Assembly (NCBI GenBank): GCA_963781885.1
Contig: CAWAHW010000006.1
Location: 32,001 to 96,000 of the forward strand
DNA: 64,000 nt
Direction of reading: 5' to 3'
Source: an uncultured Spirochaetota bacterium
GTDB lineage: Bacteria; Spirochaetota; Spirochaetia; SZUA-6; Fen-1364
Below the pieces are notes generated by a model, which did no database searches, was not told the DNA's origin, and was given only the letters and a program-made list of their open reading frames with translations. The position numbers and the translations under genes were made by a program. Below, piece after piece: positions 1 to 64,000 of the stretch. Position 1 is the stretch's first letter; every line of letters begins with the position of its first letter.

Positions 1-411
1 AGCCAGGGCGTCTTGAAAGGTACCATACTCAGTTGTGATCTGAGCATTTCGTTCTGAACGAAGGCCAGCATCTATCGCTTCGGGCGTTGCCGTATGCACG
101 TGATGGACATAGTGATGATCGGGAAGATCCACGAAGTTGACATGTGCTGCATGAGGGCCGTTGCATCGCAAAAGAATAATACTGCCGGAACCGTCTTGTG
201 GCATGTATTCTAGTCCAATCGAAAAGTTTTCAGGAAAGTCCTCACTCTGCCGAATGAATACGTGAAATCGATGCTGGCCGTCGGTTGAAGTGACCATCAT
301 ATCATTGCGATACGATCTGCGCTCGAGAGTCATACTTCTCTTTGGAGGTTCGGAAATACTTTTAGCACAAGTAATTAGGTTCTCAAGCTCACTTTGTGAG
401 TATGAACGCAT
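1..411 (-). CDS. Cassette hypothetical protein, partial (MRSYSQSELENL...LLRCNGPH...HHVH), possibly DUF6978-like
   Basis: Manual translation: open from ATG 411 to the window edge. Confidence 0.7.
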   Translation of the reverse strand, partial: MRSYSQSELENLITCAKSISEPPKRSMTLERRSYRNDMMVTSTDGQHRFHVFIRQSEDFPENFSIGLEYMPQDGSGSIILLRCNGPHAAHVNFVDLPDHHYVHHVHTATPEAIDAGLRSERNAQITTEYGTFQDALA

Positions 412-530
412 GCTTGCCCTCTATCGCTCGTGGAATAGCATACTTGAATTCCTTGTTTGATTCTATATGCCCTTATCGGTCTAAACCGACAGATTCTGAT
501 CATCAACCCGCCGTTTTGAAGTCTGCTGAG

Positions 531-644
531 CCATAACATAGAGTTGAGCACCCGGCCCGCATCAAAGGGCAGATTGTGTACCGAGACGTTGGCGGCCGAT
601 TCAGGCCAAATTCTTGCCCGGAGTGCTCCAACGATTTGTTATGC
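531..644 (-). repeat. attC site (family A)
   Basis: taacatagagttgagcacccgg...ccggagtgctccaacgatttgtta. Confidence 0.93.
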
Positions 645-661
645 ATTCAACCTTCTGGCTG

Positions 662-1228
662 TCAGTCATCATTATCTCTTGCTGAAATTCTATTTCCTTC
701 CGTTGCCGGCTCAATCTGCGTTCTCAAGGCTGCAAGGCGTTCCTTTGCTGTTCCGGTTTCACGTAGGCCAAGACCCTTTCTCATCTGACCGCCAAAGCTG
801 TAATTGTTGCTGGCGCTTCCGTTCAGCAGCGTTGCTTCCTCGTCGGAGAGTATCACTACTTCAGTTTGGCTCATAATCTCATGGATGACTGCTTGGGAGA
901 CAACTTTGGCACTGGTCTTGGCCTTCAATAGCTCATTGAAAGTGGCCTCAATAGGCCATATGTGCTCATACATTACCTTCGCTGGTTCCTTTTGATATTG
1001 AATCCAGGCCCTCTTGGTAAAGCGAAAGTATCTTTTGTACAGGTCGAACACCTTATAAGGCTCCTGGCTATCCATGTCGAATTCCGGATAGTGTCTTATC
1101 AGAGTCTTTATGGTGACTTTGAATGCTGGCTTTGACAGCGTTTCGGCATCATAGCTATTCAGTATTTCAAGAAGCAGCCTTTCGCACAGACTCTGATACG
1201 GTGTAATGGACGAAGAGGCAGTTTCCAA
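662..1228 (-). CDS. Cassette hypothetical protein with YEHIWP (HNH-like) motif
   Basis: ORF fills cassette; likely TTG start at 1228 after AAGGAG; paralog at 17545-18073. Confidence 0.7.
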   Translation of the reverse strand: METASSSITPYQSLCERLLLEILNSYDAETLSKPAFKVTIKTLIRHYPEFDMDSQEPYKVFDLYKRYFRFTKRAWIQYQKEPAKVMYEHIWPIEATFNELLKAKTSAKVVSQAVIHEIMSQTEVVILSDEEATLLNGSASNNYSFGGQMRKGLGLRETGTAKERLAALRTQIEPATEGNRISARDNDD

Positions 1229-1370
1229 ATGGCGTTCTCCTTGCAAGTTGAATCAAGCAAATCAGGTTAGCAGGATTCAACTCCTCCTTAAAGGGGAAGA
1301 AAAGCGATGCAGTCTACGTGAGGAAATTGCAGCCTTTTAGCAAAAAGCGTCACCTACTTCACTCTTGAAT

Positions 1371-1485
1371 GCATAACATAGAGTTGACCAGCGCCGCCGT
1401 ATCAACCAGCACCACCCGACGATTAGGAAGAAGTTGGGTCTATCCAGATAAATTTCGAGGCGACTGGTCCAACGATTTGTTAGCC
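1371..1485 (-). repeat. attC site (family B)
   Basis: gagttgaccagcgcc...ggcgactggtccaac arms. Confidence 0.93.
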
Positions 1486-2256
1486 ATTTGGCGTCACCTT
1501 CGCGCCGCAAAGCTTCAGCAATGCAAAGTTGCCTTCATAGAAGTCCCCTGTCTGAGTTGCCGATTGAATTCGTGCAAGGCCTTTCCGATATTCCTTTTCG
1601 CTCAGGAGATTCAGCTGTGACATATCGCGGTTTCTAGCTTCTTCCAGCAACGAAGTCAAAGGAAAAGCCTTTTCGGTGATGGTCGTGGTCAGTTCCACGC
1701 TGAAGCCGCACTTTGCGAATGCCTTTCGCAGATGATCATTGCTCCAGAATCTCTGCCTATCAATTTTCCGTGCACCTTTGAAGTAGTGGTATACCCATGA
1801 CAGCGGCATCGCTTCGGGACAAATGTTCTTCATTTGGAAAACCCCACCTGGCTTCAAAATGCGGTGGAATTGGCTAATGCAGCTGACCTTACCTTGGAAA
1901 TGATGAAATGCAAAATTGCAGGTGACGAAGTCGAACTGCTCGTTGGGATATGGCAGATCCGCGGCATCAGCGGTTGTCAATTCGATACCATTTGCCAGCT
2001 TGGCCTTCGAAATAGAAAGCATGTCCAGAGACAGATCGCAGCCGTGCCACTTTATCCGCTTGTCGGGGAAATACTCTGTCTGGGCGAGGAGAAAGTTGCC
2101 AGTGCCGCAAGCAACATCCAGTATCAATATGGTTTTGTTTGTAGAAGAAAGAAGCCTACCTATGTGCGGCTCGGGGTCGTATTGAAGGCGAATGGGGTTC
2201 TTGTCGTAGACTTTTGCTATCGCCGAGTAGTCCGCAGTTTTCAAGAAGTTCTCCAT
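1480..2256 (-). CDS. Class I SAM-dependent methyltransferase
   Basis: LDVACGTGN, DAADLPY..FDFV motifs; stop codon in attC end. Confidence 0.9.
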   Translation of the reverse strand: MENFLKTADYSAIAKVYDKNPIRLQYDPEPHIGRLLSSTNKTILILDVACGTGNFLLAQTEYFPDKRIKWHGCDLSLDMLSISKAKLANGIELTTADAADLPYPNEQFDFVTCNFAFHHFQGKVSCISQFHRILKPGGVFQMKNICPEAMPLSWVYHYFKGARKIDRQRFWSNDHLRKAFAKCGFSVELTTTITEKAFPLTSLLEEARNRDMSQLNLLSEKEYRKGLARIQSATQTGDFYEGNFALLKLCGAKVTPNG

Positions 2257-2261
2257 TCCAA

Positions 2262-3580
2262 TGTCCTAACTAACACATCGTTGACACTTTTCGCAGCACA
2301 TCCTAACAGTTATCTCGCTGCCCTAACCAAGCGGCCGAGCTCATCCTGGATGCGCAGCTGCCGCTCGTCAAGATAGCCTAACAGGGTGTCGCGGTAATAC
2401 ACGCGCCACTTGCCCTTCACGATCTGCTCCAGTCCGACGTACTTCTCGATCAGCGTTGTGCTGACGACGACCCACTTGCTGGAGCCCCAGCGGATTGCCC
2501 CGTTGCGGCAAACGTATTTCGTGCACATGCCTTCTGGATACTTCCAGGTCCTAGTTATGCGTGGAAGGCGGCGAGGGGAGTGGCGGTAGAACTCCTTGGG
2601 CCTCCTCTGTCCCAGCGTCTGATGAGGACGCTGCACGTTGTAGAAATGACGAAAGGCGTCGAACTTGTGTTGCTGCTGGACCAGGCTGTAGGCGGCCGGC
2701 TTTGTGGCCTCAGCCTTTAGCTCTTCGTGCATCCGCTCGTGACTACCGTTCTGCTCGGGGTGAGCCGGGTCAGAATAGACCGGCTGGATCCCCAGATCCA
2801 TGAGCCAGACGGCAAGCCGCGTAAGCCGCGAGAGGCTCACCCCACTGGCGAAGGGCTCTCCGTTGTCACTGTGGATCTGTTTGGGCAAACCGTACTTCTT
2901 GAAAAGGGCCTCAAATACGGCCTTTGTGCCCTCATATGTGGGATTATGCATTCCCACCACCGCCAGCACAAAGCGGCTGTAGGCGTCCATGACGGTCAGC
3001 GGGTAGCAGTAGCGCCCGTCGCCCATGCGGAACTTCCCTTTGAAGTCCACGCTCCAGATCTCGTTGGGGGCCTTCGCCTCAAAGATCGGGTGCATCTCTC
3101 GAATGCGACGAACGCGGCGCCGCTTCTTGACTAGGCCATAGCGTTTGAGCACCAAGGCGATCGTCGCCACCGAAGGCACCTTCCGCCGACCACCATACCT
3201 CTCCGTGAGCAGCTGAAAGATCTTCAGCGGACCCATGCGAGGCCACCTGCCTCGTATTCGTATGATTGCCCGCTCGATGCTCGGTGCAGTGCGGTTCCAC
3301 ACCCGCCGCGGAGCCCGCGATTGCTCCTTGAGTCCCGCTACACCCCGCAACAGATAGCGCAGTATGTAGCGGTAACCTAAAGTACGGGAGATACCATAAG
3401 ATTTGCACAGAGCAGTGAACGTGTGCTGGCCTGACTCCCACTCAAGAACGAAACTAGCCTTTTCGTCCATCGCTGACCGTTCCCTCCAGGGCATCCCGCT
3501 CTCCTCTCGGAGAAAACGTCGCCCAAAAAAGTGTCAACGATGTGCTTAGAATTCTGTCAACGATGTGCTTAGACAGGACC
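2262..3580 (-). mobile_element. IS481-family insertion sequence
   Basis: Imperfect terminal IRs (tgtcctaactaacacatcgttgaca / tgtcaacgatgtgcttagacaggacc), CCAA(T) duplication; the empty site is seen in the paralogous cassette at 25945-25962. Confidence 0.9.
2310..3494 (-). CDS. IS481-family DDE transposase
   Basis: N-terminal HTH, WSVDFKG, SDNGEPF, PEQNGSHER rve motifs. Confidence 0.93.
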   Translation of the reverse strand: MPWRERSAMDEKASFVLEWESGQHTFTALCKSYGISRTLGYRYILRYLLRGVAGLKEQSRAPRRVWNRTAPSIERAIIRIRGRWPRMGPLKIFQLLTERYGGRRKVPSVATIALVLKRYGLVKKRRRVRRIREMHPIFEAKAPNEIWSVDFKGKFRMGDGRYCYPLTVMDAYSRFVLAVVGMHNPTYEGTKAVFEALFKKYGLPKQIHSDNGEPFASGVSLSRLTRLAVWLMDLGIQPVYSDPAHPEQNGSHERMHEELKAEATKPAAYSLVQQQHKFDAFRHFYNVQRPHQTLGQRRPKEFYRHSPRRLPRITRTWKYPEGMCTKYVCRNGAIRWGSSKWVVVSTTLIEKYVGLEQIVKGKWRVYYRDTLLGYLDERQLRIQDELGRLVRAAR

Positions 3581-3587
3581 CCAATAT

Positions 3588-3703
3588 GGCTAACATAGAG
3601 TTGACCAGCGCCGCCGCATCATCCAGCCCCACCCCGACGATTAGGACAAGGTTGGGTCTAAACAGACAAATTCTCAGGCGACTGGTCCAACGATTTGTTA
3701 TAG
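3588..3703 (-). repeat. attC site (family B)
   Basis: Family B arms. Confidence 0.93.
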
Positions 3704-4369
3704 GGCGTCTTGATTCTGAAGATATCCAAGCTTTTCTAGACTGGACCGGTTGTTCTCAATATCTTTTAGGGTTCCATTCACCAATACATTGATCCTTGAA
3801 GATATGCCTTGGACGTTGAGATAGAGATGATCACTTATCAGGACTATCTTCCCGATACTGGCTTGGCGGATGCGATCTTGAAGTACTTCGCAATATAGCG
3901 GTTCTATCTGCGAAAAAGGTTCGTCCAATAGGTAAATGTCTCTATCCAAAGACAAAGCAATCAGACACTCAACGTACCGAATCTCGCCTACGGAGAGAAC
4001 GCGGGCACGTTTTTTCAATAGGAATCTGGCTCTTGAATCAGCTTCTAGAATGGACCAATTGCCGAGTCTGCCTAAAATCAGTTTTGCGCTCTGCTCAAGA
4101 CGTAGATCGAAAGGAAGAAAGCTGTTCTGTGGCAGATAGCCTATATGCTTTGGCGCAGCGTTCTTGTTGATATGTTTTCCATTAATACGCATCAAGCCGT
4201 TCGATGATCTATGCTGTCCAAGCAAACACTTGTAAAGGGTTGATTTACCGGAACCGTTTCGACCGAGAATGCCAATTATGTCACCGTCCCTTGCTTCGAG
4301 GTAGACATTTGAAAGTACCCTTCGTTGATCGAATGCTATTGATAAGCTGTCCACGTAGAGAGAGCTCAT
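3698..4369 (-). CDS. ABC-type ATP-binding protein
   Basis: GRNGSGKST Walker A, LSVGE signature, LLDEPF Walker B; ATGA overlap with upstream gene. Confidence 0.88.
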   Translation of the reverse strand: MSSLYVDSLSIAFDQRRVLSNVYLEARDGDIIGILGRNGSGKSTLYKCLLGQHRSSNGLMRINGKHINKNAAPKHIGYLPQNSFLPFDLRLEQSAKLILGRLGNWSILEADSRARFLLKKRARVLSVGEIRYVECLIALSLDRDIYLLDEPFSQIEPLYCEVLQDRIRQASIGKIVLISDHLYLNVQGISSRINVLVNGTLKDIENNRSSLEKLGYLQNQDAL

Positions 4370-4704
4370 TGACGAAACAGCCCCATGAGGGTGGATCCAG
4401 CAAATCCAAATAGACTCGCAATCGGAACTATCAATAAGAAGCCAGATGCGAAAACAGTGTGAAAGTGCATTCCACGGACTATATAAATGGACAGTTCCCT
4501 TCTGCAGAGCCAAGTGTATAGCAATACCGAGAAAGCATAGCCAATAGTGCATGCGATAAGTAGGAAGCCAATGCCCACCTCAGATACAATCGTGGTCCAG
4601 TCTGTCCCCGAGCGGTGGGCAATCCATAGCAAAGAGGCGCCGGCAGCGGATACGGGCACGTCGTAGGAGAGAATACGCTTGATGTAATGCCAGATCAGCC
4701 GCAT
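4366..4704 (-). CDS. Small membrane protein coupled to ABC ATPase
   Basis: Three hydrophobic segments; 4-nt overlap. Confidence 0.7.
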   Translation of the reverse strand: MRLIWHYIKRILSYDVPVSAAGASLLWIAHRSGTDWTTIVSEVGIGFLLIACTIGYAFSVLLYTWLCRRELSIYIVRGMHFHTVFASGFLLIVPIASLFGFAGSTLMGLFRQ

Positions 4705-4732
4705 GGCTCAGTAACGCCCCCGATGTGACGCC

Positions 4733-4849
4733 CTATAACATGGAGTTGAGCACCCGGCCCGCATCAGACAAAAACCACAAAGACTGGCACCGGAAGCGGG
4801 TCTATTGGAGCAGATTCTTAGCCCGGAGTGCTCCAACGATTTGTTATGT
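4733..4849 (-). repeat. attC site (family A)
   Basis: Family A arms. Confidence 0.93.
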
Positions 4850-4875
4850 CCAATCTATTTTCAAATGGCGTTAGG

Positions 4876-5292
4876 TCATCCGTTAGTTCGTTCTGTGTTC
4901 TTCATTATTTCCCAAAACTGTCTTGGCTGTATGATCGGAATGCCTTTGTGCTTCTTGAGTACTAGCAAGTCCTCATCCCCAGTAATGATGTAATCTGCCA
5001 ACGCTTGTTCAGCAAGGGCAATGATATGGTCATCATTTTGATCCCTTGAAATGCGTTTGCCTAGCGGTTTGACATGAAAAACAGTTGAATGCTCTTTTAG
5101 GTATTCAAGGGTGTCTTGGATAGTTTGAGGTGGAACTTTTAGCTTCCGTTTCAACGCGTCAGCTATCTCGTTAAGTATTTCCGAACTCAGGTATAGATCT
5201 TGCTGGTCCAGGCACATCTCAAATACAGCATGACATAGTCCCTGCGTGGCGAATGCTGCAACTATCACGTTTGTGTCTAGCACAACTTTCAT
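4876..5292 (-). CDS. PIN-domain toxin
   Basis: MKVVLDTNV, RDQNDD, ITGDEDLL. Confidence 0.9.
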   Translation of the reverse strand: MKVVLDTNVIVAAFATQGLCHAVFEMCLDQQDLYLSSEILNEIADALKRKLKVPPQTIQDTLEYLKEHSTVFHVKPLGKRISRDQNDDHIIALAEQALADYIITGDEDLLVLKKHKGIPIIQPRQFWEIMKNTERTNG

Positions 5293-5507
5293 GATATGGT
5301 GCGAAAGACATCCTCGTCCGTAAGGATTCCTTGTGCTCCAGCAAAAGGTAGAACAGTGTTGCGGAGCCGCCGAAAGTTATAGACTGAGACAAATTTCTGA
5401 ATTGACTCCCGAACAAGGTCGCTTATGGGTTTAGCTTCGTTGTCGCTTATTTGCTGCAGTTCTTTCCGCAATTCATCGGGCAGCCGTACTGTAACCGCTT
5501 GTTTCAT
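5289..5507 (-). CDS. CopG/RHH antitoxin
   Basis: VTVRLPDEL RHH start; overlaps the toxin. Confidence 0.85.
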   Translation of the reverse strand: MKQAVTVRLPDELRKELQQISDNEAKPISDLVRESIQKFVSVYNFRRLRNTVLPFAGAQGILTDEDVFRTIS

Positions 5508-5525
5508 GGGTCACCTCGTACCCGT

Positions 5526-5554
5526 AACGTACTACGTTGTCATACATTTGTCAA
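5526..5554 (-). promoter_or_regulatory. sigma70-like promoter of TA cassette
   Basis: TTGACA-N17-TACGTT. Confidence 0.6.
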
Positions 5555-5663
5555 GTATTCCAGCTTGCTTCCCGCCTATCGAGGTAAAGATATCAATCTG
5601 CCCGAAATGTATCAGAAAGGTGGTTTTCTCAATCAAATTTGTACGAAAACAGACTCTGATTGG

Positions 5664-5779
5664 ACATAACACAGAGTTCAGTACCCGGCCCGCATCAGAA
5701 CGGCACCACAGAGATTTGCACCGGCCGCGGGTCTATTCGACAAGATTCTAGCCCGGAGTACTGCAACGATTTGTTATGC
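5664..5779 (-). repeat. attC site (family C)
   Basis: gagttcagtacccgg...ccggagtactgcaac arms. Confidence 0.93.
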
Positions 5780-5828
5780 GGACCCTCTTTCCTATAGTTC
5801 TTGGTTTCATTCTACGTGTTTGCCACAG

Positions 5829-6269
5829 TCATCTATTCAGACAATCATTCAACTGAATTTCCATGTTCTTAAGATTCAAGTCATCGTTTCTCTTTAATAT
5901 GGAGGCTATCACGGCCTCCCGATGCTTGTTGTCTGCATGCAGTTCAAATTCGTTTGTCCACCTCAACAGTGTTCCTTCACTACAGTCCGATAGTCTCTGA
6001 ATAGACAGTTGGTAGATGAAAGGAGGCATGGGCTGCCTTCGTTGGATGATTATGGCAAAAGCTTCTGGGATAGTAATCCTTTCTATCTCAACGTCACCTA
6101 TTCCTTCTACCTTTGAAACAGACCGCATAAGTCGGTCATTGTGAAATAGTACGGTGGTGTTGCGTCCAAAGTTAGGATCAATGGCCTTCATAAAGTCAAT
6201 TGACGCGATCTGTTTGAAAACTGCTTCTTTGGGAAAGCTGAATAGCACTTGTTCTTCAATTCTCGGCAT
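5829..6269 (-). CDS. SRPBCC/cyclase-like protein
   Basis: 146 aa, GTLLRWTNEF and C-terminal helix pattern; RBS. Confidence 0.6.
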   Translation of the reverse strand: MPRIEEQVLFSFPKEAVFKQIASIDFMKAIDPNFGRNTTVLFHNDRLMRSVSKVEGIGDVEIERITIPEAFAIIIQRRQPMPPFIYQLSIQRLSDCSEGTLLRWTNEFELHADNKHREAVIASILKRNDDLNLKNMEIQLNDCLNR

Positions 6270-6473
6270 AAAATCCTCCCGTGGATTGTCTATGCCTTTC
6301 CTGGCGGACGACGTTTGCTATCTGGGAAGGCTACTATTATTACACGATTGGCCGCTTCTTGTCAATGCGCAGACGGTCGGGAGGAGTATCTGGCCTCGAT
6401 TTGGCGCTTTTCGATATTACTTTCAGAGGTGATCTGCTGATCAACTCCGTCGGTAGATCGGCACATTGGGGCC

Positions 6474-6588
6474 GCATAACATAGAGTTGAGCACCCGGCC
6501 CGCATCAGACAAAGATCACAAAGATTGGCTCCGGAAGCGGGTCTATTGGAGCAAATTCAGCCTGGAGTGCTCCAACGATTTGTTAGGT
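6474..6588 (-). repeat. attC site (family A)
   Basis: Family A arms. Confidence 0.93.
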
Positions 6589-7266
6589 GCAAAGGATTTC
6601 TGCGATGCAATTTAAGTGCTTTAGGACAAGAATAGTGGCTAAGGATGCAAAGGCAACGAACCAGACAAGCGATGCACCAAGTGCAATACCCATGTCGATC
6701 TTCATTAAGCCGCCGCGGACTTCGTTCAACTTATGAGCGCTGTGTATGGCACAGTTAGGCTCGGGATACCGCTCATTCCCAAAATATACAACTCCCTTGT
6801 CTTCCTCTAGAAGTGTAGCTCCGCCTGGGTATCTATCGACGTGCGGTGAAGGTTTGCCGAAGATATGAGATTCCAAAACAAAGTATTGGAGGGGAATGCC
6901 TTTTTGGGCGAGTTTGAATTCTATAGCCCGAAGGGATCGCCTGCAAAACTCAAGAAAGTGATGTTCCTTTCGAATAAGCCGGTTCCAAGTTATTGATATG
7001 AAGATCCCGATGACGGCAACGCCTGTCGCGATAAGGAGTTGATATTCTTCAATTGGGGGTTTTGATAAAGTTGCAAGGAAGCCGACAAAAAGCGCCGCTT
7101 GAATCCCCATCATTAGTATTTGGACTCTTTGGAAATAGACATCGGTCTGCTTTTTCCATATCTCCAAATTTGTGTTGTAGGCTTGTATAAGAACCTCCTC
7201 ATTACAGTCAGACTCATTCTGCATGCGCCTTCGTCTAATTTGAGCGCTTTTTGTCTTTGTGAGCAT
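6583..7266 (-). CDS. Membrane protein (3 TM), possibly RipA-like
   Basis: Y..R-TM-TM-W..LRAIE pattern; fills cassette. Confidence 0.65.
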   Translation of the reverse strand: MLTKTKSAQIRRRRMQNESDCNEEVLIQAYNTNLEIWKKQTDVYFQRVQILMMGIQAALFVGFLATLSKPPIEEYQLLIATGVAVIGIFISITWNRLIRKEHHFLEFCRRSLRAIEFKLAQKGIPLQYFVLESHIFGKPSPHVDRYPGGATLLEEDKGVVYFGNERYPEPNCAIHSAHKLNEVRGGLMKIDMGIALGASLVWFVAFASLATILVLKHLNCIAEILCT

Positions 7267-7429
7267 AGGACAACTCCTTAGGTTTTTGGTTTCTCACATT
7301 AATTTGGAAGGCGCGTTTGTCCGCTATTGGGCGGCCTATGCGGCAGAAGCATGGGACATTGCGTTGCGAAATATTGGCTGGCGTAGTCGCTTGGCGGGAA
7401 TATGCAAGTTGCCGACTATTCGCCTTTGC

Positions 7430-7544
7430 ACCTAACATAGAGTTGACCAGCGCCGCCGCATCAAACAGCCCCACCCGACGATTAGGAAAAAGTTGGGTCT
7501 GAACAGGCAAATTCCAAGGCGACTGGTCCAACGATTTGTTACAC
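7430..7544 (-). repeat. attC site (family B)
   Basis: Family B arms. Confidence 0.93.
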
Positions 7545-7747
7545 GCCCCTCTATTTTTTGCACCTTACTACTATTGAGGCTTGTATTTCCTGACACCTTT
7601 TAATAAACCATGGACAACTCCGCAAACAATGCGGTACGCTGTTTTCGCTCGTTTCGTGGCAAGAGCGCGCTAGTCTTACACGGATATTTAGCGAGCTTTA
7701 GTTGAGAGTGTCAAAAATGCAACACGACCCGCTGCTGACTGTGGTTC

Positions 7748-8125
7748 TTATAGTCCTTTTCGAAGGGCAATCTCAATTGCCTTAAGCACAACTTTGCTGG
7801 AGTACGAGGCGTCCGAAATGGCATCAACTTGTAAGGATTGTTGCGCTATCACTTCGGGAATAATGGCATCTGCGCCATGGTTCGGCCCATGGTTATGTTC
7901 TAGTAGTTGAATACTGTTTACTCTGCCTCCACTTACTGAGACACTGACCTTTGCAGTCACCATCCAGTTGTCTTGGAGACCTTCATATTGTCCATCCCTA
8001 ATAGTTGAAAAATCTAGATTTGCGATTTCAAGAGCCTTGATAGCTGCAAGATTCTTGCAGCTTGAAATCGAAAGGATTGTCAGAAGAGAAAGCAAGGAAA
8101 TTACTAGAGCTTTAGCCTTTGACAT
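7748..8125 (-). CDS. FMN-binding domain lipoprotein
   Basis: Lipobox ISSC, DGQYEG, VDAISDASYSS; GGAGG RBS. Confidence 0.85.
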   Translation of the reverse strand: MSKAKALVISLLSLLTILSISSCKNLAAIKALEIANLDFSTIRDGQYEGLQDNWMVTAKVSVSVSGGRVNSIQLLEHNHGPNHGADAIIPEVIAQQSLQVDAISDASYSSKVVLKAIEIALRKGL

Positions 8126-8356
8126 ATGTCCTCCGGTGGTGCGACGCAATGTTTCGGTCTTCCTCATTGAGGCTTCTTGTCGGTGTCTACTAAATGTAAC
8201 ACCTCTTGCCAATGAATCTGTTTCCTCTCGAAGAATGCACCTCGGCGTGGTGTTTCCGCATTGAAAAAGGCGAACTTATGAGAAGGTACTATGTCCGGGG
8301 CAAAAGCGCTAGCTATTGCCGAAAGGGTGCATCTGACGATTCGAGGTATTTGGGGC

Positions 8357-8473
8357 GTGTAACATAGAGTTGACCAGCGCCGCCGCATCAGCCGGCACCG
8401 CCCCGACGATTAGGATGAAGTTGGGTCTATCCAGACGAAATTTTCAGGCGACTGGTCCAACGATTTGTTAGCG
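8357..8473 (-). repeat. attC site (family B)
   Basis: Family B arms. Confidence 0.93.
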
Positions 8474-8493
8474 TCTTCAGAGATCCTTGGAGC

Positions 8494-9312
8494 CTATTGA
8501 AGTTGAGCATATAGATCTTGAAGGCAATAATAGAAGGCTCTATGGGCTTTGACCTTACCAATTGGCGTATCGAGAAAGCCAATATTGTTGCCGTCGTATC
8601 CAATCAGGACAATTTTGCCCGCAACGCTAGATTTGTCTGTGTTCTTTTGAACTAAGCTATAAAATGGTATGTAGTCAAGCTTGTCTTCGCGAGGATAGCG
8701 CACAGATATTTCACCGAATTCATTTATGCTTGCCTTTTTGTTTCCATTTGCCAGATATCTGCCATCTATTTGTAAGCTAGGCAAAGCATATTGAAGTACA
8801 GAGAGCCATAGGGTTTTGTAGATCCTGTTTTGGTATCTCTCAAACATTGGCACAAGATCAGCCTTTCGCATGTCAACAAAACCCACATCATACGCGTTTC
8901 TGCCGAATGCCTCTAGTGGCATCCAACCGCGATTACCAGCCATTGTTCTTTTGGGAACATTTGACAGCTGAATAGAGAATTTCGGGTCTATGGGATTTGG
9001 ATGCGCTTCAGAATCGTTAAGGCAAGCTTGCAGGAATACAGGTATGCCATTCATTGAGTTTGCAAAAGCATCATCCCCCACGGCATCTTTATGTTGATCC
9101 AGGAAATACTTCATTACGACGGCTTTGGCGCTATATTCTTTAAGAACGGATACCGCAGATGCCCATTGAGTCCTACTCGGCGGAAATGGGCCGAGATGGG
9201 TTTCGGTTTGGGCATCATACATGACCATGACGAAAGGGCTCTCGGCGAAAAGATAGGATAGTGACAAGAACGCGACTACTGTCGATAGAATCACTTTTAA
9301 AGACCTACTCAA
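8494..9312 (-). CDS. Secreted CHASE2-like domain protein
   Basis: Signal peptide, LGPFPPSR, GDDAFA, GKIVLIG, TPIG. Confidence 0.7.
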   Translation of the reverse strand: MSRSLKVILSTVVAFLSLSYLFAESPFVMVMYDAQTETHLGPFPPSRTQWASAVSVLKEYSAKAVVMKYFLDQHKDAVGDDAFANSMNGIPVFLQACLNDSEAHPNPIDPKFSIQLSNVPKRTMAGNRGWMPLEAFGRNAYDVGFVDMRKADLVPMFERYQNRIYKTLWLSVLQYALPSLQIDGRYLANGNKKASINEFGEISVRYPREDKLDYIPFYSLVQKNTDKSSVAGKIVLIGYDGNNIGFLDTPIGKVKAHRAFYYCLQDLYAQLQ

Positions 9313-9353
9313 TGGGAATCCTCCTTAGGTAAGATTTGGTCAGTTTTGAATGA

Positions 9354-9468
9354 CGCTAACATAGAGTTGACCAGCGCCGCCGCATCAAGCGGCCCAAACC
9401 CGACGACTAGGAAGACGTTGGGTCTATCCAGAAAAATCTAAGGCGACTGGTCCAACGATTTGTTATGC
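9354..9468 (-). repeat. attC site (family B)
   Basis: Family B arms. Confidence 0.93.
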
Positions 9469-9670
9469 GTTCATTTTTCTGGAGACATCATAATGCACGA
9501 TATCCTTGATTGACTATCTAAACGTAGGCCCTGCAAAAAAGCAATCTATTTACGTCTTAAGATCGCATTCGAGTCGCCGAAGCGCGGCTTCGTAGGAAAG
9601 CTGCGCCTACTTTCAGCCTAAATGATGTAGAGGAAGAGACGGATATTGCCGGATGTCTCTGCCTAAATCA

Positions 9671-10099
9671 TTAATGGCCAACAGGATTCGTAGTCCACGT
9701 TACGGACTTGAATTTGCCATCTTGAATGATGGTGATGATTTTTAGCAAGCCCCAGTTAGAAAAGCCGCCGTTGTCCTTAATTGCAAAGACTCCAGTCACG
9801 TTCACTCCACTAACATTCAATTCAAGAAGTGTTAATTGTGTTTTTAAAGGAAAAATTGTAGTGGTAAAGAAACTAAGCAACTTCTTGACTCCTTTGGGTT
9901 GGCCCCATGCAGTTATTAGCTGCCCGTCATCGGCAAAGTAGCTCGTTGCCTTTTCGGCTTGTGCGTTGTTGATGGCATCAAACAGCCCATTTACAATCGC
10001 AGTAGGATCAGTAGCTTGCGCTAACGCATCATCTGCGAACAAATGTACGGAAAAAAACGACGCAAGCAGTAGGATAAGAATGGTAGTGCGCTTTTTCAT
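9671..10099 (-). CDS. Secreted SnoaL/NTF2-like protein
   Basis: Signal peptide, FDAIN..YFADD, DGK. Confidence 0.75.
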   Translation of the reverse strand: MKKRTTILILLLASFFSVHLFADDALAQATDPTAIVNGLFDAINNAQAEKATSYFADDGQLITAWGQPKGVKKLLSFFTTTIFPLKTQLTLLELNVSGVNVTGVFAIKDNGGFSNWGLLKIITIIQDGKFKSVTWTTNPVGH

Positions 10100-10199
10100 C
10101 TGTCTTCTCCTTTTTTCTGACGTTTGGTTGTGGCCTTTGGAGTTCTGCTACAAGAAATTGTATGTCGATCTCTCTTAACGATGCAAGATCCCTATGAAC

Positions 10200-10313
10200 G
10201 CATAACATAGAGTTGAGCACCCGGCCCGCATCAGAGCGCGACATTGTGTACGCGGACATTGGCGGCTTAATGAGGCAGATTCTAGCCCGGAGTGCTCCAA
10301 CGATTTGTTAGGT
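10200..10313 (-). repeat. attC site (family A)
   Basis: Family A arms. Confidence 0.93.
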
Positions 10314-10438
10314 TGGCTGCGCATTAAGAGCGGCTCAACTTTTCGCTGGTTCACCTGCGTTGAACGGTATGTGCGAATGTCCATGGCTCTTCTACCCGCC
10401 CATTGACCCAACAGTCTGTAAGTCATTATGGTTGCTTT

Positions 10439-11014
10439 ATGATCTATGCAGTCATTACAGTTGCTTCCTGGGTCGTTTTCATTATCTTTTGGTTAGTCAA
10501 CGCTCCGAAAACTAAGAAGGACACTACCCGTCAAGGTTCATGGTTGACTGCACTTGCCATACGCGTTGGGATAGTCGTTGCAGTTATCTTGCTCCTCCGG
10601 GTGCCCGCCGGTCGTCAACTGCTGCAAAGGAGCCGTGTTCTATTTTCTTACTCAATCCCGGAATTTGGCATCGTGGGTGCGGCTTTGTGCGTCGTTGGCG
10701 TTGCCATTGCTGTTTGGGCAAGGGCCTGCCTGGGCGCTAACTGGAGCTCGCGACCGTCTTTAAAGGCCGACCATGTACTGATCACATCTGGTCCCTACCA
10801 CCTTATCCGTCATCCAATCTACACCGGAATGCTTTTAGCCGCTCTTGGGACGGCGATAGATGTGGGGATTATCGGTCTTGTGATCTTTGTCGTGGTAGCA
10901 GTTGTCTTAATTCGGCGCATCTCAGTCGAGGAGAAGCTGATGATGGGGCTTTTCCAAGAGCAGTACTCATCTTACAAACGCCGCACCAAGGCGTTGATAC
11001 CGTTTGTCGTGTGA
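10439..11014 (+). CDS. Isoprenylcysteine carboxyl methyltransferase family protein (inverted in cassette)
   Basis: LGANWS, GPYHLIRHPIYTG, EEKLM motifs. Confidence 0.88.
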   Translation: MIYAVITVASWVVFIIFWLVNAPKTKKDTTRQGSWLTALAIRVGIVVAVILLLRVPAGRQLLQRSRVLFSYSIPEFGIVGAALCVVGVAIAVWARACLGANWSSRPSLKADHVLITSGPYHLIRHPIYTGMLLAALGTAIDVGIIGLVIFVVVAVVLIRRISVEEKLMMGLFQEQYSSYKRRTKALIPFVV

Positions 11015-11094
11015 TTGACCCGGTAGGTCCCCGTTTGCCTTTCACGACATCCTGAATACACTTGCCGAACGGCATATTACGCAAATTTCAGCCA

Positions 11095-11210
11095 ACCTAA
11101 CATAGAGTTGACCAGCGCCGCCGCATCATCCAGCCCTACATTGACGATTAGGAAGACGTTGGGTCTATCCAGACAAATTCCTAGGCGACTGGTCCAACGA
11201 TTTGTTATAC
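11095..11210 (-). repeat. attC site (family B)
   Basis: Family B arms. Confidence 0.93.
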
Positions 11211-11325
11211 CCATCTTTGACCCAGATGCAACATCGCTATCCGGGGTTCAATGATACCCTAGGTACCGAGGAGAAAGACAGAGCCGACGCTTGACGGGTA
11301 CATACCATGCGTGGTATATTCCAGC

Positions 11326-11679
11326 ATGGCCTACAAAGTCAGACTCCTGCGGCCGGCGGCGGAATTCTTGGACGGTTTGCCTGACCGTCTGAGGGCAAAG
11401 GCCGGCCGAGCGATTGTACTGCTGCGCGAGTTTGGACCTTCCCTTAGGGAGCCCCATTCGAAGAAGGTGTCAGATTGGCCTGGCCTATTTGAGCTGAGAG
11501 TGATACTTGGTCGTGATGCGTGTCGGTTCTTCTACTTTTGGCACAAACAGCAGCTTTACGTCGTGACCTCAGGCTATCTTAAGAAAGGCATGAAATTGGA
11601 GCGAAAGGAGCTTGAAAAGGCTTCGGCGCTCATGAAGCGGTACATGGAGAGTACGGGAGGAAGCGATGAAGGCAATTGA
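11326..11679 (+). CDS. RelE/HigB-like toxin (inverted in cassette)
   Basis: LREPHSKK, LFELR, GYLKK. Confidence 0.85.
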   Translation: MAYKVRLLRPAAEFLDGLPDRLRAKAGRAIVLLREFGPSLREPHSKKVSDWPGLFELRVILGRDACRFFYFWHKQQLYVVTSGYLKKGMKLERKELEKASALMKRYMESTGGSDEGN

Positions 11680-12025
11680 TTTCGACAGATATCTTGAGAC
11701 TCAGATGAAAAATCCTGAGTTTAGGAAGGCCTACGAAGAGCTGGAAGACAAGTACGAGCTTGCGAAGCAGATCATCCGTTTCCGAATAGATCGCAACCTT
11801 ACCCAGGCACAACTGGCCCGTTTGGTAGGAACTTCTCAGCCGGCCATCGCGCGGTTGGAGTCCGGCAATCATAGGAATCTGACGCTGGCATTCCTCTTCA
11901 GGATTGCCAAGGCCCTTGATTTACGAGCCGAGTTGAAGTTCCTTCCGCTTAAGCCCCCGCCGCTGGCCCGTACGCGGGGAGGGCGCAAAAGCTTACGATC
12001 GTCGGCTGCCGCGAGAGCAATGTGA
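11666..12025 (+). CDS. XRE-HTH antitoxin (HigA-like)
   Basis: LTQAQLA..GTSQPAIARLESG. Confidence 0.88.
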   Translation: MKAIDFDRYLETQMKNPEFRKAYEELEDKYELAKQIIRFRIDRNLTQAQLARLVGTSQPAIARLESGNHRNLTLAFLFRIAKALDLRAELKFLPLKPPPLARTRGGRKSLRSSAAARAM

Positions 12026-12045
12026 GTCCAGTGGTCCATAGATGG

Positions 12046-12160
12046 GTATAACATAGAGTTGAGCACCCGGCCCGCATCAGAGCAAGACATTGTGTATTGG
12101 GACAGCGGCGACTGAATCAAGCCAAATTCTTGCCCGGAGTGCTCCAACGATTTGTTATGC
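12046..12160 (-). repeat. attC site (family A)
   Basis: Family A arms. Confidence 0.93.
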
Positions 12161-12184
12161 CGTCCTCTTTTCTTACCCCAAATA

Positions 12185-12586
12185 CTATTCCCTTTTCCTT
12201 CTTTTGGAGCCAAGGTTTCTGAGGATATCTGAGATTTCGGTTTTGGTAGCTTTGCCTTGTGCCACTTTCATCATCATAGAATATAGAGATTCATTTGGAT
12301 CCTCTATCTGAATCCCATTCAAGTCTAGGAATACCAAAGCCGTCGCTAAGGCAGTCCGCTTGTTTCCATCTATGAAAGGATGGTTTTGGCAAATGTGGAA
12401 CGCGTAAGCCGCCGCTTGATCGTAGCGATCCGCATGCAGCAGCTTTCCTTCGAAGGTCGTAATTGGCATTGCCAGGGCGGAGCTAAGCAATGCGGCATCT
12501 CGCAGGCCGTAGCGACCCCCATACTGTTGAATTTGATCTTGAAGGATCAATAGTACCTCGGTCATGGTCAAGAAGCGGGGATTCAA
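12185..12586 (-). CDS. doc: Doc/Fic family toxin
   Basis: HPFIDGNKRT Fic motif. Confidence 0.92.
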   Translation of the reverse strand: MNPRFLTMTEVLLILQDQIQQYGGRYGLRDAALLSSALAMPITTFEGKLLHADRYDQAAAYAFHICQNHPFIDGNKRTALATALVFLDLNGIQIEDPNESLYSMMMKVAQGKATKTEISDILRNLGSKRRKRE

Positions 12587-12589
12587 GTT

Positions 12590-12817
12590 CTACTGCCCCA
12601 GTTTTTTAAGCACGGAACCGTGTCTCTTATTTATTCTGTCCAGACTGTCCAAAAGAGTAGACTCGGCGTCTGGAACATCCTGAGGAGAAATGATGATGTT
12701 GCGGCCGTCGGTAGTAATCTCCAAAAGAGTATCCATTTTAATTTTGAGCAGATCGAGAAGTGCTTTGTCGAGCACGACGGCGGCGCTGTTCCCGTGCTGG
12801 ATGAGTTTCTTTGTCAT
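12590..12817 (-). CDS. AbrB/MazE-like antitoxin
   Basis: KKLIQHGNSAAVVLDK. Confidence 0.85.
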   Translation of the reverse strand: MTKKLIQHGNSAAVVLDKALLDLLKIKMDTLLEITTDGRNIIISPQDVPDAESTLLDSLDRINKRHGSVLKKLGQ

Positions 12818-12927
12818 GAATCTATTGTATACACGGGGTGTATCCTCAGTCAAGTCCAAGCGCCGACTATCATTAACTATAGGGAAGACGGCAAAAGGTC
12901 GCCTATAAGAACCCATTTCTTGGGACG

Positions 12928-13041
12928 GCATAACATAGAGTTCAGCACCCGGCCCGCATCAGATTGCACTACGCCGATTTGCACCGAAAGCGGGTCTATT
13001 CAAGGAAATTCAGCCTGGAGTGCTGCAACGACTTGTTATGT
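12928..13041 (-). repeat. attC site (family C)
   Basis: Family C arms. Confidence 0.93.
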
Positions 13042-13383
13042 TCAAGGCAGAATGGACTTGTAGTCTACGCTACGCAGAAGTCAATTCCTTTGGCCAGAAT
13101 TGCGTCCGTAGGTTTTGCCAAGAGCGGCGTTGCCACGGTCTGCGGGGATTGGGCAACAGGTACGGGCGCAAAGCTGAATGCGGCTCTGTCTCCCGCTGCA
13201 TCCGGACTGAACGGAAGAGAAGAAATACTTGATCGTCCAGGCTTCGGACACCGGAAAGAAAAAGTCTTTCGGACCAGAGGCCGCGATGTTTCAGAAGTCC
13301 AAATGAACCTAACCTCTTGAAGACTCTTTAGCTATCCAAAGATTCTGGAAGAAGGTGAAAGTTCAATTTCCTTAGAACATAAC
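13035..13383. repeat. Gene-less cassette type 1, copy 1 of 5
   Basis: ~350 bp body without credible ORF, repeated in array. Confidence 0.85.
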
Positions 13384-13492
13384 ATAGAGTTGAGCACCCG
13401 GCCCGCATCAGACAAAGACCACAAAGACCTGCTCCGGAATTGGGTCTGATGGACCAAATTCTTGCCCGGAGTGCTCCAACGATTTGTTAGGC
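13377..13492 (-). repeat. attC site (family A)
   Basis: Family A arms. Confidence 0.93.
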
Positions 13493-13497
13493 AGGCC

Positions 13498-14559
13498 TCA
13501 CCAAAATGGAACACAGTGGCAACCAAGACAGCCACGCGATAGTGGAAACAATCTGAGGTCCCCGTTAGTGAAAGTACAGTAGTGGAAGTCAGAAATCGAC
13601 TTGTAGATAGGCGCAAGGTGTTCAATCAAATCTTTCCCTGTCGAGCTCACAACGTCCACGGAGTGAATTGCCCTTAGGTCTTGGTGCCAGTGTGTCCCAT
13701 GATGCGGCGATACTAGGATCAAGAAGTTGGTCCGATCCCTTTTGTTTAATTCCTGAACCACTTGCTGTATCTCCTTGGAATCAAGATCACCTAAAAAGAG
13801 CAATCTATTGTCCTCATGAAACGCCAGGCTAATGTGGTTGGCGGCTCTTTGCAGTGAGTCATTTGCCTTCGTCACTGCAGGACGCAGCTCTTTTCGACCC
13901 TTCGCAGACCACTTCTGGATGGTGCCAACAGGTTCGTACTCTTTGAACCCGTCCGCTTCCTCAAGCGAAGCGGACACATACCCGTCTAGGTCAAGGCGAT
14001 CGTGGATTTCAGCAAGCTCTGGGTCAGCACGTTTCGCATCGCCGAAATCGGCGATAGCGTGTTCTACGGCAGCTACGAAGTCAGCGTCTTGGTATTCGCT
14101 TGGCGGCCACAGAACCTCAAGCTTAACTCCTTCCACCATGACACTTTCGCCGGCGGAGAGTGCTCGGTACTTTGGTTTCCTGCCTGTGACCTGAAAGAGT
14201 AGTTCCAGAAGTTCCGCCTCCCTACTTCCAGTCATCTGTCCCATCAGAAAGCAGTTCATAGCAAATAGACAGCTCAAATACTCACGTCTTTGGGGAAAAC
14301 TGGGAACCCGAGGGAAACACACGACGCGAAGGCCATCCCATTCGTGGTTACTCGTTCGCAACGCGTACAGCAAGCCGTTATAGTGGTCGTAGTGAAAGTG
14401 CGAAAGCACGAACGCCTCTGGGTTCACTTCCCTCGGGCCTCGGTTGAACGCTGTCTCCGGCCTGTCCGCGCCGCAGTCGATTTGGATGTGGCTATGTTGA
14501 ACAGTAAGAATCCTCGCTGAAAGCCCACTGCCAACGTCGGGAACACTTAGCGCTATCAC
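13498..14559 (-). CDS. Metallo-beta-lactamase-fold hydrolase (ComEC/Rec2-like)
   Basis: DVGSG, IDCG, SHFHYDH, GD, HHG motifs. Confidence 0.85.
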   Translation of the reverse strand: MIALSVPDVGSGLSARILTVQHSHIQIDCGADRPETAFNRGPREVNPEAFVLSHFHYDHYNGLLYALRTSNHEWDGLRVVCFPRVPSFPQRREYLSCLFAMNCFLMGQMTGSREAELLELLFQVTGRKPKYRALSAGESVMVEGVKLEVLWPPSEYQDADFVAAVEHAIADFGDAKRADPELAEIHDRLDLDGYVSASLEEADGFKEYEPVGTIQKWSAKGRKELRPAVTKANDSLQRAANHISLAFHEDNRLLFLGDLDSKEIQQVVQELNKRDRTNFLILVSPHHGTHWHQDLRAIHSVDVVSSTGKDLIEHLAPIYKSISDFHYCTFTNGDLRLFPLSRGCLGCHCVPFW

Positions 14560-14597
14560 TTGCTATCTCCTTTGTTGCACTTAACATATTCTGGCCT

Positions 14598-14713
14598 GCC
14601 TAACATAGAGTTCAGTACCCGGCCCGCATCAGAACGGCACCACACCGATTTGCACCGGCACTGGGTCTCTCCAACAAGATTCTAGCCCGGAGTACTGCAA
14701 CGACTTGTTATGT
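14598..14713 (-). repeat. attC site (family C)
   Basis: Family C arms. Confidence 0.93.
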
Positions 14714-14807
14714 CCATCTTCTCTAGGACGTCACAACTTCGATATCAAATGCTCATTTCTCCTATCCGGTTGCTTCAGCGACCTAGTTGCGACTCAAAGG
14801 GTCTATT

Positions 14808-15212
14808 TCAAGAGCCTTCCTGAGTGGCATGAGAACGGTTTGCTTTGGCCTCCTGCAGTCGATAAAATAGTAGGCCCAAAAGCAGAAGGGCAGGCAGCCC
14901 TACCGCGCAAAGCCAGCCAGCAGCGATAGTGGGCCAAGTCGTTGCGTTTTTGAAGGCGTAGATGCCGATCGCCAATGAACCTCCGGATAGCAGAATGGCG
15001 ATGATCCAACTTATGCGCTTCTTCCAAGCGTAGGTTGCAGGAAAGGCCACGGCGCCCCCGAAGATAAAGGACGGTATCCCAATGACGAGAATGACGGCGC
15101 TGGGAAAGCCGAAAATGCTAGTTGGATGGATAAACACATCAATTCCCACCGCAATGGAGACTAACGAAGCAATCCCGGCTACGATGATCATTCTGGCATT
15201 TCTGCTTTCCAT
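14808..15212 (-). CDS. Hypothetical membrane protein (4 TM)
   Basis: Hydrophobic segments, AGGAGG RBS. Confidence 0.75.
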   Translation of the reverse strand: MESRNARMIIVAGIASLVSIAVGIDVFIHPTSIFGFPSAVILVIGIPSFIFGGAVAFPATYAWKKRISWIIAILLSGGSLAIGIYAFKNATTWPTIAAGWLCAVGLPALLLLGLLFYRLQEAKANRSHATQEGS

Positions 15213-15325
15213 ATCTCAGCCTCCTTCGGTAGTTAAGCAATAGGAGTCAAGTTCTGCAAGCTCTGCCTTCTGTGGCACCTTATCCAAGCGATTGTGGGTT
15301 GGTACCTATCACGATCTTTTGATGG

Positions 15326-15439
15326 ACATAACATAGAGTTGAGCACCCGGCCCGCATCAAAGGGCAGATTGTGTACAAGAACATTGCCGACCGATTCAAG
15401 CCAAATTCTTGCCCGGAGTGCTCCAACGATTTGTTATCT
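15326..15439 (-). repeat. attC site (family A)
   Basis: Family A arms. Confidence 0.93.
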
Positions 15440-15517
15440 GGTTTCACTCTTTCTACATTTTGCTAGGCAGAAATACGAGCCAATTCTCTCTTGTTATTTG
15501 CCATAAGATTCCCTTTT

Positions 15518-15991
15518 TCAATTGATATCTCCGTGATAAATAGGGATAGAACTATTTCTAATGTCTTTGAAATACTTCCTCATAGCTAACGGATAGAGTC
15601 TGTGATCCTCAAGCTGGTCCAGCTCAAGCCATGCAACTCCATTTTGGCCTTTATCAGGCACGGCACCGATGCCGGGTACCTCTCCAGTACGTAGTTTGCA
15701 TTCAAACATAAACTCGATTTGATGGGCATCATAATCAATATTCTTGAATTCATGGTTGCCGGAAAAGTACTCACGAATGAATCTAAGAGGTCCTATTTCA
15801 ACATGTACATTCACTTCCTCGAGACATTCGCGAATCAGGGCTTCTTCTAACGTCTCATGGGGTTCCTGTCCGCCTCCTGGAAGGAGGTACCAATCACCTT
15901 CATCGTCTTTGGCACGCATCACCAGAATCCGGCCGCTGTCGATAATTATGGCCTTTGCGGAGTTTCTAATTGTTGTAGCCCTTCCGCTCAT
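15518..15991 (-). CDS. NUDIX hydrolase
   Basis: LPGGGQEPHETLEEALIRECLEE Nudix box. Confidence 0.92.
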   Translation of the reverse strand: MSGRATTIRNSAKAIIIDSGRILVMRAKDDEGDWYLLPGGGQEPHETLEEALIRECLEEVNVHVEIGPLRFIREYFSGNHEFKNIDYDAHQIEFMFECKLRTGEVPGIGAVPDKGQNGVAWLELDQLEDHRLYPLAMRKYFKDIRNSSIPIYHGDIN

Positions 15992-16089
15992 TCTCTCTCC
16001 CCCCGCCCACTAGTGCCGGCCTCAGCCGTACGAAAGTTCTGCCCACTGTACGCCGCGTAGACGCTTTTTGTCACCACGATTTTGAAACC

Positions 16090-16205
16090 AGATAACATAG
16101 AGTTGACCAGCGCCGCCGCATCATCCAGCCCCACCCCGACGATTAGGAAGACGTTGGGTCTAAACAGAGTACATCCCAGGCGACTGGTCCAACGATTTGT
16201 TAGGT
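16090..16205 (-). repeat. attC site (family B)
   Basis: Family B arms. Confidence 0.93.
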
Positions 16206-17021
16206 TCAAGATCTTGCCATGAAATCAATTGTCCGCGCGTACATTTCATTCATTTTTCTATCTTTGGAGAGCAGTCCATCATAATAAGTAGCATAGGCGA
16301 TGTACGTCATATCATCAACGTCGTTTTGAAGCTTCTCAATCGGCAAATTCGCATATCCTCCTTTTGCGATCCACCTCATCGCAAGCAAGTAGCCAGCTAG
16401 GGAGAATCTGAAAAGGTAATTGTCCTTCACCAGGCGTGCATCTTTCAGAAAGAACCCGTGCCCTTTCATGAGGCGTGCGATTGTAATCAATATATGCTTG
16501 AGCATCCTTTCGTAAAGCGCTTGGCTGTATCCGGCATCTGCGCGTAACTCCCTCAATTCGTCCGGCGGAAAGGCCTCACTGAATTCACCAATCGCCTTAA
16601 GTATCAGCTTTGTGGATTCCATTCGTTTCTGAATAAAATCATGTGCTTCGCGCCCCATCCGCTCGATCTGAGCGAGTTCAGGCGACAGCCGTTTAGGATC
16701 GATGCGGTAGATCTGTCCGCAAAAAGCGCTAAAGTTGGCGGTTTGTTTCCAGTCAATGAGAAGGCGCCGGAGCCGTTTGTTTCCGCGTTGCGTCAACCTT
16801 GCGACGGTCTGCGTCTTCTTGAGTATGACAACTTGCTGTGGATACTTCGAGATGATCTCCAAGGAGCGCTGAAGGTTTGTTATGGCGTTACCTTTGTACA
16901 TCTCCATTGCTGCATCGTCTGGGAACACCGCGAAGTTTCCGGCTGAAAGAAAGTTGTGGAGAGCCGGATTTGGTTCCCTGAGGAAGTTCTGGTCAACCAC
17001 TTTATAAGTTAATGCGCTCAC
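16206..17021 (-). CDS. Hypothetical protein, possibly PIN-like acidic motifs
   Basis: 271 aa fills cassette; VVDQNFL, NDVDD, LLSKD. Confidence 0.7.
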   Translation of the reverse strand: MSALTYKVVDQNFLREPNPALHNFLSAGNFAVFPDDAAMEMYKGNAITNLQRSLEIISKYPQQVVILKKTQTVARLTQRGNKRLRRLLIDWKQTANFSAFCGQIYRIDPKRLSPELAQIERMGREAHDFIQKRMESTKLILKAIGEFSEAFPPDELRELRADAGYSQALYERMLKHILITIARLMKGHGFFLKDARLVKDNYLFRFSLAGYLLAMRWIAKGGYANLPIEKLQNDVDDMTYIAYATYYDGLLSKDRKMNEMYARTIDFMARS

Positions 17022-17043
17022 TTCGGCAAACCTACATTCTTGA

Positions 17044-17158
17044 ACCTAACATATAGTTGAGCACCCGGCCCGCATCAGAGCCGCATCACCTCGATTTGCT
17101 CCGGAATTGAGCCTATCCAGGAAAATTGAGTCCGGAGTGCTCCAACGTGTTGTTAGAT
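17044..17158 (-). repeat. attC site (family A variant)
   Basis: Family A arms; near-identical to 20348-20462. Confidence 0.92.
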
Positions 17159-17408
17159 TCAAGAAATCTTTTCAACCGAAGCAAGGCGGACATTGTGAAC
17201 GAGCGTGAACATCTCCAGAGCACAGGCATCTGCTGTAGACACGTATTTAGGCAGCAACTGAACTTACGGCGGATGGTCTAGTGAAGTGCAAGTCTGCTGT
17301 AGCGTTGCCATTAGCCATAGAATTCCAGAAACTTGAGAAAAGCGACGGTTGCACTTTGGAAAAGGAACGAGTGAAAAAGACAACTTCTAATTGAAGATTG
17401 AATCTAAC
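17152..17408. repeat. Gene-less cassette type 2, copy 1 of 2
   Basis: ~256 bp, no ORF >=60 aa within the body; homolog at 20456-20711. Confidence 0.8.
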
Positions 17409-17517
17409 ATAGAGTTGACCAGCGCCGCCGCATTATCAAGCCGCACACCGACGATTAGGATAAAGTTGGGTCTAAGCAGATAAAATCCTAGGCGACTGGT
17501 CCAACGATTTGTTATGC
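17402..17517 (-). repeat. attC site (family B)
   Basis: Family B arms. Confidence 0.93.
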
Positions 17518-17544
17518 ATTCAACCTTCTGGCTGTCAGTCATCA

Positions 17545-18073
17545 CTATTCTCTTGCTGAAATTCTATTTCCTTCCGTTGCCGGCTCAATCTGCGTTCTCA
17601 AGGCCGCGAGGCGTTCCTTTGCTGTTCCGGTTTCACGTAGGCCAAGACCCTTTCTCATCTGACCGCCAAAGCTGTAATTGTTGTTGACGCTTCCGTTCAG
17701 CGGCGTTGCTTCCTCGTCGGAGAGTATTACTACTTCAGTTTGGCTCATAATCTCATGGATGACTGCTTGGGAGACAACATTGGCACGGGTCTTGGCCTTC
17801 AATAGTTCATTGAAAGTGGCTTCTATAGGCCATAGGTGCTCATACATTACCTTCGCTGGTTCCTTTTGATATTGAATCCAGGCTCTCTTGGTAAAGCGAA
17901 AGTATCTTTTGTACAGGTCGAACGCCTTATAAGGCTCCTGGCTATCCATGTCGAATTTCCGGATAGTGTCTTATCAGAGTTTTTATGGTGACTTTGAATG
18001 CTGGCTTTGACAGAAGAAGCAACCTTTCGCACAGACTCTGATACGGTGTAATGGACGAAGAGGCAGTTTCCAA
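17545..18073 (-). pseudogene. Degraded paralog of 662-1228 gene
   Basis: 30-nt in-frame deletion near 18010, +1 T near 17955, earlier stop. Confidence 0.75.
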
Positions 18074-18214
18074 ATGGCGTTCTCCTTGCAAGTTGAATCA
18101 AGCAAGTCAGGTTAGCAGGATTCAACGCCTCCTTAAAGGGGAAGAAAAGCGATGTAGTCTACGTGAAAAATTGCAGCCTTTTAGCAAAAAGCGTCACCTG
18201 CTACATTCTTGAAT

Positions 18215-18329
18215 GCATAACATAGAGTTGAGCACCCGGCCCGAATCAGAACAAAACCACAAAGATTGGCTCCGGAAGCGGGTCTATTGCACCAAATTCA
18301 GCCTGGAGTGCTCCAACGATTTGTTAGAT
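18215..18329 (-). repeat. attC site (family A)
   Basis: Family A arms. Confidence 0.93.
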
Positions 18330-18345
18330 CCGCGTCTTTTTGAGG

Positions 18346-18687
18346 TCAAAGAGCAAACATTTCCTGGAGAACATTTAGAGTTTTTTCTAGAATGGGATTG
18401 GGTAGACGACCCAGCGGTCTTATTAGGCGGATCCTATCTACGGTTCTAATCTGATCAAGCACAATGTGTCCGGTTTTTCCTTTGAATCGACACTCAACAC
18501 GGAAAGGGTAAGAATAGCTGCCTGTGGTCATTGGTGCCACGACAAAAGTACGCAGATGTTGATTCAATTCGTCTGGCGATACTACAACACATGGTCTGGC
18601 CTTTTTGATTTCCTGGCCTTTTGTGGGGTCTAAGCTTACGAGCACAACGTCGCCACGCTTGATCTCCGTTGATTCTACCATTGCCAT
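18346..18687 (-). CDS. mazF: MazF/PemK toxin
   Basis: RGDV..LDPTKGQEIKKARPCVVVS, DQIRTVD. Confidence 0.92.
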   Translation of the reverse strand: MAMVESTEIKRGDVVLVSLDPTKGQEIKKARPCVVVSPDELNQHLRTFVVAPMTTGSYSYPFRVECRFKGKTGHIVLDQIRTVDRIRLIRPLGRLPNPILEKTLNVLQEMFAL

Positions 18688-18923
18688 TCAGTCTCATCAA
18701 AAATGGTTGAGTTGCTGTTGTCAATCAAGACATCACCGTTTCGATCATCTAGTAGCTTTGCTGAGTCAGCCCAGTCGCTTCGCGGCTTCAGGTTTGAGGT
18801 AATGATTATAGAGCCCTCTTTAACGTGGATATCTACGTCATCATTGAGTCCGGCTTCCTCGATCATTGGCTTCGGTAGTCTTACGCCGCGGGAGTTGCCA
18901 ATTTGTACAAGCCTAGCTTTCAT
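18675..18923 (-). CDS. mazE: MazE/AbrB antitoxin
   Basis: LVQIGNSRGVRLPK. Confidence 0.9.
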   Translation of the reverse strand: MKARLVQIGNSRGVRLPKPMIEEAGLNDDVDIHVKEGSIIITSNLKPRSDWADSAKLLDDRNGDVLIDNSNSTIFDETEWQW

Positions 18924-19085
18924 AGAAAATGCCTCCAGATGGTAATTACATTATATATACCGAGAAGGCAATTTGTCAAGCCTGCAAAAGAACGTGTACT
19001 AGCTATGACGGTACGCCTACTCTCCAATTCATTTGTGTACTGAAGATGGCAGCTTCTACTAAAGAGACAAACCGTTCTTGAGCGG

Positions 19086-19199
19086 ATCTAACATAGAGTT
19101 CAGCACCCGGCCCGCATCAGATTGCACTACGCCGATTTGCACCGAAAGCGGGTCTATTCAAGGAAATTCAGCCTGGAGTGCTGCAACGATTTGTTATGT
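19086..19199 (-). repeat. attC site (family C)
   Basis: Family C arms. Confidence 0.93.
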
Positions 19200-19541
19200 T
19201 CAAGGCAGAATGGACTTGTAGTCTACGCTACGCAGAAGTCAATTCCTTTGGCCAGAATTGCGTCCGTAGGTTTTGCCAAGAGCGGCGTTGCCACGGTCTG
19301 CGGGGATTGGGCAACAGGTACGGGCGCAAAGCTGAGTGCGGCTCTGTCTCCCGCTGCATCCGGACTGAACGGAAGAGAAGAAATACTTGATCGTCCAGGC
19401 TTGGGACACCGGAAAGAAAAAGTCTTTCGGACCAGAGGCCGCGATGTTTCAGAAGTCCAAATGAACCTAACCTCTTGAAGACTCTTTAGCTATCCAAAGA
19501 TTCTGGAAGAAGGTGAAAGTTCAATTTCCTTAGAACATAAC
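19193..19541. repeat. Gene-less cassette type 1, copy 2
   Basis: Near-identical to 13035-13383. Confidence 0.85.
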
Positions 19542-19649
19542 ATAGAGTTCAGCACCCGGCCCGCATCAGAACAGCACCACTCCGATTGGCACCGGCCGCG
19601 GGTCTATTGGAGCAGATTCTGCCTGGAGTGCTGCAACGACTTGTTATGT
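19535..19649 (-). repeat. attC site (family C)
   Basis: Family C arms. Confidence 0.93.
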
Positions 19650-19669
19650 TCCCCATGCTTTGGATAGAG

Positions 19670-19975
19670 TCATTTCCGATAGGAATCCTTCCGATTCTCG
19701 AAAGCAAGGATGTAGATGTACTTCTTCTCCGGATCAACAGTATAGAATAGGCGATAGTCTCCTATCCGATACCTGAATATTGACTTCAATTCCCCTTTGA
19801 GTCGCTTGATGTTTGGTCCGAAATACGGATTGCCGCGGAGTCGCGGGTAGACATCTTCAATCAGCTTCTTATAGTACCGTTTGTTGGTCGGAGTTTCTAT
19901 CCGCTTTCGAAAGGTAGCGGTTTCGGCTATTTGGAACTCACTGGACGAGGCGATAACCACCTCGCTTAATATCAT
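19670..19975 (-). CDS. RelE/ParE toxin (start uncertain)
   Basis: IKRLKG, RYRIGDYRLFY, NRKDSY. Confidence 0.88.
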   Translation of the reverse strand: MILSEVVIASSSEFQIAETATFRKRIETPTNKRYYKKLIEDVYPRLRGNPYFGPNIKRLKGELKSIFRYRIGDYRLFYTVDPEKKYIYILAFENRKDSYRK

Positions 19976-20180
19976 CCATTGCCTTGGAGAGGGTCTGAAT
20001 GAGTTCCTTGTCTTCGGAAATGCCTTTCATCTCATCGTTGTCAACAAAGTTGCTTTGCTCCACATAAGACATGGTTGCATATTCCATAAAGTTCGATATG
20101 GTTCTCCGCTCTGATTCGGCGGCGGACTTAATCCTCTTGTAGGTCGCATCATCAATACGCACAGTAACGGTCTTTGCCAT
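19938..20180 (-). CDS. RHH/CopG antitoxin
   Basis: KTVTVRIDD..AESERRTISNF. Confidence 0.85.
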   Translation of the reverse strand: MAKTVTVRIDDATYKRIKSAAESERRTISNFMEYATMSYVEQSNFVDNDEMKGISEDKELIQTLSKAMDDIKRGGYRLVQ

Positions 20181-20347
20181 TTGGGTCAGCCTCCGAGAGC
20201 AATAGTATTCTATTGTGTTCAGAATGTCAATTGGCTATTCAATCGAGCTGGCACCCCAGGGTCGGAATGTGGCATTGAGCGGCATGCCGTCCTACTGGCA
20301 CTCGATACGGCGCCTTGGAGTTTTTCGAAATTTGACTCCTCTGGGGA

Positions 20348-20462
20348 ACATAACATATAGTTGAGCACCCGGCCCGCATCAGAGCCGCATGAGCACGATT
20401 TGCTCCGGAATTGAGCCTATCCAGGAAAATTGAGTCCGGAGTGCTCCAACGTGTTGTTAGAT
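20348..20462 (-). repeat. attC site (family A variant)
   Basis: Family A arms. Confidence 0.92.
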
Positions 20463-20711
20463 TCAAGAAATCTTTTCAGCCGATGCAAGGCGGACATTGT
20501 GCATGAGCGTGAACATCTCCAGAGCACAGGCATCTGCTGTAGACACGTATTTAGGCAGCAACTGAACTTACGGCAGATGGTCTATTGAAGTGCAAGCCTG
20601 CTATAGCATTGCGATCAACCATGGAATTCCAGAATCTCAGCAAGGCGGCGGTGGTTCTTTGAATCAGGAATGTGCGAAAAAGACAACTTCTAATTGAAGA
20701 TTGAATCTAAC
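20456..20711. repeat. Gene-less cassette type 2, copy 2
   Basis: Diverged copy of 17152-17408. Confidence 0.8.
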
Positions 20712-20819
20712 ATAGAGTTGACCAGCGCCGCCGCATCAACCAGCCCCACCCGACGATTAGGGCAACGTTGGGTCTATCCAGACAAAATCTCAGGCGACTG
20801 GTCCAACGATTTGTTAGGC
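20705..20819 (-). repeat. attC site (family B)
   Basis: Family B arms. Confidence 0.93.
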
Positions 20820-20907
20820 GTTTTCTTTCCGTCTTTGCTTAAATAGTGGGATGCAGCGCTTGCGTTCTATCAGCCGGTTTGTGATTTCCCTCCTATGCTG
20901 ACGCAGA

Positions 20908-21552
20908 TCAGTTCTGATTCTGTTCGGAATTGTTTTGATATAGCTTTTGATCAGAGTTTTGAGGTGTCTTCTCTGAGCGTACGGTAACTTCAATCCTTAT
21001 TGCTTCGGCGGCGCACCATAGCGGAACGTATTCAAATTGGTGGAACTGATGAGGTTCGCTTTCTGAATCATTGTATTCAAAAATGTATCTCCATGATTGG
21101 AACAGATCCTTTGATCTTTCCAGAAGATCCGGAAGCGACATAGAAGAAGCGTAATCATTCCATTCTGGCTCAGTTGGAGAGCCTTTTGAAACGGTAATGC
21201 TTACCCGACCGTTAAGCAGACGCGCCTGTTCCGGTAAAAACACCTTATAAGAGTTTTCGATATAGGCTCTTATTGAAATAGGTACCAGCTCGTACAAGGC
21301 TTTGAGATCATGCACTTTAGGAATAGGGATATTTTCTCTGAGAAGCAATGCCTTTGTGAATAGTTCAATTGCGAATCCCAAATTTGTTGCGCAAGCAACA
21401 AGATCCGCTAATTCTTTTGACATCTCTGTTGAGGGAGATTCTTTCAACGCACCGATGCTATGGATAAACTTCTCGGCTAACCTTTGGAATGCTTCCCCGC
21501 AAGCCAGAGCCGACTGAGCACTGAAATCCTTTGCAATCGATAGCTTGCCCAT
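20908..21552 (-). CDS. HEPN-like domain protein
   Basis: FAIELFTKALL, HDLKALY, WRY. Confidence 0.7.
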   Translation of the reverse strand: MGKLSIAKDFSAQSALACGEAFQRLAEKFIHSIGALKESPSTEMSKELADLVACATNLGFAIELFTKALLLRENIPIPKVHDLKALYELVPISIRAYIENSYKVFLPEQARLLNGRVSITVSKGSPTEPEWNDYASSMSLPDLLERSKDLFQSWRYIFEYNDSESEPHQFHQFEYVPLWCAAEAIRIEVTVRSEKTPQNSDQKLYQNNSEQNQN

Positions 21553-21611
21553 GCTTTTGTCCTCATAACTCAGGGAATGACGGCATTGCGTCCTGATGAA
21601 GGCTTGAAAAC

Positions 21612-21725
21612 GCCTAACATAGAGTTCAGTACCCGGCCCGCATCAGAACCAAGGCACACCGATCAGCGCAGGAATTGGGTCTTTCCTACGAATTCACGCC
21701 GGAGTACTGCAACGACTTGTTATGA
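21612..21725 (-). repeat. attC site (family C)
   Basis: Family C arms. Confidence 0.93.
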
Positions 21726-21820
21726 CCACTCTCGTCTATCAGTTGAATGCGCCCGAGCCAAGGATGGCGAGGGCGTGTTTGCCGGCCTCATACCCCTGTA
21801 ACGATCCCTAGTCTTGGATT

Positions 21821-22105
21821 CTATGAGATCGCAATCGTCAGCTCCTTACCGAGGGCTTCCGCTACTTTCTTCAGAGTCGATACACGAATGTCTTCGGCGT
21901 GGTTTTCAATTCGGGAAATGGCACTTTTTGTTGTCCGAAGCCTTCGTGCAAGTTCATCTTGGGTGATCCCGCTTTTATGCCGCGCATTGCGGAGAAGGTA
22001 CCCTATCTTGAACTCCTGGTAGCCAGCATCGAATCCTTCGGAGAAACGCTTATCAGTCTTCTTCCTGTTGTGGATGTATTTATCAAGATCGTCACGCACG
22101 TCCAT
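21821..22105 (-). CDS. XRE-HTH antitoxin (HigA-like)
   Basis: ITQDELA..TTKSAISRIEN. Confidence 0.9.
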   Translation of the reverse strand: MDVRDDLDKYIHNRKKTDKRFSEGFDAGYQEFKIGYLLRNARHKSGITQDELARRLRTTKSAISRIENHAEDIRVSTLKKVAEALGKELTIAIS

Positions 22106-22448
22106 GCCTCCGTATGTAGTCGGCCTTCAGCCGTTCAGCTTGAGAAATCTCTGCACCGGGTGTCTTTTGCGTCTTTTTCATGAAACCATGGGTCAGAACA
22201 AGTCGGCTGCTTCCGTGAAAGAAGCACAGTATTCGATAGGTGTTTCCGCTGAAGACAATCCGGCACTCCCATATCCCGTCGGTGGTGCTCAGCTTCTTGA
22301 AGTACTGAGTAGGAAGCCCGTCTAGTTCCTGAATCAGCTTGAGTACCCAGGTCACTTTCTGGGCGACCTTTGGAGGCAAGGAATCAAGGAACTCGGCAAC
22401 CGGACAATGGCCTTTGTCGGTCTTGTAGAAGACGAGCACCCGTCCCAT
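22092..22448 (-). CDS. RelE/HigB-like toxin
   Basis: PVAEFLDSL, IWECR, HGFMKKTQKTP. Confidence 0.9.
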   Translation of the reverse strand: MGRVLVFYKTDKGHCPVAEFLDSLPPKVAQKVTWVLKLIQELDGLPTQYFKKLSTTDGIWECRIVFSGNTYRILCFFHGSSRLVLTHGFMKKTQKTPGAEISQAERLKADYIRRHGRA

Positions 22449-22614
22449 AATCAATGTTCACATATTTGCTAACTTTCGTCAAGCTGAATTTGTATATCCG
22501 CCTGACTGTGCTAGACAAAAGCTCGAGGGGCGGGGGAGTCAGGCAGGGATGCCTGATCCCCGCCCCGAGACCGTGCATGCTATGCCCTGGGGCAATCAAT
22601 CAATTTCAGAGTGG

Positions 22615-22728
22615 TCATAACATAGAGTTCAGCACCCGGCCCGCATCAGAACAGCACCACACCGATTTGCTCCGGAATTGGGTCTTTCCTACAGATTCTG
22701 CCTGGAGTGCTGCAACGACTTGTTATGT
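22615..22728 (-). repeat. attC site (family C)
   Basis: Family C arms. Confidence 0.93.
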
Positions 22729-23072
22729 TCAAGGCAGAATGGACTTGTAGTCTACGCTATGCAGAAGTCAATTCCTTTAGCCAGAATTGCGTTCGTAGGT
22801 TTTGCCAAGAGCGGCGTTGCCACGGTCTGCGGGGATTGAACAATAGGTACGAGCCCAAATCCGAGCGCGGCTCTGTTTCCCGCTGCATCCGGACTGAAGG
22901 GAAGAGAAGAAATACTTGATCGTCCAGGCTTGGGACACCGGAAAGAAAAAGTCTTTCGGACCAAGAGGCCGCGATGTTTCAGAGGTCCAAATAGACGTAA
23001 CCTCTTGAAGACTCTTCAACTATCCAAAGATTCTGGAAGAAGGTGAAAGTTTCATTTTCCTTTGAACATAAC
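22722..23072. repeat. Gene-less cassette type 1, copy 3 (most diverged)
   Basis: Homologous with substitutions and indels. Confidence 0.85.
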
Positions 23073-23180
23073 ATAGAGTTGAGCACCCGGCCCGCATCAG
23101 ACAAAAACCACAAAGATTTGCCCCCGAAGTGGGTCTATTGGAGCAATTTCAGCCTGGAGTGCTCCAACGATTTGTTATGA
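23066..23180 (-). repeat. attC site (family A)
   Basis: Family A arms. Confidence 0.93.
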
Positions 23181-23489
23181 ATGACTATTTTGAAAAGACT
23201 ATCTACTTCAGCATGGTCTTTTGATCGGAGGGAAATGGCGCTTGGGCGACAGCTTGCTCGACATCACTAATTGATACTTCTGCGCTAACAACTCTCGATG
23301 TTGTTGTTTCTTTCTCCTAACAGGCATTTCCGCTCACTCTTTTGGCGTTCATCCTGTACTATTAGTTTGGAACATATCCGAAATGCAGGAGAAAGCAGAG
23401 CACTTTCTGTATCTGTCATTTTCCGTTCGTTTCTCTTTGCACCTGCTGTTCACGTTGACGCGCATCAATTGGAGCGTTACTTTCTGCCC

Positions 23490-23981
23490 ATGTATAGCAA
23501 TACAAAAGAGTTTGTTGACCAATGGACCACGGAGAGCAACATCAGCCTAAAAGTGCTGAAGGTCATCAATGACCTCTCTTTGGACCAAAAAATCTACCAA
23601 GAAGGTAGAAATCTAGCCCATCTGGCATGGCACATGACGATGATGATCGGGGGAACAGGTTCAGCGGTTGGGCTTGAAATCGTTGCCCCACAACGAGGCA
23701 CGGAAATGCCAAATTCGGCTGCCGCACTCGTCGAAGTCTATGAGAAAGCAGCCAAGTCACTTGGCGAACAGGCTTCGATGAAACTTCAGGACTCGCAACT
23801 CGCAGCGGAAGTTACTTATTTCGGAAGATCCATGCCCGTTGGACGGATTCTTCACTCGCTAATCCTGCATCAGTGTCACCATAGAGGCCAGATGACGGTT
23901 TTGATTCGCCAGGCAGGACTTGTTCATCCAGGAGTCTATGGCCCAACTCGAGAAGAGGCTGCTGCGCGGGCAAAACAGTAG
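23490..23981 (+). CDS. DinB/YfiT family protein (inverted in cassette)
   Basis: LAWH, HQCHHRGQMTVLIRQAG..PGVYGPTREE. Confidence 0.9.
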   Translation: MYSNTKEFVDQWTTESNISLKVLKVINDLSLDQKIYQEGRNLAHLAWHMTMMIGGTGSAVGLEIVAPQRGTEMPNSAAALVEVYEKAAKSLGEQASMKLQDSQLAAEVTYFGRSMPVGRILHSLILHQCHHRGQMTVLIRQAGLVHPGVYGPTREEAAARAKQ

Positions 23982-24089
23982 AGCAATTCGCTGAGTCATT
24001 CGAGTTGAGTGGCCGCTACAAACCTCTGCTCGAATGGCTGCTCTATCTGTCAGTCTGACCGGTAGAGCTTCTCTTATGGATTCTGTCAT

Positions 24090-24203
24090 TCATAACATAG
24101 AGTTCAGTACCCGGCCCGCATCAGAACCGTGGCACACCGATTTGACTTGGAACTGGGTCTCTCCAACGAAATCACGCCGGAGTACTGCAACGATTTGTTA
24201 TGC
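24090..24203 (-). repeat. attC site (family C)
   Basis: Family C arms. Confidence 0.93.
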
Positions 24204-24231
24204 CTTTTTCCGCCTCTATGGCCTGATCAGT

Positions 24232-25023
24232 TCAGCTAGCTTTTTCTGCTTTGATTTGGAGGAATATAGCGGCATGCTTTCTCCACTTCTCAAGGGCGGG
24301 ATTGGCTTTGCAATCCTCCTCGGTTGGCCGAGGCTCTATCATCTTCTTCAGATGAAACCCTTCATCTACAAGAGGGTTGATGAAGTCTGAAAGCGTTCGC
24401 GGGAAGTATGGAATGTGGAACTCCGGGATTTTGTCTGCTTCTGGGCTCAGCGAGAACTTCCATTTGTCGACATAGGGCTTCTGCATGAAGTAGTTGCCAA
24501 TAGCGAGCCGATACGGCACTCCATTTTCATCATTTATCCACGTAAGCGCTTCCGGGAGGAAGCAAGGATGAGAGATGCTGAAGATGAGTTGACCCTTTGG
24601 CCTTAGAACTCGATAGAATTCATGAATTGCCTTCTCGTAGTCCGGCCCATCCATCAGCGACATAAACGCCACGATCATGTCAAACTGCGCGTTCGCAAAC
24701 GCCGGCATACTTGTAAAGGAGCCCTTTACATAAGAAATGCCCAACGGATGGAGGCTCTCTTCTTGCAGCGCGAGCTCAATCATTTTAGAAGACAGGTCTA
24801 TCCCTACTACTTTGGCTCCAGACGCCGCCAGTTTTCTGGTATTGTGACCTTCCCCGCACCCTGCGTCCAGAAGCTCCTTGCCCTGGATGTTGCCTATTAG
24901 CCCAAAGATTGATGGGTTGTTCAGTACTTCACGGTAGATATCGTACCCTTTCCGTACTTGGTCGGCCCATATGGAGCTGTTCTCATTCCAGTATTTGGAA
25001 ACATCCTGTTCGTTAAGATTCAC
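24232..25023 (-). CDS. Class I SAM-dependent methyltransferase
   Basis: LDAGCGEG, GIDLS; GTG start after GGAGG. Confidence 0.9.
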   Translation of the reverse strand: MNLNEQDVSKYWNENSSIWADQVRKGYDIYREVLNNPSIFGLIGNIQGKELLDAGCGEGHNTRKLAASGAKVVGIDLSSKMIELALQEESLHPLGISYVKGSFTSMPAFANAQFDMIVAFMSLMDGPDYEKAIHEFYRVLRPKGQLIFSISHPCFLPEALTWINDENGVPYRLAIGNYFMQKPYVDKWKFSLSPEADKIPEFHIPYFPRTLSDFINPLVDEGFHLKKMIEPRPTEEDCKANPALEKWRKHAAIFLQIKAEKAS

Positions 25024-25060
25024 GATCGCCTCCGGCTTCCACAATTCGACACCAAAATAG

Positions 25061-25176
25061 GCATAACATAGAGTTGAGCACCCGGCCCGCATCAGACAAA
25101 GACCACAAAGATTTGCATCGGAAGCGGGTCTATTGAAGAAGATTCTAGTCCGGAGTGCTCCAACGATTTGTTAGCC
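25061..25176 (-). repeat. attC site (family A)
   Basis: Family A arms. Confidence 0.93.
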
Positions 25177-25947
25177 ATTTGGCGTCAACTTCACGCCGCA
25201 TAGCTTCAGCAAAGCAAAGTTGCCTTCATAGAAGCTCTCCGCTCGAAATTCTGATTGAATTCTTGCGAGGCCTTTCTGATATTCCTTTTCGCTCAGGAGA
25301 TTCAGCTGTGACATGTCGCGGTTTCTGGCTTCTTCCAGTAGCGAGGTCAAAGGAAAAGCCTTTTCAGTGATGGTCGTGGTCAGTTCCACACTAAAACGGC
25401 TTTTCGCGAATGCCTTTCGCAGATGATCATTGCTCCAGAATCTTTGGCTATCCATTTTCCGTGTGCCTTTGAAGTAGTGGTATACCCACGAAAGAGGCAT
25501 TGCTTCGGGACAGATGTTCTTCATTTGAAAAACCCCACCTGGCTTCAATATGCGGTGGAATTCGCTGATGCAGCTGACCTTGTCTTGAAAATGATGAAAT
25601 GCGAAATTGCAGGAGACGAAGTCGAACTGCCCGTCGGGATATGGCAGATATGAGGCATCAGCGGTTGTCAATTCGATAGCCTTTGTCAGCTTAGCCTTCG
25701 CCATGGAAAGCATGTCCGGGGACAGATCGCAGCCGTGCCACTGTATCCGCTTGTCGGGGAAGTACTCTGTCTGAGCAGGGAGAAAGTTGCCAGTACCGCA
25801 AGCAACATCCAGTATTGATATGGCTTGGTTTGTAGAAGAAAGAAGCCGACCGATGTGCGGCTCCGGGTCGTACTGAAAGCGAATGGGGTTTTTGTCATAA
25901 ACTTTTGCTATCACTGAGTAGTCTGTAGCTTTCAAGAAGTTCTCCAT
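25171..25947 (-). CDS. Class I SAM-dependent methyltransferase (paralog of 1480-2256)
   Basis: Same 258 aa length, highly similar. Confidence 0.9.
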   Translation of the reverse strand: MENFLKATDYSVIAKVYDKNPIRFQYDPEPHIGRLLSSTNQAISILDVACGTGNFLPAQTEYFPDKRIQWHGCDLSPDMLSMAKAKLTKAIELTTADASYLPYPDGQFDFVSCNFAFHHFQDKVSCISEFHRILKPGGVFQMKNICPEAMPLSWVYHYFKGTRKMDSQRFWSNDHLRKAFAKSRFSVELTTTITEKAFPLTSLLEEARNRDMSQLNLLSEKEYQKGLARIQSEFRAESFYEGNFALLKLCGVKLTPNG

Positions 25948-25955
25948 TCCAATAT

Positions 25956-26070
25956 GGCTAACATAGAGTTCAGTACCCGGCCCGCGTCAGAAAGAAACCA
26001 CAAAGATTTGCCCCGGAATTGGGTCTCAGCAGGAAGATTCTAGCCGGAGTACTGCAACGATTTGTTAGAA
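25956..26070 (-). repeat. attC site (family C)
   Basis: Family C arms. Confidence 0.93.
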
Positions 26071-26156
26071 GGTTTTCCTCTATGCGTTCAACCCTGACGC
26101 TTTTTGCAGAAGACCCTTTCGCTTTGACTATCTTCAATCTTCAAAACCATATTCCG

Positions 26157-26546
26157 CTATTTTGCATTGGGGCGGTTCTTGGCGGTTTTGGCCGGCCGCT
26201 TTGTGGCACGAGGTCGTTTATGCAGTGGTTCATAGACTTTCAATGGGCCGCCGCCTGGCAGCCTAATAGTGGTTAGCTTCCCCCAGGTAAGTGTTTGAAC
26301 TTTGTTGCATTTGACGTTGTGCTTTCTCGTTTGATTGACGAAGGTGACGATGTCGTCGCACAGCAGGTAGAACTCCTGACTCCCGTCTTTATCTGAAGGG
26401 TGAACCGCGAGTTCAGATGGTGGAAGTGCAAAGATGAGCCAGTTGTCTCCGATGTCAACGTAGGGGAACTCAAGGACGTCTCTGATGAATGCGCGATCCT
26501 TGTCAGGATTGGAACTGTAGATAATGGAATGGCTTCCAGTAATCAC
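26157..26546 (-). CDS. VOC/glyoxalase family protein
   Basis: ITGSHSIIYS, FIRDVL, WGKLT..LPGGG. Confidence 0.85.
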   Translation of the reverse strand: MITGSHSIIYSSNPDKDRAFIRDVLEFPYVDIGDNWLIFALPPSELAVHPSDKDGSQEFYLLCDDIVTFVNQTRKHNVKCNKVQTLTWGKLTTIRLPGGGPLKVYEPLHKRPRATKRPAKTAKNRPNAK

Positions 26547-26644
26547 TGGGAGAACGCTCCTTTAACAATAGATGCTGGCCCTGCAATATGACAGTGATGG
26601 TACTGCACATGGCGTCTTTTGAAAAGAAAGAAAATCTGAAAACC

Positions 26645-26760
26645 TTCTAACGTAGAGTTCAGTACCCGGCCCGCATCAGAACGGCACCACAGAGACCTGC
26701 ACCGGCCGCGGGTCTATTGGACAAGATTCTAGCCCGGAGTACTGCAACGACTTGTTAGCC
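26645..26760 (-). repeat. attC site (family C)
   Basis: Family C arms. Confidence 0.93.
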
Positions 26761-26768
26761 TCATTCCG

Positions 26769-28116
26769 TGTACAGTCCAAAGACACGGGTAACACATTAT
26801 TCTAAAGACATCGATAACACCCTCGAAGTCAGATCCGCCCGGGGCTGACTGGTTGGCACCCGAGAGATAATATCCTGGATCTTGTTGGTGCGCAATTCGT
26901 AGCGACCAATCTGGTAGAAACAGAAGTATAGATCATAGACCCCGTCATCCACTTCCTCGAGACCCACGTACTCCTCATTGAGGGTTTGCGTCACAAAGAC
27001 CTGGTTGTGAAACACGCGAATGGTACCGCAGCGACTCACGCGCCGAACCAGGTAGTGGTGCGGATAGTCGTAGATGCCAACATGCTCAGGTAACGTTCGT
27101 CCTGAGGGGCAGTACACACTTGCAGGTTCGACCATGCCAAGAGCTTCGTGCGGGCGCTCGGTGTTGAACTCCTCCCTAAATGAATCAAACTTTTTCTGCT
27201 GCCCGCTCAGGCTGCTCGCCGGAGGTATGGTGGCCTCCTGCTTGAGGGTACGATGCATGCGCTCATGGATTCCATTTTGTTGCGGCTTTCCTGGTTCGAT
27301 CAGCTCTGGGTAGACCCCATACTTGATGAACATCACCTGTAGAGCCGAAAGCCGAGCCAAAGCGCAGGAGGCAAAGGGCACTCCGTTATCAGTTCGGATG
27401 CGGTTGGGCAGCCCATAAGTGCGGAAAAGGTGCATAAAATAGGCAATTGTGCGTTCCATGGAAACTGCGGGGTGTGCCTCACAGCCCAGCAGGAAGCGAG
27501 AATACAGATCGCTGACAGTTAGTGGGAAGCAGTATTGGCCGTTCTTCAGCCGAAACTGTCCCTTGTAGTCGGCCGCCCAGGTGTCGTTGGGAGAAGTAGC
27601 CACGTTCTTCGGGCATCCGGGATGTGCTCGGCGGTGTCTTCTGGGCTCGGCTATCAAACTCTCTCGGTCTAAAAGGTGCGCCACAGTGGACACAGCGGGC
27701 AACTCGAGATAGCGGTGGCGTTTCTGCAGCTTTTTCAGCAGCTTCTTCGGTCCCAAGCTGGGCCGCGCTCTTCTCATCGCGATGAGATCCGCCGCAATCC
27801 GTTCATCCATTTGCCAAGGGCAACTATGCGGCCGTCGGCTGAGTTCTTCCAAACCTTTCGAACCATCTGCCTTGAAGCGATTGATCCACTTGTGGACGGT
27901 CTTTCGAGATATATTGAAACGCTCGGCCAACTCGGTCTTGCTGTAGTAGCCGTCCAAATAGTCCCTGATGAAGTTCTGACGCTGCTCGCTCACTGTAACA
28001 CCTTCCCATGGCATGGCTGGCATCCTCCTTGCTGCAGAAGATGTTACCCATGTCCTTAGAATAAGTGTTACCTATGTCCTTAGAATGTTTTGTAACCTAT
28101 GTCTTTGACTCATTCA
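26769..28116 (-). mobile_element. IS481-family insertion sequence
   Basis: 26-bp imperfect IRs (tgtacagtccaaagacacgggtaaca / tgtaacctatgtctttgactcattca), three tgttacc-type repeats at one end, CCG flanking duplication. Confidence 0.88.
26797..28023 (-). CDS. IS481-family DDE transposase
   Basis: WAADYKG, TDNGVPF, PQQNGIHER. Confidence 0.93.
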   Translation of the reverse strand: MPAMPWEGVTVSEQRQNFIRDYLDGYYSKTELAERFNISRKTVHKWINRFKADGSKGLEELSRRPHSCPWQMDERIAADLIAMRRARPSLGPKKLLKKLQKRHRYLELPAVSTVAHLLDRESLIAEPRRHRRAHPGCPKNVATSPNDTWAADYKGQFRLKNGQYCFPLTVSDLYSRFLLGCEAHPAVSMERTIAYFMHLFRTYGLPNRIRTDNGVPFASCALARLSALQVMFIKYGVYPELIEPGKPQQNGIHERMHRTLKQEATIPPASSLSGQQKKFDSFREEFNTERPHEALGMVEPASVYCPSGRTLPEHVGIYDYPHHYLVRRVSRCGTIRVFHNQVFVTQTLNEEYVGLEEVDDGVYDLYFCFYQIGRYELRTNKIQDIISRVPTSQPRADLTSRVLSMSLE

Positions 28117-28230
28117 CCGCTTTTGTCTGAACTATTGGCAAGGTCTGGAACCCTCTTATTGTCAATTTGCTTTGGTCATTTGGAGTTGGGTCTTTACGGA
28201 TGTATTCACAAAGCTACGGCACATTCATTT

Positions 28231-28710
28231 TCACGACGTTGAATCGGCTATTCGATGGCAATCAGTCTGCAGATCGAATTCCATGCCCAAATCAAATCCC
28301 GAGTTTCGATAGAAAGCGGCCGCCGGCCTGTTGCCTTTTTCTGTTCCGACCTCGATCTCATCCATTCCGTCTTGCCTTGCTGCGAATACTGCGCGCTGAA
28401 CCAGCGCTTTTCCAATGCCTTGGTTCCGGTGGTCCGCTGCGACAATTAGTTCGTTTATCAGTGCAGTTCCGCCTTCGTGAAAGAAGCTGAGGTAGTAGAC
28501 AACGGATATGAAGCCGACAGCAACTTCATTCTTGCAAGCCACAAGGTTCTTGTAGCTTTGCGGACTGCTGATCATTTTTGAGTAGACTGAGCGCACGTGG
28601 TCGACATCCATTTCAAAGGTCGAATGCGCATGGTCCGCCAGTTGGCGAAGCAGATCCGCTATTGCGAGAAGATCCTTGTCTAATATTGGCCGAATCAGAA
28701 TTCCATCCAT
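28231..28710 (-). CDS. GNAT acetyltransferase
   Basis: HRNQGIGKALV, AAAFYRNSGF. Confidence 0.88.
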   Translation of the reverse strand: MDGILIRPILDKDLLAIADLLRQLADHAHSTFEMDVDHVRSVYSKMISSPQSYKNLVACKNEVAVGFISVVYYLSFFHEGGTALINELIVAADHRNQGIGKALVQRAVFAARQDGMDEIEVGTEKGNRPAAAFYRNSGFDLGMEFDLQTDCHRIADSTS

Positions 28711-28744
28711 ACGGTTACCTACTCTTAATCCTTGGAATGAATGA

Positions 28745-28860
28745 GGCTAACATAGAGTTGAGCACCCGGCCCGCATCAGACAAAAACCACAAAGATTTGC
28801 ACCGGAAGCGGGTCTGCTGGACCAAATTCTAGTCCGGAGTGCTCCAACGATTTGTTAGAT
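28745..28860 (-). repeat. attC site (family A)
   Basis: Family A arms. Confidence 0.93.
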
Positions 28861-28925
28861 GCTCCGCGATTTCAATCGATGTTTGTCTATTCGTGTCAAT
28901 TCCTGCTAGTAGAAAGGAAAGCGCC

Positions 28926-29315
28926 TTAACGCCAGTCCTCCAAACTCAGCCCGGGAATGCGTTCAAAGTGCTTGGTGTTCCCGGTAATAAGCTTTTCTGC
29001 CTTTTCAAGCGTAGCTGAAGCTATAAGGATATCAGCATCCGCGATCGGCATTCCCGCATTCTGAAGCTGGGCCTTGATGGTTCCGAATCGTTTTAAGATG
29101 CTGAGATCGGACTGCACTATTTCAAGCGTTAGAAGAAGCCTTTCTACTGTGTCGATATTCCTGGAAGGGTCACTCGACTTTTGAGCTCCATAAAAGAGCT
29201 CGGCTATTGTCATGAAACAAACGCCTATTGGCCCATCATACTCTTCACGTCGGCGGAGGATCTTTTTGTTTCCTTTCAATAGGTCGATGCAGACATCAGT
29301 GTCTATCAGGATCAT
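28926..29315 (-). CDS. vapC: VapC PIN toxin
   Basis: LIDTDVC, DILIA, TGNTKHF. Confidence 0.92.
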   Translation of the reverse strand: MILIDTDVCIDLLKGNKKILRRREEYDGPIGVCFMTIAELFYGAQKSSDPSRNIDTVERLLLTLEIVQSDLSILKRFGTIKAQLQNAGMPIADADILIASATLEKAEKLITGNTKHFERIPGLSLEDWR

Positions 29316-29599
29316 AGCTGCACGTCACGGCCACCCGTTCTGTGGGTATAGATGTCTTCAATTATCTCCTTTGCGGATCGGCTATCCTCCCAGGTACCCG
29401 CCAAACGTTTCCAGATCTCAACCTGAGTAGCCTTTGAGAGATACTTGCGCTTTTGCAGTTTGTCCTCATACTCATCATATGTTCCCCGCTCGAGGATCAC
29501 GAGAATCTCGTTGTTGACACTGCGCTTCTCTATTGAAGAAAGTGCTTTGATCTTCCCAAGCACGTCATCAGGTATGTTGCGAACCGTAATGCTTGCCAT
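29312..29599 (-). CDS. FitA/Arc-like RHH antitoxin
   Basis: MASITVRNIPDD..RSVNNE. Confidence 0.88.
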   Translation of the reverse strand: MASITVRNIPDDVLGKIKALSSIEKRSVNNEILVILERGTYDEYEDKLQKRKYLSKATQVEIWKRLAGTWEDSRSAKEIIEDIYTHRTGGRDVQL

Positions 29600-29679
29600 A
29601 GTTACAATATAGTTATATTTCAGCACCACGTCAAGAGAGACCGTTTACCCGCAAGTGAGAATGCTCCTTATCTTGGAGC

Positions 29680-29795
29680 ATCTAACATAGAGTTGACCAG
29701 CGCCGCCGCATCAGCCAGCTGCACCCCGACGATTAGGACGAAGTTGGTTCAAATCAGATAAAATCTAAGGCGACTGGTCCAACGATTTGTTAGAA
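29680..29795 (-). repeat. attC site (family B)
   Basis: Family B arms. Confidence 0.93.
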
Positions 29796-29825
29796 GGGCG
29801 CTCTTTTGCCGCCGTAAAGGATGAC

Positions 29826-30464
29826 CTACCACCTGTTGATGTGAATATGTTCTTTCGGATTCGGTTTGTGCTGTTTTATCCTTTTTGCGTTCTTGTCAGG
29901 ATAACCAAGTGCCAAGTAGCAAGGAATAGAGTAGTCTGCTGGGATTTCAAGTACGTCATGTAGAACGCGAATCTCCTTGTCAAAAGGAATTCGCGTCACG
30001 CCGTAGATACCTTCCGAAGCGGCCGCAAGAAGAATGTTTTCAATACAACACCACATTGAAGCGAATCCATTCAGTGATGATAAGCTTCTTGGCTTCAAAA
30101 GAGGCAGAGGTTGCTTATAGCACGGCACTATCAAAACAGGCGCGTTCAAAAGCATTTTATACTGCTTGGGAATGGCGTCAATGTACATTTCCCTTTGCTT
30201 AACGTCGGTCATTCCAGATTTGGAAAGAAAAGCTTCTGCCTGCTGCGGACTCAAGTCTTTTCTAATAGAAGAGATTGCTGATAGTCGAGTGTCCATATCA
30301 GTCAAGACCAAAAACTCCCACTGTCGAAGGTGGTAATTGGTTGGCGCGCGGAGGCCAGCAGCCAGAAGTCTTTGAAGAGCTGCTTTCGGTAACTGCTTTT
30401 TGGAGAAGTCACGGACAGTTCTTCGTTGATTGATTGCTTTGTAGAGGTCCATCCTTGTCCTCAT
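29826..30464 (-). CDS. Nitroreductase family protein
   Basis: RRTVRDF, APT..RQWEF, ENILLAA, LGYP. Confidence 0.92.
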   Translation of the reverse strand: MRTRMDLYKAINQRRTVRDFSKKQLPKAALQRLLAAGLRAPTNYHLRQWEFLVLTDMDTRLSAISSIRKDLSPQQAEAFLSKSGMTDVKQREMYIDAIPKQYKMLLNAPVLIVPCYKQPLPLLKPRSLSSLNGFASMWCCIENILLAAASEGIYGVTRIPFDKEIRVLHDVLEIPADYSIPCYLALGYPDKNAKRIKQHKPNPKEHIHINRW

Positions 30465-30570
30465 CTATATATGGTGGTTTGATGCAAATCCTTGGAATGG
30501 ATTTGATATTGCATCAGACAGCCACCCAACGCAATTGCGCAGAAGCCTGGAGGCAGGGAATCCTTGCGCC

Positions 30571-30686
30571 TTCTAACATAGAGTTGACCAGCGCCGCCGC
30601 ATCAGCCGGCCGCGCCCCGACGATTAGGAATACATTGGGTCAAGACAGACAAAATCTAAGGCGACTGGTCCAACGATTTGTTAGAT
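30571..30686 (-). repeat. attC site (family B)
   Basis: Family B arms. Confidence 0.93.
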
Positions 30687-30687
30687 T

Positions 30688-31491
30688 TCAGGCTCTTTTT
30701 GATGCCTTCTTGGGCTTGACGTAGAAATATTTTAATACCCTTTTTATCAAGTCTTCAAGAGTGTTGAAATCTGCTATTACTTGTGGATGAAGATATACAA
30801 AATGGGATTTCTCTGAGAAAGAGTGTACATAAAAAGGGCTAGCCTTACCTAATCCGACAAGCTCATCTATTGTTGCAGTATAGCGCTCTGAATAGCCCTG
30901 TTTCGACAGAACGGTCAGACTATCGCTAAGTTTCTTGAAGCGCCTTTGATCACGTTTGCCTAAACCGGACGGAGGAACATAGGGAGGTATACGGTGGGCT
31001 AAAGCATCTCGGAAGTTTTTTGCATAATCATTGTACCAGGATAACATCTTAGCGCCAGATAGGTAGGTCCTTAAGCGCGGGCTCAGTTTCTCTCTGAAAT
31101 CATTTTTGAAGAACCCAACCGAATATGTTGCCTGTCTCTCTGGCTTTGCACTTGAAACTAGCTCGTTTTCAAAGGCAAGTGACAAGGCTAGATTCTCTAT
31201 CACTCCATAGGTATTAATCAAAAAAGCATGTAAGCTGATCTCGAGATCTAATCTGTCTTCATTTGTCAGCTTTTCGGCCCTGCTCGGAGGAAAAAGCCGG
31301 AATATATTTTCGACGCATCTGTTTATGATAAACAAACGCCGAGTTACACCGTTGGATAGGTATTCGATTGCACGAGCATTATTCATTTTGCCTGAGAAGG
31401 CCTGAAGATTCATTACGAGATCATAGTGTTTGAATCTAAGGCTATGTATTTGCTGCTCGATTTTTGCCAGTGCGGTAGGCGTATAGTGCAT
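30688..31491 (-). CDS. Hypothetical protein with HEPN-type RxxxxH motif
   Basis: FRDALAHR in a helical protein. Confidence 0.7.
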   Translation of the reverse strand: MHYTPTALAKIEQQIHSLRFKHYDLVMNLQAFSGKMNNARAIEYLSNGVTRRLFIINRCVENIFRLFPPSRAEKLTNEDRLDLEISLHAFLINTYGVIENLALSLAFENELVSSAKPERQATYSVGFFKNDFREKLSPRLRTYLSGAKMLSWYNDYAKNFRDALAHRIPPYVPPSGLGKRDQRRFKKLSDSLTVLSKQGYSERYTATIDELVGLGKASPFYVHSFSEKSHFVYLHPQVIADFNTLEDLIKRVLKYFYVKPKKASKRA

Positions 31492-31504
31492 TGTCTCTCC
31501 TGAA

Positions 31505-31618
31505 ATCTAACATAGAGTTCAGCACCCGGCCCGCATCAGATTGCACTACGCCGATTTGCACCGAAAGCGGGTCTATTCAAGGAAATTCAGCCTGGAGTGC
31601 TGCAACGATTTGTTATGT
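31505..31618 (-). repeat. attC site (family C)
   Basis: Family C arms. Confidence 0.93.
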
Positions 31619-31959
31619 TCAAGGCAGAATGGACTTGTAGTCTACGCTATGCAGAAGTCAATTCCTTTGGCCAGAATTGCGTCCGTAGGTTTTGCCAAGA
31701 GCGGCGTTGCCACGGTCTGCGGGGATTGGGCAATAGGTACGGGCGCAAAGCCGAGCGCGGCTCTGTTTCCCGCTGCGTCCGGACTGAACGGAAGAGAAGA
31801 AATACTTGATCGTCCAAGCTTGGGCACCGGACAGAAAAAGTCTTTCGGACCAGAGGCCGCGATGTTTCAGAGGCCCAAATGAACCTAACCTCTTGAAGAC
31901 TCTTCAACTATCCAAAGATTCGAGAAGAAGGTAAAAGTTCAATTTCCTTCGAACATAAC
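31612..31959. repeat. Gene-less cassette type 1, copy 4
   Basis: Homologous to 13035-13383. Confidence 0.85.
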
Positions 31960-32067
31960 ATAGAGTTGAGCACCCGGCCCGCATCAAAGGGCAGATTGTG
32001 TATCAGAGACGTCGGCGGCCGATTCAGACCAAATTCTAGCCCGGAGTGCTCCAACGATTTGTTAGGC
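31953..32067 (-). repeat. attC site (family A)
   Basis: Family A arms. Confidence 0.93.
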
Positions 32068-32076
32068 AATTCCCGA

Positions 32077-32961
32077 TTAATCCTCCAGCGCAAGGAACCA
32101 GACAGGTCGTAGGGGAAAGAGCCTGCGCTGGTCCTCTGGGATATCCTTGTAGTGCTCAACCCAGAGGTCAAACAGCCGCCTAGAGTCAAGTAGCATCAGA
32201 CGGCGCTTCTCTTGCCCTCTGGCCTCGGTTTCTGCGTCTGAAGTAAATCCAGCAGTAGTAACGAAGATGCCGATATCGTCTTCACCTAGTAGCGCCATAA
32301 AAGAGCGAATTTCGGCAACGTTTATCTTGTCGGCGCGACGCTTAACTTGAACTTTGATTCGGCCCCCCTGAACACCAAGCGGGTCTTGGTGTGCGATCAC
32401 GTCCACGCCTTTATCTGCTCCCGGAGGTGACACCCACGACACGTGATAGCCCATGCCTCTAAGCAAACCAGCAACAAGTTCCTGAAAGTCATATGGATTC
32501 ATTGCACCGAGATGCTCCTGTATTTCAGCCCAAGCGGCTTCCTCGGATTGTTCCAAGGTGGCACTTGGGCCAGGAGATTCATTAGCATCTTCAGCGTCTT
32601 GATCATCTGGTTGGCCCTTCTTCCATTGTCGATATAGTTTGGCTGCTTGTCTCATGAAGTCGGCGGGGTCCTTGTACTTGTCGTAAGCCGTTTTGCCTTC
32701 CTCGGTGATCGTCCACTGCCCCTTGTTTTTTTGCATCCAGCCTGCTTTTACCGGGCCTATTGTGGAGAACCTGACTATCTTTTCGAAGCGTCGGATATCG
32801 GGCCGCTGAGGATAGTAGCTCTTCTCGAACTCGGTGAGCTCCATCTCTTTGGAGAGAAGATCAAGCGCCTTGCTAGCTGGCACTCCATCTGGATTTCGCA
32901 TCAGTATCTCGAACAGCTTCCGTATCAGTTCTCCGGAACGCTTGCGTGTTGTCTCAGCCAC
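32077..32961 (-). CDS. mrr: Mrr-family (type IV) restriction endonuclease
   Basis: N-terminal wHTH, DFQELVAGLL, DKGVDV, VQVKR, FVTT..FT. Confidence 0.9.
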   Translation of the reverse strand: MAETTRKRSGELIRKLFEILMRNPDGVPASKALDLLSKEMELTEFEKSYYPQRPDIRRFEKIVRFSTIGPVKAGWMQKNKGQWTITEEGKTAYDKYKDPADFMRQAAKLYRQWKKGQPDDQDAEDANESPGPSATLEQSEEAAWAEIQEHLGAMNPYDFQELVAGLLRGMGYHVSWVSPPGADKGVDVIAHQDPLGVQGGRIKVQVKRRADKINVAEIRSFMALLGEDDIGIFVTTAGFTSDAETEARGQEKRRLMLLDSRRLFDLWVEHYKDIPEDQRRLFPLRPVWFLALED

Positions 32962-32992
32962 TTCTTACCTCCACCACCGTGACCTTTGAATT

Positions 32993-33106
32993 GCCTAACA
33001 TAGAGTTGACCAGCGCCGCCGCATCATCCAGCCTCACCCGACGATTAGGACAAAGTTGGGTCTATCCAGACAAATCCAAGGCGACTGGTCCAACGATTTG
33101 TTATGT
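32993..33106 (-). repeat. attC site (family B)
   Basis: Family B arms. Confidence 0.93.
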
Positions 33107-33128
33107 TCAGCCTGGTTCCGAATGGACC

Positions 33129-33890
33129 TCAGACGGCTGGAAGTCCACATTTAATTCGATATTCGTTGATTATCTCACGCTCCCGAGGCGGATAATTCTG
33201 CTGGCGGACTTCCCAAAGCTGCGGATTGCTCTCCGGCATGAGTAGAACGCTGCTATTGCAAGCTATGGAATCGAGCATCCGGACGATATCCGGCCTGCTA
33301 TCGCTGCCAACTGGGTGCACCACGTTAGGAGCATAGGACAGGGGGACGAACAAGTTCTCCAGGTTGAAACACAGGCAGTTGTAGATTCCGTTAAGGCTGT
33401 CTCTGATAGAATCAATTTCTGTGATATGAAGCCATTCAATTTGCGTTCGATCGAGGAGTGAGGATTGATTCAAATGGGCGATCTGGTTGTTTCTGATTCT
33501 ATCAGCCTTTTGTAGTAGCTCCCGTTGTTTCTTTTCAATTCGCGCCTTACGCAAGTGAGTTCGGTACTCCATTGCAAACTGCTCTTTAACATGCGTTGCA
33601 ATATCATTTTTGAATTTGGGGAGGCTGTAGGCTTTTGATTCATTGTCAAGCAAGAGCCGATGTGTAATTGTGATGACGACCTCCATTCCGTTTAGAATTG
33701 TCATGTAAAAGAAGACGTTCCCGTTGCCGTCTCCGAACAACCAAAAAGGGAAATTGATGACCTTGTCCAGTATAAATACCGTTGTGTTAAGTTGCACCAT
33801 CTCTGAGAAAAACGCGGTCTGCGCCATTTGGTACTGCTGGAGATAGTTGTTTTCGAGAACTTGCTCGGCTGGTAGAGGAAAGCAGTCCAT
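33129..33890 (-). CDS. HEPN (AbiU2-like) domain protein
   Basis: RLLLD..YSL, IRNNQIAH. Confidence 0.68.
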   Translation of the reverse strand: MDCFPLPAEQVLENNYLQQYQMAQTAFFSEMVQLNTTVFILDKVINFPFWLFGDGNGNVFFYMTILNGMEVVITITHRLLLDNESKAYSLPKFKNDIATHVKEQFAMEYRTHLRKARIEKKQRELLQKADRIRNNQIAHLNQSSLLDRTQIEWLHITEIDSIRDSLNGIYNCLCFNLENLFVPLSYAPNVVHPVGSDSRPDIVRMLDSIACNSSVLLMPESNPQLWEVRQQNYPPREREIINEYRIKCGLPAV

Positions 33891-33948
33891 GATTACATCT
33901 CCAGTTCTTGGTTGACGCCAACTTAGTCACTTACCCGTCTTTGGCTGA

Positions 33949-34062
33949 ACATAACATAGAGTTCAGCACCCGGCCCGCATCAGATTGCACTACGCCGATT
34001 TGCACCGAAAGCGGGTCTATTCAAGGAAATTCAGCCTGGAGTGCTGCAACGATTTGTTATGT
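33949..34062 (-). repeat. attC site (family C)
   Basis: Family C arms. Confidence 0.93.
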
Positions 34063-34404
34063 TCAAGGCAGAATGGACTTGTAGTCTACGCTACGCAGAA
34101 GTCAATTCCTTTGGCCAGAATTGCGTCCGTAGGTTTTGCCAAGAGCGGCGTTGCCACGGTCTGCGGGGATTGGGCAACAGGTACGGGCGCAAAGCGGAAT
34201 GCGGCTCTGTCTCCCGCTGCATCCGGACTGAACGGAAGAGAAGAAATACTTGATCGTCCAGGCTTGGGACACCGGAAAGAAAAAGTCTTTCGGACCAGAG
34301 GCCGCGATGTTTCAGAAGTCCAAATGAACCTAACCTCTTGAAGACTCTTTAACTATCCAAAGATTCTGGAAGAAGGTGAAAGTTCAATTTCCTTAGAACA
34401 TAAC
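34056..34404. repeat. Gene-less cassette type 1, copy 5
   Basis: Near-identical to 13035-13383. Confidence 0.85.
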
Positions 34405-34512
34405 ATAGAGTTGACCAGCGCCGCCGTGTCAACCAGCACCACCCGACGATTAGGAAAAAGTTGGGTCAATCCAGACAAATTCTCAGGCGACTGGTCCAAC
34501 GATTTGTTAGAA
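34398..34512 (-). repeat. attC site (family B)
   Basis: Family B arms. Confidence 0.93.
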
Positions 34513-34555
34513 GGCGGACCGTAGTCCGATTGGATCTGGCCTTATTGCTTGTACG

Positions 34556-35131
34556 CTACCAAACCCAAGGTATTAGCTTCTTTGTATTCCTTCTGTATTC
34601 TGAATAGTCCGATCCTATGGACGTAACCATGGCGGCTTCTTCCACATGAATTCTGTATATGAGCGCTGCCAGTGGAAGCAAGACCGCAATCGCAAGCGAA
34701 AGCCAGTTTTGGACGGCAATGCCATATCCACAACACATAAGAATCAATCCGCTGTAGGAAGGATGTCGTATCAGTTTATAGGGGCCCTTTCTTATTACTT
34801 TCTGACTGTCATGTGTTTCAACAGTTGTGCGGAACGAAGTGCCCAATGTGGCAACAGCCCATATGCGTAGCGCTAATCCCAAAAGCATAATAAACAGACC
34901 GATCCCGAAAACAGTATCCGACCTCCCGCCTGGGAAAAAGAACATTGAAAAGCCATTTGTGAGAGCCGCTCCGGTGATACCGACAGCCATTGCAATCAGA
35001 TTGAAGTATCGAGTGCCGCGGTCGTCTTCAGTCTTGCCTCTGCCGCGGGCACGATCACGAAGCATCAGCCAGATTTCAAACGCGATCCAAATAGCCGAAA
35101 CTACTGCCAGCAAGGTAAAGAATAGGGCCAT
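34556..35131 (-). CDS. Isoprenylcysteine carboxyl methyltransferase family protein
   Basis: GPYKLIRHPSYSG, RIHVEE. Confidence 0.88.
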   Translation of the reverse strand: MALFFTLLAVVSAIWIAFEIWLMLRDRARGRGKTEDDRGTRYFNLIAMAVGITGAALTNGFSMFFFPGGRSDTVFGIGLFIMLLGLALRIWAVATLGTSFRTTVETHDSQKVIRKGPYKLIRHPSYSGLILMCCGYGIAVQNWLSLAIAVLLPLAALIYRIHVEEAAMVTSIGSDYSEYRRNTKKLIPWVW

Positions 35132-35216
35132 TGGGTCTGCCTTTCAGCCGATCAAGAAAGTCTCAAACAGGTAGACAGAGCATACCTTTTTTGAACGAGA
35201 ATGTCTTTGGGCCGCC

Positions 35217-35331
35217 TTCTAACATAGAGTTCAGTACCCGGCCCGCATCAAAACGGCACCACACCGATTTGCACCGGCAGCGGGTCTTCCCAGATGAGTT
35301 CACGCCGGAGTACTGCAACGACTTGTTAGAC
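35217..35331 (-). repeat. attC site (family C)
   Basis: Family C arms. Confidence 0.93.
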
Positions 35332-35381
35332 CCCGATCCCTTCTATCGAGGAAAGTATCGGCATATCAGATCTTTCGTTTA

Positions 35382-36023
35382 TCAGAGTTTGATTCCAATT
35401 ATGATATTGGGAAGTACGTATAAGTTAGGGAAATGAAAAGCTGGATTCGTTTGCTCTATTTGGCTGAAGCTTGTTGGTTCATTGCTTTTGTAAATGTCGA
35501 AGCCAACAATTGCCTCTGGGCAAATGTAAAATGAGAGCATTCCGAGCTTGAAGTCTATCTGATAACCAAGATGGATTTCATTCCAGATTTCAAAACTATT
35601 GGCAGAAATGCTGGCATTGTTGTCAGTGTAATGAGCGATTCCTGGGAGTAGAATGTATTCGGCGTACAGGCCAGCCCATAGATGGCGCTTGTAGCCTAAG
35701 ATTGGCGAAAGAAGCAGATAGCTTCCGGGATAAGCGCCTCCGAAAAGGGCATTTGTTCCATAGAGAGAATAGAAGCCGGTAACGAGCTGATCTTGCGGCG
35801 TTAGCTGAAAAAGATACCTAAGAAAGTAGATGCCAAAGAACGGATCTATTGCGCTAGTCTCAATGGCATTCCGGAGTGGGACTACCGGGGTTGTTTGCAT
35901 TGCCTGTTGGTCTGCAAGTGAAGCGATGCACCGGGCGGAGAAAGAAAGGGGCTCCGCGCCGATAAAAATCACTTGAAGAAGGAAAGTGATAATCAGAAGC
36001 GGAAGCATTTTGCGCACCTTCAA
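35382..36023 (-). CDS. Secreted hypothetical protein, possible beta-barrel
   Basis: Signal peptide, aromatic alternating strands. Confidence 0.65.
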   Translation of the reverse strand: MKVRKMLPLLIITFLLQVIFIGAEPLSFSARCIASLADQQAMQTTPVVPLRNAIETSAIDPFFGIYFLRYLFQLTPQDQLVTGFYSLYGTNALFGGAYPGSYLLLSPILGYKRHLWAGLYAEYILLPGIAHYTDNNASISANSFEIWNEIHLGYQIDFKLGMLSFYICPEAIVGFDIYKSNEPTSFSQIEQTNPAFHFPNLYVLPNIIIGIKL

Positions 36024-36125
36024 GAACCTCCAGTGGTCGTTTCGGCAAACACATTTCTGAAGTTCGGAGATAGTACTGCGGAAAGGTCATGTAATTCCAC
36101 TGGCCGAATGCCAAAATCTATCGGG

Positions 36126-36240
36126 GTCTAACATGGAGTTGAGCACCCGGCCCGCATCAGACAAAAATCACAACGATTTGCTCCGGAAGCGGGTCTAATG
36201 GAGCAAATTCAGCCTGGAGTGCTCCAACGATTTGTTAAAC
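36126..36240 (-). repeat. attC site (family A), first cassette
   Basis: Family A arms. Confidence 0.93.
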
Positions 36241-36490
36241 GGCTCCTGATACCCTTGGCACAAATCTGCTGGAATCCCAGAACGCCATGCCGTGTGATCC
36301 CTTGTCGGCTTCGTGCTGCTCAAATCCTGTTGTTGTTGATAGAGCTTTGCCGCATTCGACCAAGAAGCTAAGGTATCGCGACTTGCCCCCAGCTTCCTTA
36401 AGCCTAGGTTGGGATGTTCTGCTATCTGTTGCAAGGCTTGGCGCCTACATCTGTGTTGCCCTCGGTCCGGAGAATCCGTTCACGTTCAAA

Positions 36491-36724
36491 TCACTTCTTC
36501 TCAAGTAGCTTGTTTAGAAATGATACGTCATTTTCTAGTTGAAGCATCTTTTCGTTCTTGTCATTAATCAGTAGTTCCAGATGTGCTACCTTTTTCTCCA
36601 TTTCGTCAACTTTCAATTTTGTCTCGTTGTCCAACCTATTTCTTCTTTTTGTAAGAAAGTCAAAACCTGAGGCAAAAACCGTCATTAGAACAACTCCGCC
36701 GACTATGATGAATGCAAGGCCCAT
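36491..36724 (-). CDS. Small membrane-anchored coiled-coil protein (first cassette)
   Basis: N-terminal TM + heptads; AAGGAG RBS. Confidence 0.75.
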   Translation of the reverse strand: MGLAFIIVGGVVLMTVFASGFDFLTKRRNRLDNETKLKVDEMEKKVAHLELLINDKNEKMLQLENDVSFLNKLLEKK

Positions 36725-36942
36725 ATAGTTCTCCTTTGCCGTGAACCGACTAGAAGCACTATTCACGCTACCAAAGAAAAGAAGCTAATTCCGGTTGCTT
36801 AGCTTTGACGATTCGCTAAAGACGGTTGCAGAAATGGAGTAGCATGTTTGCTTCACCATGGCAATATCCGAAAACAACACAAAGCCGCATTTAGACTACC
36901 AAGATGCGTTCGATGTCAACGAGTCGCCTTTTTCGGGAATTT

Positions 36943-36975
36943 GGAGCCGCTTAACAATATATTAGAGCGTTTTGG
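36943..36975 (-). other. Putative attI site (crossover G/TT at 36955)
   Basis: - strand CTCTAATATATT-GTTAAGC; GTTAAGCGGCTCC matches the first cassette's end gttaaacggctcc at 36234; no attC arms upstream. Confidence 0.8.
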
Positions 36976-37106
36976 CGGATAATAAGACGATTGGCGCGTC
37001 TCTTCGATCGGGCGCCATGCAGTTGGCGGCGATTATCTGCAAGCAAAAATAATCTGTCGCGCGTATGGTTATGCGGTCGTTATCTTCATCGGCCAGGAGA
37101 TACATT

Positions 37107-38444
37107 ATGAAGCCATTCTTTGACTTTCTCAGGGAAAAGGGGAGAGTCGGCGAGCGCGAGCGTCCATTTTACCAGCGTTGGGTTGACACATACATCCGGC
37201 AGGCGAAGCGGGATACAGTTGACGCAGCGTCCTTGAAAGCGTTCATCGCCGAGGTGGAGACGACCCATGAGGACTGGCAGGTCGCGCAGGCAAGGCATGC
37301 GCTGCAGTTGTACTGCTACTACCGGGCGCATTTCTGCGGAGCAAAGAATCCGCATGGGCAGAACCCGGCGGAAACAACGGGGACGGCGGCAGGCGATTGC
37401 GCGCGCAGTGGCGAAGCAGGTGAGAGGCGTGCCCAATCGCCGGGGTCTTCGCGAAATTCACTGAGCTGGAATGACGCAAAGGACTCCATGGTACAGGCGA
37501 TGCGGCTGCGCCATCTCTCATTGCGCACGGAAAGCAGCTACATGGACTGGGTCGTTCAGTTTGCATTATTTATGAATGGCAAGCCGTGCGCCCGTCTCAC
37601 GGAAGACGATCTGAAATGCTTCCTTTCATACCTTGCGGTTGAGAAGAAGGTCGCCGCGGCAACGCAGAAGTTGGCGTTCAATGCGCTCCTGTTTTTCTAT
37701 AGAAACATACTTGCCGTTGAGATCAGCGGCTTGAATACCGTGGTGCCGTCGCACGTTCCCCGGAGGCTCCCCGTGGTGCTGGCAACGGAAGAGGTCGCCA
37801 GGGTGTTATCGCACATGGAGGGTTCCTGTCGGCTCATGGCGACCCTCATTTATGGCGGGGGCCTTCGGCTGAGCGAATGCCTTTCGTTGCGGGTCAAAGA
37901 CATCGATTTCGCGAGAAACTGCTTGACGATCCGGGGGGGCAAAGGGGACAAGGACCGGGAAACGGTGCTGCCGGAGAGGATCATCATGGGACTCACGCAA
38001 CACCTCATGCGGGTCAGGGCGCTCTACAATCAGGATCGGGAAAGATCCCTGGAAGGGGTCGCGATTCCCGGGGCCCTGGACAGGAAATACACGGGTGCGA
38101 GCAGGGAGTGGGGCTGGTATTGGGTGTTCCCTTCGCCAGTGCTCAGCATGGATCCCGTGGCGCATGTCGTTCGCCGGTTTCACGTCTACCCGACGACCCT
38201 GCAAAGCGCGTTCCGAAAGGCGGTCCGGGAAGCAGGCATTCTCAAACGGGCGAGCGTGCACACGCTTCGGCACAGTTTTGCCACTCATTTGATCGAAAGG
38301 GGATACGACATAAGGACTGTTCAGGAGCTCCTGGGCCATACGGATGTCTCCACGACGATGATCTACACGCACGTGGCAACAAGAAACAAGCTTGGGGTCA
38401 GGAGTCCGATTGATGCTTTGGAGGGACACATAGCTCCATCATAG
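37107..38444 (+). CDS. intI: Integron integrase (tyrosine recombinase)
   Basis: GLR, GKGDKDR, HTLRHSFATHL, LGH..TTMIYTH plus integron-specific insert ALDRKY..WYWVFP; AGGAGA RBS. Confidence 0.97.
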   Translation: MKPFFDFLREKGRVGERERPFYQRWVDTYIRQAKRDTVDAASLKAFIAEVETTHEDWQVAQARHALQLYCYYRAHFCGAKNPHGQNPAETTGTAAGDCARSGEAGERRAQSPGSSRNSLSWNDAKDSMVQAMRLRHLSLRTESSYMDWVVQFALFMNGKPCARLTEDDLKCFLSYLAVEKKVAAATQKLAFNALLFFYRNILAVEISGLNTVVPSHVPRRLPVVLATEEVARVLSHMEGSCRLMATLIYGGGLRLSECLSLRVKDIDFARNCLTIRGGKGDKDRETVLPERIIMGLTQHLMRVRALYNQDRERSLEGVAIPGALDRKYTGASREWGWYWVFPSPVLSMDPVAHVVRRFHVYPTTLQSAFRKAVREAGILKRASVHTLRHSFATHLIERGYDIRTVQELLGHTDVSTTMIYTHVATRNKLGVRSPIDALEGHIAPS

Positions 38445-38449
38445 TCACG

Positions 38450-38470
38450 AGCCTGGCCCGGAGGCTTTTT
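38450..38470 (+). terminator. Possible intrinsic terminator after intI
   Basis: agcct..aggct stem followed by T run. Confidence 0.4.
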
Positions 38471-38927
38471 CGCAGGGCAAGACATGGAGTACAGCGAGCG
38501 CCGCCGAAACGCGCTGCTTGCCGGACGCTGTAGAAGCGGGGTATCCGGGTTGCAGGCATTCTACACTGTGATTCGGGTCTCGTAAACAAAAAAAGGGGAC
38601 CCCGCGCGAGATTGGCAAGGCACGGGGACCGCGGAAACAGGGGCGGGCCGTGGACTTCGAGGTGAGTGATAGGGCAGGTTGGAGGGGGACGAAGGATGGG
38701 TTGAAAGTCGCGAATGGAGGCAGACCGCGACCGGCCTTTCGGACGTAGCGTGCGAGGGGCAGAGTGGTATCGGGTCGCGGGGTCGGCTGTTTGGGCGGCA
38801 GGGCGAGGTGAAGGATATGCGCTGGAGGGCCAGGGCAGCGAAGCCCCCCTTGCGCGGCCGGGGGGGGAGGTAACATGCTTGGGCCACCCGCGCGCAGGCC
38901 GCGATGGAGGAAGGAGAGCACGCACCC

Positions 38928-48331: not shown

Positions 48332-49490
48332 TGGCGAGCAGTGCCCGGGCCAGGAACCAGAAGCGGGGGCTGCCGGCGAGCCGGGGAAGGAAGAGCGAGG
48401 GGGAGTCCATGTCGCCCCGGAGCGCGAGAAACTCCTCGATGCCGGCCTTTTTCAGGCGACCGAAAAGGGAATCAACCTGGTCATCACGCAGGGTGTTGAA
48501 CCACGCGCGGATCTTCCAGTGCAGGAGAAGCTCGCGGTGGATGCCGGAGACCCGCGCGCCATATGCGGCGGCGGCCGCCGTGGGACACTCCGCGCGCGCG
48601 ATGCAGCCCGCGAGGATGCGCGCCGCGCGCATGCCGTAGACGATTCCCCCGCCGCTGGTGGCCTTCGTGTGAAACGCGGCATCCCCCACGAGCGCGGCGC
48701 TCCCTGCCGCCACGCGCGAAAGGGGCGGCCCAAAGGGGATGAGGCCGGTGACCACGCGCTGAAGGCAGACGCGCGGGAAGCGCCGCGCCACGAAACGGCG
48801 CAGCAGCGCCGGGCAATCGTCCGCATCGATGGCTCCCAGCCCGATTTTTGCGTGCCGCGCGTCGACGGGGATCAGCCAGCCGAAGAACCCGCGCGCGTCG
48901 TTTCCCAGATGCACCTCGACGAAGCCGGGGTCGAAGTCCCCTTCGCAGAGGGCCTGGGAGGAGCGCAGCGTGCCGCGGCCCGCCGTCGGCAGATCGAAGA
49001 GTCGGGCAGTCGTCGAGCCTCCACCATCCGCGCCGACCACCTGGTCATAGCGCCACCGCAGCGCCCGGCCTTCGGCGCGCAGAACGAGCGCGCCGTCGTC
49101 CCGGCCGTCCAGCCGGGTGCCCGTGCAGATGGAGACGCCCGCCTTCTGTGCCTTTTTCAGGAGTGTCTGGTCGAAGAGCTTCCTGTCGACGACATATGCC
49201 ACCGGCTGCGGCCGCTCCACCTGCAGCATCGTGCCGTTCGGCGAGTACAGGCGGGCGCCCCGCACGCTCGCCTGGAGGCACTCCGCGAGGTCAAGCCCCA
49301 GCTCCTCACAGCCCCGCCGCGAGATGAGCCCCGCGCAGAGCTTGTGCACGCCGACATGACCGTGCTCTTCGAAGACGACCGGATCGAGACCTGCCTGTTT
49401 CAGGCTGAGGGCGGCCTGCAGACCCGCAGGACCCGCCCCCACGATCGCCACCCTCTGGATGCGGCCCGGTCTTCCCCTGCCGCGGCTCAT
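48318..49490 (-). CDS. Geranylgeranyl reductase family FAD-dependent oxidoreductase
   Basis: GAGPAG, CAG, DR..FD, GADG, VGDAA..GGGI. Confidence 0.88.
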   Translation of the reverse strand: MSRGRGRPGRIQRVAIVGAGPAGLQAALSLKQAGLDPVVFEEHGHVGVHKLCAGLISRRGCEELGLDLAECLQASVRGARLYSPNGTMLQVERPQPVAYVVDRKLFDQTLLKKAQKAGVSICTGTRLDGRDDGALVLRAEGRALRWRYDQVVGADGGGSTTARLFDLPTAGRGTLRSSQALCEGDFDPGFVEVHLGNDARGFFGWLIPVDARHAKIGLGAIDADDCPALLRRFVARRFPRVCLQRVVTGLIPFGPPLSRVAAGSAALVGDAAFHTKATSGGGIVYGMRAARILAGCIARAECPTAAAAAYGARVSGIHRELLLHWKIRAWFNTLRDDQVDSLFGRLKKAGIEEFLALRGDMDSPSLFLPRLAGSPRFWFLARALLAIAFA

Positions 49491-49678
49491 CCCCCCGCTC
49501 CCGGCCGGGATCCGGGGGTGGGTGCGGGCTGCTCGGTGGCCGTGCGTCTCTGCTCGCGCTCCTTCTGCAGGGAGCGGTACATGAGGACTGGTTCCACGAG
49601 CGCGACGGCGAGGAGGGCCGCGAGCACTGCCCTCCGGATCAGCTTTTTCCGTCTATTTTGCGGCTTCACCCCGCGCAT
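49487..49678 (-). CDS. Small membrane protein
   Basis: One TM; 4-nt overlap with downstream gene. Confidence 0.5.
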   Translation of the reverse strand: MRGVKPQNRRKKLIRRAVLAALLAVALVEPVLMYRSLQKEREQRRTATEQPAPTPGSRPGAGG

Positions 49679-49826
49679 CGTCTTACCCTCATGTACCGAC
49701 AGTGTCGCATGTCGGTCCTCATCCAGGATCGCGGAACGATGATTTTGTGAAGGAAGATTGTTGCGGAATTATGACGGATAAAATCGCCCCCCGGGTTCTC
49801 AAGGGCGCGCGGCGCGTGCTACACTG

Positions 49827-50555
49827 ATGGGCGTGAGCGATCGCGGAGTTTCGCCGCTCGTGGCGATTGTCGACGACGAGGAGCACCTGAGAGTGACCGT
49901 GTCGCGCGCGCTGCGCGGCGAGGGCTTCCGCACGGCGGTCTTCCCCGACGGGGCGGAGGCGTGGGACTCGTTCTCCGTCTCCCTTCCCGACCTCGTGATC
50001 CTCGACATCATCATGCCGCGCATGGACGGCCTGGAGGTCTGCCGTCGGATACGGGCCGTCTCCGACGCGATCCCCGTCATGTTCCTCACCTCCCGCGACG
50101 AGGAGTTCGACCGGGTGCTCGGCCTGGAGCTGGGCGCCGATGACTACCTCTGCAAGCCCTTCTCCCTCCGCGAGCTCACCGCGCGCGTGAAAGTCCTCTT
50201 CCGCCGGGCCGGGGTGCGCCCCGAGGAGAAAGGTCACGCAGCCTCCACGGCCGACATGGTCAATGTCGGCGACCTGAGCCTCGATGCGCGCCGCTTCTCG
50301 GCCTCATGGAAGGGCGCGCCGATCCGTCTCACGGTGACGGAGTTCCGCATCCTGCACGCCCTGGCGCGCCAGCCCGAGTTCGTGCGCACGCGGGAGCAGC
50401 TTCTTGCCGAGGCTTTTCCGCACGATGCCTACATGAGCGACAGGACCATCGATTGCCACATCCGCCGCATCCGCGCGAAGCTGGAGAGGGTGGACACCGG
50501 CTACGACGGCATCGAAACACTCTATGGCCTGGGCTACCGGCTGCGGGGCTCCTGA
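49827..50555 (+). CDS. OmpR-family response regulator (ChvI-like)
   Basis: VDDE, LDIIMP, GADDYLCKPF, DRTIDCHIRR. Confidence 0.93.
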   Translation: MGVSDRGVSPLVAIVDDEEHLRVTVSRALRGEGFRTAVFPDGAEAWDSFSVSLPDLVILDIIMPRMDGLEVCRRIRAVSDAIPVMFLTSRDEEFDRVLGLELGADDYLCKPFSLRELTARVKVLFRRAGVRPEEKGHAASTADMVNVGDLSLDARRFSASWKGAPIRLTVTEFRILHALARQPEFVRTREQLLAEAFPHDAYMSDRTIDCHIRRIRAKLERVDTGYDGIETLYGLGYRLRGS

Positions 50556-50568
50556 TGTGACCGGGGGC

Positions 50569-52141
50569 ATGCGTTTCTTCTTCTCCCGGATCACCATCCG
50601 GGTGCTCGCCTTCAATGTGCTCGTGGTCTTTCTCCCCATCGCGGGCATGCTGTCGCTGGGGACCTACGAGAAGCAGCTCCTCATATCGCTCGAGCGTTCC
50701 CTCGTACAGCAGGGGAGGGAGCTTTCAGCGGGCCTGGAGGACTCCGGCGTGCGGCTGGGGTCGAATGCCGAAAGACTCCTGCAGCTTCTCCGTCACCGTC
50801 ACGACGCGCGCATCCGGGTGGTCGACGTTCACGGCGTCCTGCTCGCGGACACGGCGGCCATCGCACCGACTGCCGACGCGACCGCCGCCGACCAGGCCGC
50901 GCGGGATGCGACCCCCGACCAGGCCGTCCCGCGCGCCGCGCAGGAGACCTTCCTCTATCGCCTGGCGTCATTTCCCATCCGGGTCTGGCGCCGCTACCTG
51001 CGGCCGCCCCAGCCGCCGGTTGAATCGGACGAGTACTACTCGGGAGCGCGCGTCCTCAACGGGCCCGAGATCGCCGACGCGCTGGCGGGCAATTACGGCG
51101 CAGAGACGCGCATCACGGCGGGTCAGCAGTCGGTCACGCTCTACAGCGCCATCCCCGTCCTGAATGCCGGCGCGGTGCAGGGGGCCGTGCTCGTGTCCGA
51201 GTCGACGTACAGGATCCTGAGCGATCTCTACGCCCTGCGCCTGGACATCTTCCGCCTCTTTCTCTGGTCCGTGGCAACGGCGGTCGTCCTGAGCCTGCTC
51301 GTCTCGGCCACCATCACCGTCCCCGTCCGCCGGTTGAGCGGCCAGGCCCGTGCCATCCTCGATCCGCGGGGACGCCTGGTGCGGCCGATCATCCCGCTGC
51401 GCGCCCGCGACGAGGTGGGCGATCTTTCCCGCAGCCTCGGGGAGCTCACGGCGCGCCTGGCGCGGCACGTGCACCGCATGGAGGCATTCGCGTCCGACGT
51501 ATCGCACGAGTTCAAGAACCCGCTCGCCTCCATCAGGTCCGCCGTCGAGCTCGCCCTGGCGAGCGGCGACCGCGCCGAGCGCACGTCGCTCCTGTCCATG
51601 GTGCTGGAGGACGTGAGCCGCATGGAGCGCCTCCTCACCGGCGTGCGCGAGATCTCGCGCATCGACAGCGGCGCCGCGGAGGAGGAGACGGCGGCGCCCG
51701 TGGACGTGCGCGAGATCGCCGGCCGGGTGGTCGACTCCGCGCGGCGCCGCTCTGCCGGTCGCGGCGTGCAGTTCCTCGTGGAAGGGGAGCCTGCCCTGGT
51801 CTGGGTGCCGCCGGGACGCATCGAGCAGGTGGTGGAGAACCTGGTGGACAACGCAGGCAGCTTCTCGCCGCCGGGCGGCGCGGTGCGCGTCACGGTGAGG
51901 CATGCGGGCAACGAGGTGGTGCTGCGGGTGTGCGACGAAGGCCCGGGCATCCCGCCCGAGCACCGCGAGAGGATATTCGACCGGTTCTTCAGCTTCCGTC
52001 CGGGGGAAAAGAAGGGCGTGCACGCGGGGCTGGGGCTCTCCATCGTGAAGGCGATTGCCGAGACGCACGGTGGATCCGTCCTTGCCCGGAAACCTCGAGC
52101 CGCGCGGGGCCGCGGTCGAGGTGCACCTGCCGTCCGCCTGA
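50569..52141 (+). CDS. Sensor histidine kinase (ChvG-like), apparent frameshift near 52087
   Basis: HAMP, SHEFKNPL, NLVDNA, DEGPG, GLGLSI; alternate frame gives GNLEPRGAAVEVHLP*. Confidence 0.88.
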
Positions 52142-52224
52142 GCGGCCCCGCGCTGCGCGGGAAGGACCGCGGGTCTTGTTTTTCATCACAATTGTGATAA
52201 AATAGGGCTCCGGAGGAGGGGGCT

Positions 52225-52665
52225 GTGATCTATACGGAAGAGCCGCTCACGCGCCTGGTGGGTCTTGCGGCCGGCATCGACGTGAAGACCCGCAGGATCG
52301 CGGAGAGGGCGCTCCTGGGCGTGGGTCTTACCTACGCGCAGTTCGGCGTGCTCACCGCGCTTGCGGAGCGCGCCGCGCCCACGCAGCGGGAGCTTGCCGA
52401 TATCCTGGAGACCGACACGAACACGGTCATGGTCGTCTGCGATTCGCTGGAGCGCAAAGGCCTGGCGGCGCGCTCCGCGGATGCGCGCGACCGCCGGGTG
52501 AAGCGTCTTTCCATGAGCCGCGCGGGACGCGCGGCGCTTGCGAAGGGCCGCCGGATCGTCGAAGACCTCTATCGACCGATGGCGGACGCCATTCCCCTGA
52601 AGGAAATACGGAAGGCGCTTCCCGCGCTCGCGCGGGTGTACGCATATCTGAAGGAAAAGGAATAG
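52225..52665 (+). CDS. MarR-family regulator
   Basis: TQRELA, LERKGL, DARDRRVK. Confidence 0.9.
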   Translation: MIYTEEPLTRLVGLAAGIDVKTRRIAERALLGVGLTYAQFGVLTALAERAAPTQRELADILETDTNTVMVVCDSLERKGLAARSADARDRRVKRLSMSRAGRAALAKGRRIVEDLYRPMADAIPLKEIRKALPALARVYAYLKEKE

Positions 52666-52669
52666 AGAC

Positions 52670-53323
52670 ATGCCGCCTTGGGCCATTGCGCTGATCGTCC
52701 TTGCCTGTGTCGTGGGCATCCCGCTTGCGGGGTCGCTCGCGTACCTTCTCGTATTCCTTCCCCTGACGCTCAGGTCCATGCGGATGTTGCCGGCCGGGAA
52801 GAGAAAGACCGTGGAGGGCATCACCACGATCGAGGATGCCGCCGCGCACTGCCGAGCTTCCGGGCTTTCCGGGTGGGAGCTCGTCGCGCATGCGCAGGAG
52901 CTTGCCGCAAAGCGTTTCGAGTACTCGCGGCGCAATCCGTGGGACGGCTGGGAGGGGGCATTCGCCCGCGGCATGGGATACTGCATCCAGCAGGCCATGG
53001 CGCTGAAGCGTCTCTATGACAGGCTCGGGGTCACGTCCTGGCCGGTGCAGTCTTTTCGCGTGAGCTTTCCCGCGCATGTCGTGCATGGCGTCTCCGAGCC
53101 CGCCGGCACCTCGGGCCACATGTGGCTGCGGGTATCGGTCAATGGAGAGGTACGGGACGTGTGCCCGGGACGCGTCGGGAACCTTCCCGGCACGGTCCAT
53201 TTCACTGCCCGTGCGCCGGTGCGCCGCGTCGCGGCGTGGACCGTTCCTCTCCTGCATGTGCTCAGTGCCGCGGAGAATGTGCGCCGGGACAGGAAGAGCC
53301 TCAAGGGAGGTGTGCGGCAATGA
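52670..53323 (+). CDS. Membrane-anchored transglutaminase-like protein
   Basis: GYC..A, GHMW, DVC triad pattern. Confidence 0.65.
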   Translation: MPPWAIALIVLACVVGIPLAGSLAYLLVFLPLTLRSMRMLPAGKRKTVEGITTIEDAAAHCRASGLSGWELVAHAQELAAKRFEYSRRNPWDGWEGAFARGMGYCIQQAMALKRLYDRLGVTSWPVQSFRVSFPAHVVHGVSEPAGTSGHMWLRVSVNGEVRDVCPGRVGNLPGTVHFTARAPVRRVAAWTVPLLHVLSAAENVRRDRKSLKGGVRQ

Positions 53324-53481
53324 AAGAGCGGATCCCGGTCCGGTCGACGACAGCTGACGCCGTGGCGGCGATCCGGGAGGACTGTCCCTGCCCGAAGAAG
53401 GGCTGCGAGCTGCACGGGCACTGTGTGGAATGCCGCGCAAAACACGGCGCCAAGGGGAAGCTTCCCCGGTGCGAGCGCTGA
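53320..53481 (+). CDS. Small Cys/His-rich protein (53 aa)
   Basis: CPCPKKGCELHGHCVECRAKH..LPRC; GGAGG RBS and ATGA overlap. Confidence 0.7.
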   Translation: MKERIPVRSTTADAVAAIREDCPCPKKGCELHGHCVECRAKHGAKGKLPRCER

Positions 53482-53523
53482 GGCAGCCCGACGGCTCTGA
53501 CGCCGCGCACGCGGCCCCGCATC

Positions 53524-54546
53524 CTACAGAGTCCGCCCCTTTTCCAGCCCCGCCTCGGCCGGCATCGACCAGCTCCATGTCAGAAGACCGATGGCGACAC
53601 CCGCGGACACCGCCCCTGCGGCGAGGAAGCCGCCGCCGACCCGTGACACGGCGCGGCGCGCGAGGTCGACGAGCGCGGCGACGAATGATGCGGTGAACCC
53701 GCTCTGGTCGAGATGCGCCGATTCGATTCCCCATTGCACCCACGGGAAGACGATGGGCAGGAGCGCGAGCAGGCCGATGAGAAAGACCCCCGCCGCGGGT
53801 ACGAGGAGGGACCATCCCATCCACTGCAGCCTTTGGAAACGGTTCGCTCCGCCGATGAAGCCGGCCGCGACCCAGAGACCGGCCGCCAGCAGCAAGAGGA
53901 TGACGTCGGCGAAGATCATGACCCCCCGCACGGAGACGCGCAGGCCGCCGCCCATGAGCACGGAGGCTTCACGGAAGGACCAGCTGTCGCTCAGCCGGAC
54001 CCGGTCGGGAATTGTGCGCACGAAACCGGGAAGGCCCTGCTCGATGATCGCCGCGGCGCGCTCGACGGATATCGACGACGGCCGCACCTCGGGAAATCTG
54101 CCCGGGCTCATCGCGAAAGAGGAGCCGCCCACGGGCAGGTCCTGGGCAAGGGCGAGTGCGAAGCGCTTCCCGGGTTCGCCCCGCAGAGCGGCCTTCAACG
54201 GGCCGAGGTCGACGCTCACGTCATACGCCGCCGCGCACGCCTCCAGGACGTCGAACACCTGGTTGAGAATGCTCACCGCCTGGCCGTGCATGTAGGCGGG
54301 CGTCACGACCTCCCGCAGGGCACGCGCGCCGTGGGCGAGGGATTGCAGGCCCGGCATCTCGTCGGCGATCCACGTCGTCGTGGCGTCCGGCGGGGTCGGC
54401 ACCTCGTAGAGCCGCGCGTCGTCGATGAGCCGCGTATAGAAGCCCCTGTCGAGAGCCCACGTGGAGACGGAAACGGCGAGGAGCGCCGCAAAGAAAAGCG
54501 GGCAGACGAGGAAGATCACCATCAGGATTGCCGGCACGCGCCTCAT
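53524..54546 (-). CDS. Hypothetical membrane protein
   Basis: TM-loop-3TM; AAGGAG RBS. Confidence 0.7.
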   Translation of the reverse strand: MRRVPAILMVIFLVCPLFFAALLAVSVSTWALDRGFYTRLIDDARLYEVPTPPDATTTWIADEMPGLQSLAHGARALREVVTPAYMHGQAVSILNQVFDVLEACAAAYDVSVDLGPLKAALRGEPGKRFALALAQDLPVGGSSFAMSPGRFPEVRPSSISVERAAAIIEQGLPGFVRTIPDRVRLSDSWSFREASVLMGGGLRVSVRGVMIFADVILLLLAAGLWVAAGFIGGANRFQRLQWMGWSLLVPAAGVFLIGLLALLPIVFPWVQWGIESAHLDQSGFTASFVAALVDLARRAVSRVGGGFLAAGAVSAGVAIGLLTWSWSMPAEAGLEKGRTL

Positions 54547-54733
54547 GATGCGACTCCTTGCGGGAGGATAGCGCCAAAAAGGGTGTCGAGTCTGCCGGGC
54601 GTCTGGCGCGGCTCCCGCTCTCCTCTTGGAACACCGCCGCCCGGCCATTCATCCACCGATATTTTCATTGACAACGCCGGAAGCTCGCTTCATAATTCCG
54701 CACGCCACCCTGACTTCAATAACGGAGGATGCA

Positions 54734-56095
54734 ATGGTCGCCAAGAAACTGAGTCTGGGAACAAAGCTGGGTTTCGGCATCTGCGATCTCGGCGGCAACC
54801 TGTTCTTCACGATCATGGGCTTCTACCTTCTCTTCTATCTCACGGACACCTCGAAGCTGCTCGCGGGACTGGCGGGGACGGCGCTCCTCATCGGCAAGCT
54901 CGCCGACGCATTCGTGGACCCCACCGTCGGTTTCCTTTCGGACCGCACGCGAAGCCGCTGGGGCAGGAGGCGGCCCTTCATCTTTGCCGGCTCCATCCTC
55001 CTGTTCTTCCTCATGATCGTCATGTACACCAATCCGCACATCCAGAGCCAGCTCTGGCTCTTCATCTGGACGGCGGTGGCCTACATCCTGCTCATGGCCT
55101 CCTACTCCATGATCAACATCCCGTATGGCGCCCTGACGCCCGAGCTGAGCCCGGATTTCGACGAGCGTACGACGCTGAACGCGTACCGTATGACCTTTGC
55201 CGTGGTCGGCACGTTCGTCGGCGCTGCTCTCGTGCTGCCCATCGTGGGGGCATTCACGAACAAGGATTTCGGATGGATCGCCATGGGGGCGATCATGGGT
55301 GCGGTGATCACCATCACGGCGCTCACGACGGTGTTCACGATCCGTGAGCCGCCCGCGAAGCCCGAGGACAAGAAGAAACCGAAGGAAGGCATCTTCGCAA
55401 CGTACGCGAGCGCTCTGAAGCTGAAGCCGTTCCTCCTGGCAATGTTCACATATGGGTCCCACATGATCGGGATCACAATCGTCCAGGGAGCGCTGCTCTA
55501 CTATTTCAAATACATCTACAACGCCGAGGGCAAGTTCCAGATCGCGCTGGCGATCTTCCTCGTCTGCGTCATCATCTCGATCCCCATCTGGACGATGATC
55601 TCGAAGAAGATCGGCAAGAGGCTTTCCTACAATCTCGGCATGGGTCTCTTTGCCGCGGTCGTCATCGCCTTCTTCTTCGTCGGCAAGGGGCGCGGCGTGG
55701 GCGTCATGTACGTCACGATGGCCGTGGCGGGTCTTGGCAACTCCACCAACTACATCATGCCCTTCGCGATACTCCCCGACGTGACGGAGCTCGACTATTC
55801 TCAAACGGGTGTTCGGCGGGAGGGGGTGTTCTACGGCCTGTGGAATTTCACCCTGAAGGTCGGGCAGGCATTCGCCACCGCCCTGATCGGCTGGATTCTC
55901 ACGGCTTTCGGCTATGTCCCCGACGTGGCGCAGACGGCGAGCTCCAAGCTGGGCATCCGGCTGCTCGTGGGCCCCGTGGCCGCGGTCTTCTTTGTTGCGG
56001 GTGTCGTCATCCTTTCCTTCTACCCCATCACCCGCAAATACTACGAGACGCAGATCATGCCGAAGGTCGCCGCGTGGGATAAGAAGAAGGCATAA
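54734..56095 (+). CDS. MFS glycoside-pentoside-hexuronide transporter
   Basis: DP..GFLSDRTRSRWGRRRPF, IPYGAL, RREG. Confidence 0.93.
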   Translation: MVAKKLSLGTKLGFGICDLGGNLFFTIMGFYLLFYLTDTSKLLAGLAGTALLIGKLADAFVDPTVGFLSDRTRSRWGRRRPFIFAGSILLFFLMIVMYTNPHIQSQLWLFIWTAVAYILLMASYSMINIPYGALTPELSPDFDERTTLNAYRMTFAVVGTFVGAALVLPIVGAFTNKDFGWIAMGAIMGAVITITALTTVFTIREPPAKPEDKKKPKEGIFATYASALKLKPFLLAMFTYGSHMIGITIVQGALLYYFKYIYNAEGKFQIALAIFLVCVIISIPIWTMISKKIGKRLSYNLGMGLFAAVVIAFFFVGKGRGVGVMYVTMAVAGLGNSTNYIMPFAILPDVTELDYSQTGVRREGVFYGLWNFTLKVGQAFATALIGWILTAFGYVPDVAQTASSKLGIRLLVGPVAAVFFVAGVVILSFYPITRKYYETQIMPKVAAWDKKKA

Positions 56096-56149
56096 GGGAT
56101 ACTTCAGTTCTGGACATTGAGCGGCGGCATGGGCATACTGCCGTCCTAT

Positions 56150-57251
56150 ATGGCAGGAAAAATCCGGGTGGGAATCGTGTTTGGCGGCAGGTCCGCCGAG
56201 CACGAGGTGTCGCTGCAGTCCGCGAAGAACGTCCTGGAAGCGCTCGATCGCGGCAGGTTCGAGCCGGTGCTGATCGGCATCGACCGGGAAGGGCGATGGC
56301 GCCTGGACGAGCAGACGAAACAGCTCTTCGATGCGGCCCGGCCCCTGCCGAATCTCGCCGCCGATTCTCCGCGCGAGGTTGCGCTGGCGGCCCGCGGCGA
56401 GCAGAGCAGGCTGCTGGACCTCTCCGGCAACCGCGAGCTGGGAAAGATCGACGTTCTCTTCCCCGTCCTCCACGGACCTTTCGGCGAGGACGGCTCCGTG
56501 CAGGGGCTGGCGAAGCTTGCGAACCTCCCCTGCGTGGGCGCCGGCATCCTCGGCTCGGCCGTGGGGATGGACAAGGACGTCATGAAGCGGCTCCTGCGCG
56601 ACGCGGGCATCCCCGTGGCGCGCTTCATCGTGCTGCAGCGGGGCAAAGACGTGCCGGCATTCGGGACGATTGCGGCGGACCTCGGCAGCATGGTCTTCGT
56701 GAAGCCCGCGAATCTGGGCTCCTCGGTCGGCATCGAGCCGGGCGGGCAATGCGGCGGAGTTCGCGGCAGCGGTGAGCGCCGCCTTCCGCTACGACACGAA
56801 GCTCGTCGTGGAGGAATCCATCACGGGTCGCGAAATCGAATGCTCCGTGTTGGGCAATGACGACCCCCAGGCCTCCGTGCCGGGAGAGATCGTCACCGGC
56901 AGCGGCCACGATTTCTACGACTACGAGGCGAAATACCTCGACGAGCACGGCGCCAAGCTCCACATCCCTGCCGCGCTGGACAAGAGCGCGACGGAAAAAG
57001 TGCGCGCCCTCGCCGTGAAGGCATTCACGGTGCTCTGCTGCAATGGCATGGCGCGCGTCGACATGTTCCTCCGCGCCGACGGCGAGGTCCTGATCAACGA
57101 GATCAACACGATCCCCGGCTTCACCCGCATCAGCATGTATCCCAAGCTCTGGGAGGCGAGCGGCATCCCCTACGGGGAGCTCGTCACGCGCCTCATTGAG
57201 CTGGCGATGGAGCGCCACGCGGTGGAGCAGTCCCTTTCCACCACACCCTGA
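56150..57251 (+). CDS. ddl: D-alanine--D-alanine ligase, apparent frameshift at ~56735
   Basis: [28 protein letters not shown] then [18 protein letters not shown] in a second frame. Confidence 0.92.
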
Positions 57252-57268
57252 GCCGCGAGGAGCGTGAG

Positions 57269-58783
57269 ATGCGCACGGAAGGAAAAGTCATCGCGGTCGA
57301 CCTCGGGGCATCCGGGGGCAAGTGCTTTTCGGGCGTCTTCGACCAGAACGGCTTCACGCTCCGCGAGACCCACCGGTTCAGCCACGAGGCCGTCGTCCTC
57401 GACGTCGCCGACGGGACGGGCAGGGTGGAGGAACGGACGTACTGGGACGACCTCCTGATCTATCGAAACATAATGGAAGGGCTCCGCGCGTATCGACGCG
57501 AGATCGGCGCGGCCGTGGATTCCATCGGCGTCGATGCCTGGGGCGCGGACGGCGTCATCGTGAACGAGGACGGCGTCCTCCAGGGCCCGATGTACTGCTA
57601 CCGCGATCATCGCCTGGACGGCATGATCGACGAGGTGAAGGCGCGCATGGATCCCGCACGGCTCTACGAAATCACGGGCATCCACTTCCAGCCTTTCAAT
57701 GTTTCCAACCAGCTCCTCTGGCTTGCCCAGCATCGACCCGGCCTCCTGCGGCCCGGCATGCATTTCCTGCCTTCCTCTTCTCTCTTTTCCTGGTACCTGT
57801 GCGGCGCGACGGACGTGGATTCCTCCTGGGCGAGCGTCACCCAGCTCATGGACGCACGCACGCGCCGGTGGAGCCGGGAGATCCTTCGCGCGCTGGGCAT
57901 CCCCGCCCGCCTCATGCCCCGCATCGTCGCCCCCGGCACGGTGATAGGCGAGCTGCATGCCCGGATCGCGGAATCGGTGGGTATCTCGCCCGCGAAGATC
58001 GTCGCCGTCGGCTCTCACGACACGGCGAGCGCCTTTGCGGCCGCTCCGGTCGCCCGACCCGCGGCGGCCCTCATCATCAGCTCGGGAACGTGGTCGCTCA
58101 TCGGCAAGCTCGTACGCCAGCCGCTCACCGGCCCGGAAGCCCTGCGGGCGAACATGTCCAACGAGGGCGGCATCGGGAACGTGCGTTTCCTGAAGAACTG
58201 CATGGGGACGTGGCTCGTGCAGGAGCTGCGCCGGGCATGGCGCGCGCGGGACGGGCGGGAAATGGAGTGGGAGGAGATGAACCGCCTCACCGAGCAGGGC
58301 AAGGCCTTTGCCGCGTTCATCGATCCCGACGACGGGAGCTTCTTCAACCCGCAGAACATGGAGTCGGCGATCATCGATTTCTGCCGCCGCACCGGGCAGG
58401 AGCCGCCTTTGGAGCGCGGCACAATGCTGCGCGCCGTCTACGAAAGCCTCGCGCTGAAATACCGCGTCGTCGCGGAGCAGATCGCCGCGGTGAGCGGCAT
58501 GCCGAACAGCGTCGTGCACGTCGTGGGCGGCGGCTCGCGGAATGTCTTCCTCAACCAGCTCACGGCCAATGCCTGCGGCATGAAAGTGATCGCGGGGCCG
58601 GAGGAGGCCACGGCTGTCGGCAACGCGATGGCGCAGGCCATGGCCCTGGGCATCATCAGGAGGATGCCCGACGCAAAAGCGATGATTCGGGCGGCATTTC
58701 CCATCCGGGAGTTCCTTCCGCGCGAGCCGGAAGCGTGGGCCCGCGCCCTTGAGCGGTACCGCGCAATCGTGAAGTCTTCATGA
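57269..58783 (+). CDS. rhaB: Rhamnulokinase / FGGY sugar kinase
   Basis: AVDLGAS, YRDHR, SHDTASA, SSGTWSL, NEGG, VGGGS. Confidence 0.88.
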   Translation: MRTEGKVIAVDLGASGGKCFSGVFDQNGFTLRETHRFSHEAVVLDVADGTGRVEERTYWDDLLIYRNIMEGLRAYRREIGAAVDSIGVDAWGADGVIVNEDGVLQGPMYCYRDHRLDGMIDEVKARMDPARLYEITGIHFQPFNVSNQLLWLAQHRPGLLRPGMHFLPSSSLFSWYLCGATDVDSSWASVTQLMDARTRRWSREILRALGIPARLMPRIVAPGTVIGELHARIAESVGISPAKIVAVGSHDTASAFAAAPVARPAAALIISSGTWSLIGKLVRQPLTGPEALRANMSNEGGIGNVRFLKNCMGTWLVQELRRAWRARDGREMEWEEMNRLTEQGKAFAAFIDPDDGSFFNPQNMESAIIDFCRRTGQEPPLERGTMLRAVYESLALKYRVVAEQIAAVSGMPNSVVHVVGGGSRNVFLNQLTANACGMKVIAGPEEATAVGNAMAQAMALGIIRRMPDAKAMIRAAFPIREFLPREPEAWARALERYRAIVKSS

Positions 58784-58791
58784 CATCCGAC

Positions 58792-58818
58792 AAAAGAAGG
58801 GCCCCGGAGGGGCCCTTC
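58792..58818 (-). terminator. Intrinsic terminator between convergent genes
   Basis: gaagggcccc-gga-ggggcccttc stem with adjacent A run. Confidence 0.75.
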
Positions 58819-58839
58819 ACTCAAGGAGGGGGATGACTT

Positions 58840-59265
58840 TCAGCTTGCCTTGACTTCGATTGTCTTCGGCTTGGCGGCCGGGACCTTCGGGAAGCCCAGG
58901 TGCAAGATGCCGTTTTTGAATTCCGCCGTGATCTTCTCACGATCGACGCCCTCCGGCAGGACGAAGCTGCGGCTGAACCGCGTGCTCCGGCGCTCCCGCA
59001 TGACGTAGCCGTTCTTCTTCTCTTCCTGCTTTTCCTCGGTCTTGGAGGAGATGGTGAGCAGGTTGTTGTCCAGCTTCACCTCCACGTCTTTCTCAGAGAG
59101 CCCGGGAAGCTCGACTTCCATGAGGTAGTCGGCGTCGGTCTCCCGCACGTCGACCGCGGGGAGAACGGAGCGTCCGAGAGTCGGCTCGACGAAGAAGTCA
59201 TCGAACCAGCGGGACACGTTGTCAAGAACGTCCAGGGAATTGGGATTGTAGCGAATCAGGTTCAT
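58840..59265 (-). CDS. Hsp20 small heat shock protein
   Basis: PAVDVRE, ELPG, FSRSFVLP, NGILH; AGGAGG RBS. Confidence 0.95.
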   Translation of the reverse strand: MNLIRYNPNSLDVLDNVSRWFDDFFVEPTLGRSVLPAVDVRETDADYLMEVELPGLSEKDVEVKLDNNLLTISSKTEEKQEEKKNGYVMRERRSTRFSRSFVLPEGVDREKITAEFKNGILHLGFPKVPAAKPKTIEVKAS

Positions 59266-59306
59266 ATCGTACCTCCTATTGGTTTTCTGTTTCATACCCA
59301 TATCTT

Positions 59307-59322
59307 AGCATGAAGCGTGCCA
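59307..59322 (-). promoter_or_regulatory. sigma54 -24/-12 promoter
   Basis: TGGCACGCTTCATGCT (GG-N10-GC). Confidence 0.7.

Positions 59323-64000: not shown

Follow-up and report, generated by a model that had tools for sequence, protein, structure and literature searches.

Complementarity between the start and the end of an integron cassette is known to extend beyond the 7-bp R box, and self-pairing over 9-11 nt is stated for the majority of cassettes (Bouvier et al. 2009, Introduction, PMC2727003, in a passage that cites Rowe-Magnus 2003 and Sundstrom 1991). Models of attC usually contain a 7-bp R box derived from the integrated form (methods passage of PMC5371416). Canonical tyrosine-recombinase sites have 9-13-bp inverted arms, the length that these recombinases bind, and IntI contacts the folded attC mostly via backbone phosphates (Bouvier 2009, PMC2727003). 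As publications have described extended pairing from 2009 at the latest, the advance reported here is a refinement.

The array in the 64,000-nt stretch of DNA analysed here (the window) shares with the cassettes of Bouvier 2009 the cassette-specific start/end complementarity beyond the 7-nt R box, which holds for most cassettes. It differs in being longer (26 of 41 cassettes pair perfectly over at least 12 bp and so exceed the 9-11-nt range; median 13 bp with one defect allowed), tighter (SD 0.7 versus 1.65 in Vibrio) and shaped by one tolerated position (position 10) and a cliff after position 13. The array is therefore a quantitative variant of known extended pairing and not special in kind, with differences in length and shape.

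The integron locus and other integrons

The intI product scores 403 bits against the TIGR02249 profile (cut-off 265), has VchIntIA (2A3V) as its best structural match in the PDB and finds its named relatives in Spirochaetia, so that an IntI-class tyrosine recombinase adjoins the cassette array (Table 1). The first cassette starts at 36955 and abuts non-attC sequence upstream of intI with no attC core in between, which places attI by position, and from the coordinates of intI and the attI triplet the top strand is the window minus strand; the window plus strand is the attC sites' bottom strand. A motif scan gave 41 attC cores of 106-109 bp, and a structure-based detector independently recovered these 41, all of them on the minus strand, with no site on the plus strand. 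All 41 carry the AAC/GTT triplets, the spacers, the L''/L' repeat and two extrahelical bases, judged against a spacing of 6 nt on one arm and a site length of 57-141 bp. The bottom-strand extrahelical bases read A-N6-C here, the usual form being T-N6-G, and A-N6-C sites do recombine (PMC3053210). The L arm comprises 3 bp, an extrahelical C, 6 bp, an extrahelical A and 4 bp, thus 13 bp in 37 of 41 sites (ten with one G.T pair, from printed rows) and 14 bp in four; in every site 9 bp precede the second extrahelical base. Four cassette families recur at different array positions. A search of Rfam gave no match, and an incomplete cassette to the left of 535, which the window edge truncates, was excluded from scoring.

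Table 1 Window coordinates of the integron features, with the pairing between the two ends of each cassette.
Feature	Coordinates	Strand	Details
intI, integron integrase	37065-38444	+	459 aa, ~140 aa N-terminal extension; TIGR02249
attI	36953-36985	-	crossover triplet 36953-36955; outer limit approximate
41 attC cores (AAC..GTT, 106-109 bp)	535-36236	-	motif scan and structural detector
Cassette 0	638-1377	-	arms 638-650 / 1365-1377, 13 bp perfect
Cassette 1 (methyltransferase + IS481)	1479-3594	-	13 bp, bulge at position 10
Cassette 2 (ABC ATPase, stop codon in R'')	3697-4739	-	13 bp perfect
Cassette 3 (PIN toxin pair)	4843-5670	-	13 bp perfect
Cassette 4	5773-6480	-	13 bp, mismatch at 10
Cassette 5 (8xMP, stop codon in R'')	6582-7436	-	14 bp perfect
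Cassette 6	7538-8363	-	12 bp perfect
Cassette 7	8467-9360	-	13 bp, bulge at 10
Cassette 8	9462-10206	-	13 bp perfect
Cassette 9 (ORF inverted)	10307-11101	-	13 bp perfect
Cassette 10 (inverted Gp49/HTH pair)	11204-12052	-	13 bp perfect
Cassette 11 (Fic)	12154-12934	-	12 bp perfect
Cassette 12 (349-bp family)	13035-13383	-	13 bp, bulge at 10
Cassette 13	13486-14604	-	12 bp perfect
Cassette 14	14707-15332	-	12 bp perfect
Cassette 15 (NUDIX)	15433-16096	-	14 bp perfect
Cassette 16	16199-17050	-	13 bp perfect
Cassette 17 (256-bp family)	17152-17408	-	11 bp perfect
Cassette 18 (paralogue of cassette 0)	17511-18221	-	13 bp perfect
Cassette 19 (PemK pair)	18323-19092	-	11 bp perfect
Cassette 20 (349-bp family)	19193-19541	-	13 bp, bulge at 10
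Cassette 21 (ParE)	19643-20354	-	13 bp perfect
Cassette 22 (256-bp family)	20456-20711	-	11 bp perfect
Cassette 23	20813-21618	-	13 bp perfect
Cassette 24 (Gp49/HTH pair)	21719-22621	-	14 bp perfect
Cassette 25 (349-bp family)	22722-23072	-	scored 11 bp perfect; family alignment puts extra base at 10
Cassette 26 (inverted DinB)	23174-24096	-	12 bp perfect
Cassette 27 (methyltransferase)	24197-25067	-	13 bp, mismatch at 10
Cassette 28 (methyltransferase, stop codon in R'')	25170-25962	-	13 bp, bulge at 10
Cassette 29	26064-26651	-	14 bp perfect
Cassette 30 (GNAT + IS481)	26754-28751	-	13 bp perfect
Cassette 31 (PIN/FitA pair)	28854-29686	-	12 bp perfect
Cassette 32 (nitroreductase)	29789-30577	-	13 bp, bulge at 10 on opposite arm
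Cassette 33	30680-31511	-	13 bp perfect
Cassette 34 (349-bp family)	31612-31959	-	13 bp, bulge at 10
Cassette 35 (Mrr)	32061-32999	-	12 bp perfect
Cassette 36 (HEPN AbiU2)	33100-33955	-	13 bp perfect
Cassette 37 (349-bp family)	34056-34404	-	13 bp, bulge at 10
Cassette 38 (ICMT)	34506-35223	-	12 bp perfect
Cassette 39	35325-36132	-	13 bp perfect
Cassette 40 (first, adjoins attI)	36234-36955	-	13 bp, mismatch at 6

Controls came from Vibrio, from class 1 cassettes and from a genome scan of 80 mostly distant IntI loci, 22 of which gave scorable cassettes. Perfect pairing had a median of 9 bp in Vibrio (n=74), and the 22 diverse loci had a median of 7.5 bp, values that are shortened where the attC detector misses sites; for this reason control segments above 1100 bp were dropped (10 of 66 in Vibrio, 7 of 55 in the diverse taxa), the window array not being length-filtered. 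Eight of 17 class 1 rows, spanning a missed or spurious site, and L081, which ends at intI, were likewise left out. Pairing in the window is significantly longer than in Vibrio (p=1e-8), and with one defect allowed 12 bp are reached by 32 of 34 window cassettes versus 13 of 74 in Vibrio, where a step down follows position 9 (60 of 68 reach position 9, 32 of 60 reach position 10). With one defect allowed, scores above 14 occur in one of 74 Vibrio and none of 48 diverse-taxon cassettes, and many natural cassettes circulate with arms of 7-9 bp. The initial annotation had held that only some mobile cassettes extend a little beyond 7 bp, which understates the published range and all three control sets. 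The outcome that it had named against its own reading, a length distribution general to integrons, largely applies, because Bouvier 2009 and the controls find pairing of 9-11 nt to be general, although the excess length over Vibrio is significant.

The Vibrio superintegron-type arrays (L082, L091-L096) are alike in their long homogeneous attC cores, their near-invariant pairing through position 9 and their purine-rich top-strand flanks beyond the stem. Among class 1 cassettes, aacA4, aadB and aadA2 (12 bp) and blaVIM-2 (11 bp) come close to the window array, with blaIMP at 8 and dfrB1 at 7 bp; as a group, these mobile cassettes (also aac(6')-IIa) differ in their heterogeneous lengths, mixed origins and mostly short attC. 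A blastn search of one window attC against plasmids and a tblastn search with the IntI extension gave no match, hence no second array of this lineage entered the comparison, and the Treponema plasmid locus (L097) yielded no attC.

The length could also be imposed by the integrase itself, if the extra N-terminal domain of this long IntI bound DNA beyond the R box and demanded 13 bp. The extension is conserved in most of the 120 homologues listed and is predicted to fold as a confident four-helix bundle on a flexible linker, yet loci with a homologous extension have arms of 8-9 bp (L003 9, 8; L020 8; L072 9, 9, 9, 8) and class 1 cassettes reach 12 bp with a short IntI, so that a rule by which a long IntI implies 13 bp is unsupported and we regard this explanation as quite improbable. 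Structural comparison of the domain matched generic helical bundles only and no DNA-binding fold (best Z 9.2), and BLASTP gave no alignment with a SAM domain (E=3.5).

Self-pairing of cassette ends and the circular attC site

Perfect self-pairing of the 41 cassettes spans 5 bp (one cassette), 9 (ten), 11 (four), 12 (eight), 13 (14) and 14 bp (four), thus at least 9 bp in 40 and at least 11 bp in 30. If a single mismatch or 1-nt bulge is accepted, provided that three or more matches follow it, the values become 11 (four), 12 (eight), 13 (25) and 14 bp (four), so that every cassette falls within 11-14 bp, with the median and spread given above. The initial annotation had described cassette starts as reverse complements of their own ends, 11-14 bp long and clustered around 12-13 bp; all eight of its examples were recovered in place and the length range and clustering hold, but its 'few' mismatches or bulges were too low a count, as 11 of 41 cassettes have a defect before position 11. 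Ten of these 11 defects lie at position 10; among the 34 distinct cassettes it is six of seven R-arm defects, with almost none through position 9. Farther along, 24 of 32 go on to position 13, four of 24 to position 14 and none of four to position 15, pairing beyond position 13 falling to chance level.

This pairing beyond 7 nt is specific to the two ends of the same cassette, as had been proposed: own ends have a mean of 11.8 bp, non-self ends 4.86 bp and neighbouring ends in the integrated array 4.9 bp, and none of 100,000 random re-pairings reached the observed mean (maximum 6.7). With one defect allowed, ten of 1122 non-self pairs reached 11 bp. Of other GTTA..TAAC pairs 250-2200 bp apart, two of 394 reached 11 bp. 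The arms do not fit terminal inverted repeats of transposons or MITEs, in which elements share one repeat sequence, being cassette-specific and without excess similarity between families. The reading frame runs through the arm to the TAA of R'' in three cases, namely the ABC ATPase at 3698, the 6583 ORF and the methyltransferase at 25171, confirming that arms sometimes hold the last codons.

The inverted repeats of a cassette make up the R arm of the attC site that belongs to it, and this arm exists only in the excised circle, where the bottom strand joins start to end across the attC core in a 13-bp stem of 9 bp, the tolerated position and 4 bp. This 9+1+4 layout copies the 13-bp L arm of the same sites, and with 11-14 bp in the R arm and 13-14 bp in the L arm both agree with the 9-13-bp arm range of tyrosine recombinases. 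These features indicate that the functional circular site is symmetric, 13 + 13 bp, with the tolerated position mirroring the second extrahelical base. Across other taxa R-arm length did not track L-arm length (rho 0.18, p=0.25; 44 of 53 cassettes scored by a crude measure), so the mirror layout is established in the window array only. Like canonical tyrosine-recombinase sites, the folded circular site has two 13-bp arms, here around a 5+5-nt unpaired spacer; unlike them, the arms come from folding one strand, are free in sequence beyond GTTA and on the R side are present in the circle only. If confirmed, this offers a simple rule by which to place the boundaries of cassettes and to recognise damaged or foreign ones, accounts for part of the integration bias and constrains models of cassette birth.

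Folding calculations bear out the earlier suggestion that the circular attC is the more stable form. The circular junction exceeds the integrated site by a median of 9.2 kcal/mol (-9.2), of which about 6.0 kcal/mol come from bases beyond 7, and the R-box paired probability rises from 0.74 to 0.98, with values below 0.5 in seven of 41 integrated and none of 41 circular sites. For the free single strand, the probability of the recombinogenic fold shows a small gain (median 0.38 to 0.44).

Paralogues, selection and the origin of the arms

In the four paralogue families of the window (89-99% identical), no change was found at positions 5-9 and 11-13, where 5.45 were expected (Poisson P=0.004), two occurred at position 10 (0.68 expected) and ten at positions 14-30 (11.6 expected), so that the neutral decay which would have spoken against the initial reading is not seen. 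The position-10 bulge is kept, with varying bases (T, T, T, A, G), in the 349-bp cassette, whose five copies sit at different places in the array, and both methyltransferase copies keep it as well. As no compensatory (two-sided) change was found in any paralogue pair examined, selection is deduced here from stasis alone, in four families. Conservation in three Vibrio families extends to about 30 nt, past the paired part, hence conserved ends need not reflect pairing.

The initial annotation had also suggested repair on the folded excised circle, by which one arm would be corrected against the other at every mobilisation. Such correction would yield near-perfect arms and stasis among paralogues, but copying one arm from the other would erase the position-10 bulge, which persists in the methyltransferase copies and with three different bases in the five 349-bp copies; mismatches likewise persist in cassettes 4, 27 and 40, and one Vibrio pair differs by a one-arm change left uncorrected. 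We therefore consider ongoing repair very improbable. The stasis together with the varying bulge speaks for selection that acts on the excised circle to keep a complete duplex for integrase binding, and against repair in every cycle.

A footprint-length R-arm duplex on the circle, kept by cassette-level selection, is in our opinion the best explanation and a reasonably probable one. The R-side integrase monomer would need a duplex of about its own footprint in any sequence, and cassettes whose ends provide it would re-integrate at attI more often and persist, so that selection would lengthen and keep the pairing, with a limit at about 13 bp. Within the array the arm meets a neighbour's end and pairs with it over about 5 bp, and excision should thereby be damped in comparison with integration. 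Most integrons would fill 9-11 bp of the footprint, and the window lineage nearly all of it. The pairing length falls at the upper end of the 9-13-bp range and breaks off abruptly, an observation that was counted for footprint-length selection.

The arms may first have arisen by stepwise compensatory change or by a one-off templated copy, and both were considered. In the second case a single copying event on the folded attC hairpin, by fold-back synthesis or template switch, would have made one end from the other, in a fixed tract of about 13 nt that selection afterwards only maintains. Cassette formation is called 'largely unknown' in a passage of PMC5371416, which leaves room for such a route, and each of the 34 unrelated cassettes has an arm of its own, between-family similarity at positions 5-13 showing no excess (p=0.11, 0.08), so that shared ancestry of these ends is unsupported; of six tests, the one on positions 8-13 of the 5' arm came out at p=0.005 before correction. 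The fraction that takes the step to position 14 (4 of 17) does not exceed chance, as a fixed tract would predict, and the top-strand purine bias carries over from flank to arm on the 3' side (0.75 to 0.61) but is reversed at the edge of the 5' arm (0.39 to 0.84), as though the latter were a copy pasted in. Nevertheless, a selective plateau limited by the footprint yields the same cliff, tract lengths in Vibrio and other taxa are widely spread, and a faithful copy leaves the concentration of defects at position 10 unexplained. In addition, the arm-coded residues of the methyltransferase family, the only one from which copy direction was read, lie beyond the conserved end, in a tail that varies (9-18 aa long in 48 of 50 rows, two rows being truncated), which points, weakly, to the opposite direction. 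A single templated copy at birth is thus possible but doubtful, and it is unlikely that the 13-nt tract, its sharp edge and the purine-rich flanks are together the scar of one-step hairpin-templated cassette building with the integrase footprint setting the length. If the templated reading were true, such arrays would record cassette birth almost undecayed and cassette genesis would become directly testable. The purine-rich signature just outside the stem covers top-strand positions 14-19 at both ends.

The array and the self-pairing of its cassette ends

The array (Table) holds 41 attC cores, each 106-109 bp, at a GC content of ~48% against 60-69% in the flanking genome. Its cargo is typical of integron cassettes, and the few named entries among the 120 IntI homologues listed belong to Spirochaetia. 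Because the first cassette abuts attI without an intervening core, the top strand of the array was assigned to the minus strand of the window.

Features of the integron and its short cassette families (window positions)
Feature	Position	Strand	Remark
Integron array, chromosomal	535-36955		top strand = minus strand of window
intI	37065-38444	+	
attI	first cassette adjoins at 36953-36955		no attC core in between
349-bp cassette family (x5)	13035-13383, 19193-19541, 22722-23072, 31612-31959, 34056-34404		without long ORF
256-bp cassette family (x2)	17152-17408, 20456-20711		without long ORF

The extended self-pairing of the cassette ends is real. The initial annotation had described own-end inverted repeats of 11-14 bp around nearly every cassette; its eight quoted repeats are all exact, and 41 of 41 cassettes fall within 11-14 bp when one defect is allowed (a mismatch or 1-nt bulge followed by at least three matches). 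Perfect pairing spans 5 bp in one cassette, 9 in ten, 11 in four, 12 in eight, 13 in 14 and 14 in four, and with one defect the 34 distinct cassettes have a median of 13 (SD 0.73). Non-self and neighbour end combinations both average ~4.9, none of 100,000 shuffled pairings came near the observed value, and only two of 394 background GTTA..TAAC pairs reach 11.

This pairing is not special in kind but a known feature in a longer, sharper form: according to Bouvier et al. 2009 (PMC2727003), most cassettes self-pair over 9-11 consecutive nt. Seven Vibrio superintegron-type loci (74 distinct cassettes from 84 under 1100 bp) gave a perfect median of 9, with at least 8 in 68/74, and diverse IntI loci (22 of 80 used, 48 cassettes) a median of 7.5, or 9 with one defect. 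Among the nine clean rows out of 17 in the class 1 control, values were 12 for aacA4, aadB and aadA2, 11 for blaVIM-2, 8 for aac(6')-IIa (12 with a mismatch) and blaIMP, and 7 for dfrB1. The window is nevertheless shifted longer than Vibrio, with at least 12 bp, one defect allowed, in 32/34 versus 13/74 (Mann-Whitney p=1e-8 for perfect pairing, 4e-13 with one defect); attC sites missed by detection push control values down, by too little to mask the Vibrio mode at 9. No report of a 13-bp arm, of a tolerated defect at position 10 or of an experiment scrambling positions 8-13 came up in full-text searches of the open literature, including passages of PMC5027507, PMC5371416, PMC3053210, PMC3607928, PMC7439510, PMC12614218, PMC8352920, PMC8946536, PMC8618304 and PMC4792948, which is weak evidence of absence as most subscription papers lie outside this coverage.

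Arm architecture and folding of the excised circle

Beyond one mismatch at position 6, pairing of the R arm (the two cassette ends, joined only in the excised circle) holds to position 9 in 33/33 cassettes. Defects concentrate at position 10 (6/7), after which pairing resumes to 12-13 and then drops to chance, position 14 being reached by 4/24 and 15 by 0/4; the step down after position 9 is common to Vibrio and the window. In the opposite L arm of attC, an extrahelical C and then an extrahelical A divide the pairing into segments of 3, 6 and 4 bp, totalling 13 bp in 37/41 sites and 14 bp in four, so that the circular site, with ~13 bp in both arms, is pseudo-symmetric. The tolerated R-arm position coincides with the L arm's second extrahelical base, and three of four bulge types lie on the symmetry-equivalent strand, ending in AAC. 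Across other taxa, R-arm and L-arm lengths showed no correlation.

Outside the stem, top-strand purines occupy 86/102 of positions 14-16 at the cassette start and 152/204 of positions 14-19 at the end (bulk 0.51), and on the bottom strand position 14, at the stem base, places pyrimidine opposite pyrimidine in 25/34. Vibrio flanks show a similar purine trend, to which ribosome-binding sites may contribute on the start side. One-off templated copying of one end from the other at cassette birth would fit both the sharp cliff in pairing length and the switch in base composition seen at the 5' arm edge, but it leaves position 10 unaccounted for, and we regard it as doubtful. We consider it somewhat more probable than its opposite that the arms are instead a sequence-free duplex, one integrase monomer footprint long and selected at re-integration; the available passages of PMC2727003 give a tyrosine recombinase arm footprint of 9-13 bp. 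Such arms would supply duplex matching the footprint of one monomer, and selection on it would act when the cassette re-integrates.

Folding with DNA parameters and 25-nt flanks agreed with the expectation that the circular junction is steadier than the integrated site: the median gain was 9.2 kcal/mol (range 0.1-13.8), ~6.0 of it due to bases past 7. R-box pairing probability rises from 0.74 integrated to 0.98 circular, and that of the whole recombinogenic fold just from 0.38 to 0.44. The bias towards integration proposed in the initial annotation is, in these models, plausible in direction.

The extrahelical bases on the bottom strand read A-N6-C in 41/41 attC sites (535-36236), the complement of the usual T-N6-G, and in 31/41 circular junctions the more stable fold is that of the top strand, opposite to the usual trend.

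Maintenance of the arms among paralogues

Neutral decay of the arms is contradicted by four paralogue families, in which positions 5-9 and 11-13 carry no change against 5.45 expected (P=0.004; the 5' end of cassette 1 omitted because of its IS481), position 10 carries two, and the body substitution rate applies from position 14 outward. No two-sided (compensatory) change was seen in any paralogue pair, and conservation in three Vibrio families reaches past the stem, so the case for selection on pairing draws on few families. In the methyltransferase family, the one protein family tested, the arm-coded tail is variable and non-conserved.

Repair on the folded excised circle, also proposed initially, would correct the arms at every mobilisation cycle; five dispersed copies of the 349-bp cassette nevertheless retain the bulge, the base being T in three, A in one and G in one. 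This excludes correction by copying in each cycle and makes the repair reading very improbable. A role of the IntI N-terminal domain in setting arm length is likewise disfavoured and appears highly unlikely. The extension itself (37065-37480) is conserved and predicted to form a four-helix bundle on a flexible ~40-aa linker, with a helix pattern resembling a SAM domain.

Insertion sequences and short cassettes

Each of the two IS481 copies (2258-3585 and 26760-28115) is located at the outer margin of an arm at a cassette end. Around the first copy, a 5-bp direct repeat (2258-2262 and 3581-3585, equal to arm positions 10-14) was confirmed by comparison with the paralogous cassette 28; the second has a candidate 7-bp direct repeat (26760-26766 and 28109-28115, equal to arm positions 7-13). 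IS481 targeting of the stem base is possible, and a literature search for it found nothing.

Four nearly identical attC cores (12932, 19090, 31509, 33953) are each joined to a member of the 349-bp family; core and cassette thus move as one unit. By eye, the ends of the 349-bp and 256-bp families seem imperfectly complementary beyond 13 bp; both families are possibly promoter or RNA cassettes. A 505-bp Vibrio cassette family (loci L091, L092, L093 and L095; eight copies, 79-97% identical) has ends identical over >20 nt, past its 9-bp stem. Another Vibrio locus (L082, MK672802.1, 28334-41115), deposited as Vibrio phage, contains intI and ~15 attC sites and is part of a host superintegron.
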